This document shows, piece by piece, positions 1-64,000 of a DNA stretch of 64,000 bases (the first letter of the stretch is position 1; each line of letters opens with the position of its first letter). The position numbers and the translations under genes were made by a program. The stretch is from Syntrophomonadaceae bacterium. Its GTDB lineage: Bacteria > Bacillota > Dethiobacteria > DTU022. The notes under the pieces are model-generated. The model did not search any database, was not told the origin of the DNA, and saw only the letters and a program-made list of their open reading frames with translations. The DNA is taken from the NCBI GenBank assembly GCA_003554395.1, contig PWGD01000148.1, positions 70,036 to 134,035 on the forward strand, given 5' to 3'.

Positions 1-258
1 CAGCAGGCCTGGCTCCCGATCAATAAAGTTGAAAACGTCTTTACGATCCCAAATATGGTTGCCCCCGGTTAATATATCAACCCCCAGATCCCTCAACTCA
101 TAATATATTTTTTCCGTTATTCCATTTCCTCCGGCCGCATTTTCTCCGTTTGCGATAATCAAATCATAATGATGCATATTGATCAATTTAGGCAGTATCT
201 TCTGCAAACAATCTCTTCCCGGTTTTCCAACGATATCACCGATAAATAAAAAACGCAT
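1..258 (-). CDS. ymdB: YmdB-family metallophosphoesterase (2',3'-cyclic-nucleotide phosphodiesterase), C-terminal part outside window
   Basis: Reverse-complement translation from the ATG at 258 gives MRFLFIGDIVGKPGRDCL...IANGENAAGGNGITEK...GGNHIWD. These are the metallophosphoesterase motifs of the YmdB/TIGR00282 family. It lies directly downstream of rny, as in B. subtilis rny-ymdB. Confidence 0.75.
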   Translation of the reverse strand, partial: MRFLFIGDIVGKPGRDCLQKILPKLINMHHYDLIIANGENAAGGNGITEKIYYELRDLGVDILTGGNHIWDRKDVFNFIDREPGLL

Positions 259-417
259 CGCATCCGCTCCATAAATTGAAATCTCATCTGGAAAACATAT
301 TCTTTCACACCTCGAAAGATTCCTGCCGGGTTAAAAAAAGAACCCCCCAAACTAGATAGGAGGGGACTTTTATGTTTTATTTAACATAGACCTCTAATAG
401 AACATGCCGGTCTTTAT

Positions 418-1968
418 TTACTTGGCGTAATCGACAGCTCTTGTTTCCCGGATTACTGTGACCTTAATCTGGCCCGGATATTCAAGCTCATTTTCCACTT
501 TTTTGACAATTTCCCTGGCTACTTTTATGGAAGAGTAGTCGTCAATTCGATCCGGTTTAACCATGATTCTAATTTCGCGTCCGGCGTGGATTGCATATGC
601 TTTATCAACGCCTTCAAATGAATCTGCGATATTTTCGAGTTTTTCAAGCCTTTTAATATATGCTTCCAGTGTTTCGCGCCTTGCTCCCGGGCGGACTGCA
701 GAAATGGCATCTGCAGACTGGATCAGAACAGCCTCCATGGTATGGAAATCAATATCTCCATGGTGGGCGCCAATGGCATTAATTACTGCCGGTGATTCCT
801 TATATTTTTTAGCCAGATCAGCGCCAATCTGGACATGAGAACCTTCTGTTTCATGATCAATAGCTTTACCGATGTCATGTAAGAGGCCGGCCCTTTTAGA
901 TAAATTAATATCGAGACCCAGTTCGGAAGCCATAATTCCGGCCAGATGAGATACTTCAATCGAGTGCTGCAAAACATTCTGACCATAGCTGGTCCGGTAA
1001 CGCAATTTGCCCAGCAGGGTAATCAGTTCCGGATGCAGTCCATGAATCTTGGTTTCAAAAGCAGCCCTTTCACCTTCTTCCTTGATTTGCGCATCAATTT
1101 CCTTCCTTGTTTTTTCAACTATTTCTTCAATCCTGGCCGGGTGGATACGTCCATCACTGACCAGTTTTTCCAGGGCAATCCGGGCTACTTCCCTCCTAAT
1201 GGGATCGAATCCGGATACAATAACGGCCTCAGGAGTATCATCAATAATCAGATCAATGCCGGTTAGTGTTTCCAGGGCCCTGATGTTTCGTCCTTCCCGG
1301 CCGATAATCCTACCTTTCATTTCATCATTGGGCAGGGAAACAACAGAAACCGTGGATTCAGTAACATGATCGGCGGCGCATCTCTGGATAGCCAGGGTTA
1401 CTATTTCCCTCGCCTTTTTATCTGCTTCTTCCTTGGCCTGATTTTCCATGTCTCTAACCATCATCGTAATCTCATGATCAATGTCTTCCCTTACTCTCTG
1501 CATCAGTAAATCTTTGGCCTCATCTGAAGTCATATTGGATATTTTTTCAAGTTCAGCCAGTTGATCCTGGTGAAGTTGCTGCAGTTTTTCTTCCGTTCTC
1601 CGGTTTTCTTCTTCTTTACTGCGGATTTCTTCTTCTTTTCGCTCAATATTACTGATTTTGCGATCAAAGCTTTCTTCTTTCTGAAGCAGTCGTCGCTCCA
1701 TCCGCTGTAGCTCTGAGCGCCTTTCCTTGCTCTCTTTCTCCAGCTCATTTCTTAAACGATGAGCTTCTTCCTTTGCTTCAAGTTCTTTTTCTCTTTTCAG
1801 AGCATGTGCTTCCTGGTTGGCTTCTTCAACGATACGTTTTGCCGCAGTCTCAGCGGAAGAAATCTTGGCTTCGGCAGATATTTTACGGATAAAATACCCT
1901 ACCCCGATTCCAACCAGCAGGGCGGCTGCAATTATCAAAACCGTATTCGGCACATTGATCACCTCCAT
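418..1968 (-). CDS. rny: Ribonuclease Y (N-terminal TM helix, coiled coil, KH domain, HD domain)
   Basis: 516 aa. N-terminal hydrophobic helix, a long charged coiled-coil, a KH motif ([12 protein letters not shown]) and an HD motif ([10 protein letters not shown]). GGAGGTG RBS upstream. Confidence 0.95.
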
Positions 1969-2024
1969 TTCTATGTTTTGAGCTCCGGTTGCATTGTTTC
2001 GTTTATTATTCCCTTAAAAAATAT

Positions 2025-2057
2025 AAGCTGTGTCCAGGACACAGCTTAAAGAGAAAG
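2025..2057 (-). terminator. Rho-independent terminator downstream of recX (minus-strand transcript)
   Basis: Inverted repeat AAGCTGTGT/ACACAGCTT (2035-2057) with a 5-nt loop. On the minus strand it is followed by AUAUUUUUU (plus 2025-2034). Confidence 0.5.
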
Positions 2058-2240
2058 GTCAGAAAAAGGTACATTTATTCCTCTTTCTGAAAATATGTTA
2101 TGCTTTTTTAATCTATCCACAGTGCTTTTAAGCACCAAGGCTTTCTCTTAACAGTTATGCACTGAACTTCTGACGTGCAACCATGTTTTCTTTTTTCTAC
2201 TACAATTTTAGCTTTTATTAAATATTATGTCAAGAATATA

Positions 2241-2729
2241 TTAATCTAAAAAACCAAAGTCTTTAAAAGCTTTTAAAATTAAATTTTCCTGAAAACCCCG
2301 CCGTTTTAAAAAAGCCGCTTCACGCCTGATAGCGCGTTCTTTTGCTTGTTCAGGTTCATTCAAAAAAGCTCTTTTTCGATGGCGCTGTTCTATAATCTCC
2401 TTAATCCGGATCAAATCATGATCCGGATCAAAATGCTCGGCAGTTTTTTGATCAATAAGGCCGTCGTCAATACCTTTCAGATACAATTCATAGCTTACTT
2501 TTCTGATTCCGTAGCCGCGCGATTTTCTGCTCAGTATAAAATCTTCGGCAAATTGCTCGTCATTAATATAACCATAACTTTCCATTTCTTTAATGACGGA
2601 TTCGCTCAGTGTTTGGGGAAATCCCTTCCTTTCCAGATATTCGGACACTTCTTTCCGGCTGCGGGCGCGATATGACAACAGCCGAAGGACCATGGTTCGC
2701 GCTTTCCTCAAAGCTTCATCCTCACTCAA
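2241..2729 (-). CDS. recX: Recombination regulator RecX
   Basis: 162 aa. Triple-helical RecX repeats (RLLSYRARSRKEVSEYLERKGF...). Immediately downstream of recA. Confidence 0.9.
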   Translation of the reverse strand: MSEDEALRKARTMVLRLLSYRARSRKEVSEYLERKGFPQTLSESVIKEMESYGYINDEQFAEDFILSRKSRGYGIRKVSYELYLKGIDDGLIDQKTAEHFDPDHDLIRIKEIIEQRHRKRAFLNEPEQAKERAIRREAAFLKRRGFQENLILKAFKDFGFLD

Positions 2730-2744
2730 CCGGTTTCAGCTCCG

Positions 2745-3830
2745 TTACGAATGGTTTTTTGAGTTCGGCCCGACTTTCTTATCCATCCCTGTTTTATTGT
2801 TTTCGTCATTTTTTGCTCCAGCATCCTCTACTTTGGGCCTGGATGGCCGCAATCCAGCCAGCTCACGGACTTTGGCTTCAATTTCCTGCTGAAGAGGTAG
2901 GTTTTCTATCAGGTAATCCCTCACATTTTCCCGGCCCTGGCCCAACCTTTCTTCACCGTACGAATACCAGGCTCCACTTTTGTTGATCACCTTGTGCTCG
3001 AGGCCCAGATCAATCAAAGATCCTTCCGCCGAAATGCCCTTGCCGTAAAGAATATCAAATTCAGCGACTTTAAATGGCGGAGCAACCTTATTTTTTACAA
3101 CTTTAACCTTGGTCCGGTTACCGATGATTTGATCGGAACCAATTTTCAGGGATTCGATCCTTCTAACTTCCATTCTGACAGAAGAATAAAACTTAAGGGC
3201 CCGGCCACCGGGCGTTACCTCGGGGTTGCCAAACATAACGCCTACCTTTTCCCTGATCTGATTGATAAAGACAGCGCTGGTTCTGGATTTACTGATCACT
3301 CCGGATAATTTACGCAAAGCCTGAGACATCAACCTGGCCTGCAGGCCTACGTGAGAATCCCCCATCTCCCCTTCAATTTCAGCCCGGGGCACCAGGGCCG
3401 CCACCGAGTCGATAACGAGAACATCTATGGCGCCGCTCCGAACCAGAGCCTCTGCTATTTCCAGGGCCTGCTCGCCGGTATCGGGTTGTGAAACCAGCAG
3501 TTCATCAAGATTTACCCCCAGATTAGTGGCATACTGCGGGTCCAGAGCATGCTCGGCATCAATAAATGCCGCAAAACCGCCCCGTTTTTGAGCTTCGGCA
3601 ATGATGTGCAGCGCCACGGTAGTCTTACCTGAAGACTCGGGACCATAAATTTCCACTACTCTGCCCCTGGGAACGCCCCCCACTCCTAGAGCCGCATCTA
3701 TGGCCAGGCAACCGGTAGGAATAACTGCCACTTCTGCAATGGCATCCTGCCCCAGCTTCATGATGGAACCTTTGCCGAATTGTTTTTCAATTTGCAGCAG
3801 GGCCGATTCTAAAGCCTTCTCTTTTTCCAA
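2745..3830 (-). CDS. recA: Recombinase RecA
   Basis: 361 aa. Walker [10 protein letters not shown] and RecA loop motifs. Very highly conserved. Confidence 0.98.
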
Positions 3831-4003
3831 TTTATAATAACCTCCTTAGCTGGTCTTCCTTTAATGATCATTAATTCTGTTTTAAAACCGCTTTTCCTGC
3901 CAGGTATTTCGTTAAAATATATAATAATATTGTTTAACTAACAATTTTTATATCATATGTAAAATGTTTCTCCCTCTTTTTCCCAGGCCTGCATTACCTG
4001 GAC

Positions 4004-4645
4004 TTAAGAGGGGAATATAGCTTTATAAAGGACGCTGTAGTTCGCTCCCCGGGAAGAAAGCCGGCTTTCAAAGAGGGTGGCGTATTCTATAGTATGAGCA
4101 GTTGTTGTAAATGAGCTTTCCCGGCTTAAATACCTTTTAACTGCAGCTTCTGAAAGAGAGTTTCGAACTCTGCCTATAGTAAGATGGGGTTTAAAGCTTC
4201 TCTTTTCAGGCTCAAAACCGGCCCCGGACAACTCATGATCAACCTTGCCGGCCAGCTCACGAGCTTCCCTGTCACCTTTCCTGAGGCCGATCCAAACAAT
4301 CCGTGTTTTGTGGGGTGAAGGGAATACCCCGCTTTTGCCGTAGATAATATCAAATTTTTTAATGCTGGAAACAGCATCATCCATGGCCTGTTTGATCTGA
4401 TCAATCCGGCCGGATTCAGTTTCACCCAGAAATTTTAGGGTAAGATGTAATCCTTCCGGTTTCACCCAGCGGACTCCATCAAGGTAATTTTTTATTTTTT
4501 CCTGGAAGGTGTTAACTTCTTTTTTTTGCTGCTCGGAAAGCTCCAGCGCGATGAACAACCTGGCCAAAATTTTAAAACCCCCTGTTGTATTTAAGGTTAA
4601 AACCGAACCACCCTGCCGGTAAGAAAGCTCGATCAATGGCTGCAA
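4004..4645 (-). CDS. thpR: RNA 2',3'-cyclic phosphodiesterase (2H phosphoesterase, LigT/ThpR family)
   Basis: Two H-x-T-x motifs (HLTLKFLG, HLTIGRV). The true start is probably an internal TTG near 4555 (ARLFIALEL...) preceded by AGGGGG. The first ~30 aa of the listed ORF look like read-through extension. Confidence 0.8.
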   Translation of the reverse strand: MQPLIELSYRQGGSVLTLNTTGGFKILARLFIALELSEQQKKEVNTFQEKIKNYLDGVRWVKPEGLHLTLKFLGETESGRIDQIKQAMDDAVSSIKKFDIIYGKSGVFPSPHKTRIVWIGLRKGDREARELAGKVDHELSGAGFEPEKRSFKPHLTIGRVRNSLSEAAVKRYLSRESSFTTTAHTIEYATLFESRLSSRGANYSVLYKAIFPS

Positions 4646-4663
4646 ATCCGGTCTGACTATTGA

Positions 4664-5911
4664 TCATCCTTTATTTGTGCTGGAATCCAACACCTCTCTT
4701 CTGATTATATCCAGGGCCATTTGAGCTGTCCTTTCCTTGACAGCTCTTCTGCCTCCACCCAGGTTTAATTTTTTACAGTAGCATTCCCGGGCATTAGCCA
4801 GGGCAATATAAACCAGTCCAACCGGTTTTTGCGCAGAACCGCCGTCCGGGCCGGCAATTCCGGTTATCCCTACCGCCAAATCTGTATGAAATAAAGCCCG
4901 GGCAGCCTTAGCCATCGCTATGGCAACCGCCTGGCTGACCTGTCCCTCTTTTTCGAGAAGCTCCTTTCTAAGGCCAAGGTTGCCAATTTTCACTTCCCCG
5001 CTGTATGCGATCATGGCGCCCTTGTAAAAAACAGAACTGCCCGGTATATCAGTAACCATGCTCGATAACAGCCCCCCGCTGCATGATTCCGCCAGGGACA
5101 GGGAAAGGTTATGATTGGTTAACAATTCGGCTACTTTCCCGGCCAGGGTATCATCATTACTGCCATATATGTAATCTCCCAACAATTCTGTAAGCCTGTT
5201 TTCAGCTTTTTCAATGGCAGCGGCTGCCTCTACGGCATTTCCTTTCCCTTTAATCTGCAGGTGAACTTCATAGCCTTTGGCCACATAAGAAATTGGGGGC
5301 AGATCCCAATCTCCTAACGCTTTTATTTTATCTTCCAGGGTTGACTCGCCAATGCCGCAGCATTTAAGGGTTTTTAATCTGCTCAAATTCCCCCGGTTAA
5401 ACTCTTTTAAAAAAGGGCCTACCGAGCGGTCAAAAATTGGCTTTAGCTCGTTGGGTGGTCCTGGAAGCATAACTATTAATCTGCCATCCCGTTCAAAGAT
5501 AGCGCCAGGCGCTGTTCCGCCTTGGTTTTCAATCAAAGTGGCCCCCTCTATGAGCAGGGCCTGCTTACGATTATTCTCAGGCATCTTCAGGCCGCGCTTG
5601 TTAAAAAAACCTTCCAGCTTTTTTAACCAGTTTTTATCCAGGACCAGCTTCAAGCCCAATGTATTGGCAACTGCTTCCCTGGTTATATCATCATCGGTGG
5701 GCCCCAGCCCACCGGTAAAAATAATTATTTCGCTTCTAGCAAAAGCTCTCTGCAACGCGTTGCTAATTGTTTCCATATCATCTGCCACCACAACTGACTC
5801 ACGAACTTCGATTCCCAATGACCACAGTCTCCTGGCCAAAAAACCGGCATTGCTGTTTTCGATCAGCCCGGTCAGCAGTTCATTGCCTATACAAATCAAA
5901 TCGGCTTGCAA
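4664..5911 (-). CDS. cinA: Competence/damage-inducible protein CinA (MoCF-binding + CinA C-terminal domains)
   Basis: 415 aa. N-terminus MQADLICIGNELLTGLIENSNAGFL is typical of CinA. Synteny cinA-recA. Confidence 0.9.
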   Translation of the reverse strand: MQADLICIGNELLTGLIENSNAGFLARRLWSLGIEVRESVVVADDMETISNALQRAFARSEIIIFTGGLGPTDDDITREAVANTLGLKLVLDKNWLKKLEGFFNKRGLKMPENNRKQALLIEGATLIENQGGTAPGAIFERDGRLIVMLPGPPNELKPIFDRSVGPFLKEFNRGNLSRLKTLKCCGIGESTLEDKIKALGDWDLPPISYVAKGYEVHLQIKGKGNAVEAAAAIEKAENRLTELLGDYIYGSNDDTLAGKVAELLTNHNLSLSLAESCSGGLLSSMVTDIPGSSVFYKGAMIAYSGEVKIGNLGLRKELLEKEGQVSQAVAIAMAKAARALFHTDLAVGITGIAGPDGGSAQKPVGLVYIALANARECYCKKLNLGGGRRAVKERTAQMALDIIRREVLDSSTNKG

Positions 5912-5940
5912 TTTAATTCACCCCTTACAGGATGCTTAAT

Positions 5941-7281
5941 TTACCAGGGCATTCGATCGACAGGAACCGGGTTAACCGCCAGCAGGTTGTAGGGCCCGGC
6001 AGCCTTAATTTCTGCCGAAACCCAGGAACCTGGTTCCGGGCAGAAACGGGAACGGAAATATACTGACCCGTCAACTTCCGGGGCCTGATATTCGGTTCGG
6101 CCATAATACCATCTTGGTCCTATCCGGCTTACTCCTTCAACTAAAATTGGCAGCCGCATTCCCAGGTATTTTTGATTGGTGAGGAGGGCAATTTTTTTTT
6201 GCCGGATCATTAATTCCTTATAGCGCCTCCCGGCGACCCGGGCCGGAACCTGTTGATCCGGAGTGCCGGCGAAAGTATTTTCCTGGTGGCAATAAGTGAA
6301 GGCGCCTAGATTTTCAAAAGGATACTCTTCAATAAAATTAAGCAGATCCAAAAACTGCCTCCTGGTTTCTCCAGGATGCCCGACCATCACGGTGGTGCGC
6401 AGGACCAGATCCGGAATTCTAAAGCGCAGCTTATCGAATAATGCCGTTAAATTTTGCCGCCTGTATAACCTGCCCATCCGCTCTAAAATGTGGTCACTGC
6501 TGTGCTGAATAGGAACATCCAGATAATTGCAAATCCTGTTTTCTTCCCGGATCAGATCAATTAATTGATCAGTTATCCTTGAAGGGTAAGTGTACATGAT
6601 CCTGAGCCGAAAATTATAGTCCAGCTCCAGGATCCGTTTCAGCAAACCGCACAGATCAGGATAGGCTTCGCTATCGGTGCCGTATGCTGTGGTGTCCTGG
6701 GCAAGAATATTGATTTCAAAGGCGCCCTGTTCAAGCAAATCTTTTATTTCAAGAGCGATTTCTTCAGGATCCCTGCTCCGGTACGGGCCCCTTATCTCCG
6801 GTATCATGCAGTAATGGCAGCGATTATTGCAACCCTCCGCTATTTTGACAGAAGCGCTGTAGATAGGAGTTGTCAGGACCCGGGGAGAAAGGGAACTGTA
6901 GGTTTTCGGGGGGCTGTTTTTTAGAACCGGGCCTTCACCGGCGAAAAGTTTTTCCATGAATTGATCCAGGTCCCGATAGCTATGGACCCCGATTGCTCCA
7001 TCCAACTCCGGAATGTTTTTTAATATTTTGTCGCCAAATACTTCAACCAGGCAGCCGGCGGCAACTATTTTCGGTTTATTTTGACGGGTTGCTTCGATCA
7101 TGTCAAGGAGGGTATTTATTGATTCCTGCTGGGCCTGTTCTATGAAACCGCAGGTATTGATAAAAATGACATCAGCAGAGTTATAGTGGTCGGTCAGGAT
7201 ATAGCCCTGGCGGGCAAGATAACCCAGAATTTCTTCTGTATCAATCCTGTTTTTTGAGCAGCCGAGCGAAACTGCGGCCAC
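5941..7281 (-). CDS. rimO: Ribosomal protein S12 methylthiotransferase RimO (radical SAM MTTase with TRAM domain)
   Basis: N-terminal MTTase cysteines (SLGCSKN..NTCGF), radical SAM CNNRCHYC, C-terminal TRAM. GTG start. Confidence 0.85.
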   Translation of the reverse strand: MAAVSLGCSKNRIDTEEILGYLARQGYILTDHYNSADVIFINTCGFIEQAQQESINTLLDMIEATRQNKPKIVAAGCLVEVFGDKILKNIPELDGAIGVHSYRDLDQFMEKLFAGEGPVLKNSPPKTYSSLSPRVLTTPIYSASVKIAEGCNNRCHYCMIPEIRGPYRSRDPEEIALEIKDLLEQGAFEINILAQDTTAYGTDSEAYPDLCGLLKRILELDYNFRLRIMYTYPSRITDQLIDLIREENRICNYLDVPIQHSSDHILERMGRLYRRQNLTALFDKLRFRIPDLVLRTTVMVGHPGETRRQFLDLLNFIEEYPFENLGAFTYCHQENTFAGTPDQQVPARVAGRRYKELMIRQKKIALLTNQKYLGMRLPILVEGVSRIGPRWYYGRTEYQAPEVDGSVYFRSRFCPEPGSWVSAEIKAAGPYNLLAVNPVPVDRMPW

Positions 7282-7397
7282 TTTGATTTCGGTGGGGTTG
7301 TTAATCCCTTTATCTCTAATGGCAGGGCCCTGCTTTCAATTAAAATGTTCATATACTCCATTTGACTGGCAAAAGCTGCGGAAACTGAATCATTTAA

Positions 7398-9719
7398 TCA
7401 TTCAGGTTCCTGCTTGAAGGCCTCGCAAATTTTTGCCGCCTGCTCGGGAGTAACCAGGATTTCCCTGGGTTTGCTTCCCTCGAACTGCCCGACAACTCCC
7501 CTTCGTTCCAGATCATCGATCAGGCGGGCAGCCCTGGTATAGCCAATCCTAAACCTTCTCTGCAGGAGCGATATTGAAGCCTGTCCGGTCCGGACCACCA
7601 GGTCAACCGCTTCCCCAAACAGGGCATCGGTTTCTTCCTCTTCAACTTCATCGGGTGTTTCAAGAAAACTACTGCCGTTTTCCTGATCGACCAAACCCTG
7701 CTCTTTAATAAAGTCAGTAACTTTTTTGACTTCTTCTTCAGTGATGAAAGCGCCCTGAACCCGAAAAGGTTTGACTGCACCAACCGGGTAAAAGAGCATG
7801 TCTCCGCGACCGAGCAGTTTTTCCGCCCCGGCCATGTCCAGGATAGTCCGCGAATCAAACTGGGAGGACACTGTGAAGGCAATCCTGGAAGTTATATTAG
7901 CTTTAATAATGCCGGTCAGGACATCAACTGAGGGCCTCTGGGTCGCTACAATCAAATGAATTCCGGCCGCCCTTGACATCTGGGCCAGGCGGGCAATGGC
8001 ATCTTCTACCTCTCCCGGTGAAACATGCATCAGATCGGCCAGTTCATCTATCATAACCACAATAAAGGGCAGATTTTCCAAATCATGATCTTTGGCCGCC
8101 ATTTCATTGTATGTGCCAATATCACGGACTCCCAAACGGGCAAAAAGCTCATAACGCCTCCCCATTTCCCGGACCATGTTCCTTAAAGCCAGCGAAGCTT
8201 TGCGCGGATCTGTCAAAACAGGCATCAGGAGATGCGGAATCCCATTATATGCGCTCAATTCAACCACTTTCGGGTCGATCATCATAAAACGGAGCTGCTC
8301 CGGATGCGCTTTATATAGAATACTCGTAATCAAGGCATTCAAACAGACGCTTTTTCCGGCCCCGGTAGCACCGGCGATTAAAAGATGCGGCATTTTGGCC
8401 AGGTCCGCTATCACCGGCACCCCGGTTATATCCTTGCCCAAACCAATAGTCAGCGGAGAAGCACTTTTCTTAAAATTGCTTTCTTCAATAACTTCCCTGA
8501 TATGAACAAGTGATATGACGTTGTTGGGCACCTCTATACCCAGCGCCGCCTTGCCGGGGATGGGAGCCTCAATTCTGACCAGGGAAGCAGCCAGGTTCAG
8601 GGCCAGGTCATCGGAAAGCCCAATAATTTTACTGACCTTGACCCCCGCTTCCGGCTGAACTTCGAAACGGGTAACCGTCGGTCCGGCCTGGACATGGGTT
8701 ACTTTGGCCTGCACTCCAAAATTTTGGAGGGGGTTTTCCAGTTTACGGGCCCTTTCCCTGCTGCTCTTTAACTGTTGATCGCCGTTGGAACGCGGCATTG
8801 ACAGCAAATCCGGGGTAGGGAAAATATAGTCGGAAAAAGATTTTCCTTTTTTGCTGACTACAACCGGAAGACCTGTTTTGGGCTCCTTATTTAAGGTTGT
8901 TTCAGCAATGTTTAACTGCCTTTCTTCCTGGTAACTGCCGGCTTCCACGGTAGGGGCCTCTGGCGAGGGTTCATTCCAGACCTGGACAGAAGGAGTGGAA
9001 GCTTCTTGCGGGTCCATTTCAGGGGTAGTTTCAAGCGCTTTTTGTTCAGCGGCAAATTTTCTCTTTTCGGCGGTCTCTTTAATTTTATGCTTGGAGCCCG
9101 CTACACCCTTATTAATAAGTTCTGATAAGCTCCGAAACAGCTTTGCAAGCAGCTCATAAAGCCACTCCAGGAACTGCAGAAAAATATTTAGGAGGCGATT
9201 GATGGAAACATTAAGCACCAGCAAAGCAGAAATCAGGGCCAGGGCTATAAGCAAAATACGGCTGCCGGTTATGCCAACCGAAAAATAAAGGGCCACTGCA
9301 AAGGCGGCTCCGATAGCTCCGCCGCCTTCTCCCTGCAATCCGGGCCTGAAACTTTCGATTAGAAGATTATTATCCGGCAGGTATGGCATCCTGCCGATCA
9401 TAAATTGGAGATGAATCCAAACCATGGCCAGAATAGAAAAGAGCACTACTCCGAGTATCCTCGACTTGAAGTTGAATCTTTCGCCGGGAAGAATTAAACG
9501 TAAACCCAGAATGCCGATAAAGAAAGGCACCACAAAGGCTGCCTCGCCGGCCAGGGTTCTTAAAACAGTATTGATGGCCAGGCCAACCCCGCCGGTTTGA
9601 TCAGTTTGCGCCAGGCCGACATAGCAAAAAACAGCCAGCGCAACCAGGAGGATGCCTTTGATCTGGTTTTGCATCTCTGTTTTGGAGCGCCTTCTGCGTT
9701 TCTTGGCCAAAAAAACCAA
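7398..9719 (-). CDS. ftsK: DNA translocase FtsK/SpoIIIE
   Basis: 773 aa. Four N-terminal TM helices, a proline/charged linker, Walker A GATGAGKS, and a winged-helix gamma domain at the C-terminus. Confidence 0.95.
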   Translation of the reverse strand: MVFLAKKRRRRSKTEMQNQIKGILLVALAVFCYVGLAQTDQTGGVGLAINTVLRTLAGEAAFVVPFFIGILGLRLILPGERFNFKSRILGVVLFSILAMVWIHLQFMIGRMPYLPDNNLLIESFRPGLQGEGGGAIGAAFAVALYFSVGITGSRILLIALALISALLVLNVSINRLLNIFLQFLEWLYELLAKLFRSLSELINKGVAGSKHKIKETAEKRKFAAEQKALETTPEMDPQEASTPSVQVWNEPSPEAPTVEAGSYQEERQLNIAETTLNKEPKTGLPVVVSKKGKSFSDYIFPTPDLLSMPRSNGDQQLKSSRERARKLENPLQNFGVQAKVTHVQAGPTVTRFEVQPEAGVKVSKIIGLSDDLALNLAASLVRIEAPIPGKAALGIEVPNNVISLVHIREVIEESNFKKSASPLTIGLGKDITGVPVIADLAKMPHLLIAGATGAGKSVCLNALITSILYKAHPEQLRFMMIDPKVVELSAYNGIPHLLMPVLTDPRKASLALRNMVREMGRRYELFARLGVRDIGTYNEMAAKDHDLENLPFIVVMIDELADLMHVSPGEVEDAIARLAQMSRAAGIHLIVATQRPSVDVLTGIIKANITSRIAFTVSSQFDSRTILDMAGAEKLLGRGDMLFYPVGAVKPFRVQGAFITEEEVKKVTDFIKEQGLVDQENGSSFLETPDEVEEEETDALFGEAVDLVVRTGQASISLLQRRFRIGYTRAARLIDDLERRGVVGQFEGSKPREILVTPEQAAKICEAFKQEPE

Positions 9720-9818
9720 CCACCTTGATAAATAATACCAGTTTGTCGGCTACAGTGCATTATAAAACACTTGTTCGAGAAAGTAAAGTTCTCAAAACGA
9801 GCGCGAACAATTTTGTTC

Positions 9819-10712
9819 CTAATTATTATGGCCGGTTAAAACAGTCATGCCTTTATGCTGAATAGTAAAATGCATCTTATCGCCATATAAAATTTCGCCT
9901 TCCATATGCAGGTAGCGCGGTTCGTCCAAATCTAACTTCACTTCCCTGGTTCTGTACATGGCTGCCTGTTCAATATTTTTAAGTTTCCCGAAAAATACCT
10001 TTGGGAAATGATAAATAAGACTCGGGCGGCTTAAGCTGTCACTTAAAATACAGACATCAAAAAACCCGTCATCCAGGATAGCGTCAGGAACTATCTTCAT
10101 CCCACCTCCATAAGCCTGCCCAATTCCAACCGCCACCAGCAAAGGTTTGACTTTTATTGGGCCGTTTCCGGTATCTATAACTGCCTCCACTGAACGGTAC
10201 GAGAATAAGGTTTCGAAAAAAGCATAGGTATAAGCTGACACGCCCTTGAAGTATTTGATGCCGTTATTAACCCGGTGCGCAACAGCAGCATCAAAACCGA
10301 CTCCGACAGAATTGATGAAATACCGATCCAAGACCCTGCCTAAATCAATTTTCCGGGTTTGGGCAGCCAAAAGGGACAGACAGGCAGGCTCAATCTGACG
10401 AGGCATCCCCACAGCTGTTGCAAAATCATTACCCTTGCCGCCATGGATGGTCGCAAGAATAGCATCGGTACCGACAATCCCATTCAAGACTTCATTAACA
10501 GTGCCATCTCCCCCGATGGCAACTATGACCTCGAAACCGTCTCCGGCCGCTTTAGCAGCAGCTTCAATACCGTCGCTTTTTCCCCGGGTCCGGTAAATTT
10601 CATATTCAACGCCTTTGGTCCTGAATATCTTTTCTATGACCGGAACCAATGATTTTGCTTTCCCGTTTCCGGCAATCGGGTTAACTATTAATTTGTAGCT
10701 TTTCAACTGCAT
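9819..10712 (-). CDS. Diacylglycerol kinase family lipid kinase (YegS/DagK-like)
   Basis: 297 aa. GGDGTVNEV and nearby motifs of the DAGK catalytic-domain family. Confidence 0.85.
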   Translation of the reverse strand: MQLKSYKLIVNPIAGNGKAKSLVPVIEKIFRTKGVEYEIYRTRGKSDGIEAAAKAAGDGFEVIVAIGGDGTVNEVLNGIVGTDAILATIHGGKGNDFATAVGMPRQIEPACLSLLAAQTRKIDLGRVLDRYFINSVGVGFDAAVAHRVNNGIKYFKGVSAYTYAFFETLFSYRSVEAVIDTGNGPIKVKPLLVAVGIGQAYGGGMKIVPDAILDDGFFDVCILSDSLSRPSLIYHFPKVFFGKLKNIEQAAMYRTREVKLDLDEPRYLHMEGEILYGDKMHFTIQHKGMTVLTGHNN

Positions 10713-10846
10713 TTCTTCCTTTCATCAGCCGTATTTTCTTGAACAACTACAGTAATCAACCCGGCCCCCACCTACTCAGCAGGGCTGCCCGGTCAAGGCA
10801 GCCCCGCCTGTATATTATATCCTTTTATCCAAGATCAAGCTCACCT

Positions 10847-11941
10847 TTAGCAGGAAAATTTATGATCCAATTTTTTCATTGTTTCTACAATGCCTCCATA
10901 CTCGAGCTCCGAGTAGTGCAGCATTGCCGGGCCGGAAAAACCCTGTTCTCTAATATCAGATGCTTTCCGGGATACTTTGTCCCTCACATAGTCCCAGTAA
11001 GGGTGATCAAAGCAATCAACGGGTTCCGTTAACTTACCGTTATGGACGCAGAAGCCGACAGCGCTTACGACTGGCGGCCCATCAAAATATGAGATGCTGC
11101 AGCCCATCTTACAGGGCATTAATGGGCCCGTATGACTGCCCCGCATAAAACCGGCCACATAATGACCGATACTGTAGGGAGATAAAATCTCCCCGGTTGC
11201 AGGAAAGTCACCCTGGCAGCGCGCCAGCAGGACCGGATCGTCCTTACCGGTATAAGTTCCCGCAATGTTATGCAAGCGGGTCGTGCTGGCCGCCATGGCC
11301 TGTTGACCGGTAGCCCGTGAATAAATAGCTGATACAACGAAACGTTCGTTGTCCCGTAGCAAAGCAGCAATGTCATATGTCTCTTCAGGAGTATGCAGTT
11401 CAATAAACCGGTCTTCTTCAATATGAGCCACATCTAAAATAACAAACTTAAAACCTTGACTTATTTTTGGAGATAGGATCAGACCGGAGCAGTGCATTGG
11501 ATCGGCAAAACTTAGATATAGAGGCAGGTTGTAGGCACCGGGATCTGTTTTGTCCGCAGTAAAAAGCAGAAATGGTTCTGCCCGGCGTTCTTCTATCTCC
11601 ATTTCCGCGACGGCCGGGCCCAGTCCTTTTACATTACCGGAAAAAGCATCGGACAGCAGATCCTGCCCCGCTCCATACAGTCCCTGATCTTTGGCCTTTT
11701 CGGTTCCGCAGATAAAAGCGTTCCAGGCCAGTTGATGCAGTTCGGTGCAGCCCTCACCATGGTTATGGCAAAACAGAATTGCTATATCGTCTCCGGTATT
11801 GCCGATATAGTAATCGGTGATCAGTTTGCCCAGCTCCCGGTCAATACATTCTTTAACTGACTCAATTAAAGCCTGGCTGGGCTTGATATGGCCGGCAATA
11901 CTTCCAATGTCCGCCTTTATAACACTTAAGGTAGTTTTCAT
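10847..11941 (-). CDS. fbp: Bifunctional fructose-1,6-bisphosphate aldolase/phosphatase (class V FBPase, archaeal type)
   Basis: 364 aa. The start MKTTLSVIKADIGSIAGH matches the conserved N-terminus of FBP aldolase/phosphatase (PF01950). Confidence 0.85.
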   Translation of the reverse strand: MKTTLSVIKADIGSIAGHIKPSQALIESVKECIDRELGKLITDYYIGNTGDDIAILFCHNHGEGCTELHQLAWNAFICGTEKAKDQGLYGAGQDLLSDAFSGNVKGLGPAVAEMEIEERRAEPFLLFTADKTDPGAYNLPLYLSFADPMHCSGLILSPKISQGFKFVILDVAHIEEDRFIELHTPEETYDIAALLRDNERFVVSAIYSRATGQQAMAASTTRLHNIAGTYTGKDDPVLLARCQGDFPATGEILSPYSIGHYVAGFMRGSHTGPLMPCKMGCSISYFDGPPVVSAVGFCVHNGKLTEPVDCFDHPYWDYVRDKVSRKASDIREQGFSGPAMLHYSELEYGGIVETMKKLDHKFSC

Positions 11942-12088
11942 TATTTTACCTCCTTGTTATTATAGAGCACTCACCTTTTCGATTCGCTACAGCACCTGAG
12001 ATGTAACAATGTCTTCCCGTAAGATCTTTGTTAGTTAATTTCTACTAATATGAAGAAAATCCTTCATATCAAAACCGGAAGCAGTTGC

Positions 12089-12127
12089 CAAAATAAAAAC
12101 AGGGAACGCATGCGGCGCTCCCTGTTG
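12089..12127 (-). terminator. Rho-independent terminator downstream of rnj
   Basis: Minus strand AACAGGGAGCGC-CGCAU-GCGUUCCCUGUU (11-bp stem, one mismatch) followed by UUUUAUUUU. Confidence 0.6.
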
Positions 12128-12145
12128 ATTTAAAGCGGTTGAGTT

Positions 12146-13846
12146 TTATTTATTGCCTCCATTATCAGAGGGGATATCGATAATGATCGGCAGGATCATC
12201 GGTTTGCGGCCGGTGTTGTTATAAAAATATGTAGCGGCTGAATCCCTGATCCTTGATTTAATTTTACCCCGCTCCTGAATATTTTGCCGGTTGATCCTTT
12301 CGATCGTCTTGGCTAGTTCTTTTTTTGCTGCTTCAAGCATATCCTCAGCCTCACGGACATAGACGAAACCGCGGGTAATAATCTCCGGCCCAACCAAAAC
12401 TTTTCGTTTTTCCGGATCCATAGTGAGGATAATAATCACGATCCCGTCTTCTGAAAGCATCTGGCGATCACGGATCACTACTTCGCCGACATCGCCAACC
12501 CCAAAGCCGTCGACCAAAACCCGGCCCGCAGCAACTGAACCGGCCATCCGGCCCCAGCCGTTAGAAAATTCCATAACACTTCCCGGCTTGGCCAGGAAAA
12601 CATTTTCCTCAGGGATGCCCAGTTTATTCGCTATCTTGGAACAATGTGCCTGTTGGCGGTACTCCCCATGCACGGGTATTACATACTTGGGACGCAGCAG
12701 ATTAAGCATCATTTTAATCTCTTCTTCACTGCCATGTCCGGATACATGGACTCCTGATACAGGCTTATAGATAACATCCGCTTTTAGCTGGAACAGATTA
12801 TTTACGGTTCTGGCGACCAATTTTTCATTGCCCGGGATGGGGTTGGCGGCTATGATCACCGTATCGCCCGGCTGAATATTGACCTGACGGTGCTCCGACT
12901 GCGATATCCTGGTCAAAGCCGACATCGGTTCGCCCTGGCTGCCGGTTGTTATTAATGCCACTTTTTGTGCAGGAAAATCGCTGACTTTATCAGCATCGAT
13001 GAGAAGGCCCTTTGGAATATTTAAGTAGCCAAGCTGCGATGAGATATCTACTGAATTGACAATACTGCGCCCCACCACGCACACCTTGCGATCGTAACGG
13101 ACCGAGGCATCAATGACCTGTTGAATGCGGTGAATGTTAGAAGCAAAGGTGGCTAAAATTATCCTGCTCTGAGAGAGGCGGAAAATTTCATTAATACTTT
13201 TCCCAACTTCTTTTTCAGAAAAGGTATAACCGGGCCGATCTGCATTTGTAGAATCAATTAAGGCAGCGATGACTCCTTTGCGGCCCAGTTCAGCAAGCTT
13301 GTAATAATCGGTAATTTTCCCGTCAACCGGGGTTTGATCAAATTTGAAATCACTGGTATAGACTACCGTTCCAACCGGGGTTTCCACGGCCACCCCTACA
13401 GAATCGGGGATGCTGTGATTAGTTCTAAAAAAGTCCAGCTTAAAATTATCGGAAAGGACCAGGCTCTTGTCCGGGTTGATTTCTCTCATATCGATATTGT
13501 TAACAGGGTGTTCCATGAACTTGGCCTCAAGCAGGCCCAGGGTCAAACTGGTCCCGTATATCGGGGCATTAAGCTCCTCGATGATATAGGGCATAGCACC
13601 GATATGGTCTTCATGCCCATGGGTGAGGATAATGCCCAGGATATCAAGTTCCTGGTCCAGGATATAAGATGTATCCGGGATAACAATATCGACTCCCAAC
13701 ATCGCTTCGTCTGGAAACTTCAAACCGGCGTCCATGATGATGCATTCCCTGCCGTACTGAAGAACAAATATATTTTTACCAATTTCGCCCCCCCCGCCGA
13801 GGGGTATGAGCTGCAAATTTTTACTCTTTTTATTTTTCTTACCCAA
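12146..13846 (-). CDS. rnj: Ribonuclease J (metallo-beta-lactamase/beta-CASP RNase)
   Basis: 566 aa. HGHEDHIG beta-lactamase motif, beta-CASP domain and C-terminal domain. Confidence 0.95.
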   Translation of the reverse strand: MGKKNKKSKNLQLIPLGGGGEIGKNIFVLQYGRECIIMDAGLKFPDEAMLGVDIVIPDTSYILDQELDILGIILTHGHEDHIGAMPYIIEELNAPIYGTSLTLGLLEAKFMEHPVNNIDMREINPDKSLVLSDNFKLDFFRTNHSIPDSVGVAVETPVGTVVYTSDFKFDQTPVDGKITDYYKLAELGRKGVIAALIDSTNADRPGYTFSEKEVGKSINEIFRLSQSRIILATFASNIHRIQQVIDASVRYDRKVCVVGRSIVNSVDISSQLGYLNIPKGLLIDADKVSDFPAQKVALITTGSQGEPMSALTRISQSEHRQVNIQPGDTVIIAANPIPGNEKLVARTVNNLFQLKADVIYKPVSGVHVSGHGSEEEIKMMLNLLRPKYVIPVHGEYRQQAHCSKIANKLGIPEENVFLAKPGSVMEFSNGWGRMAGSVAAGRVLVDGFGVGDVGEVVIRDRQMLSEDGIVIIILTMDPEKRKVLVGPEIITRGFVYVREAEDMLEAAKKELAKTIERINRQNIQERGKIKSRIRDSAATYFYNNTGRKPMILPIIIDIPSDNGGNK

Positions 13847-13984
13847 AATTTACCTCCATTAAATAACTTAACCTGCGATGTGAATTCCTGCCTACCCAAT
13901 AGCTATCAAGGACCGCCCTTTATCATGGACAGCGCTTGTTATAGCAAGGCCGATCAGAGCCAACCTATATTATAGAAATGCTGA

Positions 13985-14461
13985 TCAGGCCTTTCCCGTG
14001 TGGCCAAAGCCTCCTTCACTGCGTCTGCTGGAGGGCAGCTCTGCAACCTCTATCATCACCGCCCTTAAAACAGGGCATAGCACAACCTGGGCAATTCGAT
14101 CACAGCGCCTGATTGTAATCGGATCTGAGCCCAGGTTGATCAGGATGACTTTTATTTCTCCCCGGTAATCAGAGTCAATGGTGCCGGGTGAGTTAAGAAT
14201 GCCTATCCCGTTTTTTGCAGCCAGGCCGCTGCGGGGCCTGATCTGCAATTCGTATCCGGGAGGAACCGCTGCCATCAACCCGGAAGGGATCAGGGCTATT
14301 TCTCCCGGTTTGATCTTTTTCTCGCCATCAACCGCTGCATACAAATCCATACCTGCGGCCCCTTCTGTCATATAGCGGGGCAGGGGGACATCTGCTGCAT
14401 GATCGGTGCGCTTAACGGGCAGAGTAATTTTTTCCTGAACCAACCGCCTTTCCCCTTTCAT
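13985..14461 (-). CDS. dut: dUTP diphosphatase
   Basis: 158 aa. dUTPase motifs (AAGMDLYA, GLAAKNGIG, IDSDYRGE, RIAQ). Confidence 0.9.
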   Translation of the reverse strand: MKGERRLVQEKITLPVKRTDHAADVPLPRYMTEGAAGMDLYAAVDGEKKIKPGEIALIPSGLMAAVPPGYELQIRPRSGLAAKNGIGILNSPGTIDSDYRGEIKVILINLGSDPITIRRCDRIAQVVLCPVLRAVMIEVAELPSSRRSEGGFGHTGKA

Positions 14462-14517
14462 TTCCTTTTCTAAAACAGGGAAGCAGTACTCTCGCTGCCC
14501 GAATCAATGCTCAACAT

Positions 14518-14544
14518 TAAAAAACCCTATCAAGCAGGGTTTTT
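14518..14544 (-). terminator. Bidirectional hairpin terminator 14 nt downstream of pnp
   Basis: AAAAACCCT-atcaagc-AGGGTTTTT palindrome flanked by A/T runs. It is 14 nt past the pnp stop. Confidence 0.5.
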
Positions 14545-14557
14545 TACTTGCTTGATG

Positions 14558-16708
14558 CTATCTCCCTTTATTATACCTTGGTTTGCCGCTTCCACCGCCA
14601 TGGGGAGGTTTACCGCCCCCACCGCTTCCGGGAGGCTTTTTCAGCAGGGCTTTTCTGGACAGGTCAATTCTGCCTTTATCATCAATATCCAGCACTTTAA
14701 CCTCAATTTCATCACCCAGGCTGACCACATCTTCAGTTTTATCCACCCTGTGGTGGTCCAGGTGAGATATATGCAGCAGCCCTTCCTTGCCCGGAAGCAG
14801 CTCTACAAAGGCACCATACCTTTCGATGCGGGTCACTTTACCCTTATAAACCTCACCCGGTTCAACATCCTTAACCAGGGTTTCGATCGTTTCTTTTGCC
14901 TTCCGGCCGCCTTCCGGATCAACCGAGGCAATAAATACTCTCCCGTCCGGTTCTATATCAATATCAACACCGGTATCGGCAATAATCTTGTTAATCATCT
15001 TACCGCCGGGTCCGATAACATCCCTGATTTTATCTACCGGAATCTGAAGCCTGATCATGCGCGGTGCGTTTGGAGAAAGTTCAGCCCGCGGTTCGCTGAT
15101 CAGCTCATTCATTTTATCAAGGATATATTTATAGCCGATATCGGCCTGGTCCAGGGCATCCTGAAGAATTTCCCTTGAAATACCCTTAATTTTAATGTCC
15201 ATCTGCAGGGCGGTGATTCCTTTTTCCGTCCCGGCCACTTTAAAGTCCATATCTCCCAGGAAGTCTTCGACCCCCTGAATATCAGACAGGATCACCACAT
15301 TGTCATTTTCTTTTATCAGGCCCATGGCGATACCGCCTACCTGTCGCTTGACCGGAACGCCGGTATCCATCATCGCCATCGATGATGAACAGACACTGCC
15401 CATGGAGGTTGAGCCGTTCGATTCCAGCACCTCCGAAACCAGGCGTACCGTATAAGGGAATTCCTCCTCGGATGGAACCACAGGCTCCAGGGCTTTCTCA
15501 GCAAGGGCCCCGTGGCCTATCTCCCGGCGGCCGGGACCGCGCATAAAACCGGCTTCACCAACGCTGTAAGGCGGGAAATTATAGTGATGCATAAATCGCT
15601 TTGATTCCTCCAGGCCCAGACCGTCAATAATCTGCACATCTCTTAAAGCAGACAGGGTACAGATGCTCAATACCTGGGTCTGCCCCCGGGTAAAAATTGC
15701 CGAACCATGGGTGCGGGGCAGCGCTGATACTTCACAGCTAATGGGCCTGATTTCCTGGGGTTTCCGGCCATCGGCTCTAAGGCCCCTGTCTATTACCAGG
15801 CTGCGCAGGGTTTCTTTAAGGACTTTCTCAAATATTTTACCCAGCACGGCTTCATTTTCCGGATATTCCTCAAGGTATTTCTCCTGGATATTATTTTTAA
15901 GAGCAGCCAGTTTCTCCTCGCGTTCCTGTTTATCGGCAATCTGGAGGGCACTGCTAACCCCCTCCCTGATGGCCGGCTCGACTTGCTCCATCATTTCAAC
16001 GGGCCATTCCTGTTCCGGAGCCTCCAGCTTTTCAGTCCCGCAATCGTTGACCATCTGTTCTTCGACTGCTACGATTTCTTTAATTCCTTCATGCCCGGCT
16101 TCGATACATTTCAGAACATCTTCCTTGCTGATCTCCTGGGCGCCGGCTTCAACCATCATCACTGCCTCTTTTGTCCCGGCCAGCATCAGGTGCAGATCGC
16201 TCTGCTGCAGCTGTTCCTGGGTTGGATTGACTACCGGTTCTCCATTAACCAGGCCGACAATAACCGCGGCTACCGGTCCGTCAAAGGGGATTTTGGATAT
16301 GGAAATGGCAGCCGAAGCCCCGATAATGGAAAGCGTTTCCGGCGGGCAGTCCTGGTCCATAGAAAGCACGGTGCTTACTATGTGAACGGAATTACGGAAA
16401 TTCTTGGGGAAAAGGGGCCGCAGGGATCTGTCGGTAAGGCGGCAGCCCAGGATCGCCCTCTCTGTGGGGCGCCCTTCTCTTTTTATAAAACCGCCGGGAA
16501 TTCTGCCCACTGCGTAATGCCTTTCTTCATAATCAACAGTCAAAGGAAAAAAATCTATTCCTTCGCGGGGTTCATCAGAAACAGTCGCCGTAACAAGAAC
16601 TACTGTATCTCCGTAACGGACCAAAACAGCACCGCTGGCCTGCTTGGCCAGCCTGCCTGTTTCCAGGGTCATAGTTCTACCCTGCATTTCCATGTTATAA
16701 GATTGCAT
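14558..16708 (-). CDS. pnp: Polynucleotide phosphorylase (PNPase) with Gly/Pro/Lys-rich C-terminal tail
   Basis: 716 aa. Two RNase PH domains, KH and S1 domains. Ends with ...[27 protein letters not shown]. Confidence 0.97.
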
Positions 16709-16740
16709 GTACTGATACTCCTCTCAACTACTCAAGATAT

Positions 16741-16771
16741 ATAACTTAAACACGGGGGCAAGCCCCCGTGT
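16741..16771 (-). terminator. rpsO terminator / pnp leader hairpin
   Basis: ACACGGGGGC-aa-GCCCCCGTGT (10-bp GC-rich stem) immediately 3' of the rpsO stop. On the minus strand it is followed by UUUAAGUUAUAUAU. This is the classic rpsO-pnp intergenic structure. Confidence 0.55.
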
Positions 16772-16781
16772 CAAATGATCC

Positions 16782-17048
16782 TTATTTTCTTAGGCCCAAT
16801 TTACTTAACAGTTCCTGGTAGCGCTCCGGAGATCGATCGCGCAGGTAATTGAGCAAACCCCTCCTGCGCCCTACCATTTTCAATAAGCCCCGCTGCGAAT
16901 GATAATCTTTTTTGTGGGTTTTTAGATGCTCTGTAAGATAATTAATCCTCTCCGTCAGAAGAGCAATCTGAACTTCCGGTGAACCGGTGTCCCCTTGATG
17001 TCTTTTGTGCTGATCGATGATCTCCTGCTTTTTTTCATGCTCGAGCAT
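16782..17048 (-). CDS. rpsO: 30S ribosomal protein S15
   Basis: 88 aa, conserved S15 sequence. Confidence 0.97.
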
Positions 17049-17126
17049 AACAAATCCTCCCTTTTATTAATCGCCGCTTGCCAAGTCCAGCGTCGGGAAA
17101 TCGCTGCACCTAGCCAGCGGTTCTGG

Positions 17127-18122
17127 CTACAGCGATTTTAGCACACTACATCCTGCTTGTAAAGAATGGCTTTTTCCGCTTTTTTCCTTGACAAGTTTTT
17201 TGATGATCCTTCTGCCCTTCTCAATATCTTTGCCGATCTGCTCTTTCAATTGATGAGGCGAAGTAAATGTTTTTGTATCTCTCAGCTTCTGTAAAAAACA
17301 AATCCGAATCTCGTGGTTGTAAATGATGCCGTTAAAATCAAGAATATGGGTTTCCACCGAAGTCCGGTGATCGGAGAAAGTAGGCCTGGCACCAACATTG
17401 GTTACTCCGTAATGATGTCCTTCATTCAGCCTGTCCACCGCTGTTAAGTAGACCCCCTTACCGGGCCAAAGCAGGCGTGAAGATGCCGCAATGTTAGCGG
17501 TCGGATAAACCATTTCGCTGCCGATCCCGTACCCTTTAACCACTTTTCCCTGCCTGAAAAAATAATAATTAAGAAGATCGGCAGCTTCATTAACGGCGCC
17601 GTAAAGAAGCATTGATCTGATCTTCGAACTGCTTACTTCTGTTCCCATGAAATAAAGCATAGGAACAATATATACTTCAAAACCCAGTTCCCGGCCCCAG
17701 TATGATAATGTATCTGCGCTGCCTGTACCCTGTTTGCCGAATGAATAATTTTCACCTATAAAAACACCACCGGCCTCAAGTTTTCCAAGCAGTATCCGGC
17801 GGATAAACTGTTCCGGAGTCAGGGCAGCCAGTTCAGCGGTAAAGGGCTCGATAATTAAATAATCCAGGTCCAGCTCGGCCATTATCTCGGCCCGATCAGC
17901 AATATCGGTCAGCAAAGCCAGGGGCTGATCCGGCCGGAGGGCAATCAGAGGATGGGGATCAAAAACCAGGGCGGCGCTGTAGCCTCCCTCTTCCCGGGCC
18001 TTTTTAACGGTTGATTTTATGATAGCCTGGTGTCCCCGATGAACGCCATCAAAATTACCGAGGGCGACAAAAAGCGGAACCGCCTGACCAGGCAGGCGGT
18101 CGGCACCGTTAATCAATTCCAT
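17127..18122 (-). CDS. ribF: Bifunctional riboflavin kinase / FMN adenylyltransferase
   Basis: FAD synthetase and riboflavin kinase domains. Start moved to the ATG at 18122 (MELINGADRL), which has an AAGGTGAG RBS. The listed TTG start at 18149 has none. Confidence 0.92.
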   Translation of the reverse strand: MELINGADRLPGQAVPLFVALGNFDGVHRGHQAIIKSTVKKAREEGGYSAALVFDPHPLIALRPDQPLALLTDIADRAEIMAELDLDYLIIEPFTAELAALTPEQFIRRILLGKLEAGGVFIGENYSFGKQGTGSADTLSYWGRELGFEVYIVPMLYFMGTEVSSSKIRSMLLYGAVNEAADLLNYYFFRQGKVVKGYGIGSEMVYPTANIAASSRLLWPGKGVYLTAVDRLNEGHHYGVTNVGARPTFSDHRTSVETHILDFNGIIYNHEIRICFLQKLRDTKTFTSPHQLKEQIGKDIEKGRRIIKKLVKEKSGKSHSLQAGCSVLKSL

Positions 18123-18212
18123 AATCCGCTCACCTTTCTGCAACACCAAAATAAACTTTCTTATGCCCTGGTCGGCCTGCTTTTGTAGTGCTCAGGCCTT
18201 CTGCATGAAAAA

Positions 18213-19172
18213 TTATGGGGCCAGATATTTCAGGGTTTTCACCCTGAACCCTTCACCGCTTTTTTCCAACCGGCCAATAGCTTTGAAGTTATTTGCCCTG
18301 TCATAAATCCTGGCTTTAGCGCCCTCTAGATCTGTTCTTTCTTTAACTTTATAAGACAGGCCATTATTTATTTTGGGCGGATCCAAACTTTCTCTATCTT
18401 CAAGATAGATGCTCTGGCCGTTTTTTAAGGCATTTATAAGCTCTTCCTCGAGATAAAGGGCCGGCATCAGTCTTAATGCAGTGTCCATGGGCTCGACTAT
18501 TTCATCAAGACGTCCCCGGTTGCTAAGTTCGGCAATTTGGTCCATTGAAAAAGCATTTTCGAGAACAAAGGGACCCACAGCCAGCCTGACCAGTGAAGAA
18601 AGATGTCCTCCACAGCCTATGGCCTTACCTAGATCCACAGCCAGGGTGCGGATATAGGTTCCTTTGGAGCAGACCACATCAAAAACCAGCTGGGGTTCAC
18701 GGTCATGGTTGTACTCTAAAAGTTCAATCCGGTAAATTTCAGCCAGGCGGGGCTTCCTTGGCACTTCTTTACCGCTTCTAGTCCAGCGATAGAGAGGTTT
18801 TCCCCGGTATTTAACCGCCGAATATAGCGGGGGAAGCTGTTCTATTTTTCCCTTAAAGCCTGCCAGGATCTCTTCTACCTGCTCCCTGTCCAGGCCGGGG
18901 ACTTGGGAAAACCCGGTTATCCTGCCGGCGGAGTCTTCCGTATCTGTTGTCTTGCCCAGGGTCACGGCAGCCCGGTATGTCTTAGGGTGGTCAATAATAT
19001 ATTCAACAATGCGTGTCGCCCGGCCCAGGCAAACCGGAAGCACCCCGGTGGCTATAGGATCAAGGGTTCCGGAATGGCCGGCTTTTACAGGGGGTACTGT
19101 TCTGCGCACCGACTGCACCACCTGGTGAGAGGTAGCGCCGTATGGTTTGTTGACTACAACAATTCCATCCAC
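18213..19172 (-). CDS. truB: tRNA pseudouridine(55) synthase TruB (with PUA domain)
   Basis: 319 aa. Catalytic GTLDPIATGVLPV motif. Confidence 0.95.
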   Translation of the reverse strand: MDGIVVVNKPYGATSHQVVQSVRRTVPPVKAGHSGTLDPIATGVLPVCLGRATRIVEYIIDHPKTYRAAVTLGKTTDTEDSAGRITGFSQVPGLDREQVEEILAGFKGKIEQLPPLYSAVKYRGKPLYRWTRSGKEVPRKPRLAEIYRIELLEYNHDREPQLVFDVVCSKGTYIRTLAVDLGKAIGCGGHLSSLVRLAVGPFVLENAFSMDQIAELSNRGRLDEIVEPMDTALRLMPALYLEEELINALKNGQSIYLEDRESLDPPKINNGLSYKVKERTDLEGAKARIYDRANNFKAIGRLEKSGEGFRVKTLKYLAP

Positions 19173-19184
19173 TGCCCTGCTCCT

Positions 19185-20168
19185 TTAGCCCGGCAAATCT
19201 TTCAACATTTGAAATGCTTCGGTAAGAACTTTTTCTTTGACCGTTTGATAATCTTCATAAACGCGGCAGCCGGCAGCCCGGGCATGGCCACCTCCGTTAA
19301 ATTTTCCGGCCAAAACGCTTACATCCATCATTTTGGAACGAAAGCCCACTTTTACTTCATCTTTATTCTCCACGTAAAACAAGATTCCCAGCTCAACACC
19401 CTCAATATTGCGGGTATAATTCACAATCCCCTCCAGTTCATCTGTAGAAGCCCCGCTTCGCTGCCTGATATCTCGGCTCAGGGTCATTAAGGCGATGCGG
19501 CGATCAGCATACATCTCAAAACTGGAAATAGCCTCTTTAAGCAAGAAATAAAAAGAAATGGGGCGTTCATCAAAAACTCTCTGGGAAAGGGCGCCCGGGC
19601 TTAAGCCGCATTCAAGCAGTTCAGCGACTACCCGGTGGGTTACAGAAGTGGTATTATCGTACTTAAAAGAACCCGTATCGGTGGAAATGGCCACGTATAA
19701 AGATTCGGCGATGCTATAGCTAAGATCAACCCCGATCTCTTTCAACAACAAAAAGACAATTTCACCGGTAGCGGAGGCGTCCGGATCCACCAGATTCAAA
19801 GTGCCAAACCACTGGTTGGTAACATGGTGATCGATGTTTATTATGGTTTGGCACCCCATAAATGCTTCTTTTAGAATGCCCAATCTTTCCGAATCAGAGC
19901 TGTCCAGAACTATAGCGGTTACCTCGGGGTCATAGTCTGTTATATCATGTTCTACTTCTTCGGCCCCCTTTAAAAAACTGTACTGGCGGGGAATGTGGCC
20001 GGGTGTAAATAATCTGACCTGTTTGCCGAGGTCTTTTAAACCTTCACTCATCGCCAGCAGCGAACCGATGCTGTCGCCATCGGGCTGCATGTGGGATATA
20101 AGGTAAAACCGGTCCGCTTCTTTTAAAATTTCAATTATCTTGTCCCGATCCGCCGTCATGGCCATCAT
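19185..20168 (-). CDS. nrnA: DHH-family phosphoesterase NrnA (bifunctional oligoribonuclease / pAp phosphatase)
   Basis: 327 aa. DHH motif (NIDHHVTN) and DHHA1 (GGGH). Position rbfA-nrnA-truB as in Bacillus. Confidence 0.8.
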   Translation of the reverse strand: MMAMTADRDKIIEILKEADRFYLISHMQPDGDSIGSLLAMSEGLKDLGKQVRLFTPGHIPRQYSFLKGAEEVEHDITDYDPEVTAIVLDSSDSERLGILKEAFMGCQTIINIDHHVTNQWFGTLNLVDPDASATGEIVFLLLKEIGVDLSYSIAESLYVAISTDTGSFKYDNTTSVTHRVVAELLECGLSPGALSQRVFDERPISFYFLLKEAISSFEMYADRRIALMTLSRDIRQRSGASTDELEGIVNYTRNIEGVELGILFYVENKDEVKVGFRSKMMDVSVLAGKFNGGGHARAAGCRVYEDYQTVKEKVLTEAFQMLKDLPG

Positions 20169-20517
20169 TCTCTTCTTCTTTTAGTGATTTAATTACACTT
20201 TCAATGTAGGCGCCGTATTCTATAGAATTATCCAGATGAAAATTAATTTCGGGAGTATGTCTTAACCTGATTCTCTTGCCAATCTCGGTTCGGATAAAAC
20301 CGGCGGCCCTGTTCAAAACTTCCAGGGTTTCTTCTTTATCCGAATCGCTCCCATAAATACTGATATAGACCACAGCATGACGCAAATCTTTGGACAACTT
20401 GACATCTGTTACACTGGTAATCCCCGCCATTCCCGGGTCTTTTATTTCATAATTGATTATCCCGCCAATATCTTTTTTAATTTGCTCGGCAACCCGCCGT
20501 ACCCTGTTTTCTGTCAT
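20131..20517 (-). CDS. rbfA: Ribosome-binding factor A
   Basis: Start set at MTENRVRRVAEQIKK, which has a GGGAGGG RBS. KH-like RbfA fold. Confidence 0.9.
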   Translation of the reverse strand: MTENRVRRVAEQIKKDIGGIINYEIKDPGMAGITSVTDVKLSKDLRHAVVYISIYGSDSDKEETLEVLNRAAGFIRTEIGKRIRLRHTPEINFHLDNSIEYGAYIESVIKSLKEEENDGHDGGSGQDN

Positions 20518-20563
20518 GATTAAACCCTCCCAAAGGTACAATATACGGCGAATAAATTAAAGC

Positions 20564-22669
20564 CTAACGAGCAACCTGCTCCATTACATAAGCTTCAATA
20601 ATATCTCCTTCTTGCATATCGTTAAAGTTTTCAATCAGAATTCCGCATTCATAACCGGAACTGACCTCACGGACATCATCTTTAAAACGTTTCAGCGAAG
20701 CAATACTGCCCGTATCATGGACTACGGTGCCGTCACGGATGATCCTGACCATAGAGTTTCGGCCTATTTTCCCTTCGATCACATACGAACCGGCAATATT
20801 ACCCAGCTTTGATGCTTTAAAAACCTGCCTCACTTCGGCCTGGCCCTGGATTACTTCTCTCATTTCCGGCTTAAGCATTCCTGTTACGGCATTCTGTATA
20901 TCTTCTATGGCCTCATAGATAATCCGGTATAAACGGACATCGACCTGGTTCTTCTCGGCCAGCTTCCGGGCGTTGTTGTCCGGCCGGACATTAAAACCAA
21001 TTACAATTGCATTCGAAGCAGAAGCAAGCATAATATCCGATTCATTAATAGCGCCGACACCGGTATGGAGTATTTTAATCTGGACCTCATCCAGGCTTAA
21101 TTTGGCCAGCGCATCATTGAGTGCTTCTACTGAACCCTGGACATCACCTTTCAGGATCAAGTTAAGATCTTTAACTTCGCCTTCCTGAATCTGCTTAAAC
21201 AGATCCTCAAGAGTTACCCGCTGCACGCGTCTGCTAGCCTCTTTAATTTTTGCAGCCCGCTTCGACGCTACATCTCTGGCTACCCGTTCACTGTCTACGG
21301 CCTGAAAACTATCCCCGGCCATGGGTACCTCATTAAGGCCCAGGATTTCAACCGGTGTAGCCGGTCCGGCCGAATCAACCCTTTCGCCATGTTCGTTAAT
21401 CATGGCCCTGACCTTCCCGGCAATTGAACCACAAATAATCGGTTCTCCCACATGCAGAGTGCCGTCCTGGACCAGGACAGTAGCAACGGGTCCGCGACCT
21501 TTATCCAGGTTGGCCTCAATAACCGTCCCCCGGGCAATACGTTCCGGCGACGCTTTCAGCTCACAAACCTCGGCTAACAAAACGACCATTTCCAGAAGTT
21601 CTTCCAATCCTTCTCCTTTTATGGCGCTGACCTGGACCATAATCGTATCGCCGCCCCAGTCTTCAGGGACCAGTTCGTGTTCAGCAAGCTGTTGTTTGAC
21701 CCGTTCCGGGTTGGCATCAGCTTTATCCATCTTATTTATAGCCACTATTACCGGCACGCCGGCTGCCTTGGCATGGTTAATAGCTTCCACGGTTTGGGGC
21801 ATTACCCCGTCATCGGCAGCCACAACCAGGATGGCGATATCGGTAACCTGGGCTCCGCGGGCCCTCATGGCTGTGAAAGCCTCATGGCCCGGGGTATCAA
21901 GGAATACAATCTTATTGTTGTCTATATTAACCTGGTAGGCCCCAATATGCTGGGTAATTCCTCCTACTTCGCCTGAGATAACATTGGCGCTCCTGATCGC
22001 GTCCAGAAGCAGGGTTTTACCGTGATCAACGTGGCCGAGAACGGTTACTACAGGCTTGCGCAGGACCTCTTCTTTCTTATCGTCTTCTTCGCTTTCACGC
22101 ACAGCCAGCAGTTCTTCTTCCAGTTCATCTTCTGTATAATCTACCTCAAACCCGTGCCCTTCGGCGATCAATTCGACCGTATCAGTAGTTAAAGGCTGGT
22201 TAATGTTAGCCATAACACCCATTTCCATTAACTCGGTTATTAATTGGGGGGGAGTTATATCCAGGTGAGAAGCCAGTTCGGCCACAGTAATCTGTCCTTC
22301 CAGCTTCATCTTGGGTTTTTGAGCCCTAAGCCTAGCCGCCCTTTTTTCTTCCTGGATCATCTTGCGGGCTTTCCGGCCTAAAATTTTCTGTTCCTGGTCT
22401 TCGGGTTTATCTTTGACTCTGCTTTCCTTTTTTTCAGCAGCCTTTTCAGGAGATTTGGGAACAGCTTTTTCTGAAGCCTTTTTTTTCTGCTCCGGCTTTT
22501 TCTGATCAGTTTTTCCAGTCAATATGGACATGACCTTTTTAGCTTCTTCGTCGTTCAATGTGCTCATATGGTTATTAACTTCAATATCCATATTTTCCAT
22601 TACTTCAATTAGTTTTTTACTGGTTGTTCCCATCTCTTTGGCCAGTTGATAAACTCTCACTTTGCTCAC
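20564..22669 (-). CDS. infB: Translation initiation factor IF-2
   Basis: 701 aa. G-domain [17 protein letters not shown]. Confidence 0.98.
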
Positions 22670-22701
22670 TTACAACACCTCCATAAAATAAGCCCTCCCT
22701 G

Positions 22702-22983
22702 TTATAATTCACTTTCTTTTTGTTTCAGAGTTTCAGCTATCTCTGAAATCAAATCTGAAGAAACCGGCAGCTGCAGGTTTCTTTCCAGGCGCTTACCTTT
22801 AACCGCTTTTTTAAAACAATCTTCCAGCGGGCAAATATAAGCTCCCCGGCCGGGTTTTTTTCCGGTTGTGTCAAGCACGATCTCATTTTCAGGTGTCCGT
22901 ACTATGCGCACCAGATCCATTTTAGGTTTTTTTTCCCGGCACCCGATACAAATCCTCAGGGGGATCTTCTTCTTATTAGTCAT
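22702..22983 (-). CDS. ylxR: YlxR/RnpM family RNA-binding protein (DUF448)
   Basis: Start set at MTNKKKIPLRICIGC. Conserved C-x2-C...C motif. Lies between nusA and infB. Confidence 0.8.
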   Translation of the reverse strand: MTNKKKIPLRICIGCREKKPKMDLVRIVRTPENEIVLDTTGKKPGRGAYICPLEDCFKKAVKGKRLERNLQLPVSSDLISEIAETLKQKESEL

Positions 22984-24244
22984 CTTTCTGGGGCTCCTCT
23001 TCAACCACTTCATCCCCGGATTCTTCTTTTAAATCAGTATCGCCGCCAGCGGCGCTTTCTGCGTCTTCTTCAGCGGCAGGCGGAGCATCTTCAGCAACAG
23101 CAGCCGGGTCGTCCCAATTCAATCCTTCCAGGAGGCCGGCGCTTTCATTGTTTTCACCTTCTGCCTCTCCGGCTGATTCATCGGCCAGGCCGATGGCAGA
23201 AAAGCTTTTCTCCGCATACTGCGTTTCGCTGGAAATATCAATCTTCCAGCCGCTGATTTTTGCTGCCAGACGAGCATTTTGCCCTTCCTTACCGATGGCC
23301 AGCGAAAGCTGGTTATCGGGAACGATCACAGTGGCCTCTTTTTTTTCTGAGTTAAGTATTACCGATGAAACCTTGGCCGGGCTAAGCGAATTGGCAATAT
23401 ATTCTTCAGTTTCTTCATTCCATTTAATAATGTCTATTTTTTCACCTTTCAGCTCATTGCTGATCGCCTGGACCCTGCTTCCTCTCGGCCCTACACAGGC
23501 TCCGACGGGGTCAATATCTTTATTGGAGGAGTATACAGCCAGTTTGGACCGGTGGCCTGCTTCACGGGCTGCAGCTTTTATTTCCACAATACCCTCATAT
23601 ATTTCAGGGACTTCCATTTCAAAAAGTCTTTTTAAAAAACCGGTATGAGTGCGAGAAACTATGATCTGAGGCCCCTTGGTGGTTTTCTTGACCTCCATAA
23701 TATAAGTCTTTACCCGCTCCCCCTGGCGATAACGTTCATGAGGGATCTGTTCCTCTACAGGTAGAATCGCCTCAGTCCTACCTAAATCTATGATCACGTT
23801 TTTATGCTCAAAGCGGCGTACCAGGCCCGTAATTATTTCCTCGGTCCGATCGGTAAAGTTCTCATATATTAATTCCCTTTCCGCTTCTCTGATTCTTTGA
23901 ATAACTACCTGCTTGGCTGTCTGGGCCGCAATTCTCCCAAATTCCTTAGGCGTAACTTCCATTTCAATATAATCTCCAAGCTGACAGCGCGGTTCATAAA
24001 CCCTGGCTTCATAAAGGCTCACTTCCTGCTCCTCTGATTCCACTTCTTCAACAACTTTCAGCTGGGAAAAAACTTTAATTTCGCCGGTTTCCCGGTCAAT
24101 ACTGACCCTTACGGCAGGGGATGACTGGAAATTTCTTTTATAGGCTGAAACAAGTGCAACTTCGAGAGCCTCAAAAAGCACTTCTTTGCTAATCCCTTTT
24201 TCTTTTTCCAACGATGTAATCGCTGCAAACAAATCATCGTTCAT
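22976..24244 (-). CDS. nusA: Transcription termination/antitermination factor NusA with acidic C-terminal tail
   Basis: 422 aa. NusA N-terminal domain, S1 domain, two KH domains. Acidic tail EDAPPAAEEDAESAAGGD... Confidence 0.97.
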   Translation of the reverse strand: MNDDLFAAITSLEKEKGISKEVLFEALEVALVSAYKRNFQSSPAVRVSIDRETGEIKVFSQLKVVEEVESEEQEVSLYEARVYEPRCQLGDYIEMEVTPKEFGRIAAQTAKQVVIQRIREAERELIYENFTDRTEEIITGLVRRFEHKNVIIDLGRTEAILPVEEQIPHERYRQGERVKTYIMEVKKTTKGPQIIVSRTHTGFLKRLFEMEVPEIYEGIVEIKAAAREAGHRSKLAVYSSNKDIDPVGACVGPRGSRVQAISNELKGEKIDIIKWNEETEEYIANSLSPAKVSSVILNSEKKEATVIVPDNQLSLAIGKEGQNARLAAKISGWKIDISSETQYAEKSFSAIGLADESAGEAEGENNESAGLLEGLNWDDPAAVAEDAPPAAEEDAESAAGGDTDLKEESGDEVVEEEPQKDD

Positions 24245-24275
24245 AGCTCAACATAGCCTCCTTTCTATTTATCTT

Positions 24276-24788
24276 TTATTTATCTTTTAACAAGTCATCT
24301 ATTTCATTTTTAGGATACCAAAGATTGGCCCTGGTAATTAAGGCAAGAGGTACTTCCATATTTTTACCATCTTCAAGCTCAATAATGACTGAATCATCTT
24401 TGATATCGCCTATAGTACCGCTGAATTTTTTGCGCCCTCCGATTTCTTCGGAAGTTTTCACCTTCACTTTTTCGCCTTTAAATTGCTCAAAATGCTTTTT
24501 TTTAGTCAGCGGTCGTTCTAAACCGGGCGATGAAACTTCCAGGGTATAGGCATGGCTGATGGGGTCGTGATAGTCAAGAAGATCGGAGACAGCGTTGCTG
24601 ATCAATTCACAGTGATCAATGGTCACTCCGCCTTCCCGGTCGATATAAAGATTAATTTTACCCTGTTTTCCGGAAGCATAATCCAGCTTAATCAATTCGA
24701 AACCTTTACTTTCAACTAAGGGTTCGATCAACTCTATTAACTTATCCCTTACTTCTTCCCTGCTCATAAAAAAATCCCGGACTCCCAT
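24276..24788 (-). CDS. rimP: Ribosome maturation factor RimP
   Basis: Conserved core LIEPLVESKGFELIKLDY. The true start may be MSREEV at 24764. Confidence 0.9.
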   Translation of the reverse strand: MGVRDFFMSREEVRDKLIELIEPLVESKGFELIKLDYASGKQGKINLYIDREGGVTIDHCELISNAVSDLLDYHDPISHAYTLEVSSPGLERPLTKKKHFEQFKGEKVKVKTSEEIGGRKKFSGTIGDIKDDSVIIELEDGKNMEVPLALITRANLWYPKNEIDDLLKDK

Positions 24789-24968
24789 CTATGTTTTATT
24801 ACACCTGTTTCAGGCGGGAACATTTTAAGCCCAAATTAACATGAAAGAGTGGGAAACACCCACCCTTGACAAGAAAAACTCTATCACCTGCTTTAATTTA
24901 TCATAAATACTTGATATACGCAATACTGGTGGAGCTTATGTTCTGGAGAACGGGCAAGAATGCCGCTC

Positions 24969-25622
24969 TCACTTGGGATCGGTGTTGATCCTGGTTACAT
25001 ACTTAAATATTTCCCAGTACATTTTTACCCGGGCCAGCAGCCCCTTCCAAAAGCCAAGCTTCTCTTCTTTCATAACATGAGAAAGATCCGGCAGCTGGAC
25101 CGCCTCTGCTTCAATACCATTGTCTTCCACATACTTATGAAGGGCTACTTCAATACCGAAACGGGAAAGATCAAGGTCCGATATATTCTCCAAAAGATTT
25201 CTTCTCAGAGCTCTCTGGCCGGACAAAAATGGGGCCATTTTTTGGGCAAAATCGGTAGCTATGCGTCCTTTTTCAAATATCCCCACCGACATTAAAGCTC
25301 TCCCTTCCTGAACCGGCTTCAATAGAGCTTCAATATGTTTAGTGCCCAATCCGATCAGGTCGGCATCCAGGATTAATATGATTTCCGACTCGCAGCGATC
25401 AAGGCCTGCTTTTATGGCTCCCCCTTTTCCCCTGTTATCAAGCAGCTCAATAATTTCTACATCTTTATACTTCATGGCAGCGCTGACCGTTTCGTCCTCA
25501 GAACCATCGCTGACTATGATCACCCGGTCTACATCGGCTGAACTCTTAAGGGCGCTGATAACATCGCCTATCGTTTTCTCTTCGTTAAAAGCCGGAATGA
25601 TTGCCGCTACTTCCATCTTCAT
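24969..25622 (-). CDS. Small family-2 glycosyltransferase (polyprenyl-phosphate sugar synthase-like, soluble GT-A domain)
   Basis: 217 aa. IIPAFNEE...VIIVSDGSED...ILDAD (DXD) motifs of GT2. Its start overlaps the ispG stop. Confidence 0.75.
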   Translation of the reverse strand: MKMEVAAIIPAFNEEKTIGDVISALKSSADVDRVIIVSDGSEDETVSAAMKYKDVEIIELLDNRGKGGAIKAGLDRCESEIILILDADLIGLGTKHIEALLKPVQEGRALMSVGIFEKGRIATDFAQKMAPFLSGQRALRRNLLENISDLDLSRFGIEVALHKYVEDNGIEAEAVQLPDLSHVMKEEKLGFWKGLLARVKMYWEIFKYVTRINTDPK

Positions 25623-26710
25623 TGCCCTTCCTCCTGCTTCCTTATTTGCGCTGCCAATAGATCTAATTCTTCTTTCAGGGCCTTCAGTAATTGATCGAGA
25701 GCTACGGTCCGGATTACTTTTCCGTGACTGAAGAGGATACCGTGTTTTTTGCCGGCGGAGATGCCGAGATCGGCCTCCCTGGCCTCCCCGGGGCCGTTGA
25801 CGGCACAGCCCATTACCGCTACTTTTACCGGAACTTTGTAACCCTGAAGAACCTTTTCAGCTTCATTGACCATGCTCACAAGGTCTACTGAACAACGTCC
25901 ACAGGTAGGGCAGGAAATCAATTCAGGGCCATACCTTTTCATGCCCAGCGACTGCAGAATTTGCCTGGCCGCCCGGACTTCTTCAACCGGATTGGCGGTA
26001 AGCGACACCCTGATCGTATCGCCAATACCTTCCGCCAGCAGGGTTCCGATGCCAATAGCTCCCTTGATCAGGCCGGAACGCATCGGGCCCGCTCCTGTTA
26101 TTCCCAGGTGTAAAGGATAAGATTTGTTCTCAGAAAAAAGCCGGTAAGCGCAGATTGTAGTATAGACATCGGAAGCTTTCAGCGAAACCACAAGTCTAGA
26201 AAAACCGAGCTCTTCGAAAGTTTTCAAGTATCCCAGGGCCGATTCAACCAGGGCGGATGAGCTTGCGCCGCCGTGTTTTAGCATAAGGCGTTTTTCCAGG
26301 GATCCTGCATTAACCCCAATCCTGATCGGCACTTCCAGTTCCTCTGCTTTCCGGGCAAGTTCGGATAACTTGCTGCGCCCTCCTATATTCCCCGGGTTAA
26401 TCCTTATTTTGGAAGCGCCTTTTTCTAAAACTTCAAGAGCAAGCCGGACATCAAAATGAATATCGGCAATCAGGGGAACGGGACTTTCCCGGGCTAAAAC
26501 CTCAAATGAACCGGCCGCTTCTTTGTCAGGCACGGCCAGGCGGACCAGTTCGCAACCGGCTTCCGCGAGCTCATGGATTTGTTCCAGGGTGGCTTCTAAA
26601 TCGTTAGTTTTCGTATTGGTCATCGACTGAATGACAACCGGTGCATTTCCCCCGATAGTCAATCCACCAACCTGGACCGGCCTGGTTTTTTTACGCTTGA
26701 TTGTATCCAT
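25619..26710 (-). CDS. ispG: 4-hydroxy-3-methylbut-2-en-1-yl diphosphate synthase (flavodoxin)
   Basis: 363 aa, conserved GcpE sequence. C-terminal Cys triad CPTCGRC...C. Confidence 0.95.
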   Translation of the reverse strand: MDTIKRKKTRPVQVGGLTIGGNAPVVIQSMTNTKTNDLEATLEQIHELAEAGCELVRLAVPDKEAAGSFEVLARESPVPLIADIHFDVRLALEVLEKGASKIRINPGNIGGRSKLSELARKAEELEVPIRIGVNAGSLEKRLMLKHGGASSSALVESALGYLKTFEELGFSRLVVSLKASDVYTTICAYRLFSENKSYPLHLGITGAGPMRSGLIKGAIGIGTLLAEGIGDTIRVSLTANPVEEVRAARQILQSLGMKRYGPELISCPTCGRCSVDLVSMVNEAEKVLQGYKVPVKVAVMGCAVNGPGEAREADLGISAGKKHGILFSHGKVIRTVALDQLLKALKEELDLLAAQIRKQEEGQ

Positions 26711-26767
26711 TTATTTAGCACCACATTAATTTTCGTAAAACAGCCGCCGGATCAAACTTTGATCCTG

Positions 26768-27778
26768 CTAATTGGGCGTAAAGAAAAGACGCAGAACATC
26801 CTGGTAAGTAATGAACAGGATTAAAGTAATGAGCAGGGCGAAACCAAGAAAATGGATTAACCCCTCTTTTTCCGGTTCAATCGGTCGCCCCCGCAGCGCT
26901 TCAATGATCAGGAACAAAATGCGGCCGCCGTCTAAAGCCGGTATTGGCAGAAGGTTAATTATACCCAAATTGATACTGATTAAGGCGGTCAGCATCAACA
27001 GGTTTACAAATCCGGTCTGGGCCACTTCTCCAATTACATGCACTATCCCGACCGGTCCGGCTACTTCGAGCGGAGCCTGCCCCGACAACACATAATAGAA
27101 CGAAGCCAGGATCATGCCAAATTGCCGGAAACTGTGCTGGATGGAAGAAAAGAAACTATACCTCTCCAGCATCCGACCGATCCCGATGATGCCTCGCCCG
27201 TCAGGTTCCTCTTCGGCTGTAATGGAATAACTAAGCTCTTCGCCGTTTCTTTCCACAGTGATGGGAAATTCTTCATTGGGCCTGACCGAGATCACGGCAA
27301 CGACGTCGTCAAAGCTTTGCACCGGCTCATTGTCAATACTGATTATCCTGTCCCCAACTTCCAGCCCGGTTTCTTCAGCAGGCGAGTTTTCGACAATATA
27401 ACCGACTTCCGCCGTATCTGTTGGTGTGCCTATGATAAAAAAGAAGATCAGGAAAAACACCAGGATAGCCAGGGCCAGGTTCATGCCGGAGCCGGCCAGC
27501 AGAACCGCCATCCTGCTCAGAATCGGCTTCTTGGGGAAGCTGTCAGGATCTTCAGCTTCTTCAGGATTTTCGCCCATCAAGCGGCAAAAACCGCCCAGGG
27601 GCACTGCCCGCAGAGAATAATCGATCCCATTTTTGGTCCAACTTAACAGTTTTGGGCCAAATCCAACGGCCAATTCCAAAACCCGGATCCCGGTCAGGCG
27701 CGCAACGTAATAGTGCCCTAACTCATGGGCCAGGATTAATAAACCAAATACGAAAATGGCAGCAATCAATGTTTGCAT
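26768..27778 (-). CDS. rseP: RIP metalloprotease RseP (site-2 protease, PDZ domain)
   Basis: HELGHY zinc motif in TM1, PDZ domain, LDG motif near the C-terminus. Confidence 0.9.
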   Translation of the reverse strand: MQTLIAAIFVFGLLILAHELGHYYVARLTGIRVLELAVGFGPKLLSWTKNGIDYSLRAVPLGGFCRLMGENPEEAEDPDSFPKKPILSRMAVLLAGSGMNLALAILVFFLIFFFIIGTPTDTAEVGYIVENSPAEETGLEVGDRIISIDNEPVQSFDDVVAVISVRPNEEFPITVERNGEELSYSITAEEEPDGRGIIGIGRMLERYSFFSSIQHSFRQFGMILASFYYVLSGQAPLEVAGPVGIVHVIGEVAQTGFVNLLMLTALISINLGIINLLPIPALDGGRILFLIIEALRGRPIEPEKEGLIHFLGFALLITLILFITYQDVLRLFFTPN

Positions 27779-28948
27779 TTAACTCATCCTTCCTGTCTGC
27801 TGATCAATTACCCCCGCTGCTTTATGGCGAGACCATTGATCAGCACTTACAACATCTTCAAGGCCGGGGCTATCAATGTTTAAATGACCGTCCATGACTT
27901 CTTCAATCACCTGCGGGATAGCGGTAAACTTAATTCTATTTTCGATAAATGCAGCCACGGCAACCTCATTAGCCCCGTTGAGGACAGCCGGCATAGTGCC
28001 TCCCAGATAGGCCGCCCGGTAAGCAAGGTCAAGACAGGGAAAATTATCCCGGTCGGGCGGAAAAAAGTCAAGTTTTTTCCCAAAAGGATTAAAGTTTTCA
28101 ACCCGGCTTATTTTTCGGTCCGGGTAAGTAAGCGCGTGTTGAATGGGCAGGCGCATATCAGCTACTCCCATTTGGGCCAGTATTGAACCGTCTATATATT
28201 CTACCATAGAATGAACAATACTTTGGCGGTGAATTATTACTTCTATTTGATCCAAGCTGAGATCAAAGAGCCACTTTGCTTCAATTACTTCAAGACCTTT
28301 ATTCATCATCGTCGCCGAATCAATCGTAATCTTCTTGCCCATCTGCCAGTTGGGATGCTGAAGGGCCTGATCAGGAGTGACCAGGTTTAGATCTTCCCTT
28401 TTACGGCCGTAAAAAGGACCTCCCGATGCGGTCAGGTAAATCCTGGCTACTGTTTTAGGATCCGAACCTTCCAGGCACTGCCAGATAGCCGAATGTTCGC
28501 TGTCGACGGGAAGAATTTTTTCCCGATCGAGCAATCCCATACGCTTTAAAATGGATCCTCCGATTACCAGTGATTCTTTGTTGGCCAGGGCGATCATCTT
28601 CCCGTCTTTCAAAGCGGCAACCAGCGGCCTGAAACCGCTAAATCCGACCTGAGCCATTACAACCAGGTCTGCTGTGGGCCAGGTCGCGGCCATAATCTGG
28701 CCTTGATCGCCGGATTCAACGACAGATCCATTCTCTCCAATTTTCTTTCTGAGTCTCTCAGCCGCCTCATGGTCGGTCAACACGGCCAGTTCAGGATTAA
28801 ACCGCTTAACCTGTTCTGCCAGCAACCTGTCGCTGCTGCCGGCGGTAAGAGCAACCACCCGGTAATCATGACCCAGGGCTTCTATCACTTCCAGAGTTTG
28901 TTTCCCGATTGAACCTGTCGAACCAAGTAAAGCAATCTTTTTTTCCAT
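27779..28948 (-). CDS. dxr: 1-deoxy-D-xylulose 5-phosphate reductoisomerase
   Basis: 389 aa. N-terminus KKIALLGSTGSIGKQTLEVI. Confidence 0.95.
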   Translation of the reverse strand: MEKKIALLGSTGSIGKQTLEVIEALGHDYRVVALTAGSSDRLLAEQVKRFNPELAVLTDHEAAERLRKKIGENGSVVESGDQGQIMAATWPTADLVVMAQVGFSGFRPLVAALKDGKMIALANKESLVIGGSILKRMGLLDREKILPVDSEHSAIWQCLEGSDPKTVARIYLTASGGPFYGRKREDLNLVTPDQALQHPNWQMGKKITIDSATMMNKGLEVIEAKWLFDLSLDQIEVIIHRQSIVHSMVEYIDGSILAQMGVADMRLPIQHALTYPDRKISRVENFNPFGKKLDFFPPDRDNFPCLDLAYRAAYLGGTMPAVLNGANEVAVAAFIENRIKFTAIPQVIEEVMDGHLNIDSPGLEDVVSADQWSRHKAAGVIDQQTGRMS

Positions 28949-29074
28949 TATACACCCTGTCCAAAGGCCTGATAAACTCTTTTCCTTTACTGAGCGGGCC
29001 TTTTCCTAAATTAAATCAAAACCCCTCATCTTTTGGACATCTCTCCGGTTCATAAAATCATTTTGCGCTTATCC

Positions 29075-29887
29075 CTAGAGGACACTGACAAGAATGAAGA
29101 AATAATATACAAAAGGAGCGGCCAGCATGATGCTGTCAAAACGGTCTAAAACCCCGCCATGCCCCGGTATAACAGCCCCGGAATCCTTAACCTGCATCTG
29201 CCTTTTTAAACCCGATTCCATCAAATCGCCAAGTTGGGCAAAAACCGCAATACCCAGGGCAAAAATAATGGCTCCCCAGGGGGTAAGCGCAAAAAAACCG
29301 GGGGCCAATATCGATGCGGAAAAAAAGATCACAATTGTCCCGCTCAAGCCGGCCAGGGAGCCTTCCACTGATTTTTTCGGGCTTATCTGTGGAGCAAACT
29401 TGCGCATCCCCCACTTAACCCCGATAAAGTAAGCCATTGTATCATGAATCCAGACCCCGACAAAAAGGAGGTATGTATAAAAAGCGCCATCGGGCTGCAT
29501 CCGCAACATCAATATATACCCGCACAGCACCCCGATATAGATAATTCCCCACATGGTCATTGCCGAGTCGGCTATGCTTGTTTTACCCATGTTTTCCATG
29601 TTGAACAGCGCCGCAACAAACATGATAAAAAATAAAAGTAGGAGTAGGGGGGTGATCAACAAATGCTGTTCAAAAAACATGATTATTATATAGAAACTAA
29701 CCCCTAAGTGGGCGATTACGGCCAGAAAACTAAAATTGCCAATCTTCGTAACACGATTGTATTCATAAATGCCGGCATTAACCACCAGCAGGATAAAAAG
29801 AGCAAACCAGGGCCCTCCAAAATACACGGCTGCAATTACCACCGGTATACCTATCAAAGCAGATAAAATACGAAGAAATAACATCAA
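29075..29887 (-). CDS. cdsA: Phosphatidate cytidylyltransferase
   Basis: 270 aa, polytopic. C-terminal CTP-transferase signature (SxxKRxxxVKDxGxxIPGHGGxLDRxDS). Confidence 0.9.
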   Translation of the reverse strand: MMLFLRILSALIGIPVVIAAVYFGGPWFALFILLVVNAGIYEYNRVTKIGNFSFLAVIAHLGVSFYIIIMFFEQHLLITPLLLLLFFIMFVAALFNMENMGKTSIADSAMTMWGIIYIGVLCGYILMLRMQPDGAFYTYLLFVGVWIHDTMAYFIGVKWGMRKFAPQISPKKSVEGSLAGLSGTIVIFFSASILAPGFFALTPWGAIIFALGIAVFAQLGDLMESGLKRQMQVKDSGAVIPGHGGVLDRFDSIMLAAPFVYYFFILVSVL

Positions 29888-29903
29888 TAATCACCTTTAA
29901 TTG

Positions 29904-30659
29904 CTAAAGTTTACCGAACCGTCTTCTACGAAGTTGATAGTCATGAACGGCTTCCATCAAATCGACTCTTGAAAAGTCGGGCCAGAAGACAGATGTAAAC
30001 CAGAGCTCACTGTAAGCAAGCTGCCATAGCAAAAAATTGCTAATCCGTTTTTCTCCACTGGTCCGGATCAACAAGTCCGGATCAGGCATATCGACAGTAT
30101 ACAGGTAACTGGAAAAAGTTTTTTCGTTAATCTCGCCCTTAATCGTTCCTGATGTCACATCATCAACCAGGAGTTTAACCGCTCTCAGAATTTCTGATCT
30201 TGAACCGTAGTTTAGAGCAAAGTTAAGAATCATGCCCGTATTATCCCTGGTAGCTTCTGTTCCTTCTTCAACAGCCTGTCTCACCTTGCGGGGCAGCCTG
30301 GCGGCATCTCCAATTAATCTTATTTGGACATTGTTGCGCTTTAATTCGGGCAGTTCGGACTGAAAATACTTCTCCGGGAGGCTCATCAGGTAATTAACTT
30401 CCCAGGCCGGCCGCTGCCAGTTCTCGGTAGAAAAAGCAAAGAGGGTCAGAATACTAATACCCAGCTCGTTGGCACACCTGACAATATCCCGGACAGTTTC
30501 CACGCCCTGCCGGTGTCCTTCCTGTCTGGGCAAGCCTTTTTCTAAAGCCCAGCGGCCGTTCCCGTCCATAATAATCGCAATATGACGGGGAACCTTTTCC
30601 GCGTCAATCTTTTGTTTTAGTTCTTTTTCCCTTTGAGAATTATTCACACCAAACCCCAC
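29904..30659 (-). CDS. uppS: Ditrans,polycis-undecaprenyl-diphosphate synthase
   Basis: 251 aa. HIAIIMDGNGRWA and RTSGE..R.S.FLLWQ motifs. Confidence 0.95.
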   Translation of the reverse strand: MGFGVNNSQREKELKQKIDAEKVPRHIAIIMDGNGRWALEKGLPRQEGHRQGVETVRDIVRCANELGISILTLFAFSTENWQRPAWEVNYLMSLPEKYFQSELPELKRNNVQIRLIGDAARLPRKVRQAVEEGTEATRDNTGMILNFALNYGSRSEILRAVKLLVDDVTSGTIKGEINEKTFSSYLYTVDMPDPDLLIRTSGEKRISNFLLWQLAYSELWFTSVFWPDFSRVDLMEAVHDYQLRRRRFGKL

Positions 30660-30798
30660 CGTTTAAAAATAACGGCTCCCCCTTCCAGATCAAGAGAGAG
30701 CCGCCTCTGCTTTGCCTGATCATTATTATGCCCTTAATTATGGAAGCGGTTCTTAATCAGACGCAGCTCATGCTTAAAGTGTATCGAACCGCTGCCTG

Positions 30799-31356
30799 CT
30801 AAACTTCCATCATTTCCTTTTCTTTAGCGGCCAGGATTTTATCAACCTCTTCTATTTTTTGGTCGGTAAGTTCCTGGATGCTGTCCTGGGACCTTCTGCT
30901 TTCATCTTCTGATATATCACTGTCTTTTTCCAGCTTCTTGATCTCATCATTGGCATCGCGGCGGATATTGCGTATTGATACCCTGCCCTCTTCCGCTTTT
31001 TTACGGACAAACCTGACCAGCTCTTTACGTCGTTCTTCGGTCAGCTCCGGGATGTTTAACCTAATTACATTTCCGTCATTGCTGGGGGTTAAGCCGAGAT
31101 CAGATTTCATGATCGCTTTTTCGATTTCCGGCAGGGCCTGTTTATCCCAGGGTTGAATGACCAGCAGGCGTGACTCCGGAGCACTGACGCCGGCCAGTTG
31201 ACTGAGTGGTGTTGGAACGCCATAATAGTCAACTTCAATTCGATCCAGCAGGGAGGGTGTGGCCCTTCCGGCCCTTAAGGTTGCCAGTTCACGCTGAAAA
31301 GCGGTGATAGACTTGTCCATTTTTTCTTCGGCATCGGCATAAATATCCTCTGTCAT
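30799..31356 (-). CDS. frr: Ribosome recycling factor
   Basis: 185 aa, conserved. Confidence 0.97.
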
Positions 31357-31359
31357 CAG

Positions 31360-32079
<720 letters not shown>

Positions 32080-32155
32080 CTATGCACCCCCCAAACCTAA
32101 AGATTCGACAAACCGATCTATAAACCTTCAACATCCTTCATATTTTGCCGGGTCA

Positions 32156-32193
32156 ATATAAAAAAAGAACACTTTGCAGTGTTCTTCTTTTTG
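32156..32193 (-). terminator. Rho-independent terminator downstream of tsf
   Basis: AAGAACACT-ttgc-AGTGTTCTT (9-bp stem). On the minus strand it is followed by UUUUUUUAUAU. It also has a T-run on the plus side, so it is bidirectional. Confidence 0.6.
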
Positions 32194-32196
32194 CGA

Positions 32197-32829
32197 TTAA
32201 GCTCCGCAACTGCTTGAGCTCTCCGAATCGAGCCCCTCGCCAACCTCAAAGCGGCTGTAACGCCTGAGAATTATATTTTCGCCAATCTTGGCTATTAAAT
32301 CTGTTAAAAGCTGGCTGATGTTAATTTCCTCATCCTTGACAAAAGCCTGTTCCATGAGGCAGTTTTCCTTGTAAAACTTTTCAATCCGGCCCGCGATAAT
32401 TTTGTCAATAACCTTCTCAGGTTTCCCTTCATTCAAAGCCTGGACCCTGATAATCTGCCGTTCGTTCTCCAGCACTTCTTCCGGAACATCTTCCTTTCTC
32501 AGGTAAGCCGGGTTGGTTGCTGCCACCTGAAGGCAGATATTGCGGACAAATTCACGAAATTGATCGTTACGGGCCACAAAATCGGTTTCGCAGTTTACTT
32601 CAACCAGGACCCCTATTTTGCCGCCTAGATGAATATATGAATCAACTATTCCCTGGTTGGCGGTTTTGCCTGCTCGCTTGGCGGCCTGGGCTAAACCTTT
32701 TTCCCTCAGGGCATTAATTGCCTTTTCTTCGTTACCGCCGGATTCCTGCAGGGCTTTTTTACAGTCCATCATTCCGGCGCCGGTTTTATCACGCAAAGTT
32801 TTAACTACCTGGGCATCAATATGCATCAA
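32197..32829 (-). CDS. tsf: Elongation factor Ts (short form)
   Basis: ~210 aa. N-terminal UBA-like [19 protein letters not shown]; dimerization domain. Confidence 0.92.
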
Positions 32830-32889
32830 TCTACACTCCTCTATTGAAACTTGCTTAAGTTTAATTGATATGGTTGGGACGGTGTATCA

Positions 32890-33813
32890 CTATTTTGCTT
32901 CGTCTTCTCCGGAATCTTTTGATTCATAGCTTTCTGCCGATTTTTCTTTCGGCCCGGGTTCTTCTACTACCTGGGCTACGGGGATAGCAGAAATATCTTT
33001 ACCTTCCACCGAAATATCGTCCGCTTCACTACCGCTTTCCGGGCCCGCAACTTCTGCAACTTCATCGACGGTTTCCTTAACGGAAGTTTCTGCCTGTTCG
33101 GCAGCCTCCTCTTCCGCTTCCGGCTGTTCACTGATCTGGTTTCCTTCCAGAACGGCGTCGGCAATTAAAGAGGTAATCAGTTTAACCGCCCTGATGGCGT
33201 CATCATTGCCCGGTATAAGGTAATCGATTTCGTCCGGATCACAGTTTGTATCGACAATGGCTATAACCGGTATGTCCAGTTTCCTGGCTTCAGCCACGGC
33301 AATTTTTTCTTTGCGGGGATCGGCAACATAAATTGCATCGGGGAGTTTTTTCATGTTGCGGATACCGCTTAAGAATTTATGCAGCCTCTCCTTTTCGTTC
33401 TGCAGGGTCAGAACTTCCTTTTTGGTCAGGCGTTCAAAAGTGCCGTCTGTTTCCATTTCTTCCAGCCTGAGCATACGATCAATCCGTTTGCGGATGGTAT
33501 TGAAATTTGTCAGCATTCCGCCCAACCAGCGGTGGTTTACATAATGAGCGCCGCACCTTTCCGCTTCAAAGCGGATCGATTCCTGGGCTTGTTTTTTGGT
33601 GCCGACAAAAATAATACTTCCTCCATCGGCAACCATATCGCGCACAAAATTATAGGCCGTATCCATTAGTTTAACTGTTTTTTGGAGATCAATAATGTAG
33701 ATTCCATTACGCTCGGTAAAGATGTAATTCTTCATCTTCGGATTCCAGCGGCGGGTTTGATGTCCAAAATGAACCCCCGCTTCCAACAACTGCTTCATGC
33801 TTACTCTTGCCAA
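32890..33813 (-). CDS. rpsB: 30S ribosomal protein S2 with ~65-aa acidic C-terminal extension
   Basis: TTG start with GGAGG RBS. Conserved core [23 protein letters not shown]. Long E/A/S-rich tail. Confidence 0.95.
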
Positions 33814-33924
33814 AGTAAAATCCTCCTTTTGTTTTTACCGCCGCCCGCGTCATAAGCTTCATCCAAGCTCAAAGCCAACCGGATTCGGCCTCGGTGGACG
33901 TGAGTATTTAAAATTACCACGGGT

Positions 33925-33953
33925 AGTATAGCACAGTTCCATTGCCAAAGCAA
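33925..33953 (-). promoter_or_regulatory. Sigma-A promoter of the rpsB-tsf-pyrH-frr operon (TTGCTT-N17-TGcTATACT)
   Basis: Minus strand TTGCTT (33953-33948), a 17-nt spacer, then an extended -10 TGcTATACT (ending 33925). About 100 nt upstream of the rpsB TTG start. Confidence 0.5.
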
Positions 33954-34207
33954 TGTAAAATTGGGGATAAGCATTATACCCCCGAGGTGATCAGTTCTTT
34001 TACCCTGCCTGCCAGGTTCAAAAACTCGAACTCCCTTCCGGTTCTTATTTTATATGAAGAGGATCATTTAAGCAAAACACCATGGTAGGCCGGAAATAAC
34101 CGGCACCGCGCTCCCGGCGGCCGGAGATAAATTGTTCCGCCCGGTAATGGTTCCAGTAATTACGGCTCTGCCCCTATTTCCGGGCAATCTGCCTGGGAAA
34201 GCCGTGC

Positions 34208-34236
34208 TTGCAATGAAACCACAGCTGTTATAGAAT
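34208..34236 (+). promoter_or_regulatory. Sigma-A promoter of the DUF1015 gene (TTGCAA-N17-TAGAAT)
   Basis: TTGCAA 34208-34213 and TAGAAT 34231-34236. About 50 nt upstream of the GTG start at 34290, which has a GGAGG RBS. Confidence 0.4.
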
Positions 34237-34289
34237 CATTATTACGCCACCAAAAAACAAAATATTTAAATTACAGCGGAGGTTTTAAT

Positions 34290-35597
34290 GTGGCCGTCAT
34301 CAAACCATTTAAGGGCATAAGCTATAACCAGGCCGAAATAAAAGACCTCGGCTCGATCATAACTCCGCCTTATGATGTAATCAGTCCTGAAGAACAGCAG
34401 CAACTGCACACCAAAAATCCTTATAACATCATCCGCCTTGAATACGGAAAAAGCAGTGCGGAAGATAATGCACTGGATAATCGCTATACCAGGGCGGCGG
34501 AAACTTTCCAGCAGTGGCTAAATAAAAAAATACTCCGGCCGGACAGGGCCAGGAATTATTATTTCCACGAGCAAACATTTCAGCGGCAGGGCCAGACCAT
34601 GACTCGTACCGGGATTATGGCCGCCCTTAAACTAGAACCTTACTCCTCCGGTCTAGTTCTTCCTCACGAACTGACCATGGCCGGGCCTAAAGAAGACCGT
34701 TTCAAACTGCTTGAGCATAGCGGGGCCAATTTCAGCCCCATCTTCATTCTGTTCCCGGATCCCGAACAGCAGGTGAAAACGTACCGGAAGCAAATTTTAA
34801 ACCGCCGGCCGGCTTTTGAAGCCCGCGACAGTTCGGGACAGGCCCACCGGATCTGGCCCCTTGATGACCCAAATTTACAGGCCGGGCTGACCGCGTTTAT
34901 GGCCGCACGGCCCGTTCTTATTGCTGATGGTCACCATCGCTACGAAACGGCCCTCCGATACAGTCAAAAAACCAACCTGAACTGCTTACCCGGCGCAGGT
35001 TATATACTAGCGACGCTGGTTGGAAGCGGTGATCCGGGCCTGCTGCTGCTGCCGGCCCACCGCCTGGTTTACGGCTTGCAAAGAAAAGAGAGCGAGCTGA
35101 TTAACCGCAGGATAGAAAGAGAATTTAACTATCTGGACCGGGGCCGACCCGAAAACCTGGACCGGGAAGCTTTTATAAAAGAACTGGACCGCCTGGGCCC
35201 TGAAAGCGGAGGTTTTGGTTATATCACTGCTTTCAGGGCCGGCCTGCTGGTGCCCAAAAGAAAGCCCGGCAGGGTGGACCTGCCGGTAACGATTCTCCAC
35301 GATCGCCTTCTGAAGCCGCCCCTGGATCTAGAAAAACCAGGTTTTCGGCCCCCAAACGGCGATAATCCTGATCTGCTTGGTTTTACAGCCGACTTTTCGC
35401 AGGCTCTTGGGGCTGTCCTGGATAAGAAAGCGGAAGCTGCCTTTATAATCGGCTTTATGTCGGTCTCTAAAGTCCTGGAAAGGGCCCGTAATGGGAGGTT
35501 AATGCCCCGGAAATCTACTTATTTTTACCCCAAGCTGCCCGGAGGGTTAATCCTTTATCACATGAAAACCGGAGGAGTGGATCTGCCGCACCTCTAG
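34290..35597 (+). CDS. DUF1015 family protein (unknown function)
   Basis: 435 aa. The N-terminus AVIKPFKGISYNQ...ITPPYDVISPEE...NPYNIIRLE matches the conserved DUF1015/PF06245 start. GTG start. Confidence 0.8.
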   Translation: MAVIKPFKGISYNQAEIKDLGSIITPPYDVISPEEQQQLHTKNPYNIIRLEYGKSSAEDNALDNRYTRAAETFQQWLNKKILRPDRARNYYFHEQTFQRQGQTMTRTGIMAALKLEPYSSGLVLPHELTMAGPKEDRFKLLEHSGANFSPIFILFPDPEQQVKTYRKQILNRRPAFEARDSSGQAHRIWPLDDPNLQAGLTAFMAARPVLIADGHHRYETALRYSQKTNLNCLPGAGYILATLVGSGDPGLLLLPAHRLVYGLQRKESELINRRIEREFNYLDRGRPENLDREAFIKELDRLGPESGGFGYITAFRAGLLVPKRKPGRVDLPVTILHDRLLKPPLDLEKPGFRPPNGDNPDLLGFTADFSQALGAVLDKKAEAAFIIGFMSVSKVLERARNGRLMPRKSTYFYPKLPGGLILYHMKTGGVDLPHL

Positions 35598-35679
35598 GCC
35601 GGCCGCCCTTAATCCCCCGGAACCATGCCGGGGCCTGATCAAAATCAGCCGGAGTTAAAATCCCTATAAAGAAAATTTG

Positions 35680-36741
35680 TTACAAATCCCAGTAAACCTT
35701 CTGGGTTTCGATTACCTGATCAAGCCGCCTCAATATATGCCCGGCCGGTTCTCTGTCACTTTCTCCTCTTTCCAGCGGCAGGCCCCACTGCCCCAGGGCA
35801 TTTAAAATTTGGATAATAACTGCAGCCTGACCCTGCAGATGATATCCGCCTTCCAGGCAGAGCAGTATTCTGCCTTTTGACCACCGTCCTGCCGCTTGGG
35901 CCAGCTGTTCGGCCATGTAATAATAGCCTTCTTCGCTCAGGGACATGCCTGCCAGCGGATCGCGGTGATAAGCATCCTGGCCGGCGGATATGAGCAGCAG
36001 TTCCGGCTTTTACTGGTCCAGGATGGGAATGATAATGCTTTCAAAGGCCACTTTGTATTCCCTGTTCCCGGTTCCCGCCGGAAGGGGTATGTTGATATTA
36101 AAACCTTCTCCCCGGCCCCGGCCGGTTTCTTCTACCCGCCCCGTTCCCGGATAGGCCGGGCTCTGATGGGTGGATATAAAGAGCACTTCAGAATCATCTT
36201 CAAAGCTATGCTGGGTCCCGTTGCCGTGATGGACATCCCAGTCAACAATGGCCACCCTTTTCAGACCATAATCGCGCTTGGCTGCCGCGGCGGCAACGGC
36301 GATATTATTAAACAAACAAAAACCCATGGCCCGGTTTCTTTCGGCATGATGCCCGGGAGGACGGTTGAAAGCAAAAACTTTATTTGTGTTAGTCCCGCTA
36401 GCTTCCATCACAGCCCTCAAACCGCTGAGGGCTCCGCCGGCCGACAATAAGGCTACCCGGTATGACTCGGGAACAATATAGGTGTCCATATCCAGAAACC
36501 GCCGGCCCATGCGGCAGGCCTCTTCAATGGACTGGATATAGTCGCGATCATGGATCAGGGCAATATCTTCAACTTCCGCCGGTTCAGGGGCTATTCTTTT
36601 AACCCTGTCCAGAAGCCTCTTTTCTTCAAGGGCTGCCATGATATGTTCCAGCCTTTCCTTGCGTTCCGGATGCCGGTCCTGGGAATGAAGTAAATAGTCG
36701 GGATGGTAAATTAATCCTACTTTTTCTTCTTTAACAGTCAC
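35680..36741 (-). pseudogene. Histone deacetylase-family (AcuC/acetoin-utilization-like) gene interrupted by an in-frame TAA
   Basis: ORFs 36010-36741 and 35680-35946 lie in the same frame, separated only by a TAA (plus 36010-36012). Reading through gives ...IIPILDQ*KPELLLISAGQDAYHRDPLAGMSLSEEGYY... HDAC motifs are present (HHGNG, SAGxDAxxxDPL). Confidence 0.7.
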
Positions 36742-36757
36742 TATTAAACCCTCCGTT

Positions 36758-37198
36758 TTACTGTTGTTGCTTCTCCTCCAAGGCTTGACAGAGCCGGTTC
36801 CATAAAAAGGGGCTGAATTTTTTCAATACCACCGGCCGCCCGTTGTCTTTGACAAAGGCGTGTTCGGTATAACCGGTAGCCAATAGCTCCTTTTCCCGCT
36901 TTATTTCATAATTAAAAACTATCCGCACGTTGTGAAGGCTTTCCAGGCGGGTAATGATCGTAAGTTCGTCATCGTACCTGGCCGGCTGCTTATATTCACA
37001 GTAAGCCTTGAGGACCGGTAAAAAAATGTTGCTCTTTTCAAATTCGCGGTAGGGAAGCTCCAGGCCCCGCATCATCTCCGTCCGCCCCACCTCAAACCAG
37101 ATCAGGTAGTTGGCATAGTAGGCTACACCCATCTGATCTGTATCTTTGTATCGTACCCGGACGCTGGTTTCGTCTTTTTTCACGAACATATCCTCCAT
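36758..37198 (-). CDS. Acyl-CoA thioesterase, hotdog fold (YbgC/4HBT family)
   Basis: 146 aa. VRYKDTDQMGVAYYANYLIWFEVGR is typical of the 4HBT class. Confidence 0.8.
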   Translation of the reverse strand: MEDMFVKKDETSVRVRYKDTDQMGVAYYANYLIWFEVGRTEMMRGLELPYREFEKSNIFLPVLKAYCEYKQPARYDDELTIITRLESLHNVRIVFNYEIKREKELLATGYTEHAFVKDNGRPVVLKKFSPFLWNRLCQALEEKQQQ

Positions 37199-37212
37199 TC
37201 AGGGCCCGGCGA

Positions 37213-38961
37213 TTACAGAACGTGAGCTTCGCCGCGGTAAATTAAGCCCCTGATAGCATCCACTGTAATAACCTCGCCGCTCTTTATGATTTCGACAGCT
37301 TTTTCGACCCCGACTACGGCCGGTTTGCCGTAGTTGATCGCCACAATGGCCCCATGCGAAGTTAACCCGCCTTCTTCCGTAACCAGGGCAGCTGCTTTTT
37401 CGAGAGCCGGAAGATAACTGCTGTTAGTGGTCCTGGTTACCAGGATCTCTCCTTCTTTGAAAGCGTCAAGTTCTTTTGCGGTGGCCGCCACATAAGCCCT
37501 GCCGCTGGCCGCCTTTTTCCCTACACCGGTTCCCTTCACAATAATTTCCCCCACAGTTTCTACTCTGAGCAAGTTGGTTGTTCCCGATACCCCCACCGGA
37601 ACCCCGGCCGTGATTACAACCAAATTGCCGTTTTTAATCAGCCCTTCTTCCAGGGAGGTGCTTATAGCGTTATTGAACATGTCGTCGGTCGAGTTGACGG
37701 GCGGGCAGATGACCGAATATACTCCGCGGGTCAAGGTAAGTTGTGAAGCAACCCGCTTCCGGGATGAAACAGCCACAATCCTGGCCCATGGCCTGTACTT
37801 GGAAACCATGCGGGCGGTATGGCCGGATTGAGTGGAAGTAATAATAGCATCGGCGTTCAGTTCATGAGCGATATTGCAGGTGGAATAACTGATGGCATCG
37901 GTAACTGTTTTCTTAACGGTAACACTCAACCCTTCCAGTATTTTTTTGTAATCCAATCCTTGCTCGGTATGACTGGCAATGCGATCCATAGTTTCCACCG
38001 CTTCCACGGGAAAGCGGCCCACTGCCGTTTCTCCGGAAAGCATCACCGCATCGGTGCCGTCTATGATGGCATTGGCGACATCACTTGCCTCGGCCCTGGT
38101 CGGTTGGGGATTGCGGATCATGCTGTCCAGCATCTGGGTTGCCGTTATGACCGGTTTACCGAGGCGGTTGCATTTCCGGATAAACTCTTTCTGCAAAAGA
38201 GGGACTCTTTCCGGCGGGATCTCCACCCCCAGGTCCCCCCTGGCCACCATGATCCCGTCAGCCACCTCGAGGATTGAGTCAAAGTTTTCCACTCCTTCTT
38301 CGCTTTCAATTTTAGCTAAAATCATGATCTGGCCGCCCAGCTTTTCGATAAGCCTCCTGATCTCTAAGATATCTTCAGCGCTGCGGGTAAACGAAGCCGC
38401 CAAAAAATCAATGTCGTTTTCGATGGCCAGTTTAATATCAGCGCGGTCATCTTTGTTTAAGGCCGGCAGGTTTATCCTGGTTCCCGGAGTGTTCAAACCC
38501 TTGTAACTGCGCAGTTCCCCGCCGTGAATGACCCGGCACTTGATGTCCCGGCCGGTAACTTCCAGCACATCCAACATAATTAACCCGTCATCGATTAATA
38601 CTTTACTGCCTGCTTTCAGATCACGATGCAGTTCCGGATAGGTTACCGAAGCTTTACGGCTGTCACCCGGCACCATTTCTGTAGTAAGGGTAAAATCCTG
38701 GCCGTCTTCGAGATGGACCGAATCCTCTTTCAGATCGCCGGTTCGCACTTCCGGGCCCCGGGTATCAACAAGATAACCGATCGTTTTTCTTTTTTTGTCT
38801 CCCTCTTGCCGGATCAGCATCAGGCGGCGGTAATGCTCTTCACTGCTGCCGTGCGACAAATTAAGCCTGGCCACATCCATACCGGCAGCGATAATCTTTT
38901 CGATTTGCTCTGCCGTATCAATGCTCGGCCCAATCGTACAAACGATTTTTGTCCGCCTCAT
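37213..38961 (-). CDS. pyk: Pyruvate kinase with C-terminal PEP-utilizer (PEP-synthase-like) domain
   Basis: 582 aa. PK barrel and A/C domains plus a ~100-aa C-terminal phosphohistidine-like domain, as in the Bacillus/Geobacillus enzyme. Confidence 0.97.
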   Translation of the reverse strand: MRRTKIVCTIGPSIDTAEQIEKIIAAGMDVARLNLSHGSSEEHYRRLMLIRQEGDKKRKTIGYLVDTRGPEVRTGDLKEDSVHLEDGQDFTLTTEMVPGDSRKASVTYPELHRDLKAGSKVLIDDGLIMLDVLEVTGRDIKCRVIHGGELRSYKGLNTPGTRINLPALNKDDRADIKLAIENDIDFLAASFTRSAEDILEIRRLIEKLGGQIMILAKIESEEGVENFDSILEVADGIMVARGDLGVEIPPERVPLLQKEFIRKCNRLGKPVITATQMLDSMIRNPQPTRAEASDVANAIIDGTDAVMLSGETAVGRFPVEAVETMDRIASHTEQGLDYKKILEGLSVTVKKTVTDAISYSTCNIAHELNADAIITSTQSGHTARMVSKYRPWARIVAVSSRKRVASQLTLTRGVYSVICPPVNSTDDMFNNAISTSLEEGLIKNGNLVVITAGVPVGVSGTTNLLRVETVGEIIVKGTGVGKKAASGRAYVAATAKELDAFKEGEILVTRTTNSSYLPALEKAAALVTEEGGLTSHGAIVAINYGKPAVVGVEKAVEIIKSGEVITVDAIRGLIYRGEAHVL

Positions 38962-38986
38962 CTAACTATCCTCCCCCTTAAATCTT

Positions 38987-39949
38987 TTACCTGGCCAGTT
39001 CCAGGGTCAATTCATATAGTTTTTCAGGAAAGGGCCTTTTTTTGCCAAGTGATGTCTCAAGAGGCTCCGCCACTATCTGATCTCCTTTTAAAGCTGTAAA
39101 AAGCCCGCTTTTGCCTGCCCAGAGCAAATCTACTGCCGCGGCGCCCATTCGGCTGCCCAGAAGCCGATCTACAGCGCTGGGACTGCCCCCGCGCTGAATA
39201 TGACCCAGGACGGTAACCCTGGTTTCTGCCTTTATCCTGTCCCGAATCTTTTTATTAATTTCAAAAACGTTGGCTGCCCCTTCCGCCACGACTATGATGC
39301 TGTGTGTTTTCTGGCGTTCAATCCCTTGCAACAACCGGCGGCAAATATGTTCCAGGTCCCACTTTATTTCGGGAACCAGGACCGATTCGGCACCACCGGC
39401 CAGCCCGGCTGCCAGGGCCAGGTGGCCGGTGTGACGGCCCATTACTTCCAGGATAAAAATACGTTCGTGGGAAGTAGCTGTGTCTCGCAAACGGTTGACG
39501 GCGTCGAGAATTGTATTAACCGCTGTATCAAATCCAAGCGCGGATTCTGTCCCGTTTATATCGTTATCGATAGTGCCGGGGATACATACGGTCTTTATGC
39601 CCCTCTGTTCCAGGGCCAGAGCTCCCCGGAACGAACCTTCGCCCCCGATAACCACCAGTCCTTCAACACCTTCAGAGGCAAGCCGTTCGGCGGCCCGGGC
39701 CTGGCCTTCCGGTTCGTACATCTCTTCGGCCCTGGACGTCAGGATTACCGTTCCGCCCCGGTGAATAATCCCTGCCACCGAGCCCAGGTGGAAATCTATA
39801 AAATCATCGTCGCTGAACAGACCGGCATAACCCCGCCGGATGCCAACTATTTTACAGTGCTTACTCAACCCTTTTCTAACCACCGCCCGCACCGCGGCAT
39901 TCATGCCGGGTGCATCTCCCCCGCTGGTTAAAACCGCAACCTTTCTCAA
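38987..39949 (-). CDS. pfkA: ATP-dependent 6-phosphofructokinase
   Basis: 320 aa. GGDGS..., PGTIDND motifs. pfkA-pyk operon arrangement. Confidence 0.97.
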   Translation of the reverse strand: MRKVAVLTSGGDAPGMNAAVRAVVRKGLSKHCKIVGIRRGYAGLFSDDDFIDFHLGSVAGIIHRGGTVILTSRAEEMYEPEGQARAAERLASEGVEGLVVIGGEGSFRGALALEQRGIKTVCIPGTIDNDINGTESALGFDTAVNTILDAVNRLRDTATSHERIFILEVMGRHTGHLALAAGLAGGAESVLVPEIKWDLEHICRRLLQGIERQKTHSIIVVAEGAANVFEINKKIRDRIKAETRVTVLGHIQRGGSPSAVDRLLGSRMGAAAVDLLWAGKSGLFTALKGDQIVAEPLETSLGKKRPFPEKLYELTLELAR

Positions 39950-42900
39950 CTGTGCTGTTCCTCCTTCACCCTGGATTCAGGAGTATAATTCTGATACTGT
40001 TCACTGACCGCTCCCAGGCCGAGCAGGTCTTCCAGCTGTTTACGGGACTGGAAATGATCGCGGACCCAGTAGTTTTTATCCAGCATCAGCATTTTCTTGT
40101 CCTTTTTAAAGAAGAGGCATACCGGGACCTCGCCATTTTCTGCAAGCAAAGTGTTTTTTAAAGCCCCAAGGATTTCCCGGTCATGCCTTTCATCGATCAT
40201 TAAGCGTAAATACTTTTTCTGCTGGCTCAGGGGAGTCAGTTTTTCGGCGAGAATTTTGACATCTTCTTCTTCTTTTAAATCTGTCTTGCCTTCAATTACA
40301 ACCAGGCTGTCTTCCCGGAGCAGGCCGCCCTGTTTTTCAAAAAGTTCCGGGAATACCACCAGTTCAACATGGCCGGTCAAATCTTCCAGCTTGACAAAGG
40401 CCATCTGCTTGTTTTTCTTGGTATAAAAACTTCGGACGGCAATAATAATGCCTCCCACCTTGACATGATGGTTATCCCCGACCTCGGCCAGCTCCACGCA
40501 GCGGGTGAGCTTGTCCATCTGGTCCAGGATCGGCCGGTAGGGCTCCAGGGGGTGGCCGGATATATACAATCCCAACATTTCTTTCTCCAGGGACAACCGT
40601 TCCTTGTCTGAAAAAGGCTCAAGATCAGGCAGATTGTCGTTAAGCAGCTCTTCCTGCACGCTTGCATCCATTAGGGAAAACATCGATATCTGGCCGTTTT
40701 CCCTCTCGCGCTGCACTGACTGGCCCTGGGCCAAAACATCATCCAGGGCGGCCAGGTACTGGGCCCGGTGGCCGCCTATTGAGTCAAAAGCGCCGCACTT
40801 AACCAAGCTTTCCAGGGCCTTTCTGTTGCATAATCTCAGGTCGACCCTGGAGGCGAAATCGCGCATAGACCCAAAGGGTTTTTCCCGCCTGGCCCTGACG
40901 ATTGAATCGATGGCTCCCAGGCCCACATTTTTAACGGCCGCCAGGCCGAAGCGGATCCGGTTGTCGCCGACGACGGTAAAATGAGTTTCGCTTTCATTGA
41001 TATCCGGGGGGAGAACTTCAATGTCCATTCGCCGGCAGTCGGCTATGTAGAGGGCCACCTTATCACTGTTGGAATAATAAACTGTCATCAGGGCCGCCAT
41101 GAATTCCACCGGATAATTAGCCTTCAAAAAAGCGGTCTGGTAGGCAATCAGGGCGTAAGCCGCGGCATGAGACTTATTGAAACCGTAGGAAGCAAATTTC
41201 AAAATCAGGTCGTACATTTTAATCCCCAATTCACGGGTATAACCCTTCTCCATGCAGCCCTCGATAAATTTTTCCTGCTGCTCATCCAGAATTTGTTTTT
41301 TCTTTTTCCCTATCGCCCGCCGCAGCAGATCAGCCTGGCCCAGGGAAAAACCTGCTATGCGGGCCGCAATTTCCATGATTTGTTCCTGGTAGACGATGAC
41401 CCCGTAGGTTTCCTTCAGTATAGGCTCCAGGTCCGGGTGGGCGTACTTGATTTTTTCCCTGCCGTGTTTACTGTTGACAAAAGTAGGGATCTGTTCCATT
41501 GGTCCCGGCCGGTAAAGGGCTACGACAGCGATAATATCTTCAAATTTGTTCGGTATCAGTTCCCGCAGCACCGACCGCATGCCGGTGCTTTCCAGCTGAA
41601 ATACGCCCGTTGTTTCGCCATGGGATAGCATTTCATAGGTGGCGGAATCATCAATGGGTATGGCTTCGATTTCGATCCTTTTGTTATGCCTCTTTTCAAT
41701 GTTTTCGAGGGCCTCTCCTATAATGGTCAGGGTTTTTAAGCCCAGAAAATCCATCTTCAGCAGGCCCATCTCTTCCAGGATTCCCATGGGAAACTGGGTT
41801 ACCACGGCGCTGTCGGCCATTTTATGAAGAGGCACATAATTGACCAGCGGTTCCTTGGCGATGACCACTCCGGCAGCGTGGGTCGAAGCATGCCTGGGCA
41901 TGCCTTCAACGGCCATCGATATGTCCAGTAGGCGGCGGTAAAGCTCTTCTTCCCGGTACAATACCTGCAGGTCCCGGTTCTGATCCAGGGCTCTGGAAAT
42001 GGTCATTTTAACCTCCATCGGGATCATCTTGGCAATTTTATCCACCTCGGCATAAGGAATAGCCAGGGCCCTGCCTACATCGCGCACAGCCGCCCGCGCC
42101 GCCATGGTTCCGAAGGTAATAATCTGGGCGACCCTCTCCTGGCCATACTTTTCAAAGACATAATTCAAGATCCGGTCGCGCTTGTCATCGCAAAAATCGA
42201 TATCAATATCGGGCATGGAAATCCGTTCCGGGTTTAGAAAGCGTTCAAAAAGCAGTCCGTGCTGAAGAGGTTCTATATTGGTAATACCGAGGCAGTATGC
42301 CACCAGGCTGCCGGCTGCCGAACCCCGGCCCGGTCCGACAATAACTTTCTCTTTCTTGGCATAATCAACAAAATCCCAGACGATAAGGAAATAATCGGCG
42401 TAACCCATCTGACGGATAACTTTAAGCTCATATTGAAGCCTTTCTTCGATCTCAGGAGTTATTTCCCGGTAACGGGACTCCAGACCCTGGTAGCAAATCT
42501 TTTCCAGGTAACTGTCGGCATCGCTTCCATCGGGCACGCTGTATTCAGGAAGGTGCCGCTGCGTAAAATCTTTTTCCACGTTACAGCGCTCGGCGATACG
42601 GACCGTATTGCTGATTGCTTCCGGGACATCAGCGAAGAGTTCGGCCATTTCCCCGGGCGTTTTAAAGTAAAACTCTTCAGTTTCAAAGCTCATCCTTTCA
42701 GTTTCATCGACCGTTTTCCCGGTTTGGATACAGATTAAAACATCATGCATACCGGCATCCTGGCGGGACAAATAATGTACATCATTGGAAGCGGCAAGGG
42801 GAATGTTTTCCAGCCGGGATATTTCTTTTAGCGCTTCGTTTACTTTTTTTTGCTCGGGGATGTTGTGGTCGTGAAGTTCTAGAAAAAAGCTGTCTTCTCC

Positions 42901-43398
42901 GAAAGCATCCCGGTAAAAACAGGCTGTCTCTCTTGCATCATCCAGGCGGCCTTCTAAGATCAGGGATGGTATTTCTCCGGCCAGGCAAGCGCTCAGGCCG
43001 ATCAGGCCTTCGCTGTGCTGCTGCAGAAGCTCACGATCAATCCTCGGCTTGTAATAAAACCCTTCCAGGTAACCGGCTGAAACTAGATACATTAAATTGC
43101 GGTAACCGGTTTCGTTTTCGGCCAGCAAAACCAGGTGATACTGCTGATCATCTTTCCTCGGTTCCTTCTGAAACCGGGACCGGGGCGCCATGTAAACTTC
43201 ACAGCCCAGGATGGGCTTGATGCCGGCCTTCTTGGCCGCCCTGTAAAAATCGATCACTCCAAACATACTGCCGTGATCGGTTATTGCAACGGCGGGCATA
43301 TTCAATTCGGCGGCCCGGTTAACAATATTGTTTATTCTTGCCGCGCCGTCCAATAAGCTGTATTCGCTGTGGCAGTGTAAATGGACAAAATCAGCCAT
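39946..43398 (-). CDS. dnaE: DNA polymerase III alpha subunit (DnaE-type)
   Basis: PHP domain start MADFVHLHCHSEYSLLDG, preceded by GGTGGAGGG. Pol III alpha core and OB fold. The listed ORF has an extra 17 aa upstream. Confidence 0.95.
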   Translation of the reverse strand: MADFVHLHCHSEYSLLDGAARINNIVNRAAELNMPAVAITDHGSMFGVIDFYRAAKKAGIKPILGCEVYMAPRSRFQKEPRKDDQQYHLVLLAENETGYRNLMYLVSAGYLEGFYYKPRIDRELLQQHSEGLIGLSACLAGEIPSLILEGRLDDARETACFYRDAFGEDSFFLELHDHNIPEQKKVNEALKEISRLENIPLAASNDVHYLSRQDAGMHDVLICIQTGKTVDETERMSFETEEFYFKTPGEMAELFADVPEAISNTVRIAERCNVEKDFTQRHLPEYSVPDGSDADSYLEKICYQGLESRYREITPEIEERLQYELKVIRQMGYADYFLIVWDFVDYAKKEKVIVGPGRGSAAGSLVAYCLGITNIEPLQHGLLFERFLNPERISMPDIDIDFCDDKRDRILNYVFEKYGQERVAQIITFGTMAARAAVRDVGRALAIPYAEVDKIAKMIPMEVKMTISRALDQNRDLQVLYREEELYRRLLDISMAVEGMPRHASTHAAGVVIAKEPLVNYVPLHKMADSAVVTQFPMGILEEMGLLKMDFLGLKTLTIIGEALENIEKRHNKRIEIEAIPIDDSATYEMLSHGETTGVFQLESTGMRSVLRELIPNKFEDIIAVVALYRPGPMEQIPTFVNSKHGREKIKYAHPDLEPILKETYGVIVYQEQIMEIAARIAGFSLGQADLLRRAIGKKKKQILDEQQEKFIEGCMEKGYTRELGIKMYDLILKFASYGFNKSHAAAYALIAYQTAFLKANYPVEFMAALMTVYYSNSDKVALYIADCRRMDIEVLPPDINESETHFTVVGDNRIRFGLAAVKNVGLGAIDSIVRARREKPFGSMRDFASRVDLRLCNRKALESLVKCGAFDSIGGHRAQYLAALDDVLAQGQSVQRERENGQISMFSLMDASVQEELLNDNLPDLEPFSDKERLSLEKEMLGLYISGHPLEPYRPILDQMDKLTRCVELAEVGDNHHVKVGGIIIAVRSFYTKKNKQMAFVKLEDLTGHVELVVFPELFEKQGGLLREDSLVVIEGKTDLKEEEDVKILAEKLTPLSQQKKYLRLMIDERHDREILGALKNTLLAENGEVPVCLFFKKDKKMLMLDKNYWVRDHFQSRKQLEDLLGLGAVSEQYQNYTPESRVKEEQHS

Positions 43399-43598
43399 CA
43401 CAGATCCCTCCACCTTAATACTTGGGTCCGGTTTATAAAAGATCATCATGTTAAACCGGAATTATCTTAGCAGATCCGGCCTTAATATTGAAGCCCGATT
43501 TACGAGCCGGCTGCCGGTTGATTCCACATTAGATAAGTTTTCGACTTAGCAGTCTAAATACCTTTACAAGTAAGCCAAATCCTTGGGCTGAATTCAGC

Positions 43599-43627
43599 TT
43601 TTTAAAAATCATGGTTTATGGTACAAT
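43599..43627 (+). promoter_or_regulatory. Candidate sigma-A promoter (TTTTTA-N17-TGgTACAAT) upstream of the AI-2E transporter gene
   Basis: Extended -10 TGgTACAAT at 43619-43627, weak -35. About 195 nt upstream of the start codon. Confidence 0.3.
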
Positions 43628-43820
43628 ACAGGTATTATAGATTGCCAATACTTTTTTTAGTTCTGAGTTACCGAGATGCCCTAGTACTATTACAAGTCCG
43701 CCTGTTTTCTGCCTTTCCCAGGCCAATCCCTACTCCAGAAAAAGGGGAAAAGGTTGGCATTCGCGAAATGTTTTATAGCGGGAGCATAAAATATATATTC
43801 AGCATAAAAGGAGTCCTGTT

Positions 43821-44897
43821 TTGTTCAATGATCGGGAAACCCGTCTGGCTTTTAAAATCGTTTTAATTGCCACGGCCGTATTTATCACGATCTGGCTTCT
43901 GGTTAAGCTGGCGCCGATCCTATCCTTATTTGTCTTTGCCTTATTTATAGTTTATACCATCAACCCCCTGGTAGACTTTCTTATCAGCGTTAAAATAAAG
44001 CCAATCCTGGCCTCGACTATTGCCTCCCTGGTTATTTTCATAGCCGTTTTCCTGCTATTCTACCTTCTCATTCCCGGATTGATTAATGAAATAAGACAGT
44101 TAATTATATTTTTAACCAGTGGTTTTACCCAGGATCTGCCTGCCCTGATTACCCAGCTGGAAGAGTTTGATCAAAGATTTAACCTGCGCCTTACCGAGAC
44201 TTTTATCGAGTACTCCGATCAATTTATCAGGCAGGCCCCGGCCAACGTCCAAGGGCTCCTGCGCAGTATAACCGGCCTGTCAATGGACCTGGTAAACCAG
44301 GCCTGGCTTGTTTTGGTGCTGATTTTTCTCGTTTTTTACATGGCCCAGGACATAAACAAGGTCCGGCAAAACCTTACTCTCATGTTTCCGCAAATCTATA
44401 AAGAAAATGTAAGCCATTTGCTGCAGGTTGTTGATGAAAAAGTAGGGGCCTATATTCGGGGGACCCTGTTGAAGTGCCTGTTTGTCGGTTTTTTAACCGG
44501 TATTGGACTATACACTGCAGGCATGCCTTTTGCCCTGTCCCTGGGCATTTTAGCGGGCATTCTTAATATCATACTATATATCGGTCCCCTGGTGGCTGCT
44601 ATTCCGGCCCTGCTTTTAAGTATCATGCCCGGTACTCCAAGCTTTATTATAATCGGAATCATATACATAATCGTCCAGGTTCTTGACGCCTTCGTTTTTA
44701 CTCCCGTTTTTCTTGGCAAAGCCACTGATTTAAGTCCGCTAACCGTTATCGCAATCGTCCTGGTCGGCAGCCAGCTGGCGGGCATCCTTGGCATCATTCT
44801 GGCCATTCCCATTACCGCTACCTTAAAAGTACTGCTGCAGCATTATTACCTTGATCGCCGTAAAACTGAAGAGGCCGCAAGCAGGGCCAAACCCTGA
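43821..44897 (+). CDS. AI-2E family transporter (UPF0118/PerM-like permease)
   Basis: 358 aa, ~8 TM helices, PF01594-like organisation. Confidence 0.85.
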   Translation: MFNDRETRLAFKIVLIATAVFITIWLLVKLAPILSLFVFALFIVYTINPLVDFLISVKIKPILASTIASLVIFIAVFLLFYLLIPGLINEIRQLIIFLTSGFTQDLPALITQLEEFDQRFNLRLTETFIEYSDQFIRQAPANVQGLLRSITGLSMDLVNQAWLVLVLIFLVFYMAQDINKVRQNLTLMFPQIYKENVSHLLQVVDEKVGAYIRGTLLKCLFVGFLTGIGLYTAGMPFALSLGILAGILNIILYIGPLVAAIPALLLSIMPGTPSFIIIGIIYIIVQVLDAFVFTPVFLGKATDLSPLTVIAIVLVGSQLAGILGIILAIPITATLKVLLQHYYLDRRKTEEAASRAKP

Positions 44898-44908
44898 GCT
44901 TCTTCCCT

Positions 44909-45367
44909 TTAAATAAATCCGGGGAAGTCCCTTTGCCGCAGAGCTTCATAAAGAACCAGCGCTACCGCGTTGCCCAGGTTCAGGGATCGCGGAACCTGAT
45001 CCGCCATCGGGATGCGCAGGACAATTTCAGCCTGATTCAAAATCTTTTGGTCCAAGCCCCGGGTTTCACTGCCAAAAACCAGAAAATCATCCATCCGGTA
45101 AGCAAAACGGTGATAATAATCGCGACCCCGGGTGGAGAAGCATATAAAGCGGGAAGCACTATTCTTTTGCTTCAGCTCGTCGAAATTGCTGTGTATTTCC
45201 AAATTTAGGTACTGCCAGTAATCAAGTCCCGCCCGGCGGACTTCTTTTTCTGACAGCGAAAAACCTAGCGGCTCGACAAGGTGCAGTTTCGTTCCGGTCA
45301 TTACACAGGTCCTGGCTACATTACCCGTATTCTGCGGTATTTCCGGTTCAACCAATACCAGGTGCAT
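44909..45367 (-). CDS. trmL: tRNA (cytidine34/U34-2'-O)-methyltransferase TrmL (SpoU/TrmH family)
   Basis: 152 aa. HLVLVEPEIPQNTGNVARTC and LNLGNAVA motifs. Confidence 0.9.
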   Translation of the reverse strand: MHLVLVEPEIPQNTGNVARTCVMTGTKLHLVEPLGFSLSEKEVRRAGLDYWQYLNLEIHSNFDELKQKNSASRFICFSTRGRDYYHRFAYRMDDFLVFGSETRGLDQKILNQAEIVLRIPMADQVPRSLNLGNAVALVLYEALRQRDFPGFI

Positions 45368-45405
45368 ACTTACCTCTCTTGATGGAATTATTAATCATGC
45401 CAACA

Positions 45406-47838
45406 TCAAATACCATCCCGGTCACCGTTTTCTCGATCAGTCTTTTCCCGGCTATTATCCCTGCTTAAAATTTCGTTGAACTGCTGCAATTTTTCCAGCA
45501 CTTTTTGATTAAAACTGCCTTCGCTGAAAGTGCCTTCTTCCGTAAGCCGACCCGGTTCAATACCTGACAAGAGCTCCAACCCGTCATCGACCGTATCGAT
45601 GGTATAAATATTAAAACTGCCTTTTTCAACTGCTTCAACTACTTCTTTTTTAAGCATCAGGGATTTTTTATTTTTACCGGGAATGATCACACCCTGCCCG
45701 CCGGTCAAACCTTTAACTTTACAGGCCATATAAAAACCTTCAATTTTAGCGCTTACCCCTCCAACCGGCTGGATCTCCCCCTTTTGATTGATCGAGCCGG
45801 TAACTGCCAGCTCCTGCCTGAGCGGGACTTCGGCCAGGCTGGAAAGCAGTGATAAAAGCTCAGCAGCCGAGGCGCTGTCGCCGTCAACTCCTCCGTAGGA
45901 CTGTTCAAAACAGAGGCTGGCCGTTAAATTCAGAGGAACAAGGGTTCCATATTTTGCTCCCAGGTAACCATTAAGGATTAAAATCCCCTTGCTGTGGATC
46001 CGTCCGCTCAGTTCGCTCTCCCGTTCTATATTAATAATCCCCTTACGTCCCAGGTACGTTGAAGCAGTAATCCTTGAAGGACGCCCAAAACGGTAATCGC
46101 CCTGGTCAATAACAGACAGGGCGTTGACCTGGCCGATCTTTTGACCTTCCAAATCAAGGAGAATCTCCCCTTCTTTGATAGAATCAATAATCTTTTGTTC
46201 ATATTTATTGGACCGATAAACCATTTCTTCCATTGCTTTGCCGACATGGTTTTTATCAACCAGTTCAGCGCCCTCAAGGTCAGCCCAGGCGTCGGACTCA
46301 AACAGCAGGTCTACAATTTCATTAAAACGGGTGCTTAATTTATCCTGATTTTCAGCCAGGCGGGTGCTGTACTCGACAATTTCGCCCACCGCCGCGCGGT
46401 CAAAATGACGCAGGCCCTGGCTGTTGCAGTGGAAAGAAATGAAGCTGGCCATCTTGAGGACATTATCGTCCTGGCGCTCCATTTCAATATCAAAGTCGGC
46501 TTTAATCTTGAACAACTTGCGGAAATCTTCATCATAGTGATAAAGTAGAAAATAGATAAAGGGGTTGCCAATCATAACTACTTTAACATTTAACGGTATC
46601 GGCTGGGGACGGAGAGTTGACATGGCCACCAGTCCGAAATGCTCGCTGATATTTTCAATCCTGATCTCCCTGGTCCGCAGAACCCTCTTCAGAACCTCCC
46701 AGGACTGAATCGAGGTTAGGACATCCCGGGCCTGCAGGATCAAATAGCCGCCATTGGCCCGGTGCAGGGCACCCGACTTGATCATGGTAAAATCGGTCAT
46801 TACAGTGCCGAAGCGGTTTTCGTACTCCACCCGGCCGAGCAGATTATAGTAGGAAGGATTGGTTTCATAAACCATGGGAGCACCTTCGGTTTCCCGGTTG
46901 TCCACCAGCAGGTTAACCTTGTAGCGCCGATCAGACTGCTCCTGGCCCTGCTGGCGCAGCCACATCATGGGGTTCTGCTGGTCTTCTTCATCACTCCTGA
47001 AATCGGAGAGGTTGGAAAGAACGTCCTCCTGGAAAGCCTGTAAATACTTTTTAACTTCCGGGTACTGCCCGTACTGTTCCTTCAACTCGTTGAAAAGATG
47101 TCCCACCGCGGCCATGCCGACTTCCTGGTCCAACTCTTTAAGTTTTTCTTTGAGCTCTTTCTCCAGCTTCTGGACCTTGCGCATAATTTCCATGGCCTTG
47201 ATCTGGACCTCGCTTGACTTCTTTTCCAGCTCATCCTTCTTTTCCTGGTCCAGCTTGGCGTATTCATCTTCCCCGATCTGTTCTCCGTCTTCCATGGGGA
47301 TGGTCACAAACCCGGAGCTGGTCCTCTTCAGGGCAAAGCCTTTTTCCTGGGCGACCTTGTTCAACTCGTCCAGGTACTCAGCCCGGGCATCCTGGAATTC
47401 CTTAACATGGACCGACTTCTGCCGTTCGTAATCTTCACCGTCAAAAGCCTTGGGGATATTTTCCTTCAAATCTTCCAGCAGCTCTTCTATATGATGCCTA
47501 AAATCAGTGCCTGTGCCGGCGGGGAGATTCAAAGCAATCGGCTCTCCAGGATGCTCAAAATTATAGACATAAAGCCAATCGTCGGGGACTGTTTCTTCTG
47601 CTGAGATTATTTCAACGATCGACTGAGCATAACTGGATTTCCCGGTTCCGGTCAGGCCGGTCATAAAAATGTTGTAACCGGGGCGTTTTATTTTCAAGCC
47701 AAATTCTGTCGCTTTTACCGCTCTCTCCTGGCCAATCATCCCCTCAAGCGGAGGAACATCGGCAGTTGTTTTGAAGCTAACGGTTTCTAAATTACAGCTC
47801 AGCCTGATTTCACTGCTGTTTAAATGTCCTATAGTCAT
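45406..47838 (-). CDS. Lon-like (LonC/archaeal LonB-type) AAA+ protease with coiled-coil insertion and S16 peptidase domain
   Basis: Start at MTIGHL (47838), overlapping the nth stop as TAATG. Walker A GLTGTGKS, a ~130-aa charged helical insertion (KKDELEKKSSEVQIKAMEIMRKVQKLEKELK...), and a C-terminal Lon protease domain with GDSAS and a downstream Lys. Confidence 0.8.
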   Translation of the reverse strand: MTIGHLNSSEIRLSCNLETVSFKTTADVPPLEGMIGQERAVKATEFGLKIKRPGYNIFMTGLTGTGKSSYAQSIVEIISAEETVPDDWLYVYNFEHPGEPIALNLPAGTGTDFRHHIEELLEDLKENIPKAFDGEDYERQKSVHVKEFQDARAEYLDELNKVAQEKGFALKRTSSGFVTIPMEDGEQIGEDEYAKLDQEKKDELEKKSSEVQIKAMEIMRKVQKLEKELKEKLKELDQEVGMAAVGHLFNELKEQYGQYPEVKKYLQAFQEDVLSNLSDFRSDEEDQQNPMMWLRQQGQEQSDRRYKVNLLVDNRETEGAPMVYETNPSYYNLLGRVEYENRFGTVMTDFTMIKSGALHRANGGYLILQARDVLTSIQSWEVLKRVLRTREIRIENISEHFGLVAMSTLRPQPIPLNVKVVMIGNPFIYFLLYHYDEDFRKLFKIKADFDIEMERQDDNVLKMASFISFHCNSQGLRHFDRAAVGEIVEYSTRLAENQDKLSTRFNEIVDLLFESDAWADLEGAELVDKNHVGKAMEEMVYRSNKYEQKIIDSIKEGEILLDLEGQKIGQVNALSVIDQGDYRFGRPSRITASTYLGRKGIINIERESELSGRIHSKGILILNGYLGAKYGTLVPLNLTASLCFEQSYGGVDGDSASAAELLSLLSSLAEVPLRQELAVTGSINQKGEIQPVGGVSAKIEGFYMACKVKGLTGGQGVIIPGKNKKSLMLKKEVVEAVEKGSFNIYTIDTVDDGLELLSGIEPGRLTEEGTFSEGSFNQKVLEKLQQFNEILSRDNSREKTDRENGDRDGI

Positions 47839-48515
47839 TATTGGTCTCCCCTTCTTCTGCCATAAAGACAAAGATCTTTCAAAAAACAATTACCGCAGCG
47901 CGGGCTGCGGGCAAAGCAAATTTTTCTGCCATGAGCAATCAAACGATGATGAGTATCGCTCCATTGGTTAATGGGAATAACCTTTTCCAGCTGCTTCTCG
48001 ACAATTTCCACAGTGCTGCCTTCAACCAGGCCCAGCCTCCTCGATACCCTGAAAACATGGGTATCTACTGCGATGGCCGCTTTGCCGTAAGCGCTGCTGA
48101 TTATAACATTGGCTGTCTTTCTGCCCACACCCGGCAATTTGATTAATTCATCACGTTGATCGGGAATTTGCCCCCCATAATTGCTTACTAAAATCCGGGC
48201 CGCCTCCACCAGGTAACGGCTCTTGTGGCGGTAAAGGCCGCATTTTTTTAGATAGGGTTCCAGGTCGGAAGGTTTCATCCGGGCCAGTTCAAATACGGAA
48301 GGAACCGCTGCAAACAAATCAGCGGTAATCTTATTGACCTGTTCATCGGTGGTCTGGGCAGAAAGCACTGTAGCCACAAACAGCTGGTAGGGGTTATCAT
48401 ACTTTAAACCCGTTTTAGCCTGCGGGTAATGCTCGGCAAGCCTTTTCAGCACCATACCAATCCGGATGGTCTCTTTATCCCTCTTGTCCCTTTCTTCCAT
48501 CCTGCCAATTGACAT
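47838..48515 (-). CDS. nth: Endonuclease III (DNA-(apurinic or apyrimidinic site) lyase)
   Basis: HhH-GPD (LPGVGRKTANVI), catalytic K/D, [4Fe-4S] C-x6-C-x2-C-x5-C. Confidence 0.92.
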   Translation of the reverse strand: MSIGRMEERDKRDKETIRIGMVLKRLAEHYPQAKTGLKYDNPYQLFVATVLSAQTTDEQVNKITADLFAAVPSVFELARMKPSDLEPYLKKCGLYRHKSRYLVEAARILVSNYGGQIPDQRDELIKLPGVGRKTANVIISSAYGKAAIAVDTHVFRVSRRLGLVEGSTVEIVEKQLEKVIPINQWSDTHHRLIAHGRKICFARSPRCGNCFLKDLCLYGRRRGDQ

Positions 48516-48520
48516 ACAAT

Positions 48521-48549
48521 ATTATAGATCGGCTGGGCGGTCAGGTAAA
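48521..48549 (-). promoter_or_regulatory. Candidate leaderless sigma-A promoter for nth (TTTACC-N17-TATAAT-N5-ATG)
   Basis: Minus strand TTTACC (48549-48544), a 17-nt spacer, TATAAT (48526-48521), then 5 nt to the nth ATG at 48515. There is no RBS, consistent with a leaderless mRNA. Confidence 0.35.
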
Positions 48550-48629
48550 GGCTGCGGGATAAAAAAATATCGCTGTTATCGCAAGTAAGGCTGTAGGGAA
48601 CCGGAGTTACAATTTACCGCTTTCGGGAG

Positions 48630-49862
48630 TTAGCTGGTTTTGATGATGCCCCTTTTTTTCATTTCTTCCAGGTCGCTATAATCATAATCCAATTTTTCTA
48701 AGATTTCTAAAGTGTGCTCTCCGTGTTCCGGGGGCGGCAGGCGCAGCTCCCCGACTTGTCCTGAAAATAACAGGGGGAATCCAACCCGGGTCGTTTTTGC
48801 CGCCTTTGCAGGGGTCGCTTCAAGCCAGTAGTTGCCTTCCTGGGATAGGGGGTGCTTAATGGCTTCATTTAGATCAAGGACCGGTTCACAGCAGGCATCC
48901 AGGTTTGCAAAAATAACTTCCCACTCTTTCCGGCTCTTGCTCTTAAAGAGGGTCCGCACTTCTTGAATCAGTTCCCTGTTTCCCACCGGTTGATCTTGTT
49001 CCTGTGCGTACTGCCGGTCAATCCACTGCTCTTTTCCAACCGCCTCACAAAATCTTCGCCAGAATACCGGTTCCAGGGCACCTAGGCTCATAAATTTACC
49101 ATCGCCGGTTTCATAAATGTTGTAGCAGGCAAATGAACCGCTTAATAGGCCCCGGCCGCACCTGGGCAGTTCTGCTCCGGCGTCCAAAAAAGAAGCCGGG
49201 TAGGCAAGCCAGGGAAGCAGGCCCCGGGTCATTGAAACATCTACAAAACGGCCTGCGCCGGTTCTTTCTCTCTCATAAAGCGCGAACATAATTCCGTTCA
49301 GAGCCATCAGGGCACCGCCGCCAATGTCGGCAATCTGGGTGGCGGGCACTACCGGCTTCCCATCTTCTCCTGCACTTAACTCCAGCAACCCGCTTAACGC
49401 CGTGTAGTTTAAATCGTGTCCGGCTTTGTCCCGGTAGGGGCCCTTATAACCGTAACCGGTAATAGCGGCATAAACCAGGCGCCCGTTCAGCCCGCTTAAT
49501 ACCCGGTAACCAAGCCCCAGGCGGTCCATAACTCCAGGCCGAAAACCTTCCACCAGGACATCTGAAGCGGCCGCGAGGGCCTTCAGTATCTCCCGCCCTT
49601 CTTCATTCTTCAGGTCCAGGGCCAGGGATTTCTTGTTCCGGTTCAAGTGCTTAAATAAAGTCCCAACCGGGCCCTTTCCGCCTTTATAAGAAGAGCCGGC
49701 GAAACGGGTTGGATCGCCGGCCTCCACATTTTCTACTTTAATAATTTCAGCTCCGTAATCACCGAGGATCATCGTGCACAAAGGTCCCGGCAGCAGGCTG
49801 GTCAAATCCAGGACCTTTAGTCCTTCCAGGGGCTGAGCTCTTTTTTTGCCCGTTTCAGCCAT
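48630..49862 (-). CDS. Family III CoA-transferase (CaiB/BaiF family)
   Basis: 410 aa. N-terminus LEGLKVLDLTSLLPGPLCTMILGDYGAEIIKVE and a conserved Asp region. Its start overlaps the upstream gene's stop. Confidence 0.85.
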   Translation of the reverse strand: MAETGKKRAQPLEGLKVLDLTSLLPGPLCTMILGDYGAEIIKVENVEAGDPTRFAGSSYKGGKGPVGTLFKHLNRNKKSLALDLKNEEGREILKALAAASDVLVEGFRPGVMDRLGLGYRVLSGLNGRLVYAAITGYGYKGPYRDKAGHDLNYTALSGLLELSAGEDGKPVVPATQIADIGGGALMALNGIMFALYERERTGAGRFVDVSMTRGLLPWLAYPASFLDAGAELPRCGRGLLSGSFACYNIYETGDGKFMSLGALEPVFWRRFCEAVGKEQWIDRQYAQEQDQPVGNRELIQEVRTLFKSKSRKEWEVIFANLDACCEPVLDLNEAIKHPLSQEGNYWLEATPAKAAKTTRVGFPLLFSGQVGELRLPPPEHGEHTLEILEKLDYDYSDLEEMKKRGIIKTS

Positions 49863-51475
49863 TAGCGGTGGGTGTAATGCGGAAGCATGACCGGGCCGAC
49901 TCTTCCTTTGCCCGCATCCGCCTTCTCCAGTTCCTGGTGATATGAAGCCACATGATTCAAATTAAGCCCTTCCGGGGTTGAAATTTCCCTGCTTTTTTCG
50001 GCGGCGCTCTTACCGGCCCGCCGGCCAAACACAATTATGTCGAGCAGTGAATTGCCCATCAAACGGTTGGTGCCGTGAATTCCCCCGGCCGCCTCACCGG
50101 CCACGTAAAGATTTTCCACACTGCTGCGGGCCTGGTCATCAATCAGCAGCCCGCCATTCTGGTAATGCAAGGTCGGATAAATCAACATCGGTTCCTTGCG
50201 GATATCGACATCAAAACGATGAAACTGGCGCATCATGGCCGGAAGCTGGCGCTCAATAGTCCCTTCGCCATGAATTAACTCAAGAATGGGCGAATCCAAC
50301 CAGACTGCGGTAATCCCCGTCGGCAGGGGCACACCCAGCCCGCGCTCTTCACACTCACGGATAATGGCCGATGACTCTACATCCCTGGTTTCCAGGTGAT
50401 AAACAAACTGCTCCCCGTTGATATTGAGCGGTTGCGCCCCCAGGCCCCGGGTTTTTTCCGTAACCAGGAGCCCTAACAGTTGGGGCGGATAGGCGCCTCC
50501 GGTCGGGTGGTACTGGATAGAATCGGTGTAGATGGTTTTCGCTCCGGCCCGGTAACCTATGACCAGTCCGTCAGCGGTGGCTCCATAGTGATTGCTGGTG
50601 GGAAAACCGCGGTAGTGCAACCTACCCGAACCTCCGGTGGCGACTATGACTGTTTTAGCCCGGGCGATCAGGTACTGCTCCGTTTCGAGGTTATAAAGGA
50701 CGGCCCCGGCTGCGCAGCCCTGTTTATCGAGTAATATTTCCACCGCCGGGCTGAATTCAACCACGGTAATTCCTTTATTATAAACTTCATCTCTTAAAGT
50801 CCTCATTATTTCCGCCCCGGTATAATCGCGGGCGGCGTGCATCCGCTTGCGGGAAGTCCCTCCGCCGTGAATGGTGATCATCTTTCCTTCTTCGTTTTTG
50901 TCAAACATGGTCCCCAGCTCTTCCAGCCACTTGATCACCAGCGGAGCATCCATGACCAGGGCCCGGGCCAGTTCCGGGATATTTTCCAACCTTCCGCCGC
51001 CGAGAACGTCGAGGTAATGGATAGCCGGAGTATCATTTTCCTTATCGGCAGCCTGGATACCACCCTGGGCCATCATGGTGTTGGCGTCGCCAAAGCGCAG
51101 CTTGGTGGTCAGCAAAACATCGGCGCCGGCTTCCTGCGCTATGAGGGCTGCCGAAGCGCCGGCCCCCCCGCCGCCAATAATTAAAACATCTACATCATAG
51201 TCGGGGTCGGATTTTAAATCTAGATCGATATCCCGGAGGCGGCTGTAAGCTTCGAAAACGTCGGCCATCTCATTGGGCATGCGGGTTCCTTTATCCACTC
51301 CCACATTTATATTGCGAAAACCGTCTTCTATATAATCGGGATGAAACTTCCTTAAAACATCGCGCCTTTCTTCCGGAGACATTCGCGGGTATTCCACGCC
51401 GACCCGGGAGGCCCTGCTTGCTTCCACTTTTTTCATTAATTCTTTTAACTGCGGCGTATAAGCCAATGGTTTCAC
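49862..51475 (-). CDS. Fumarate reductase / succinate dehydrogenase flavoprotein-like subunit (soluble, FAD)
   Basis: 537 aa. GGGGAG dinucleotide fold, MMAQGGIQAA, HPTGG, HYQNGGL and a C-terminal arginine region. These are the SdhA/FrdA/NadB family signatures. It has a ~70-aa N-terminal extension. Confidence 0.8.
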   Translation of the reverse strand: MKPLAYTPQLKELMKKVEASRASRVGVEYPRMSPEERRDVLRKFHPDYIEDGFRNINVGVDKGTRMPNEMADVFEAYSRLRDIDLDLKSDPDYDVDVLIIGGGGAGASAALIAQEAGADVLLTTKLRFGDANTMMAQGGIQAADKENDTPAIHYLDVLGGGRLENIPELARALVMDAPLVIKWLEELGTMFDKNEEGKMITIHGGGTSRKRMHAARDYTGAEIMRTLRDEVYNKGITVVEFSPAVEILLDKQGCAAGAVLYNLETEQYLIARAKTVIVATGGSGRLHYRGFPTSNHYGATADGLVIGYRAGAKTIYTDSIQYHPTGGAYPPQLLGLLVTEKTRGLGAQPLNINGEQFVYHLETRDVESSAIIRECEERGLGVPLPTGITAVWLDSPILELIHGEGTIERQLPAMMRQFHRFDVDIRKEPMLIYPTLHYQNGGLLIDDQARSSVENLYVAGEAAGGIHGTNRLMGNSLLDIIVFGRRAGKSAAEKSREISTPEGLNLNHVASYHQELEKADAGKGRVGPVMLPHYTHR

Positions 51476-51490
51476 TCCTCCCCTCCGGGT

Positions 51491-52186
51491 CTATTTTTCA
51501 ATTTCCCGGTTATTGTATAGTTCCTGAAGTTTTTCCTTGTCGGCGTTGACCAGCTCACTAATATCGCTATCCATCTCACCTTCTTCAATCGCTTTTGCCC
51601 TTTCGCTTAAGAAAGCATCCGGCCTGGCAATATAACGGCTGTAGAGACGTCGGCCGGCCAGGGCGGAATTATAATGGACAATGTTGACCGGGCAGCGCGA
51701 TACGCACAGCCCGCACATCAGGCAGTCAAAAGAGAGGTCGGCCGCTTTTGCAAAATCGCCGCGCTGCAAATAGGCAACATACTGCATCACGTCAATATCC
51801 TGGGGGCAGACCTTGGTGCAGGAACCGCAGCCCAGGCAGCGAAAAACTTCCGGGTATAGTTGGGCAAAATCGGCTACCGTGGGTTTGATTTCCTCCAGAT
51901 CATAAACCGCCTTCCGGGCCGGGAAAAAGGGTATCTGGGCCAGGTACATCCCTTCTTCAACCTTGGTCTGACAGGCCAGGCCGACCTTCAATTCGAAATC
52001 GCCGGCTATCCGGTACACAGTGGCGCAGGCCCCGCAAAAACCGGCCCGGCAGCCGCAGCCCCGCTTGAGCTGGTAACCGGCATATTCCATGGCATCCATT
52101 ATGGTCAGGGTTTCCGGGACAGAATACTTTTTACCCATGATATAGATATCCACCATTTTAATGGCATCTTTTACTGTTTCGTTCAT
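51491..52186 (-). CDS. Succinate dehydrogenase/fumarate reductase iron-sulfur subunit-like ([2Fe-2S] + two Cys-x2-Cys-x2-Cys-x3-CysPro motifs)
   Basis: 231 aa. N-terminal plant-type ferredoxin cysteines (CGCRAGFCGAC...C), then CLGCGSCTKVCP and CLMCGLCVSRCP. Confidence 0.8.
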   Translation of the reverse strand: MNETVKDAIKMVDIYIMGKKYSVPETLTIMDAMEYAGYQLKRGCGCRAGFCGACATVYRIAGDFELKVGLACQTKVEEGMYLAQIPFFPARKAVYDLEEIKPTVADFAQLYPEVFRCLGCGSCTKVCPQDIDVMQYVAYLQRGDFAKAADLSFDCLMCGLCVSRCPVNIVHYNSALAGRRLYSRYIARPDAFLSERAKAIEEGEMDSDISELVNADKEKLQELYNNREIEK

Positions 52187-52240
52187 AATCTCCTCCTCGT
52201 TCTATCAGGCTTCCTTTGGAATAGAGCTTCCAAACCTGAC

Positions 52241-53581
52241 TTACTCTTCCGGCGGTTCCGGGATAAAGCCATGTTCCATGGCGAACCTGGTCTGATCCTG
52301 GGATCGCTTGATGAATGATTCCGCCTTCTGGTAACATTCGTCGCGGCTGAGCTTAATCCTGGCCAGCCCTTCGTCAATTGCTTTCATCGCCGTTGCCGTG
52401 GCTACCCTGGGAAATACCTCCCACATATCCATGGTCGGCAAAATTTTCTCCGGATCCATACCGCCGTCGGGAGCGCAGGCGGCAAGTTCTTCGGCGGCGG
52501 CAATACACATGGTATCGGAGATGCCGCTGGCCTGAACGTCCAGGACTCCGCGGAATATAGCCGGGAAACCAAGGGAATTGTTGACCTGGTTCGGGAAGTC
52601 GGAACGGCCGGTAGAAACAATCTTTGCTCCCGCTTCCAGGGCTTCCCAGGGCCATATTTCAGGGATGGGATTGGCGCAGGCAAAAACAATCGCCTCCCTG
52701 GCCATGCTTTCCACCCATTCTTTTTTAATAGTATCCGGACCCGGTTTGGAAAGGCCAATCAGGACATCGGCTCCTTTACAGGCTTCTGCGGCACCACCGG
52801 TTAATCCTTCCCCGTTTGTGGTCCGGGCCAGTTCCCATTTAACCGGGTGCTCTTCTTTTAGCTCGGTGCGTCCTTCATGCAGGGCCCCTTTGCTGTCGAT
52901 CATGATAATTTTTTTGGGATCCATACCGGCTGCTATCAGGAGCCTGACCGTACAAATGTTGGCCGCTCCCGCCCCGATCAGGACAGTTTTAACCTCGCCA
53001 ATTTTTTTGTTCACGATTTTAAGGGCATTGATCAACCCGGCCAAAGTAACCAGGGCGGTGCCCTGTTGATCATCGTGCCAAACCGGGATCTCGCATTCTT
53101 CCTTTAACCGGTCCAGGACGTAAAAGCATTTGGGGCTGGCAATATCCTCTAAGTTGATACCCCCGAAGCTGGGTTGAAGCATCTTGACAAAATTAATCAA
53201 CTCGTCGGCGTCTTTAGTATCGACACAGATAGGAAAAGCATCGACCCCGCCCAGGTATTTGAAAAGCAGGGCCTTTCCTTCCATTACAGGCATACTTGCC
53301 TCCGGGCCAATGTCGCCCAGGCCAAGGACCCTGGTCCCATCGGAGACAACAGCGCAAAAATTAGCCTTGTTGGTATACTTATAAACATCCTCTTTGTTTC
53401 GGGCAATAGCTTTACAGGGTTCAGCCACCCCGGGAGTATACCAGATTGCGAAATCGCCGATGTTGCGGACACAGCTCTTTAAATTAACTTCGATTTTACC
53501 CCTGTAAAAAGGATGAAGGCGCATAGCATCTTCAGCCGGCTTTTTGGCCTTGGCCAACAATTCATCTTTGTTCATAGTCAC
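52241..53581 (-). CDS. NAD(P)-dependent malic enzyme (short, MaeA/YtsJ type)
   Basis: 446 aa. Conserved N-terminus LHPFYRGKIEV, FAIWYTPGVAEPC, and a Rossmann motif GAGAAN. Confidence 0.9.
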   Translation of the reverse strand: MTMNKDELLAKAKKPAEDAMRLHPFYRGKIEVNLKSCVRNIGDFAIWYTPGVAEPCKAIARNKEDVYKYTNKANFCAVVSDGTRVLGLGDIGPEASMPVMEGKALLFKYLGGVDAFPICVDTKDADELINFVKMLQPSFGGINLEDIASPKCFYVLDRLKEECEIPVWHDDQQGTALVTLAGLINALKIVNKKIGEVKTVLIGAGAANICTVRLLIAAGMDPKKIIMIDSKGALHEGRTELKEEHPVKWELARTTNGEGLTGGAAEACKGADVLIGLSKPGPDTIKKEWVESMAREAIVFACANPIPEIWPWEALEAGAKIVSTGRSDFPNQVNNSLGFPAIFRGVLDVQASGISDTMCIAAAEELAACAPDGGMDPEKILPTMDMWEVFPRVATATAMKAIDEGLARIKLSRDECYQKAESFIKRSQDQTRFAMEHGFIPEPPEE

Positions 53582-53656
53582 AAGTAATCCCTCCCTTTTT
53601 CTATGATATTATTAGAATACATCCATATAGGATTAAAATATAAAAAACAGCCCGGT

Positions 53657-54208
53657 TTAACGTGCGTAAGCTTTAGCTCCTTCAGCATATAAATCATTAC
53701 CGTAGGCATCGTTTATAACTGTAGCCGGAAAATCTTCCACTTCAAGACGGTGGATAGCTTCTGCTCCCAGTTCCGGGTAGGCCACCACTTCGCTTTGCTT
53801 GATCTTTTGGGAAAGCAGGGCCCCTGCTCCTCCCACCGCAGCCAGATAAAGGCCCTTGTACTGCTGCAGGGCATCTTTGACAGTCTGGTTGCGGAGGCCT
53901 TTTCCAATGCAGGCCTTCATGCCTTTTTCCAGCATCCGCGGCGTATAGGCGTCCATCCGGCCGCTGGTAGTCGGGCCGGCCGAGCCGATTACCTGCCCCG
54001 GTTTGGCCGGAGTCGGTCCAACATAATAGATAATCTGTCCCTGCAGGTCAATCGGCAGAGATTCTCCTTGATCCATTAACTCAACCAGTTTTTTATGGGC
54101 AGCATCCCGGGCGGTGTAGATAACACCGTTAATCAGGACATTATCACCGGTTTTCAGGGACAGGACAGCCTCATCTGTGAGAGGGGCTTCAATTTTTTTG
54201 GGTTCCAT
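53657..54208 (-). CDS. fumB: Class I fumarate hydratase (Fe-S hydro-lyase, tartrate/fumarate subfamily), beta subunit
   Basis: 183 aa. TtdB/FumB-like C-terminal domain. Confidence 0.85.
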   Translation of the reverse strand: MEPKKIEAPLTDEAVLSLKTGDNVLINGVIYTARDAAHKKLVELMDQGESLPIDLQGQIIYYVGPTPAKPGQVIGSAGPTTSGRMDAYTPRMLEKGMKACIGKGLRNQTVKDALQQYKGLYLAAVGGAGALLSQKIKQSEVVAYPELGAEAIHRLEVEDFPATVINDAYGNDLYAEGAKAYAR

Positions 54209-54224
54209 ACCTGTTTGCCTCCTT

Positions 54225-55070
54225 CTAGATTATCTTCTCCAGGTGCCGGCAGGCATGGCAGTTGATGTTCACCGCTGCCGCCATGCTGGCAATATGAGAA
54301 GGAAAAGTTTCAATGTGCACGGCCAGGGCAAAAACCCTGCCCCCGAAGCCCTGCGGACCCACACCAAGGTCATTGATCTTGTCCAGGATTTTATTTTCCA
54401 GGGCGGCAAAGCGGCTATCCGGGTGGGGCTGACCCACCGGCCGGAACAGGGCCTTTTTAGCCTGGACCGCCACCTTGTCAAAAGTGCCTCCGATACCCAC
54501 CCCTACCACAATCGGCGGGCAGGGGTTGGGGCCTGCCGTTTTGACATGGTTGACCACAAAATCGATCAGGCCCTCTTCGCCGTCAGCAGGTTTCAACATT
54601 TTAACGGCGCTCATGTTTTCGCTTCCGCCTCCCTTGGGGGCGAAAGCTATTTTCACCTTGTCCCCGGGAACAATAGCGGTATAAATAACGGCTGGAGTAT
54701 TGTCTCCGGTATTTTTACGGTCATAGAGAGGATCCTCAACAATTGATTTACGCAGGTATCCTTCAGTATAACCTTTTTTAACCCCGGCATTGATCGCTTC
54801 TTCCAGGGTTCCCCCGGTCAGGTGCACCTCCTGGCCCAGCTCCACAAAAAAAACGGCAAACCCCGTATCCTGGCAGATCGGAATTTGCTCGTTTTTGGCA
54901 ATTTCCAGGTTATCGATTAATTGTTTGAGCACCTCTTTCCCCGTTGGCGATTCTTCTACCTCCAGGGATCGCTTCAGGGCCCCTGAGACATCTTCACCGA
55001 GATAAATATTGGCTTCTTCGCACATCCCGGCCACTGTATCAGTGATGGTCGACACGGCAAGTTCGCGCAA
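54225..55070 (-). CDS. fumA: Class I fumarate hydratase, alpha subunit (Fe-S, N-terminal domain)
   Basis: 281 aa. TTG start with GGGAGGTG RBS. Cys ligands C..C...C. TtdA/FumA family. Confidence 0.85.
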   Translation of the reverse strand: MRELAVSTITDTVAGMCEEANIYLGEDVSGALKRSLEVEESPTGKEVLKQLIDNLEIAKNEQIPICQDTGFAVFFVELGQEVHLTGGTLEEAINAGVKKGYTEGYLRKSIVEDPLYDRKNTGDNTPAVIYTAIVPGDKVKIAFAPKGGGSENMSAVKMLKPADGEEGLIDFVVNHVKTAGPNPCPPIVVGVGIGGTFDKVAVQAKKALFRPVGQPHPDSRFAALENKILDKINDLGVGPQGFGGRVFALAVHIETFPSHIASMAAAVNINCHACRHLEKII

Positions 55071-55186
55071 AATCCTGCACCTCCCTGTTTTTGTAGATAC
55101 TTACTGTACGAATCGTATTAATTTATTTTCTGTTTCCAGGGAGAAATTCCTGCCGGCAGTTATAATATTTATTATAATTCTAATAT

Positions 55187-56107
55187 TTATTTTGTCTCGC
55201 CAGAGCTGTTAACTCTTTTCAATAATCCCTCCCAGTCCCGATCCACTTCTTCCTGAAGAGCCTCAATGGTCATCTCGTCAACCTGCCTGAAGCGGCGCTG
55301 CGCTTCCAGGTACTCCTTTAACGGTGTCCTGGTCTTCTCCGGATAATAGGTCATCTGCCACTGCTCGCCGTTTATAATCTCGTAAAGCGGATAGAAGTTG
55401 GTGAAAACGGCCAGCCGAGACAGGTGGATCGTTTCGGACGAATCGGTCCCCCAACCCGGCGGACAGGGCGAAAGAACATGCATGAATCTGAACCCTTTGA
55501 TTCCCTGGGCTTTCTTCAGTTTATTTTCCATATCCTGCGGAAAAGCCAGGGACGCGGTGGCCGCATAAGGGATCCCGTGGGCGGCCATGATCCGCATGAT
55601 ATCTTTTTTCTGTCCGTGCTTAAACAGGGGATACGGGCGGGTACTGGTTCGGGCCCCAAAGGGGGTGGCCGAACTGGTCTGCATTCCCGTGTTCATGTAA
55701 GCTTCGTTGTCATAGCAGATAAAAATGTAGTCCTCGTTGCGCTGGGCGGCCCCTGACAGGGCCTGGAGACCGATATCAAAAGTGCCTCCGTCGCCGGCCA
55801 GCACTACTACCGTGGTGTCGTAATGCCCTTTGGCATTAAGCCCCCGCCTTAAACCGCTGCCCACCGCCCCGGCGCTGGGGAAGGGGCAGTGCAGGATCGG
55901 ACATTTTAAAGCTGTCAGCGGGGGCGCGCCGGCAATAATGCTCCAGCAGGAGGCGGTAATGGCCAGAGCCATGTTCGGGCCCAGGGCCCTGGTCAGGTAG
56001 CGGACCGTCAGGGCGCCCCCGCAACCCGGGCAGGCATTATGGCCTGAATACATTAATTCATTTTCTATGCTGTAGTCGGTAATTTTCACTTTAATTCCAC
56101 CCCCCAC
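55187..56107 (-). CDS. porB: 2-oxoacid:ferredoxin oxidoreductase beta subunit (TPP-binding)
   Basis: 306 aa. [4Fe-4S] Cys (CPGCG), TPP motif GDGG. Confidence 0.9.
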   Translation of the reverse strand: MGGGIKVKITDYSIENELMYSGHNACPGCGGALTVRYLTRALGPNMALAITASCWSIIAGAPPLTALKCPILHCPFPSAGAVGSGLRRGLNAKGHYDTTVVVLAGDGGTFDIGLQALSGAAQRNEDYIFICYDNEAYMNTGMQTSSATPFGARTSTRPYPLFKHGQKKDIMRIMAAHGIPYAATASLAFPQDMENKLKKAQGIKGFRFMHVLSPCPPGWGTDSSETIHLSRLAVFTNFYPLYEIINGEQWQMTYYPEKTRTPLKEYLEAQRRFRQVDEMTIEALQEEVDRDWEGLLKRVNSSGETK

Positions 56108-57228
56108 TCCTGATCAACCAATTTATCTCCCGGAGATTTTTCCGCTGCCCCGGCCAGAATATCTTTGGTCAGGTCAATACCGCCGGCCAGCAGCAGGTCC
56201 TGGATCACCGGCCTTACGGTAAGCCCGTACAAAGCAGCCCTGACCTCCTGGGCAAAATAGCCGCCGGTTCCCGTAGAACAATTGCGATCGACAATAATGA
56301 GCCGCTCCAGCCCCTGCTCTTCTACAATCCGGCCCAGTTCATCTCCCGGAAAAGGCCGAAACATCCTCAACTGGATCAGTCCGCAGCCCTTCAGTTCCGG
56401 TAAAAACCACTTGACGGTTTCCGCGGTGCTGCCGGCGGCCAGGAAGGCCGTTTTGGATCCTTCCGGGATGGTAGCATCCACCGTCTTGTAACTCCTTCCG
56501 AACACCCGGTAAAACTTCTCATTGATTGCAGTAAAAACTTGCGGGGCCCGGAGCATATCTTCGTGCCTCCTGCGGACCAGCTGCAGCTGAGTTTCCCCCT
56601 TAGAAAGGCCGTGCAGGTTGGCCTGGACTCCCGGTTCTACCTGGGCCTGAAACTGCGGCGGCCCAATAAATTCCCGGACCTTTTCAACTTCCGGGACATC
56701 AACCGGTTCGTAAGTGTGGGAAATGTAAAACCCGTCAAAAACTACCAGGCTGGGCAGGAGCAGTTCTTCAGAAAGCATGAAAGCCTGCAGGACAGTGTCG
56801 AACACTTCCTGGGCATTGGCACAATAGATCTGCATCCACCCGGTATCGCGCTGGCTGAGGCTATCCCCCTGGTCCGGATCCAGGACCCAAGGCGCACCCA
56901 CGGCCCGGTTCACATTGACCATAACAATGGGAAACCGGGCTCCGCTGCACCACTGGATCATTTCATGCATATAAGCCAGGCCGTGCGATGACGTGGCCGT
57001 AAACACCCTCGCTCCGGCCGCAACGGCCCCGTTGCAGCAGGAGAGGGCCGAATACTCCGATTCAACGCTGACAAACTCTCCTCCCAGTTCACCCTTGGCC
57101 TCAAAGTTGGCCAGGGTCTCCACGATTGCCGTCTGGGGCGTAATCGGGTAAGCCGCTACAAGATCTACTCCGGCCCGCTGGACAGCTATCGCTGCAGCCT
57201 GGCAACCGCTGATTAATTCATAGGGCAT
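56086..57228 (-). CDS. porA: 2-oxoacid:ferredoxin oxidoreductase alpha subunit
   Basis: Start at MPYELISG (57228), adjacent to the upstream gene's stop. POR/VOR alpha family. Confidence 0.9.
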   Translation of the reverse strand: MPYELISGCQAAAIAVQRAGVDLVAAYPITPQTAIVETLANFEAKGELGGEFVSVESEYSALSCCNGAVAAGARVFTATSSHGLAYMHEMIQWCSGARFPIVMVNVNRAVGAPWVLDPDQGDSLSQRDTGWMQIYCANAQEVFDTVLQAFMLSEELLLPSLVVFDGFYISHTYEPVDVPEVEKVREFIGPPQFQAQVEPGVQANLHGLSKGETQLQLVRRRHEDMLRAPQVFTAINEKFYRVFGRSYKTVDATIPEGSKTAFLAAGSTAETVKWFLPELKGCGLIQLRMFRPFPGDELGRIVEEQGLERLIIVDRNCSTGTGGYFAQEVRAALYGLTVRPVIQDLLLAGGIDLTKDILAGAAEKSPGDKLVDQEWGVELK

Positions 57229-57230
57229 CT

Positions 57231-58793
57231 TTAGTAACCCCCTTCCATTTGCAGGGCCCGGGCCGGGCACTCAGTGACACAAATGCCGCAACCCTTGCAG
57301 TAGTCAAGATTAAATTCATAGTTGTTGTTAATCCACTCAACGGCCACATCCGGACAAAAAAGATAGCAAATCCCGCATGTATTGCAGGTCCCGCATCCAA
57401 GGCAGCGGCCGGCCTCCAAAACCGGTTCCTTCTGCCTGTCCTGCAGCTCCAGGTCAGACCTGCCCAGCAGGTTCAATTCTTCAAAAGCCACCGGCTGCTC
57501 TGAAATACCAAAAACATCAGGACCGGGCCGGCTCTCTATCTTGGCCATAATGCTAAAAGCAGCCAGGCGCCCGGCCCTGATCGCTTCAGGGACCGTGGCG
57601 GGACCGCTGACCAGGTCTCCCCCGGCAAAGAGGGACATCTCTTCTTCAAGGGGATCAAAAACACTATAATCAGGTTCCTGGCCAAGAGCCAGGATTACCG
57701 ATCCGCATTCCTTTTTAAAAGTACGGCTCGTATCCAAGACCAGTCCTTCCCGGTTGGTTTTACTGTGATTGAAAAGCACAGCGCTGATGGAGCCGGAAGC
57801 GGTTTCTGTAACAACTTCAGCCGGATTGGCGTTAAAAACGAGCTCCACTCCTTCCTGTTCCGCCATTTCGACCTCACCCGGGTTGGCCGGCATTTCCGCC
57901 CGGCTTCTGCGGTAAATAAGGCTGACATGATTAATGCCATTCATGCGCAGGGCCGATCGGGCGCTGTCTACGGCCGCATTACCGCCCCCGATCACCACAA
58001 CCGGATCCTTTATTTCCACATGCTGTCTGGTATTGAACAGGCTTAGAAAATCCAGGGCATGGTAAACGCTTTTATGCTCCGCCCCCGCTAATTTTTCTTG
58101 GCGCGGCAGCCAGGCCCCCGTGGCCAGGAAAACTTCCCTGAAATCGTTGTTAAGTTCCCGCAGCATTAAATCCTCACCCAGGGTTCGGTTGGTGATAAAA
58201 GTTATGCCTTCCTCTTCCAGGATGGCCAGCTCCTTATTTAAAACCTCCCTGGGAAGGCGATATTCAGGGATTCCCAGGGCCAGCATTCCACCGCTTATCG
58301 AAGATTTTTCAAAAACGGTTACTTTGTAGCCATGATCTGAAAGGTAAAAAGCGCAGCTCAATCCCGCCGGCCCGGATCCGACCACCGCCACCGGATCTTT
58401 TACCGCCCGCGGCCCGCGCCGGGGCTGGTAGTGATCAAAGCGCCACTCGCCAATGGCCCTTTCAACAGCCGGTATTTCCAGTTCCTGATCCAGCCTGCCC
58501 CGGTTGCAGTTTTCAGTACAGGGAGAAAAACAGACATGGCCGGTCAGGGCCGGAAAGGGATTGGAACGGCTCATTATCTGCCAGGCGTCCTCCCACCGGC
58601 CGCCCTTGACCGCCTCCATCCAGTCGGGTACTTCTGAATGGAGAAGGCAATCGTGGCGGCATGGAGATAATCTTTTTATCTTCTCCGGAGCCGCCAGGCG
58701 CCAACCGCCGGTCTTGTTTAATGAACTGGCCTCACTTCCCCGGGCATAAAGATAGTTAAGAAGGGCTTCGTTTGTCTTACCTGACAAGGCCAC
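57231..58793 (-). CDS. GltD-like NAD(P)H-dependent flavoprotein fused to a 2x[4Fe-4S] ferredoxin domain (occupies the PorD/delta position of the oxidoreductase operon)
   Basis: 520 aa. N-terminal Fe-S cysteines (SPCRHDC...CFSPCTENC). Two dinucleotide folds (VAVVGSGPAGLSCA, VVVIGGGNAAVDSA), as in the glutamate synthase small subunit / SudA / NfnB family. C-terminal CLGCGTCNTCGICYLFCP...CKGCGICVTECP. Confidence 0.75.
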   Translation of the reverse strand: MALSGKTNEALLNYLYARGSEASSLNKTGGWRLAAPEKIKRLSPCRHDCLLHSEVPDWMEAVKGGRWEDAWQIMSRSNPFPALTGHVCFSPCTENCNRGRLDQELEIPAVERAIGEWRFDHYQPRRGPRAVKDPVAVVGSGPAGLSCAFYLSDHGYKVTVFEKSSISGGMLALGIPEYRLPREVLNKELAILEEEGITFITNRTLGEDLMLRELNNDFREVFLATGAWLPRQEKLAGAEHKSVYHALDFLSLFNTRQHVEIKDPVVVIGGGNAAVDSARSALRMNGINHVSLIYRRSRAEMPANPGEVEMAEQEGVELVFNANPAEVVTETASGSISAVLFNHSKTNREGLVLDTSRTFKKECGSVILALGQEPDYSVFDPLEEEMSLFAGGDLVSGPATVPEAIRAGRLAAFSIMAKIESRPGPDVFGISEQPVAFEELNLLGRSDLELQDRQKEPVLEAGRCLGCGTCNTCGICYLFCPDVAVEWINNNYEFNLDYCKGCGICVTECPARALQMEGGY

Positions 58794-59367
58794 CCACCTC
58801 CCTTACTCTTTCAGATCCTTCGTTAACAGCGCTGATATTGGCTTCTAAACTGGCCGTTATCCTTTTTTTGATTGAATCAACCAGGTTATCCAGGGAAGCT
58901 ATACCGCTAACCCGGGCCATCGCTCCGAGCATAACTGTATTGACCACCGGAAAACCGGCCACTGTCAAACCGTGCTTGCGGGCAATATCGGTAGCATCAA
59001 CAGTATAAACTCTGAAGCGGTTTCCTGCCAGGGCATCACCGGGCAAGTTGTCCAGGTTATCCTCTGCGATGTTAACCATTAGAATGCCCCCTTCTTTCAG
59101 GCCGGAAAGCAGGGTTTCATCGCTCAGAGTCGGATCGAAAACAACAACATAATCCGGGTTATAAATACGGCTCCTGGGCATCAGGGGATTTTCTCCGGCT
59201 CTTATAAAGGCAGTCACCGGAGCGCCGCGCCTTTCAGCCCCGAACAATGAAAAGGCCCTTGCATAGCGGCCGTCCAGAAATACAGCTTCGGCAAAAATTG
59301 CGGCCGCTACGACGATCCCCTGGCCGCCGCGTCCATGCAGCCTAAATTCAAGCATGCTGTCAGCCAT
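58777..59367 (-). CDS. porG: 2-oxoacid:ferredoxin oxidoreductase gamma subunit (pyruvate/ketoisovalerate oxidoreductase gamma)
   Basis: 196 aa. Conserved start FRLHGRGGQGIV. Confidence 0.9.
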   Translation of the reverse strand: MADSMLEFRLHGRGGQGIVVAAAIFAEAVFLDGRYARAFSLFGAERRGAPVTAFIRAGENPLMPRSRIYNPDYVVVFDPTLSDETLLSGLKEGGILMVNIAEDNLDNLPGDALAGNRFRVYTVDATDIARKHGLTVAGFPVVNTVMLGAMARVSGIASLDNLVDSIKKRITASLEANISAVNEGSERVREVGGLVR

Positions 59368-59459
59368 TTTAATCCTCTCCCCGCCAGAAAATATAACCTA
59401 TCATCTACCCCACAGCTAGCGCCGCAGAAAAAAATGCAAAAGCTGCTTTCCTTAAAGAT

Positions 59460-60494
59460 TTACCGCATCTGCAATCTCTCTTCGGCATAAATATCTGCTA
59501 TCTCTGCCGGCAGTAACTGTTCTTCCCGGGCTCTTCTGAACAACATCTTAAGGCGTTCTTCAATGCGGTCCACTTCTGCTGTGATTTTCTCTTGATCAGT
59601 AATACCCTGCCTGTGCATTTCAACAAAAACCAGGCCGCCGGCATTGATGACATAATCGGGGGCATAAAGAATGCCTCGCTCTTGTATAGCTTTAGCCATC
59701 TCTTTAGTTTTGTAGATGTTATTGGCGGCGCCGGCAATAATTTTACATTTTAACTGGGGCAGAGTTTTTTCATTTATTACTCCCCCGCCCGCACAAGGCG
59801 AAAAGATATCGCATTCCTGGCTATAAATATCTTCGGGGGAAACCGCCCGGGCACCCCACTTTTCCTGGGCTGCTTTCACTCTCTCCTGGTCCAGATCGCA
59901 AATAATCAGGCTGGCTCCTTCATCAACCAGGTGCTGACAGAGGGATTCGCCCACACTGCCAATACCCTGGACGGCTACAACTTTACCTTCCAGATTAGGA
60001 GAACCATATACCTCCTCTGCACAAGCCCTGATGCCTCTCCAGACCCCGTAAGCAGTAAAAGGAGAAGGGCTGCCCACACTCTCACCGCCGATAACGCATT
60101 CTGTTTCGTCGCACATTAAAGTCAGATCATCCTCATCGACACCCATATCTTTACCGGTATAAAAACGTTTGTTTAAGCGATTAAGGAAACGGCCGTAAGA
60201 ATGGAAAAGTTCCGGACACTTATCCTTATTGGGATCTCCGATAATAAGGCCTTTCCCTCCTCCGACCGGCAGCTCCGCTGCAGCAGACTTGTAACTCATT
60301 CCGCGGGCCAGATGCATTAAATCCTCTATGGCCGCTTCTTCTGAAGCATAAGACCACATGCGGGTTCCACCCAGGGCCGGACCACGGACTGTGCTGTGAA
60401 TGGCAACCGCCGCTTTTAAACCGCACGAGGCATCACATACCATAATCAATTCTTCGAAACCCTGTTCTTCCATCTTGGCCAGATAACCGGACAT
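59460..60494 (-). CDS. Glu/Leu/Phe/Val dehydrogenase family, leucine/valine-dehydrogenase-like (paralog 2)
   Basis: 344 aa. LGPALGGTRMW..GGGK (catalytic Lys region), NAD fold GIGSVG. Close to LeuDH in length and sequence. Confidence 0.85.
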   Translation of the reverse strand: MSGYLAKMEEQGFEELIMVCDASCGLKAAVAIHSTVRGPALGGTRMWSYASEEAAIEDLMHLARGMSYKSAAAELPVGGGKGLIIGDPNKDKCPELFHSYGRFLNRLNKRFYTGKDMGVDEDDLTLMCDETECVIGGESVGSPSPFTAYGVWRGIRACAEEVYGSPNLEGKVVAVQGIGSVGESLCQHLVDEGASLIICDLDQERVKAAQEKWGARAVSPEDIYSQECDIFSPCAGGGVINEKTLPQLKCKIIAGAANNIYKTKEMAKAIQERGILYAPDYVINAGGLVFVEMHRQGITDQEKITAEVDRIEERLKMLFRRAREEQLLPAEIADIYAEERLQMR

Positions 60495-60761
60495 GATTAT
60501 CCTCCTCTAAAAAAATTTTATTAACCTTTCTTAACATAATAATTCGCAATTTTCTTACCAAACTTTTTTTAGTGCCCTCCCAAACCGGCTTATCTTCGCT
60601 GGAATTATTAAATTTTTCCCCACAACCGCTTCATCCAGGGCCGGGCAGGCTTCGAGATACCATGCATAATTTTGCAAATTGTAATTGTTTGCTTGCATAA
60701 TTTTGCATGGTTGCTTATCCGTACCATCCAACCGCTTTGTAAAATTCCTGCCTTTCCAACT

Positions 60762-61796
60762 TTATCTTTTTCCCAGTTTTTCCTCGGCATAAATGTTGGC
60801 CGCCTCTTCCGGGAGCAGGTTTTGTTCACGGGACCGGCTGAATAGTTCTTTCAGGCGTCCCTCGATCCGGGCTATTAGCTGCCTGATTTTCTCTTCATCC
60901 CTTTCACCCTGCCTCCGCATCTCGACAAAAATTAATCCCCCGGCGTTAATGATATAATCGGGGGCATAAAGGATCCCCCGTTCCTTGAGGGCGGCACCGA
61001 GCCCCTCTTCCTTAATAACATTGTTGGCCGCACCGGCCACAATATTGCATTTCAGGTGGGATAATGTTTGTTCATTGATCACCCCTCCGATCCCGCAGGG
61101 CACGAAGATATCGCACTCCCGGAAAATAATTTGATCGGTATCGACCGCCGTAGCACCAAAGGTGGTTACCGCCTGCTTAACCCTGTTTTGATCGAGATCG
61201 CTTACCAGCAGCCGGGCGCCTTCTCCGGCCAGGGACCCGCAAAGGGCCGCGCCTACACTGCCCACCCCCTGGACAGCAATGACCTTGTCTTCCAGGTTCG
61301 GGGAACCGTAGACCTCCTCTGCGCAGGCTTTAATGCCTTTCCAGACCCCGTAGGCGGTAAAGGGTGACGGGCTGCCGATTTCAGTTCCCCCCACCACATG
61401 GCGGGTTTCCTTCCTGATGCAGTCCAGGTCGTTCTCTTCGATTCCCATATCGGCCGCTGTTATAAATCTGCCATTTAAATGTTCCACGAAGCGACCGTAA
61501 CAACTGAACAGCTCTTCGCATTTGTCCCGACCGGGATCGCCAATGATCACCCCTTTCCCCCCGCCGAGCGGCAGGTCCGCGGCCGCTGCCTTGTAACTCA
61601 TCCCGCAGGCCAGGCACATGACATCATCCACGGCCTCCTCTTCGCTTGGGTATGTCCACATCCGGGTTCCTCCCAGGGCCGGTCCGAGGGCCGTGCTGTG
61701 AATGGCTATCGCCCCCTTCAGGCCGGTCTCTGTATCATGGAGCAGGACCAGTTCCTCAAATCCTTTTTCTTCCATTTTAGCCAGGTATTCAGTCAT
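60762..61796 (-). CDS. Glu/Leu/Phe/Val dehydrogenase family, leucine/valine-dehydrogenase-like (paralog 1)
   Basis: Start at MTEYLAKMEE with a GGAGGG RBS. About 65% identical to paralog 2 across the full length. Confidence 0.85.
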   Translation of the reverse strand: MTEYLAKMEEKGFEELVLLHDTETGLKGAIAIHSTALGPALGGTRMWTYPSEEEAVDDVMCLACGMSYKAAAADLPLGGGKGVIIGDPGRDKCEELFSCYGRFVEHLNGRFITAADMGIEENDLDCIRKETRHVVGGTEIGSPSPFTAYGVWKGIKACAEEVYGSPNLEDKVIAVQGVGSVGAALCGSLAGEGARLLVSDLDQNRVKQAVTTFGATAVDTDQIIFRECDIFVPCGIGGVINEQTLSHLKCNIVAGAANNVIKEEGLGAALKERGILYAPDYIINAGGLIFVEMRRQGERDEEKIRQLIARIEGRLKELFSRSREQNLLPEEAANIYAEEKLGKR

Positions 61797-61867
61797 AATT
61801 AGTCCCTCCATTATATAAGTCAGGCTCGCTGGTTGCTTGCATTGGTTGCTTTTATAAACTATATATT

Positions 61868-61883
61868 TGCAATTTTTATACCA
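61868..61883 (-). promoter_or_regulatory. Sigma-54 (-24/-12) promoter TGGTAT-N5-TTGCA upstream of the dehydrogenase/oxidoreductase operon
   Basis: Minus strand TGGTATAAAAATTGCA. GG and GC are separated by 10 nt, as in the consensus TGGCAC-N5-TTGCW. It is ~70 nt upstream of the paralog-1 start. A sigma-54 EBP gene lies immediately upstream. Confidence 0.45.
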
Positions 61884-62161
61884 GTTTGCTTAATTGCCGC
61901 CTGGCATAGACATTTTCATAGGGGCTGAGTGTTAAGGTGCTGTCTGAAATTGTTTTTGGTGGGAGCAATGTTAAGATTTGATTAAGGGACAAGGATCTGG
62001 CAGGGGGTTCCGAAGTTGCTGCGGCTGCCTGGCAGTATTTTCAAGATTCGCCTGTCGCCTCGATCTGCTGTAGGGCAGAGCAATTAACGCAGCATGATTT
62101 GATTTGCCTGTAAATTTAAGCCTTTATACCGCCGCCTCTTTGTTCTGGAAAAAAGCTTGAA

Positions 62162-63550
62162 CTAGAGGAGGTTGTGCCGGTGCATTTTGTTGTAGAGGCT
62201 GCGGATAGAAATATCAAGGCGGCGAGCCGCTTCGGCCTTGTTCCAACCCGTTTCTTTCAAAGCCTGCTGCAACAGATCTTTTTCCCAAACCCGGTGCATC
62301 TGCCGGAGCGTCCCCTGAAGCGGCGTATCATCCCGGTCCTTTTCTTCACCGGCGCCGCCGAAAGGCATGACCAGATGCTTTTCTTCGATCACGTCCTGGT
62401 CGCGGCCAAGATTGATCAGGGCCCGGGCAATTACATTTTCCAGCTCGCGCATGTTGCCGGGCCAGTCGTATTCTTTAAGGCGGCGGTAGACCGCGGGGGA
62501 TACATCGACAATCGGCCGGCCGTACTTCTTGGTCAGTCCGGCCAGGAAATGGTTGACCAGGAGGGGAATATCGCTTTTAATATCCCGCAGGGGAGGCAGG
62601 TGAATGGGCAATACGTTCAGGCGGTAATACAGATCCTTGCGAAATAAGCCCTCTTCGACCATTTCTTCCAGGTTGGCATTAGTGGCTACAATCAGACGCA
62701 CATCGATGGCCCTGGTCCGCGATTCACCGACCCTGATGATCTCACCTTCCTGAATGGCCCGGAGCAGCCGGGCCTGGGCCTCGTTTCCCATGGCCCCGAT
62801 TTCATCCAAAAATAGAGTACCACCGTTGGCTTCTTCGAAATAGCCTTTGCGCCCGCCTTTTTTAGCCCCTGTAAAAGCGCCGTCGGCATAGCCGAAGAGC
62901 TCGCTTTCCAGCAGGGTGTCGGTCAGGGAGGCGCAGTTAAGCCGGATAAAGGGCTCATCGGTCCTCTCGCTGTCATGGTGGATAGCATGGGCAAACAGCT
63001 CCTTGCCGGTCCCGCACTCGCCCCGCAGGAGCACGCAGGCCGGGGTAGCTGCCCCCTGCCTGGCCCGTTCAATTGTTTCCCGGATCTGCTCGCTGTTACC
63101 GATAATATCATCAAAGGTATAATGCGATTCAAGCTCCCTGACCAGGCGTCTGGTGCGGTGCAGTTCTTCCATCACCCGGCGCAGTTCGGATATATCGTGG
63201 ATAACCCCGACACTGCCTTTCAATTGACCCTTGATGATCAGCGGGGCGCAGCTGACAATCACTTCCCGGCGGAAGGGGCCTACTTTCATCCGCACGCCCT
63301 TAATCGGTTTGCCGGTTTGCAGAACCCGCATATGAACGCTCTCGCCTTCGGCTATATCGACTGTAGCAGGCTTTCTCAGGACCTGTTCTTCGCTCATCCC
63401 TGTAATCCTGGTATAAGCCCGGTTAACCATGATCCCGATCCCGTTTTCATCGACCACCGAAACGGCATCGGAAAGAGAATCGATAATAGTTTGCAGAAGC
63501 AGTTTACTATCACCGTCTGTTGCAAGAGAAGGAATATTTTCATTGTTCAT
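62162..63550 (-). CDS. Sigma-54-dependent transcriptional activator with N-terminal PAS domain and C-terminal Fis-type HTH (RocR/BkdR/PrpR-like EBP)
   Basis: 462 aa. PAS ([20 protein letters not shown]...), AAA+ with Walker A GECGTGKE, the GAFTGA sigma-54 contact motif, and a C-terminal HTH. Confidence 0.92.
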
Positions 63551-64000
63551 TGCCTGACCACCTCTTTAAACCTATCCTCGGACAGGATCTCAACTCCCAA
63601 ATCACGAGCCTTATCAAGCTTGCTGCCCGGTTCCTTTCCGACAACCAGGTAATCGGTTTTTTTGCTTATGGAGGAACTGACTTTTCCGCCCCGCGCTTCC
63701 ACCAGGGCCGCAGCTTCCTCGCGCTTATAATCTTCCAAAATTCCGCTGAAAACAAAAGTTTTTCCGGCCAGATGAGCGCTCTCTTCCTCCCGGTCCGGTC
63801 CGACCGGCTCGGTAAAGTTAACCCCGGCCTGTTCCAGTTTCTCCAGAACGGTTCCTGTTTCAGGCATCCGGAAAAAATTTACTACCGCTTCTGCAATTTT
63901 CGGCCCTATTTCCGGTATGGAGATCAGTTTCTCCTCCTCGGCAGTGCGGAGTCGATCCAGGTGCCCGAACTTTTCGGCAAACAGCCGCGCTGCTTTTTCG
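63547..64000 (-). CDS. ligA: NAD-dependent DNA ligase LigA, C-terminal part (HhH + BRCT); N-terminus beyond window edge
   Basis: The reverse-complement frame is open to the window edge. Translation gives ...[49 protein letters not shown]..., then a BRCT domain ([15 protein letters not shown]...[25 protein letters not shown]). Stop TGA at 63547-63549. Confidence 0.9.

What the first reader, a model, noticed from the sequence alone, without database searches (positions are those of the whole stretch)
48630..63550. Sigma-54-controlled amino-acid / C4-dicarboxylate oxidation supercluster
Twelve co-directional genes follow a PAS-domain sigma-54 activator and a well-formed -24/-12 promoter. Most are separated by <=20 nt or overlap; the exceptions are the promoter-containing gaps before fumA (116 nt), between the two dehydrogenases (267 nt), before porG (92 nt), and smaller gaps before the malic enzyme and fumB.

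The genes are:
- two Leu/Val-type amino-acid dehydrogenases;
- a 4-subunit 2-oxoacid:ferredoxin oxidoreductase (gamma, delta-fusion, alpha, beta);
- class I fumarase alpha and beta;
- malic enzyme;
- an SdhB/SdhA-like pair with no membrane anchor;
- a family III CoA-transferase.

The front half mirrors the B. subtilis BkdR/sigma-54 bkd operon, which begins with leucine dehydrogenase. Here a ferredoxin-linked 2-ketoisovalerate-type oxidoreductase takes the place of the BCKDH complex. The back half (succinate to fumarate to malate to pyruvate, plus CoA transfer) resembles the terminal steps of the methylmalonyl-CoA pathway (mmc) cluster of syntrophic propionate oxidizers. That cluster is also headed by a sigma-54 regulator. 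A glutamate to 2-oxoglutarate to succinyl-CoA to succinate to fumarate to malate to pyruvate route would also use every gene in order. The combination in one regulon has not, to my knowledge, been characterised.
Basis: partly seen in the sequence, partly recalled or inferred. Interest (0 to 1): 0.7.

Follow-up and report, generated by a model that had tools for sequence, protein, structure and literature searches.

The report
Amino-acid oxidation operon beside fumarate-reduction operon
The twelve genes are real, but they form two neighbouring operons rather than one sigma-54 regulon: a sigma-54-controlled operon that oxidises leucine-type amino acids, and a separately controlled operon that most likely reduces fumarate to succinate instead of oxidising succinate.

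Summary
The gene inventory is confirmed on the minus strand, with corrections.

- **Promoters.** There are two conserved sigma-54 promoters, one before each leucine-dehydrogenase-type gene. There is none before porG, fumA or any later gene.
- **The "delta fusion".** It is an Nfn/GltD-like NADPH flavoprotein fused to the ferredoxin-like delta subunit of a POR/VOR-type (not KOR-type) 2-oxoacid oxidoreductase.
- **The "SdhAB-like" pair.** It belongs to a soluble fumarate-reductase family. The histidine that normally binds FAD covalently is an invariant Asn. In most other genomes the pair is fused to Flx-Hdr modules next to fumarase, as in the succinate operon of Pseudoclostridium thermosuccinogenes.
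- **The beta-fumA gap.** It carries a strongly conserved AT-rich palindrome, which I read as the back half's own promoter/operator.
- **Separability.** Relatives carry the front half alone or the back half alone. In one relative an opposite-strand gene lies between the halves.
- **Linkage.** The two halves still recur together in about ten loci from uncultured Bacillota, once with different flanking genes.

Best reading: two operons. They are probably coupled by redox balance, with 2-oxoacid oxidation feeding fumarate reduction and a CoA transfer to succinate. This is a new variant of known kinds and moderately interesting.

The parts
62162..63550 (-). Sigma-54 enhancer-binding activator (PAS, AAA+ with GAFTGA, AAA lid, Fis-type HTH), 462 aa. 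Its ATG overlaps the ligA stop codon (ATGA).
   Evidence: Pfam Sigma54_activat 4e-67, PAS, HTH_8. Best NCBIfam match is PrdR, 403 bits, below the cut-off of 795. GAFTGA at residue 224 and the junction sequence are.
61868..61883 (-). Sigma-54 promoter P1 (TGGTATAAAAATTGCA), upstream of DH1.
   Evidence: The orthologous motif TGGTAYGnnAATTGC lies at the same position in L001-L005 and L081-L083.
60762..61796 (-). DH1, a leucine-dehydrogenase-type amino-acid dehydrogenase (344 aa from ATG 61796). It is the ancestral single-copy type, with pocket residues L40/A113/L291/V294.
   Evidence: Pfam ELFV_dehydrog_N and ELFV_dehydrog. Best solved relative is LeuDH 6acf, E = 6.6e-103.
60663..60707 (.). Two exact copies of the near-palindrome TGCAAAATTATGCA, 31 bp apart, at -147 and -116 from promoter P2. 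Candidate enhancer or operator for DH2.
   Evidence: Conserved with the same 31-bp spacing upstream of the second DH in L081 (TGCAATATTTTGCA, twice). Absent upstream of P1 in all loci.
60545..60560 (-). Sigma-54 promoter P2 (TGGTAAGAAAATTGCG), upstream of DH2.
   Evidence: The equivalent in L081 is at position 8285.
59460..60494 (-). DH2, a diverged paralogue of DH1 (65% identity) with A113 changed to G and E114 changed to K in the pocket. The G/L pairing resembles phenylalanine dehydrogenase.
58777..59367 (-). 2-oxoacid oxidoreductase gamma subunit.
   Evidence: Pfam POR 2.7e-40. TIGR02175 PorC_KorC scores 181 bits against a cut-off of 81.
57231..58793 (-). Fusion protein: an Nfn/GltD-like NADPH flavoprotein (two N-terminal 4Fe-4S clusters, FAD and NAD(P)H Rossmann folds, motif IYRRSRAEMPA) joined to a C-terminal PorD-like 2x[4Fe-4S] delta domain.
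   Evidence: Pfam Fer4_20, Pyr_redox_2 and Fer4. PRK12771 403 bits; PorD and PadF hits. Best solved relatives are Nfn-type subunits (9n5u 244 bits, 5jca_L, 4ylf_B), then GltD. More than 7,500 homologues.
56086..57228 (-). 2-oxoacid oxidoreductase alpha subunit (380 aa).
   Evidence: POR_N and PFOR_II. PorA_Arch 327 bits and VOR alpha 292 bits, against KorA 73 bits. Four-subunit POR 9bt4_B scores 205 bits, against KOR 8ys5 at 57 bits.
55187..56089 (-). 2-oxoacid oxidoreductase beta subunit (TPP-binding, 300 aa).
   Evidence: TPP_enzyme_C. VOR-beta PRK11864 363 bits and PorB 334 bits, against KorB 49 bits. 9bt4_C scores 232 bits, against KOR at 50 bits.
55144..55183 (-). Conserved AT-rich element TTAGAATTATAATAAATATTATAA (7-4-7 palindrome TTATAAT-AAAT-ATTATAA), followed by GCAGGAATTT. 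Candidate promoter/operator of the back-half operon.
   Evidence: Alignment of 8 loci. Unique in the window, with 0 hits expected by chance. Zero or one mismatch in L001, L004, L081, L082 and L083. A degenerate copy lies before fumA in L091, which lacks the front half. A sigma-70-like match overlaps the element.
54225..55070 (-). Class I (Fe-S) fumarate hydratase alpha subunit, with a TTG start.
   Evidence: Pfam Fumerase 1.6e-117. NF004885 scores 405 bits against a cut-off of 276.
53657..54208 (-). Class I fumarate hydratase beta subunit.
   Evidence: Fumerase_C 7e-62. NF005310 scores 275 bits against a cut-off of 238.
52241..53581 (-). Malic enzyme (short form, without the PTA-like domain).
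   Evidence: Pfam malic and Malic_M. The N-terminal part of the NADP-dependent malic enzyme model scores 326 bits.
51491..52186 (-). Iron-sulfur subunit of the soluble fumarate-reductase-like enzyme (2Fe-2S motif plus two CxxCxxCxxxCP motifs, no CCG domain).
   Evidence: 63% identical to the FeS protein of the Flx-Hdr-linked cluster in L084.
49862..51475 (-). Flavoprotein of the soluble fumarate-reductase-like enzyme (about 534 aa). It has a conserved 93-aa N-terminal extension and Asn in place of the FAD-linking His. The HPT motif and residues R343, H437 and R471 are conserved.
   Evidence: FAD_binding_2 7.7e-65. TfrA 320 bits, below cut-off. Alignment to SdhA 7d6v. Column counts over 120 homologues.
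48630..49862 (-). Family III CoA-transferase. Its ATG overlaps the flavoprotein stop codon.
   Evidence: CoA_transf_3 5e-105. No NCBIfam cut-off is reached; the full-length matches are succinate-glutarate and succinyl-CoA:mesaconate transferases. Best solved relative is SUGCT 9br7, 210 bits. Junction sequence.

Best explanation
The region holds two adjacent, co-directional operons.

**Operon A (61883 to 55187).** It is driven by two sigma-54 promoters under the upstream PAS-domain activator.
- Two leucine-dehydrogenase-type enzymes deaminate branched-chain or other hydrophobic amino acids to 2-oxoacids.
- A POR/VOR-type four-subunit oxidoreductase converts the 2-oxoacids to acyl-CoA and CO2.
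- Its delta subunit is fused to an Nfn/GltD-like flavoprotein. Electrons are therefore expected to pass from TPP through the Fe-S chain to FAD and on to NADP+, instead of (or as well as) to free ferredoxin.

**Operon B (about 55183 to 48630).** It has its own conserved AT-rich promoter/operator. It encodes class I fumarase, malic enzyme, a soluble two-subunit fumarate reductase with non-covalent FAD, and a family III CoA-transferase.

**How the two are probably coupled (inferred, not shown).**
- The reductive branch (malate to fumarate to succinate) disposes of the reducing equivalents made when 2-oxoacids are oxidised.
- Those 2-oxoacids come from amino acids through DH1/DH2, or are pyruvate made from malate by the malic enzyme.
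- The CoA-transferase passes the thioester from the acyl-CoA product to succinate, giving succinyl-CoA.

**Shown:** the gene identities, the promoters and their conservation, the separability and recurrence of the two modules, and the loss of the FAD-linking histidine.

**Inferred:** substrates, NADP+ as acceptor, the direction of flux, the coupling, and the electron donor of the reductase.
For: **Anatomy**

**Sigma-54 control of operon A only**
- GAFTGA is present in the activator.
- TGG-N8-TTGC motifs lie directly upstream of DH1 and DH2. In L001-L005 and L081-L083 an equivalent motif precedes the first gene after the activator. No locus has one before fumA, the malic enzyme or the FeS gene.

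**Independent unit B**
- A 24-nt element is conserved with 0-1 mismatch across loci whose proteins differ by 20-45%.
- The element is unique in the window.
- It is retained, in degenerate form, in L091, which lacks operon A.
- L083 has an opposite-strand gene between beta and fumA.
- L005 and L007 have opposite-strand ORFs after beta.

**Functional linkage**
- Both modules are adjacent in the window, L002, L004, L081, L082, L083, L087 and L088/L094. L001 and L003 carry the fumA-upstream element at their truncated ends.
- L088 has different flanking genes. There a malate dehydrogenase replaces the malic enzyme, and an aminotransferase is added.
- L087 has a TAXI-TRAP transporter between the two modules.
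- The loci without a dehydrogenase (L082, L087) keep the malic enzyme. The locus without a malic enzyme (L088) keeps a dehydrogenase and an aminotransferase.

**Reductive direction**
- Asn is invariant at the FAD-linking His position in 120 of 120 homologues, and the catalytic residues are all kept.
- Most of the 80 metagenomic loci place the same pair directly after HdrBCA-FlxDCBA or HdrA-MvhD, often next to fumarase.
- The same architecture forms the 'succinate operon' of the succinate producer P. thermosuccinogenes (PMC7282089).
- That covalent flavinylation is required for succinate oxidation is established knowledge from E. coli FrdA His44 mutants and from soluble fumarate reductases. I take it from memory.

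**NADP(H)**
- The YRRS(R/K)xEMPA motif is shared with Nfn/GltD relatives.
Against: - No transcript, enzyme or growth data exist for this organism or its relatives. All of them are metagenome-assembled genomes.
- No intrinsic terminator was found in the beta-fumA gap, so read-through from the sigma-54 promoters into operon B is possible.
- Part of the co-occurrence may only reflect a conserved chromosomal backbone, because ligA upstream and nth-lonC downstream are also conserved in most loci. Only L088/L094 break that backbone.
- The reductase has no recognisable electron-input module in this clade, and no Flx or Hdr homologue lies in the window.
- The malic enzyme is reversible, and POR and VOR specificity cannot be told apart by sequence scores.
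- The CoA-transferase reaches no family cut-off and is absent in L093.
- The complementarity between dehydrogenase and malic enzyme rests on three informative loci.
Confidence: 0.5

Rival explanations
1. A single sigma-54 regulon oxidises amino acids completely. Branched-chain acyl-CoA is converted to propionyl-CoA, methylmalonyl-CoA and succinyl-CoA. These then pass to succinate (CoA-transferase), fumarate (SdhAB-like pair), malate (fumarase) and pyruvate (malic enzyme), as in the mmc cluster of syntrophic propionate oxidisers.
For: - All genes are co-directional and no terminator lies between the halves.
- MeaB and a methylmalonyl-CoA-mutase-like enzyme lie just upstream of ligA in L081, L083 and L091.
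- The relatives are labelled Syntrophomonadaceae.
- The malic enzyme favours decarboxylation.
- The CoA-transferase resembles enzymes that use succinyl-CoA.
Against: - No sigma-54 promoter precedes the back half, which has its own conserved element.
- The modules are separable, and L083 has an opposite-strand gene between them.
- The flavoprotein lacks the covalent-FAD histidine and has no membrane anchor or quinone site. Its family is tied to a succinate-forming operon.
- No epimerase, carboxyltransferase or succinyl-CoA synthetase lies in the window.
Confidence: 0.15
2. The two operons are functionally unrelated neighbours. Operon B is a constitutive anaplerotic or reductive-TCA branch that happens to sit next to a mobile catabolic operon inserted between ligA and fumA.
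For: - Back-half proteins are much more conserved (79-90% identity) than front-half proteins (61-78%).
- L091/L092 have ligA directly followed by fumA through the CoA-transferase on the same backbone.
- The surrounding window consists of housekeeping genes.
- The front half occurs alone in L005-L007.
Against: - The pairing recurs with different flanking genes in L088/L094, with gene substitutions (MDH in place of the malic enzyme) and insertions (aminotransferase, transporters) that keep the pathway logic.
- The pairing persists down to 43% identity of the fusion protein.
Confidence: 0.22
3. Biosynthetic reading. The cluster runs in reverse: pyruvate to malate, fumarate, succinate and succinyl-CoA. 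The oxidoreductase then reductively carboxylates acyl-CoA to 2-oxoacids, which the dehydrogenases aminate. This gives either glutamate through 2-oxoglutarate or branched-chain amino acids from fatty acids.
For: - A fumarate-reductase-type flavoprotein fits a reductive branch.
- An NADPH-linked or possibly bifurcating flavoprotein could supply electrons.
- That 2-oxoacid oxidoreductases are reversible is established knowledge.
Against: - The dehydrogenases have hydrophobic LeuDH-type pockets, not the Lys/Ser that bind glutamate.
- The oxidoreductase is not KOR-type.
- Sigma-54 activators with PAS domains next to LeuDH are typical of catabolic operons (established knowledge: bkd and roc).
- NADPH alone cannot drive reductive carboxylation, which has a midpoint potential of about -500 mV.
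Confidence: 0.05
4. Direct wiring. The Nfn-like/delta fusion acts as an electron hub, possibly a bifurcating one. It connects the oxidoreductase and NADPH to the FeS/flavoprotein pair and so replaces the Flx-Hdr module that the same reductase uses elsewhere.
For: - The reductase pair sits next to a candidate bifurcating module in both contexts: HdrA in most genomes, and an Nfn-type flavoprotein here.
- The FeS subunit carries a 2Fe-2S cluster, as does the high-potential branch of Nfn (the Nfn comparison is from memory).
- No other electron-input module is encoded locally.
Against: - L091/L092 keep the reductase without the fusion nearby.
- The fusion occurs widely without the reductase.
- No co-fold or interaction evidence exists.
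- GltD-type relatives do not bifurcate.
Confidence: 0.08

Closest known systems
B. subtilis bkd operon with the sigma-54 activator BkdR
   Same: A sigma-54 enhancer-binding activator controls an operon that begins with a leucine dehydrogenase and goes on to a 2-oxoacid-oxidising enzyme that forms acyl-CoA.
   Different: - Here a TPP/Fe-S oxidoreductase of the POR/VOR type, with a fused NADPH flavoprotein, replaces the lipoamide BCKDH complex.
- There are no ptb or buk genes.
- There are two dehydrogenase paralogues, each with its own sigma-54 promoter.
- The activator's best (sub-threshold) profile match is PrdR, not BkdR.
Phenylglyoxylate:NAD+ oxidoreductase PadEFGHI of Azoarcus/Aromatoleum
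   Same: A POR-family 2-oxoacid oxidoreductase with an extra flavoprotein that lets it reduce a pyridine nucleotide. The gamma, delta, alpha and beta subunits all hit the Pad profiles.
   Different: - All scores are far below the Pad cut-offs (41-218 bits against cut-offs of 150-700).
- Here the flavoprotein is fused to delta. In Pad, as I recall it, the flavoprotein is a separate subunit (PadH); this was not checked here.
- The gene context is amino acids and C4 acids, not aromatic compounds.
Flx-Hdr-associated 'novel fumarate reductase' of Pseudoclostridium thermosuccinogenes (succinate operon; PMC7282089 and the preprint it cites)
   Same: - The two-gene FeS + flavoprotein reductase lies next to fumarate hydratase.
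- The window's pair is 63-68% identical to the pair in clusters of that architecture (L084).
   Different: - No Flx or Hdr genes lie at this locus.
- Here the partners are a malic enzyme, a family III CoA-transferase and the neighbouring oxidoreductase operon.
- Homology to the P. thermosuccinogenes proteins themselves was inferred from architecture, not from their sequences.
Thiol:fumarate reductase TfrAB of methanogens
   Same: A soluble fumarate reductase without a membrane anchor. TfrA is the best NCBIfam match of the flavoprotein (320 bits), and the N-terminus of TfrB matches the FeS protein.
   Different: - Both scores are far below cut-off (718 and 385 bits).
- The FeS protein lacks the HdrD-like CCG domains of TfrB.
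mmc cluster of Pelotomaculum thermopropionicum
   Same: Fumarase, a C4-dicarboxylate dehydrogenase/reductase, a 2-oxoacid oxidoreductase and a nearby mutase (in relatives) are clustered together.
   Different: - No transcarboxylase, epimerase or succinyl-CoA synthetase lies in the window.
- There is no membrane-bound Sdh.
- The flavoprotein is of the reductase type.
- The composition of the mmc cluster is taken from memory.
NfnAB and GltD
   Same: The N-terminal two thirds of the fusion share the fold, the two 4Fe-4S sites, and the FAD and NADPH motifs.
   Different: - There is no NfnA-like partner.
- A C-terminal PorD domain ties it to a TPP enzyme.

Membership tests
Sigma-54-dependent operon (bEBP system) | Activator with an AAA+ sigma-54 interaction domain and a GAFTGA loop | tested here: met
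   Pfam Sigma54_activat 4e-67; GAFTGA at residue 224.
Sigma-54-dependent operon (bEBP system) | -24 GG / -12 GC promoter (TGG-N8-TTGC) upstream of the regulated gene | tested here: met
   Present before DH1 and DH2 and conserved in 8 orthologous loci. Absent before porG, fumA, the malic enzyme and the FeS gene.
Sigma-54-dependent operon (bEBP system) | Upstream activator-binding sites | tested here: inconclusive
   A conserved double palindrome lies upstream of P2 only. None was recognised upstream of P1.
Sigma-54-dependent operon (bEBP system) | rpoN present in the genome; transcription dependent on it | not testable with these tools
   Only a 64-kb window is available, and there are no expression data.
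Leucine/valine/phenylalanine dehydrogenase branch of the ELFV family | Catalytic Lys80, Lys68 and Asp115, and a hydrophobic pocket (L40, A113, V291, V294 in L. sphaericus numbering) | tested here: met
   K68, K80 and D115 are kept in all copies. The pocket is L/A/L/V in DH1 and L/G/L/V in DH2 (the reference sequence used as a ruler was recalled from memory). Best solved relatives are leucine dehydrogenases.
Glutamate dehydrogenase | Profile membership | tested here: not met
   GluDH profiles score 40-76 bits against cut-offs of 536-822.
POR/VOR-type four-subunit 2-oxoacid:ferredoxin oxidoreductase | Alpha (POR_N), beta (TPP-binding), gamma (POR) and delta (2x[4Fe-4S]) subunits encoded together | tested here: met
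   The gamma subunit passes TIGR02175. Alpha and beta fall just below the equivalog cut-offs (363 against 405 bits for beta).
2-oxoglutarate:ferredoxin oxidoreductase (KOR) | Alpha and beta subunits match the Kor profiles or structures best | tested here: not met
   KorA 73 bits and KorB 49 bits. KOR structure 8ys5 scores 57 and 50 bits, against 205 and 232 bits for POR 9bt4.
Respiratory succinate dehydrogenase / quinol:fumarate reductase (complex II) | Histidine that binds FAD covalently in the flavoprotein | tested here: not met
   The His in AHTVMAEGG of SdhA 7d6v aligns with Asn in ANTMMAQGG. The Asn is invariant in 120 of 120 homologues.
Respiratory succinate dehydrogenase / quinol:fumarate reductase (complex II) | Membrane anchor subunit(s) | tested here: not met
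   No such gene lies in the cluster or its orthologues.
Respiratory succinate dehydrogenase / quinol:fumarate reductase (complex II) | Catalytic HPT motif, proton-donor Arg, and substrate-binding His and Arg | tested here: met
   YHPTG, TRG, LHYQNGG and NRLMGNS are invariant.
Flx-Hdr-linked soluble fumarate reductase (P. thermosuccinogenes type) | FeS + flavoprotein pair homologous to those that follow flxDCBA-hdrBCA | tested here: met
   63% (FeS) and 68% (flavoprotein) identity to the pair in L084. Many such loci were found.
Flx-Hdr-linked soluble fumarate reductase (P. thermosuccinogenes type) | Adjacent Flx-Hdr genes | tested here: not met
   No Flx or Hdr homologue lies in the window or in the orthologous loci.
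Pelotomaculum-type mmc cluster | Methylmalonyl-CoA mutase, epimerase, transcarboxylase, succinyl-CoA synthetase and Sdh encoded together | tested here: not met
   None of these lies in the window. Only an MCM-like mutase and MeaB lie beyond ligA in relatives.
Family III CoA-transferase | CoA_transf_3 domain over the full length | tested here: met
   5e-105, residues 12-384. No equivalog cut-off is reached, so the specificity is unknown.

The most novel reading that the evidence does not exclude
In this clade the soluble fumarate reductase has exchanged its usual Flx-Hdr partner for the neighbouring oxidoreductase, whose delta subunit is fused to an Nfn-type flavoprotein. Together they would form a cytoplasmic 2-oxoacid/NADPH:fumarate oxidoreductase system. 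It might bifurcate electrons at the Nfn-like flavin. That would let amino-acid or malate fermenters conserve energy from fumarate reduction without a membrane complex.
Probability: 0.1. Interest if true: 0.8.

Novelty: new variant of a known kind. Interest (0 to 1): 0.5.

Why it matters
If the reading is right, three things follow.

1. **A common but unstudied enzyme.** The 2-oxoacid oxidoreductase with a fused Nfn/GltD-like flavoprotein has more than 7,500 homologues. My literature searches found no characterised example apart from the distantly related phenylglyoxylate enzyme. It would send low-potential electrons to NADP+, and that changes how redox budgets of anaerobic amino-acid degraders should be modelled.

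2. **A second context for a poorly known reductase.** The soluble, Flx-Hdr-type fumarate reductase has been proposed but not biochemically proven to bifurcate electrons. Here it occurs without Flx-Hdr, which gives a natural comparison for testing what supplies its electrons.

3. **Automatic annotation would mislead.** It would label the pair 'succinate dehydrogenase' and suggest succinate oxidation. The missing FAD-linking histidine argues the opposite. That matters for metabolic reconstructions of soda-lake and digester Syntrophomonadaceae-like MAGs.

The conserved AT-rich operator and the twin sigma-54 promoters are concrete, testable regulatory elements.

Tried and rejected
- **Exact-sequence look-up** of the window's CoA-transferase found nothing, so the source organism is not identified.
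- **First genome scan** with the single fusion protein found no relatives. An alignment was needed.
- **Sigma-54 consensus search** with mismatches gave fewer hits than chance. I replaced it with a strict motif plus orthologous conservation.
- **Terminator or structured RNA in the beta-fumA gap:** no convincing terminator, folding no better than shuffled sequence (z = -1.0), and no Rfam family or tRNA anywhere in the window.
- **Flx/Hdr homologues in the window:** none.
- **Glutamate to 2-oxoglutarate route:** rejected on dehydrogenase and KOR profile scores.
- **Isobutyryl-CoA mutase reading** of the mutase upstream of ligA in relatives: the MCM model scores higher (669 bits against 382 for IcmF), though below cut-off because the protein is split. 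Diagnostic residues were not checked.
- **Identity of the AT-rich element:** by eye it has partial resemblance to CodY and ARG boxes. I did not pursue this, because such matches are easily found in AT-rich sequence.
- **Literature searches** for a characterised GltD/Nfn-fused oxidoreductase, or for this gene combination, found nothing relevant.
- **The 'Ca. Contubernalis alkaliaceticus' genome paper** does not discuss these genes.
- **A motif search across loci** failed because I mis-specified the pattern. I redid it with fuzzy matching.

Full report
**1. What is in the sequence**

All the genes lie on the minus strand. From upstream to downstream they are as follows.

- **Activator (62162-63550).** A PAS + AAA+ + HTH_8 sigma-54 activator with GAFTGA at residue 224. 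Its ATG overlaps the stop codon of ligA.
- **DH1 (60762-61796) and DH2 (59460-60494).** Two ELFV-family dehydrogenases.
- **Oxidoreductase subunits.** Gamma (58777-59367), a 520-aa fusion protein (57231-58793), alpha (56086-57228) and beta (55187-56089).
- **Class I fumarase.** Alpha (54225-55070) and beta (53657-54208).
- **Malic enzyme (52241-53581).**
- **Fe-S protein (51491-52186)** and **FAD_binding_2 flavoprotein (49862-51475).**
- **Family III CoA-transferase (48630-49862)**.

Endonuclease III and LonC follow.

The rest of the window is a housekeeping backbone on the same strand: dnaE, pfk, pyk, the rpsB-tsf-pyrH-frr-uppS-cdsA-dxr-rseP-ispG run, nusA-infB, truB and ribF. It contains no Rfam family and no tRNA.

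**2. Promoters**

The strict motif TGG-N8-TTGC occurs three times on the minus strand of the 64-kb window. Two of these are TGGTATAAAAATTGCA (61883-61868, before DH1) and TGGTAAGAAAATTGCG (60560-60545, before DH2).

Counts alone are not above chance. The evidence is conservation. Eight related loci carry TGGTAYGnnAATTGC immediately upstream of the first gene after the activator. One of them is a locus in which that gene is gamma, because no dehydrogenase is present. The one relative with two dehydrogenases also has two promoters. No locus has such a motif before fumA, the malic enzyme or the FeS gene.

Upstream of P2 lie two exact copies of TGCAAAATTATGCA, 31 bp apart. They are conserved with the same spacing in L081.

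The beta-fumA gap contains a different element: TTAGAATTATAATAAATATTATAA (a 7-4-7 palindrome) followed by GCAGGAATTT.
- It is unique in the window, with none expected by chance.
- It has 0-1 mismatch in five loci whose proteins are only 54-78% identical to those of the window. The flanking intergenic DNA is not conserved.
- A degenerate copy precedes fumA in L091, which lacks the front half altogether.

I read this as the back half's own promoter/operator. No terminator was found in the gap, so read-through cannot be excluded.

**3. Comparative genomics**

The fusion protein has more than 7,500 homologues. The nearest genomes are uncultured Syntrophomonadaceae/Bacillota MAGs, several of them from soda-lake sediments. 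The source organism itself was not found.

| Arrangement | Loci |
|---|---|
| Full arrangement, ligA to nth-lonC | L002, L004, L081, L082, L083 |
| Zero, one or two dehydrogenase genes | L082 / L002, L004, L083 / window, L081 |
| Opposite-strand gene between beta and fumA | L083 |
| Front half alone, followed by opposite-strand ORFs | L005, L007 |
| Back half alone on the same backbone | L091, L092 |
| No CoA-transferase | L093 |

So the two halves are separable modules. They also recur together in more distant loci.
- **L087** (fusion 47% identical) has a TAXI-TRAP transporter between the halves, and no activator or dehydrogenase.
- **L088/L094** (43% identical) has different flanking genes, an added aminotransferase and an EamA transporter, and a malate dehydrogenase in place of the malic enzyme.

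This argues for a functional link and not only backbone synteny.

**4. The enzymes**

*Dehydrogenases.*
- DH1 and DH2 are 65% identical. Their best solved relatives are leucine dehydrogenases.
- The catalytic residues are kept.
- The pocket is L/A/L/V in DH1, which is the type found in single-copy loci. It is L/G/L/V in DH2, where the Ala-to-Gly change is the one that distinguishes phenylalanine dehydrogenases (the residue roles are from memory).

*Oxidoreductase.* Alpha and beta are closest to four-subunit POR and to the VOR/POR profiles. They are far from KOR.

*Fusion protein.* It combines a Fer4_20 domain, a Pyr_redox_2 flavoprotein and a PorD-like domain. The flavoprotein part is closest to Nfn-type subunits and then to GltD, and it shares their YRRSxxEMPA motif. 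The expected electron path therefore runs from TPP through Fe-S clusters to FAD and NADP+. This resembles the NAD+-reducing phenylglyoxylate oxidoreductase in principle.

*Flavoprotein.*
- It keeps every catalytic residue of fumarate reductases.
- It has Asn where complex II has the FAD-linking histidine, invariant in 120 homologues.
- It carries a conserved 93-residue N-terminal extension.

*FeS partner.* It has a 2Fe-2S motif and two 4Fe-4S motifs, and no CCG domain.

*CoA-transferase.* It reaches no family cut-off and is nearest to enzymes that use succinyl-CoA.

**5. Context of the reductase elsewhere**

Homologues 58-80% identical occur in Marinisporobacter, Acetoanaerobium, Halanaerobiales and many metagenomes, including those of the human gut. 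In most of these loci the pair follows hdrB-hdrC-hdrA-flxD-flxC-flxB-flxA, or a shorter hdrA-mvhD module. It is often followed by fumarase, sometimes with a malic enzyme or dicarboxylate transporters.

This is the architecture of the 'succinate operon' of the succinate producer Pseudoclostridium thermosuccinogenes. For that operon an electron-bifurcating fumarate reductase has been proposed (PMC7282089). No Flx or Hdr homologue lies in the window.

**6. Interpretation**

The front half is a sigma-54-controlled operon for oxidising branched-chain or hydrophobic amino acids. This is well supported.

The back half is a separately controlled module that interconverts malate, fumarate and succinate. 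Its flavoprotein is built for fumarate reduction.

The recurring pairing is best explained by redox and CoA coupling.
- Oxidising a 2-oxoacid yields reducing equivalents and an acyl-CoA. The 2-oxoacid comes from amino acids through the dehydrogenases, or is pyruvate made from malate by the malic enzyme.
- Fumarate reduction consumes the electrons.
- The CoA-transferase moves the thioester to succinate.

Every enzyme then runs in its favourable direction. The model also accounts for the pattern across loci. The loci without a dehydrogenase keep the malic enzyme. The locus without a malic enzyme keeps a dehydrogenase and an aminotransferase.

This coupling is inferred. It rests on a few loci and on no experiments.

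The promoter architecture, the separability of the modules and the nature of the flavoprotein disfavour it.

**7. Verdict**

The region is a new variant of known kinds, assembled from uncharacterised members of known families, and is of moderate interest.

Noticed in passing
window 63547-63550: The activator's ATG overlaps the stop codon of the NAD-dependent DNA ligase gene (ATGA). L081 has the same overlap, while L082 and L083 have gaps of 100-180 nt. The regulator therefore seems to be co-transcribed with a housekeeping gene.
   Followed up: partly
window 60663-60707: Two exact TGCAAAATTATGCA near-palindromes, 31 bp apart, lie upstream of the second sigma-54 promoter only. They are conserved in L081 but absent upstream of the first promoter in every locus. 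The protein that binds them is unknown.
   Followed up: partly
window 59460-60494 compared with 60762-61796: The dehydrogenase gene is duplicated only in the window and in L081. The second copy has a pocket change from Ala to Gly, as in phenylalanine dehydrogenases. This suggests a widened or shifted amino-acid range.
   Followed up: partly
L084-L086, L096, L118, L123, L127, L128, L133, L138, L139, L141, L142, L149, L156, L157, L159-L161, L164, L166: A conserved nine-gene cluster, hdrB-hdrC-hdrA-flxD-flxC-flxB-flxA-FeS-flavoprotein, is often followed by fumarase. It is widespread in Clostridia-like contigs, including human gut metagenomes. It matches the proposed bifurcating fumarate reductase of P. 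thermosuccinogenes.
   Followed up: partly
L097-L101, L108, L110, L111, L114, L116, L137, L147, L152, L158: In a second, shorter context of the same reductase pair, hdrA-like and mvhD-like genes lie directly upstream, without the FlxABC genes. Sometimes extra HdrA and GltD-like genes are nearby.
   Followed up: no
L091 and L092, positions 5300-6470: On the same ligA to nth-lonC backbone, the 8-kb activator-dehydrogenase-oxidoreductase block is missing. It is replaced by about 1.1 kb containing repeated 'ACTGAGAAAAGTT' stretches and a 180-aa ORF. This may be a deletion or insertion scar.
   Followed up: no
L081 221-3277; also L082, L083, L091: MeaB, a split methylmalonyl-CoA-mutase-like enzyme and a cobalamin adenosyltransferase lie just upstream of ligA in relatives. 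Acyl-CoA dehydrogenases lie further upstream in L082 and L087. The window ends inside ligA, so this could not be seen in the window itself.
   Followed up: partly
L012-L080 (for example L015, L021, L063): Actinomycetota and Proteobacteria carry the same Nfn/GltD-delta fusion (33-36% identity) in the gene order gamma-alpha-beta-fusion, without dehydrogenase or fumarase genes. A pyridine-nucleotide-linked 2-oxoacid oxidoreductase therefore appears to be widespread in aerobes and facultative anaerobes too.
   Followed up: no
L002 13538-14214: The beta-fumA gap is expanded to 676 nt and carries two overlapping copies of the AT-rich element.
   Followed up: no
L086 14354-16426: A PAS-domain sigma-54 activator with a C-terminal winged-helix domain, 45% identical to the window's activator, lies next to a Flx-Hdr fumarate-reductase cluster that has dicarboxylate and 2HCT transporters.
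   Followed up: no
window 34290-35597 (+): A DUF1015 protein is one of the few plus-strand genes in an otherwise uniformly minus-strand housekeeping region.
   Followed up: no
window 49862-51475, residues 1-93: The flavoprotein's N-terminal extension is conserved across the whole family (64-75% column identity) but matches no Pfam domain. Its role is unknown; it could be a docking element for the electron-input module.
   Followed up: partly

Follow-up and report, generated by a model that had tools for sequence, protein, structure and literature searches.

The 64 kb stretch of DNA analysed here, referred to below as the window, carries on its minus strand a compact set of genes of the 2-oxoacid:ferredoxin oxidoreductase (OFOR) type in which a gene for an unusual flavoprotein lies between those for the gamma and alpha subunits. 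The gamma gene (PorC/PorG type, 58777..59367) is recognized by PF01558 (2.7e-40) and TIGR02175 (1e-53, 181.5 bits against a cut-off of 81.1), and no terminator was found ahead of it. With its start at the ATG at 57228, as chosen by the gene callers, the alpha gene (56086..57228) encodes 380 aa and matches POR_N (3e-63) and PFOR_II. It overlaps by 4 nt with the beta gene (55187..56089), which from the gene callers' start encodes the 300-aa subunit for TPP and a [4Fe-4S] cluster and matches TPP_enzyme_C. The best NCBIfam model for beta is the VorB-type NF008818 (363 bits), with PorB at 334 bits, both under their cut-offs; for alpha and beta together, VorB-type and PorA/PorB-type models score alike, all below the equivalog cut-offs.

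The gene in between (57231..58787) encodes 518 aa from a TTG start. Its ORF reaches a GTG at 58793 (57231..58793, 520 aa), and it was this longer frame that the earlier note had described as GltD/NfnB-like with two dinucleotide folds, a description borne out by the ORF list and the Pfam domain search. The TTG at 58787 (MSGKTN...) is probably the true start, because GGAGG lies 9 nt ahead of it, gene callers select it in three independent assemblies, and the closest homologue (P0001) begins at the equivalent position. The gamma stop codon (TAA, 58777-58779) falls inside the start of the fusion ORF with an overlap of 11-17 nt, and between the fusion stop codon (TAA, 57231-57233) and the alpha ATG lie just the 2 nt 'ag'. 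Through these junctions, the fusion gene is translationally coupled to both the gamma and the alpha gene. An assembly artefact is excluded, since contigs from NCBI, ENA and JGI carry the same gene set, as do at least 80 species-level genomes.

Upstream of the gamma gene and on the same strand lie two paralogous amino-acid dehydrogenase genes. Paralogue 1 (59460..60494) is identified by Pfam and NCBIfam profiles, and paralogue 2 (60762..61811, gene callers' start at 61796) belongs to the Glu/Leu/Phe/Val family with ELFV_dehydrog_N and ELFV_dehydrog domains. As the best NCBIfam match of paralogue 2, Trp_DH_ScyB, reaches 345 bits against a cut-off of 600, we place it in the Leu/Phe/Trp dehydrogenase clade and name no specific substrate. 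Further upstream (62162..63550, minus strand) follows an activator with PAS, Sigma54_activat and HTH_8 domains, likely the regulator of the cluster; such a sigma-54 activator is conserved upstream, together with two amino-acid dehydrogenases, in loci L001-L015 of Syntrophomonadaceae and other Bacillota. Two consensus matches to sigma-54-type -24/-12 promoters lie on the minus strand, one upstream of paralogue 2, the first dehydrogenase gene (TGGTATAAAAATTGC, 61869..61883), and one about 52 nt upstream of the start of paralogue 1 at 60494 (TGGTAAGAAAATTGC, 60546..60560). They are suggestive of promoters for both dehydrogenase genes, a reading that rests on position, strand and the mutual similarity of the two sites, because matches across the window are fewer than chance predicts (32 against 60 expected). 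The whole cluster would be governed by the sigma-54/PAS activator in a layout resembling the Bacillus bkd operon. The substrates of the OFOR are most likely branched-chain and/or aromatic 2-oxoacids delivered by the two Leu/Phe/Trp-type dehydrogenases.

Within the 518-aa protein, Pfam places Fer4_20 at residues 43-119, Pyr_redox_2 at 135-382 and Fer4/Fer4_21 at 469-516. The earlier note had described an N-terminal GltD module followed by a C-terminal ferredoxin; both modules are present, but the architecture is that of a PorD, the delta subunit of POR-type enzymes, whose arm and core are split by a permuted cassette. Near the N-terminus, residues ~20-38 (58674..58730, minus strand as for all parts; NKTGGWR..P, SSLNKTGGWRLAAPEKIKR) form the PorD arm and align to residues 15-27 (ANKTGGWRNFRPV) of the PFOR delta chain 9bt4_G. 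The Fer4_20 part of the cassette (58431..58667) covers profile positions 30-110 with C43, C47, C86, C90, C94 and E109, and is followed by the FAD and NADP(H) Rossmann domains (57528..58400) with GSGPAG at 137-142 for FAD, GGGNAA at 267-272 for NADPH and YRR at 292-294. A displaced first Fer4_20 element (57390..57425, residues 455-466, ...EAGRCLGCG) contributes C462 and C465, which align to C39 and C42 of NfnB, and directly after it the PorD dicluster core (57234..57389, residues 467-518) holds C468/471/474/478-P and C497/500/503/507-P. The insert between arm and core measures ~420 aa. An AF2 model is confident for the protein as a single body (pLDDT 87.7, pTM 0.86).

Fer4_20 together with the FAD (GxGxxG) and NADPH (GxGxxA) folds is the domain set of GltD, NfnB(L) and the N-terminal half of DPD. 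The ligand order canonical for GltD and NfnB (Cx2Cx4Cx3C ... Cx3-5Cx3C ... E/Q) is not kept, the first two cysteines being C462 and C465 after the flavoprotein part. When the 'EAGRCLGC' segment was moved ahead of residue 39, the Fer4_20 score rose from 50.7 to 70.1 bits and the match, which had begun at profile position 30, now began at 13; with the native N-terminus no gain on Fer4_20 was seen. The rearranged sequence is colinear with residues 30-127 of Thermotoga maritima NfnB, and 8/8 published cluster ligands have counterparts, the ligand list and the meaning of YRR being taken from PMC7596348. We would assign C462, C465, C43 and C94 to the distal and C47, C86, C90 and E109 to the proximal cluster of the cassette. 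As the cassette is circularly permuted, its two ends come to lie adjacent, and only two residues separate C465 of the C462/C465 pair from C468, with which the PorD cysteines begin. In the sequence of the fusion protein, a circularly permuted FAD/NADP(H) cassette of NfnL/GltD type divides a PorD into its arm and its core.

The assignment of the flanking parts to PorD was examined separately. Taken by itself, the core (68 aa) reaches 61.6 bits on TIGR02179 (PorD_KorD, cut-off 60.05) and 61.0 on the archaeal PorD_Arch model NF040684 (cut-off 120), and POR delta families rank first among the NCBIfam matches of this isolated C-terminal domain; the full-length protein reaches 54.1 bits on TIGR02179, below its cut-off. 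With the insert removed, arm plus core aligns to residues 15-80 of 9bt4_G (E 1.2e-14), LNKTGGWRLAAP being matched with ANKTGGWRNFRP in the KTGxWR..P motif ahead of the core, and this chimera lengthens the matches to PorD models to positions 6-75 of 78 and 31-100 of 105. The protein thus has the two CxxCxxCxxxCP motifs, the N-terminal arm and the linkage to gamma, alpha and beta genes of the delta family, and at 518 aa it lies far outside the size of a stand-alone small delta (about 80-105 aa). A separate porD, which might have been the true partner of the OFOR, was not found in the 64 kb window: a CxxCxxCxxxCP scan turned up no separate PorD-like ORF, the sole other carrier of the motif being an FrdB/TfrB-like gene.

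Both the architecture and the genomic setting are conserved. Across 62 homologues, down to 40% identity, 15/15 Fe-S cysteines are invariant, as are the GSGPAG and GGGNAA motifs; E109 is at least 90% conserved, and so are T26, G27, W29, R30 and P34 of the PorD arm. We sampled synteny in 80 species-level loci, 77 of which were informative. In every one of these 77 loci, all from other species, the OFOR gamma, alpha and beta genes adjoin the fusion gene, and none of the 77 lacked OFOR genes. A survey of gene order gave gamma-X-alpha-beta (X being the fusion gene) in 29 loci and gamma-alpha-beta-X in a further 48, of which 40 are complete and 8 truncated by contig ends. Together with the gamma overlap and the 2-nt gap to alpha, this upholds the earlier description of the gene as an integral operon member. 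Carriers, amounting to at least 77 species-level genomes, are found among Bacillota, Desulfovibrionaceae, Acetothermia, Bathyarchaeota, Nitrospirota, Actinomycetes, Burkholderiales and Alphaproteobacteria; the Burkholderiales and Actinomycetes among them include aerobes. Dethiobacter alkaliphilus and Rubrivivax sp. A210 are examples of carriers in culture.

The fusion form is therefore widespread in bacteria, and a database family for it exists without a functional name: NF009410 (PRK12771, 'NAD(P)-binding protein') has the same full-length architecture. The window protein matches this model over residues 22-517 with 403 bits and, as the cut-off of 516 is not reached, represents a divergent branch of the family. 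Relatives at loci L077, L037 and L025 score 774, 784 and 577 bits, above the cut-off; Bradyrhizobium, Rubrivivax and Bathyarchaeote relatives pass it and are likewise OFOR-linked.

Comparison with characterized systems helps to define what the fusion adds. With the four-subunit PorABCD/VorABCD enzymes, one of which has been solved (Methanosarcina acetivorans PFOR, PDB 9bt4), the locus shares the gamma, alpha and beta families, the gamma-delta-alpha-beta order, the arm motif and the 2x CxxCxxCxxxCP signature. It differs in that delta measures 518 instead of about 85-105 aa, because the ~420-aa cassette with FAD, NADP(H) site and 2x[4Fe-4S] sits between arm and core, and in that the predicted acceptor is NADP+ and not free ferredoxin. 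The best matches to the fusion protein in sequence (2e-71) and structure are StnC of Sporomusa ovata (8oh5_C) and NfnA of NfnABC (9bov_A, 9n5u_A), whose NADPH-port domains head the structural matches of the AF2 model (TMq 0.75-0.77). Next come NfnB and GltD, with fold matches to 4ylf_B, 5jca_L and 2vdc_G at TMq 0.65-0.69. In StnC and NfnA, too, the cassette is inserted within another Fe-S protein, where it serves as a non-bifurcating NADPH/FAD entry feeding a chain of clusters (PMC10482914, PMC11829005). There, however, the host scaffold is NuoG/Fdh-like and the fourth proximal ligand is Lys, whereas here the host is PorD and the ligand Glu. The more distant NfnB/NfnL of NfnSL (4ylf_B, 5jca_L), GltD and the N-terminal half of DPD share the Fer4_20, FAD and NADPH domains, the eight ligands and YRR, but in the window protein the ligand segments are circularly permuted and no GltB, NfnS/NfnA or DPD FMN-half (C-terminal) partner occurs in the operon or the 64 kb window.

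Taken together, we consider it likely that the fusion protein is an integral replacement of delta through which an OFOR of POR/VOR type is connected to NADP+. The wiring of 2-oxoacid oxidation to NAD(P)+ that the earlier note had raised appears reasonable on account of the PorD/flavoprotein fusion, the delta position, the coupling of the genes, the absence of another PorD in the window and the synteny. Since arm and two-cluster core are retained, the protein would be expected to bind alpha/beta in the same way as a conventional delta, while the inserted cassette would supply FAD, an NADP(H) site and two [4Fe-4S] clusters. We infer that electrons would pass from the 2-oxoacid via TPP and the [4Fe-4S] cluster of beta to the two delta clusters, and from there through the distal and proximal cassette clusters and FAD to NADP+. 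The net reaction would be 2-oxoacid + CoA + NADP+ -> acyl-CoA + CO2 + NADPH with no requirement for free ferredoxin, making the complex an anaerobic functional analogue of the 2-oxoacid dehydrogenase complex. YRR at 292-294 is a determinant of NADP(H) known from NfnB and DsrL-2 (motif comparison, PMC7596348); this three-residue motif, together with homology, points to NADP(H) rather than NAD(H). The proximal Glu ligand, as in bifurcating NfnB and not the Lys of StnC/NfnA, may indicate a more complex redox role. The complex may reduce ferredoxin in addition, as the 2-oxoglutarate:NADP+ oxidoreductase KGOR of Azoarcus evansii reportedly does (Ebenau-Jehle et al. 2003).

The same Glu ligand also bears on the reading as an electron-confurcating or bifurcating OFOR, in which the NfnL-like FAD would work the way it does in NfnSL, joining or splitting a low-potential OFOR branch and a high-potential second branch. 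Variants would be 2-oxoacid oxidation plus NADH yielding 2 NADPH and, in reverse, NADPH-driven reductive carboxylation of acyl-CoA. The cassette is homologous to that of bifurcating NfnB, its Glu ligand is retained at E109 (at least 90% conserved), and NADH would come from the adjacent dehydrogenases; a Glu at this place is tied to a low-potential cluster, with Lys instead in non-bifurcating StnC (PMC10482914). Against this stands that neither a [2Fe-2S]/FAD partner like NfnS/PyrK nor any other second branch was found in the operon, in the 64 kb window or, as far as screened, next to the fusion gene in the 80 loci, and that no HydBC-like bifurcating module is present. Moreover, one linear chain accounts for all Fe-S ligands, in the nearest relatives by sequence and structure (NfnA 9bov/9n5u, StnC 8oh5) the cassette serves simply as an NADPH port, and a non-Cys fourth ligand is kept by GltD and DPD without bifurcation. 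We thus regard the confurcating variant, which the earlier note had offered as an option and for which we found no positive evidence, as very unlikely. A self-contained form, in which the FAD would neighbour a low-potential cluster of NfnB type with its Glu ligand and NADPH hydride would be split between the OFOR chain and a high-potential acceptor perhaps recruited in trans, seems to us a long shot. It would allow NADPH-driven 2-oxoacid synthesis, and hence CO2 fixation, without ferredoxin, or in the other direction save ~180 mV otherwise lost between 2-oxoacid and NADP+, and it might account for the abundance of the family in aerobes that have no low-potential ferredoxin systems.

Reversal of the reaction forms the core of another reading, an NADPH-linked 2-oxoacid synthase (acyl-CoA + CO2 -> 2-oxoacid) whose product the dehydrogenases would aminate to branched-chain or aromatic amino acids, starting from scavenged volatile fatty acids. 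In principle, both OFORs and Leu-type dehydrogenases can run in either direction, two amino-acid dehydrogenase genes lie beside those of the OFOR, and the Glu ligand is of the low-potential type. Yet NADPH (about -320 mV) alone cannot drive a carboxylation at about -500 mV, the PAS/sigma-54 activator and the duplicated dehydrogenases resemble catabolic bkd-type operons, and the cluster contains no acyl-CoA ligase gene, all of which make a biosynthetic direction unlikely. Alternatively, the protein could be a stand-alone NADPH:ferredoxin oxidoreductase of DsrL or Nfn type that recycles free ferredoxin near OFOR genes and is not a subunit of the enzyme. Its domain list (Fe-S, FAD/NAD(P), C-terminal dicluster ferredoxin) is like that of DsrL (PMC7596348), and its full-length PorD_KorD score stays just under the cut-off. 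Such an enzyme would nevertheless not explain why both PorD-specific parts are carried, the genes are coupled on both sides, and OFOR genes adjoin in all 77 informative loci, which represent many phyla and two independent gene orders; POR/VOR-type alpha, beta and gamma subunits normally need a delta, and the window holds no other. We consider this reading highly improbable.

DsrL deserves a closer comparison, as it likewise has a body of GltD/NfnB type, a two-cluster ferredoxin domain after it at the C-terminus and YRR as NADP(H) marker (PMC7596348). It differs in having an N-terminal ferredoxin domain of canonical order, a linker of ~100 aa (~40 aa here) and DsrAB as partner. DsrL genes are further defined by occurring in organisms with dsrAB and by having no immediate POR/VOR linkage, whereas the fusion gene lies between OFOR gamma and alpha. 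Loffler et al. saw such genes beside POR/VOR genes and set them aside as not DsrL (PMC7596348). This exclusion criterion is the only trace that we found in the literature, with no description of a GltD-delta fusion or of the biochemistry of any member.

There is precedent for bacterial OFORs with an FAD subunit that reduce NAD(P)+, namely the KGOR of Azoarcus evansii and the phenylglyoxylate:NAD+ oxidoreductase PadEFGHI, both of which combine an OFOR core with an FAD component reducing pyridine nucleotide. Of the hallmarks of this enzyme class (EC 1.2.1.x), namely bound FAD and a reduction of NAD(P)+ that depends on 2-oxoacid and CoA, the fusion protein shows the sequence predictors, an FAD fold and YRR. 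In KGOR (Ebenau-Jehle et al. 2003) and Pad (Hirsch et al. 1998) the flavoprotein is reportedly a separate subunit, and Pad has a separate small delta, PadF; in the window protein, flavoprotein and delta share a single chain. NCBIfam models for PadE, PadF, PadG and PadI match the gamma subunit, delta core, alpha and beta of the window, and the PadH model was not among the best 25 of the 110 NCBIfam families matching the fusion protein. We have not equated the Azoarcus KGOR with the fusion family, because loci in Rhodocyclaceae and Bradyrhizobium have four separate genes (about 24, 46, 37 and 59 kDa), whereas KGOR reportedly has three subunits of about 63, 62 and 37 kDa. PMC10134865 lists one KGOR subunit among GltD homologues, PMC5736913 reports that KGOR has a core of KorAB type and a partner of BzdV type, and PMC8163825 is a further secondary source on this enzyme.

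In eukaryotes, the pyruvate:NADP+ oxidoreductase (PNO) of Euglena and Cryptosporidium couples an OFOR covalently to an NADP+-reducing flavoprotein. The earlier note had suggested a bacterial counterpart of PNO. The coupling of OFOR and flavoprotein is indeed analogous, but the NADP module is unrelated: PNO has a C-terminal FMN/FAD module of cytochrome P450 reductase (CPR) type on a single-chain PFOR, and such a module is ruled out for the window protein, which gives no Pfam match to flavodoxin, FAD_binding_1 or NAD_binding_1 (CPR/FNR-type). The fusion protein and PNO are independent solutions.

If the preferred reading of an NADP+-wired delta is right, many proteins annotated as 'pyruvate/ketoisovalerate ferredoxin oxidoreductase', in at least 77 species-level genomes, would be ferredoxin-independent 2-oxoacid:NADP+ oxidoreductases. 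Metabolic models of amino-acid fermenters, of syntrophs and of many aerobes would need their redox balances revised: NADPH would replace reduced ferredoxin, so that the 2-oxoacid step would yield less H2 and would not conserve energy through Rnf. As the termini of the permuted cassette are adjacent, it could be inserted into various Fe-S scaffolds, which suggests that the GltD/NfnL-type cassette may be a reusable 'insertable NADPH port'. The principle would lend itself to the design of NADPH-coupled OFORs for CO2 fixation or 2-oxoacid chemistry. Sequence hints indicate that the same permutation apparently occurs in the NuoG-like subunits of Stn and NfnABC. An 'EA.RC..C' element is also seen after the flavoprotein part of NfnA (9bov_A).

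The delta-cassette gene sits between the gamma and alpha genes of a 2-oxoacid:ferredoxin oxidoreductase (OFOR). Its open reading frame (57231..58793, 520 aa) is preceded by gamma (58777..59367) and followed by alpha (ATG at 57228, end at 56086) and beta (56089..55187), all on the minus strand. In the sequence, the stop codon of gamma (58777-58779) falls within the 5' end of the frame and two bases separate its own stop (57231-57233) from the alpha ATG, which bears out the tight junctions described in an earlier note. The domains proposed there were all matched: Fer4_20 (residues 43-119), Pyr_redox_2 (135-382) and Fer4/Fer4_21 (469-516). The gene probably starts at a TTG at 58787 (MSGKTN...), giving 518 aa, since this codon has the better GGAGG spacing, agrees with the start of the closest homologue (P0001, 90% identical) and was chosen by gene callers on three independent contigs (NCBI, ENA and JGI). 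The same gene on these contigs shows that it is real and excludes an assembly artefact. Residue numbers from here on refer to the 518-aa form.

The earlier description of a GltD-like N-terminus followed by a ferredoxin is right in that both parts are present, but the protein begins with the N-terminal arm of the delta subunit PorD (residues ~20-38, SSLNKTGGWRLAAPEKIKR) and the flavoprotein insert is, as judged from alignments, circularly permuted. After in silico deletion of residues 43-457, the remaining 103 residues aligned to residues 15-80 of 9bt4_G, a solved PFOR delta subunit, with an E-value of 1.2e-14; NKTGGWR..P in the arm matches it nearly letter for letter, and PorD family models then extend over the arm. 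For the isolated C-terminal 68 residues PorD_KorD and PorD_Arch rank first, with 61.6 bits against the TIGR02179 cut-off of 60.05 (54.1 bits when scored within the whole protein), in line with the delta-like C-terminal ferredoxin that the note had supposed.

The permutation emerges from the Fer4_20 profile, whose match to the native sequence begins at profile position 30 (50.7 bits). Moving residues 444-465 (...EAGRCLGC) ahead of residue 39 raised the score to 70.1 bits and carried the match back to position 13; the native PorD-arm prefix in the same place brought no gain (50.0 bits). The permuted sequence is colinear with residues 30-127 of T. maritima NfnB, whose published ligands (distal cluster C39, C42, C47, C100; proximal cluster C51, C90, C96, E117; PMC7596348) align with C462, C465, C43, C94 and with C47, C86, C90, E109, respectively. 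After C465, two residues lead to C468, the first Cys of the PorD core, and the permutation would join the cassette's distal cluster directly to the first of the delta clusters. It makes structural sense: with the GltD fold opened between the second and the third of its Cys, the new N- and C-termini become neighbours, as is needed for inserting a domain into a loop. Across 62 homologues with identities down to 40%, none of the 15 Fe-S cysteines varies, and conservation of E109 and of the KTGxWR..P residues is 90% or higher; a Bradyrhizobium protein of 34% identity shows the same pattern. Residues 292-294 form YRR, the NADP(H)-specifying motif of NfnB and DsrL-2 (PMC7596348). AlphaFold2 confidently models the protein as one body (pLDDT 87.7, pTM 0.86); in the PDB it comes closest to NfnA of NfnABC (9bov_A, 9n5u_A) and StnC (8oh5_C), with TMq 0.75-0.77, compared with 0.65-0.69 for NfnB, GltD and DPD.

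A rival porD partner was sought in the 64 kb window with a CxxCxxCxxxCP scan; no separate porD was found, the single other hit being a FrdB/TfrB-like gene. A search through one genome for each GTDB species gave 80 full-length relatives, in whose flanks OFOR genes were located by tblastn. The gene order gamma-X-alpha-beta (X, the delta-cassette gene), for which the note had proposed a survey, occurs at 29 loci in Syntrophomonadaceae and other Bacillota, Dethiobacteria, Desulfovibrionaceae, Acetothermia, Thermodesulfobacteriota, Zixibacteria and a Bathyarchaeote. The order gamma-alpha-beta-X was found 40 times complete and 8 times cut by contig ends, in Burkholderiales, Rhodocyclaceae, Actinomycetes, Nitrospirota, Alphaproteobacteria including Bradyrhizobium, and the isolate Rubrivivax sp. 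A210; three of the 80 loci were too short to judge. None of the other 77 lacked OFOR genes nearby. The same partnership across phyla in two independent gene orders argues strongly that X serves these enzymes as their delta subunit. The proteobacterial, actinobacterial and archaeal relatives exceed the cut-off of NF009410 (PRK12771), an NCBIfam family named only 'NAD(P)-binding protein'; the window protein scores 403 bits (cut-off 516) and represents a divergent branch within this architecture.

The carriers with the order gamma-alpha-beta-X include aerobic or facultative lineages (L026, L029-L080; e.g. L077 2975-7587, L037 2860-7596), among them Burkholderiales, Bradyrhizobium, Actinomycetes including Ca. 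Planktophila, and Nitrospirota. In aerobes, an OFOR that does without ferredoxin and is possibly linked to NADP would be unexpected. At five Burkholderiales loci (L036, L045, L053, L062, L068) a malic-enzyme-like gene, 28-30% identical to the malic enzyme of the window, lies ~400-600 nt downstream of the delta-cassette gene, a hint that the substrate there is pyruvate or some other 2-oxoacid derived from C4 compounds.

The most parsimonious reading predicts a ferredoxin-independent 2-oxoacid:NADP+ oxidoreductase, in which electrons would run linearly from TPP through the beta [4Fe-4S] cluster and the two delta clusters to the distal and proximal cassette clusters, FAD and NADP+. In StnC, too, a different Fe-S protein hosts a GltD-like domain (residues 102-565), whose FAD is explicitly non-bifurcating and passes electrons singly into a cluster chain (PMC10482914); Csac NfnA is alike in all these respects (PMC11829005). 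These closest solved relatives support the cassette acting as a simple port. They probably share the permutation, as 9bov_A (Csac NfnA) carries 'EKEAIAEASRCLEC' behind its flavoprotein part (residues ~553-566) and, in the alignment, an NfnL-like domain without CxxC at its start; the solved Stn/NfnABC structures may thus already hold a circular permutation undescribed as such. The fourth ligand of the proximal cluster is Lys in StnC and NfnA but Glu here, as in bifurcating NfnB, and this would suit the electron-confurcating variant raised in the note. A second branch of NfnS-like or HydBC-like type was, however, not found in the operon, elsewhere in the window or in the flanks that were surveyed, which leaves bifurcation or confurcation a low probability. 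A biosynthetic role in reductive carboxylation likewise ranks low, being thermodynamically unfavourable with NADPH alone. The linear NADP+ reductase remains preferred: an integral delta replacement that should couple the OFOR to pyridine nucleotide. This core of the earlier reading stands; its topology was misdescribed and its novelty overstated. OFORs linked to NAD(P) are an established concept, and so is reuse of the GltD cassette as a module.

Functional precedents exist. For the Azoarcus evansii 2-oxoglutarate:NADP+ oxidoreductase (KGOR), a korAB plus bzdV system is mentioned in PMC5736913 and one subunit is listed among GltD homologues in PMC10134865; another is phenylglyoxylate:NAD+ oxidoreductase PadEFGHI (Hirsch 1998, as cited in PMC5109826). 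NCBIfam Pad models match gamma, alpha, beta and the delta core of the window. In both Azoarcus KGOR and PadEFGHI the flavoprotein is, to our knowledge, a separate subunit. Eukaryotic PNO, which the note took as a counterpart, uses a CPR-type module unrelated to this cassette. DsrL has a similar domain list in canonical order, and its authors exclude POR/VOR-linked genes (PMC7596348); this criterion is the sole trace of the family that we found in the literature, with no published account of its arm/cassette/core anatomy, permutation or enzymology. The family is a widespread OFOR form that databases recognise but that bears no functional name; its delta subunit contains, as an insert, a permuted NADP(H) port. 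The predicted coupling is clear and testable with four genes, and ferredoxin independence would affect many genome annotations.

The genes upstream of the OFOR set encode a PAS/sigma-54/HTH activator and a pair of paralogous dehydrogenases of the Glu/Leu/Phe/Val family, a group kept in L001-L015 (Syntrophomonadaceae and related Bacillota). Trp_DH_ScyB is the top NCBIfam match of both dehydrogenases, at scores under its cut-off, which places them, by sequence, in the Leu/Phe/Trp-DH clade. Two mutually similar -24/-12-like elements (TGGTA-N6-ATTGC), TGGTATAAAAATTGC (61869-61883) and TGGTAAGAAAATTGC (60546-60560), both on the minus strand, precede one dehydrogenase gene each by 50-75 nt. Sigma-54-type consensus matches in the whole window do not exceed chance, so that it is their placement that is suggestive and consistent with the adjacent activator. 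With no such element before gamma and no terminator-like site between 59460 and 59367, the OFOR genes are probably co-transcribed with the second dehydrogenase gene. The layout parallels the Bacillus bkd operon, which is controlled by sigma-54/BkdR; the OFOR-NADP complex would replace the lipoamide-dependent branched-chain 2-oxoacid dehydrogenase. As the alpha and beta subunits match neither VOR-type nor POR-type models distinctly better, we commit only to branched-chain and/or aromatic 2-oxoacids as substrates.

Directly downstream, a second minus-strand set (48630-55070) encodes a two-subunit fumarate hydratase (54225..55070, 53657..54208), malic enzyme (52241..53581), a TfrB/FrdB-like 2Fe-2S plus dicluster protein (51491..52186), a TfrA/FrdA-like flavoprotein (49862..51475) and a family III CoA-transferase (48630..49862). 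For the NAD(P)H produced upstream, it could serve as an electron sink that runs from malate through fumarate to succinate. Fumarase and malic enzyme also adjoin the OFOR genes in L001, L002, L006, L007, L010 and L014-L016.

Contigs from three sources (JGI 3300000362, NCBI GCA_001564315.1 and an ENA assembly; L081-L083) have the same gene content as the window, and the JGI sample name, SL_1KL_011_SED, indicates soda-lake sediment. The closest species-level relatives are Syntrophomonadaceae MAGs with the isolate names CSSed and T3Sed, which we take to be soda-lake sediment samples too; several more distant relatives are named CROMO or NSHQ14B, presumably after serpentinizing-system sites. Elsewhere in the window, an archaeal-type class V fructose-1,6-bisphosphate aldolase/phosphatase (10847-11941, minus strand; PF01950, 2e-155) lies among typical Bacillota housekeeping genes (rpsB ... 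nusA-infB-truB-ribF-pnp, RNase J, ftsK, recA, RNase Y).
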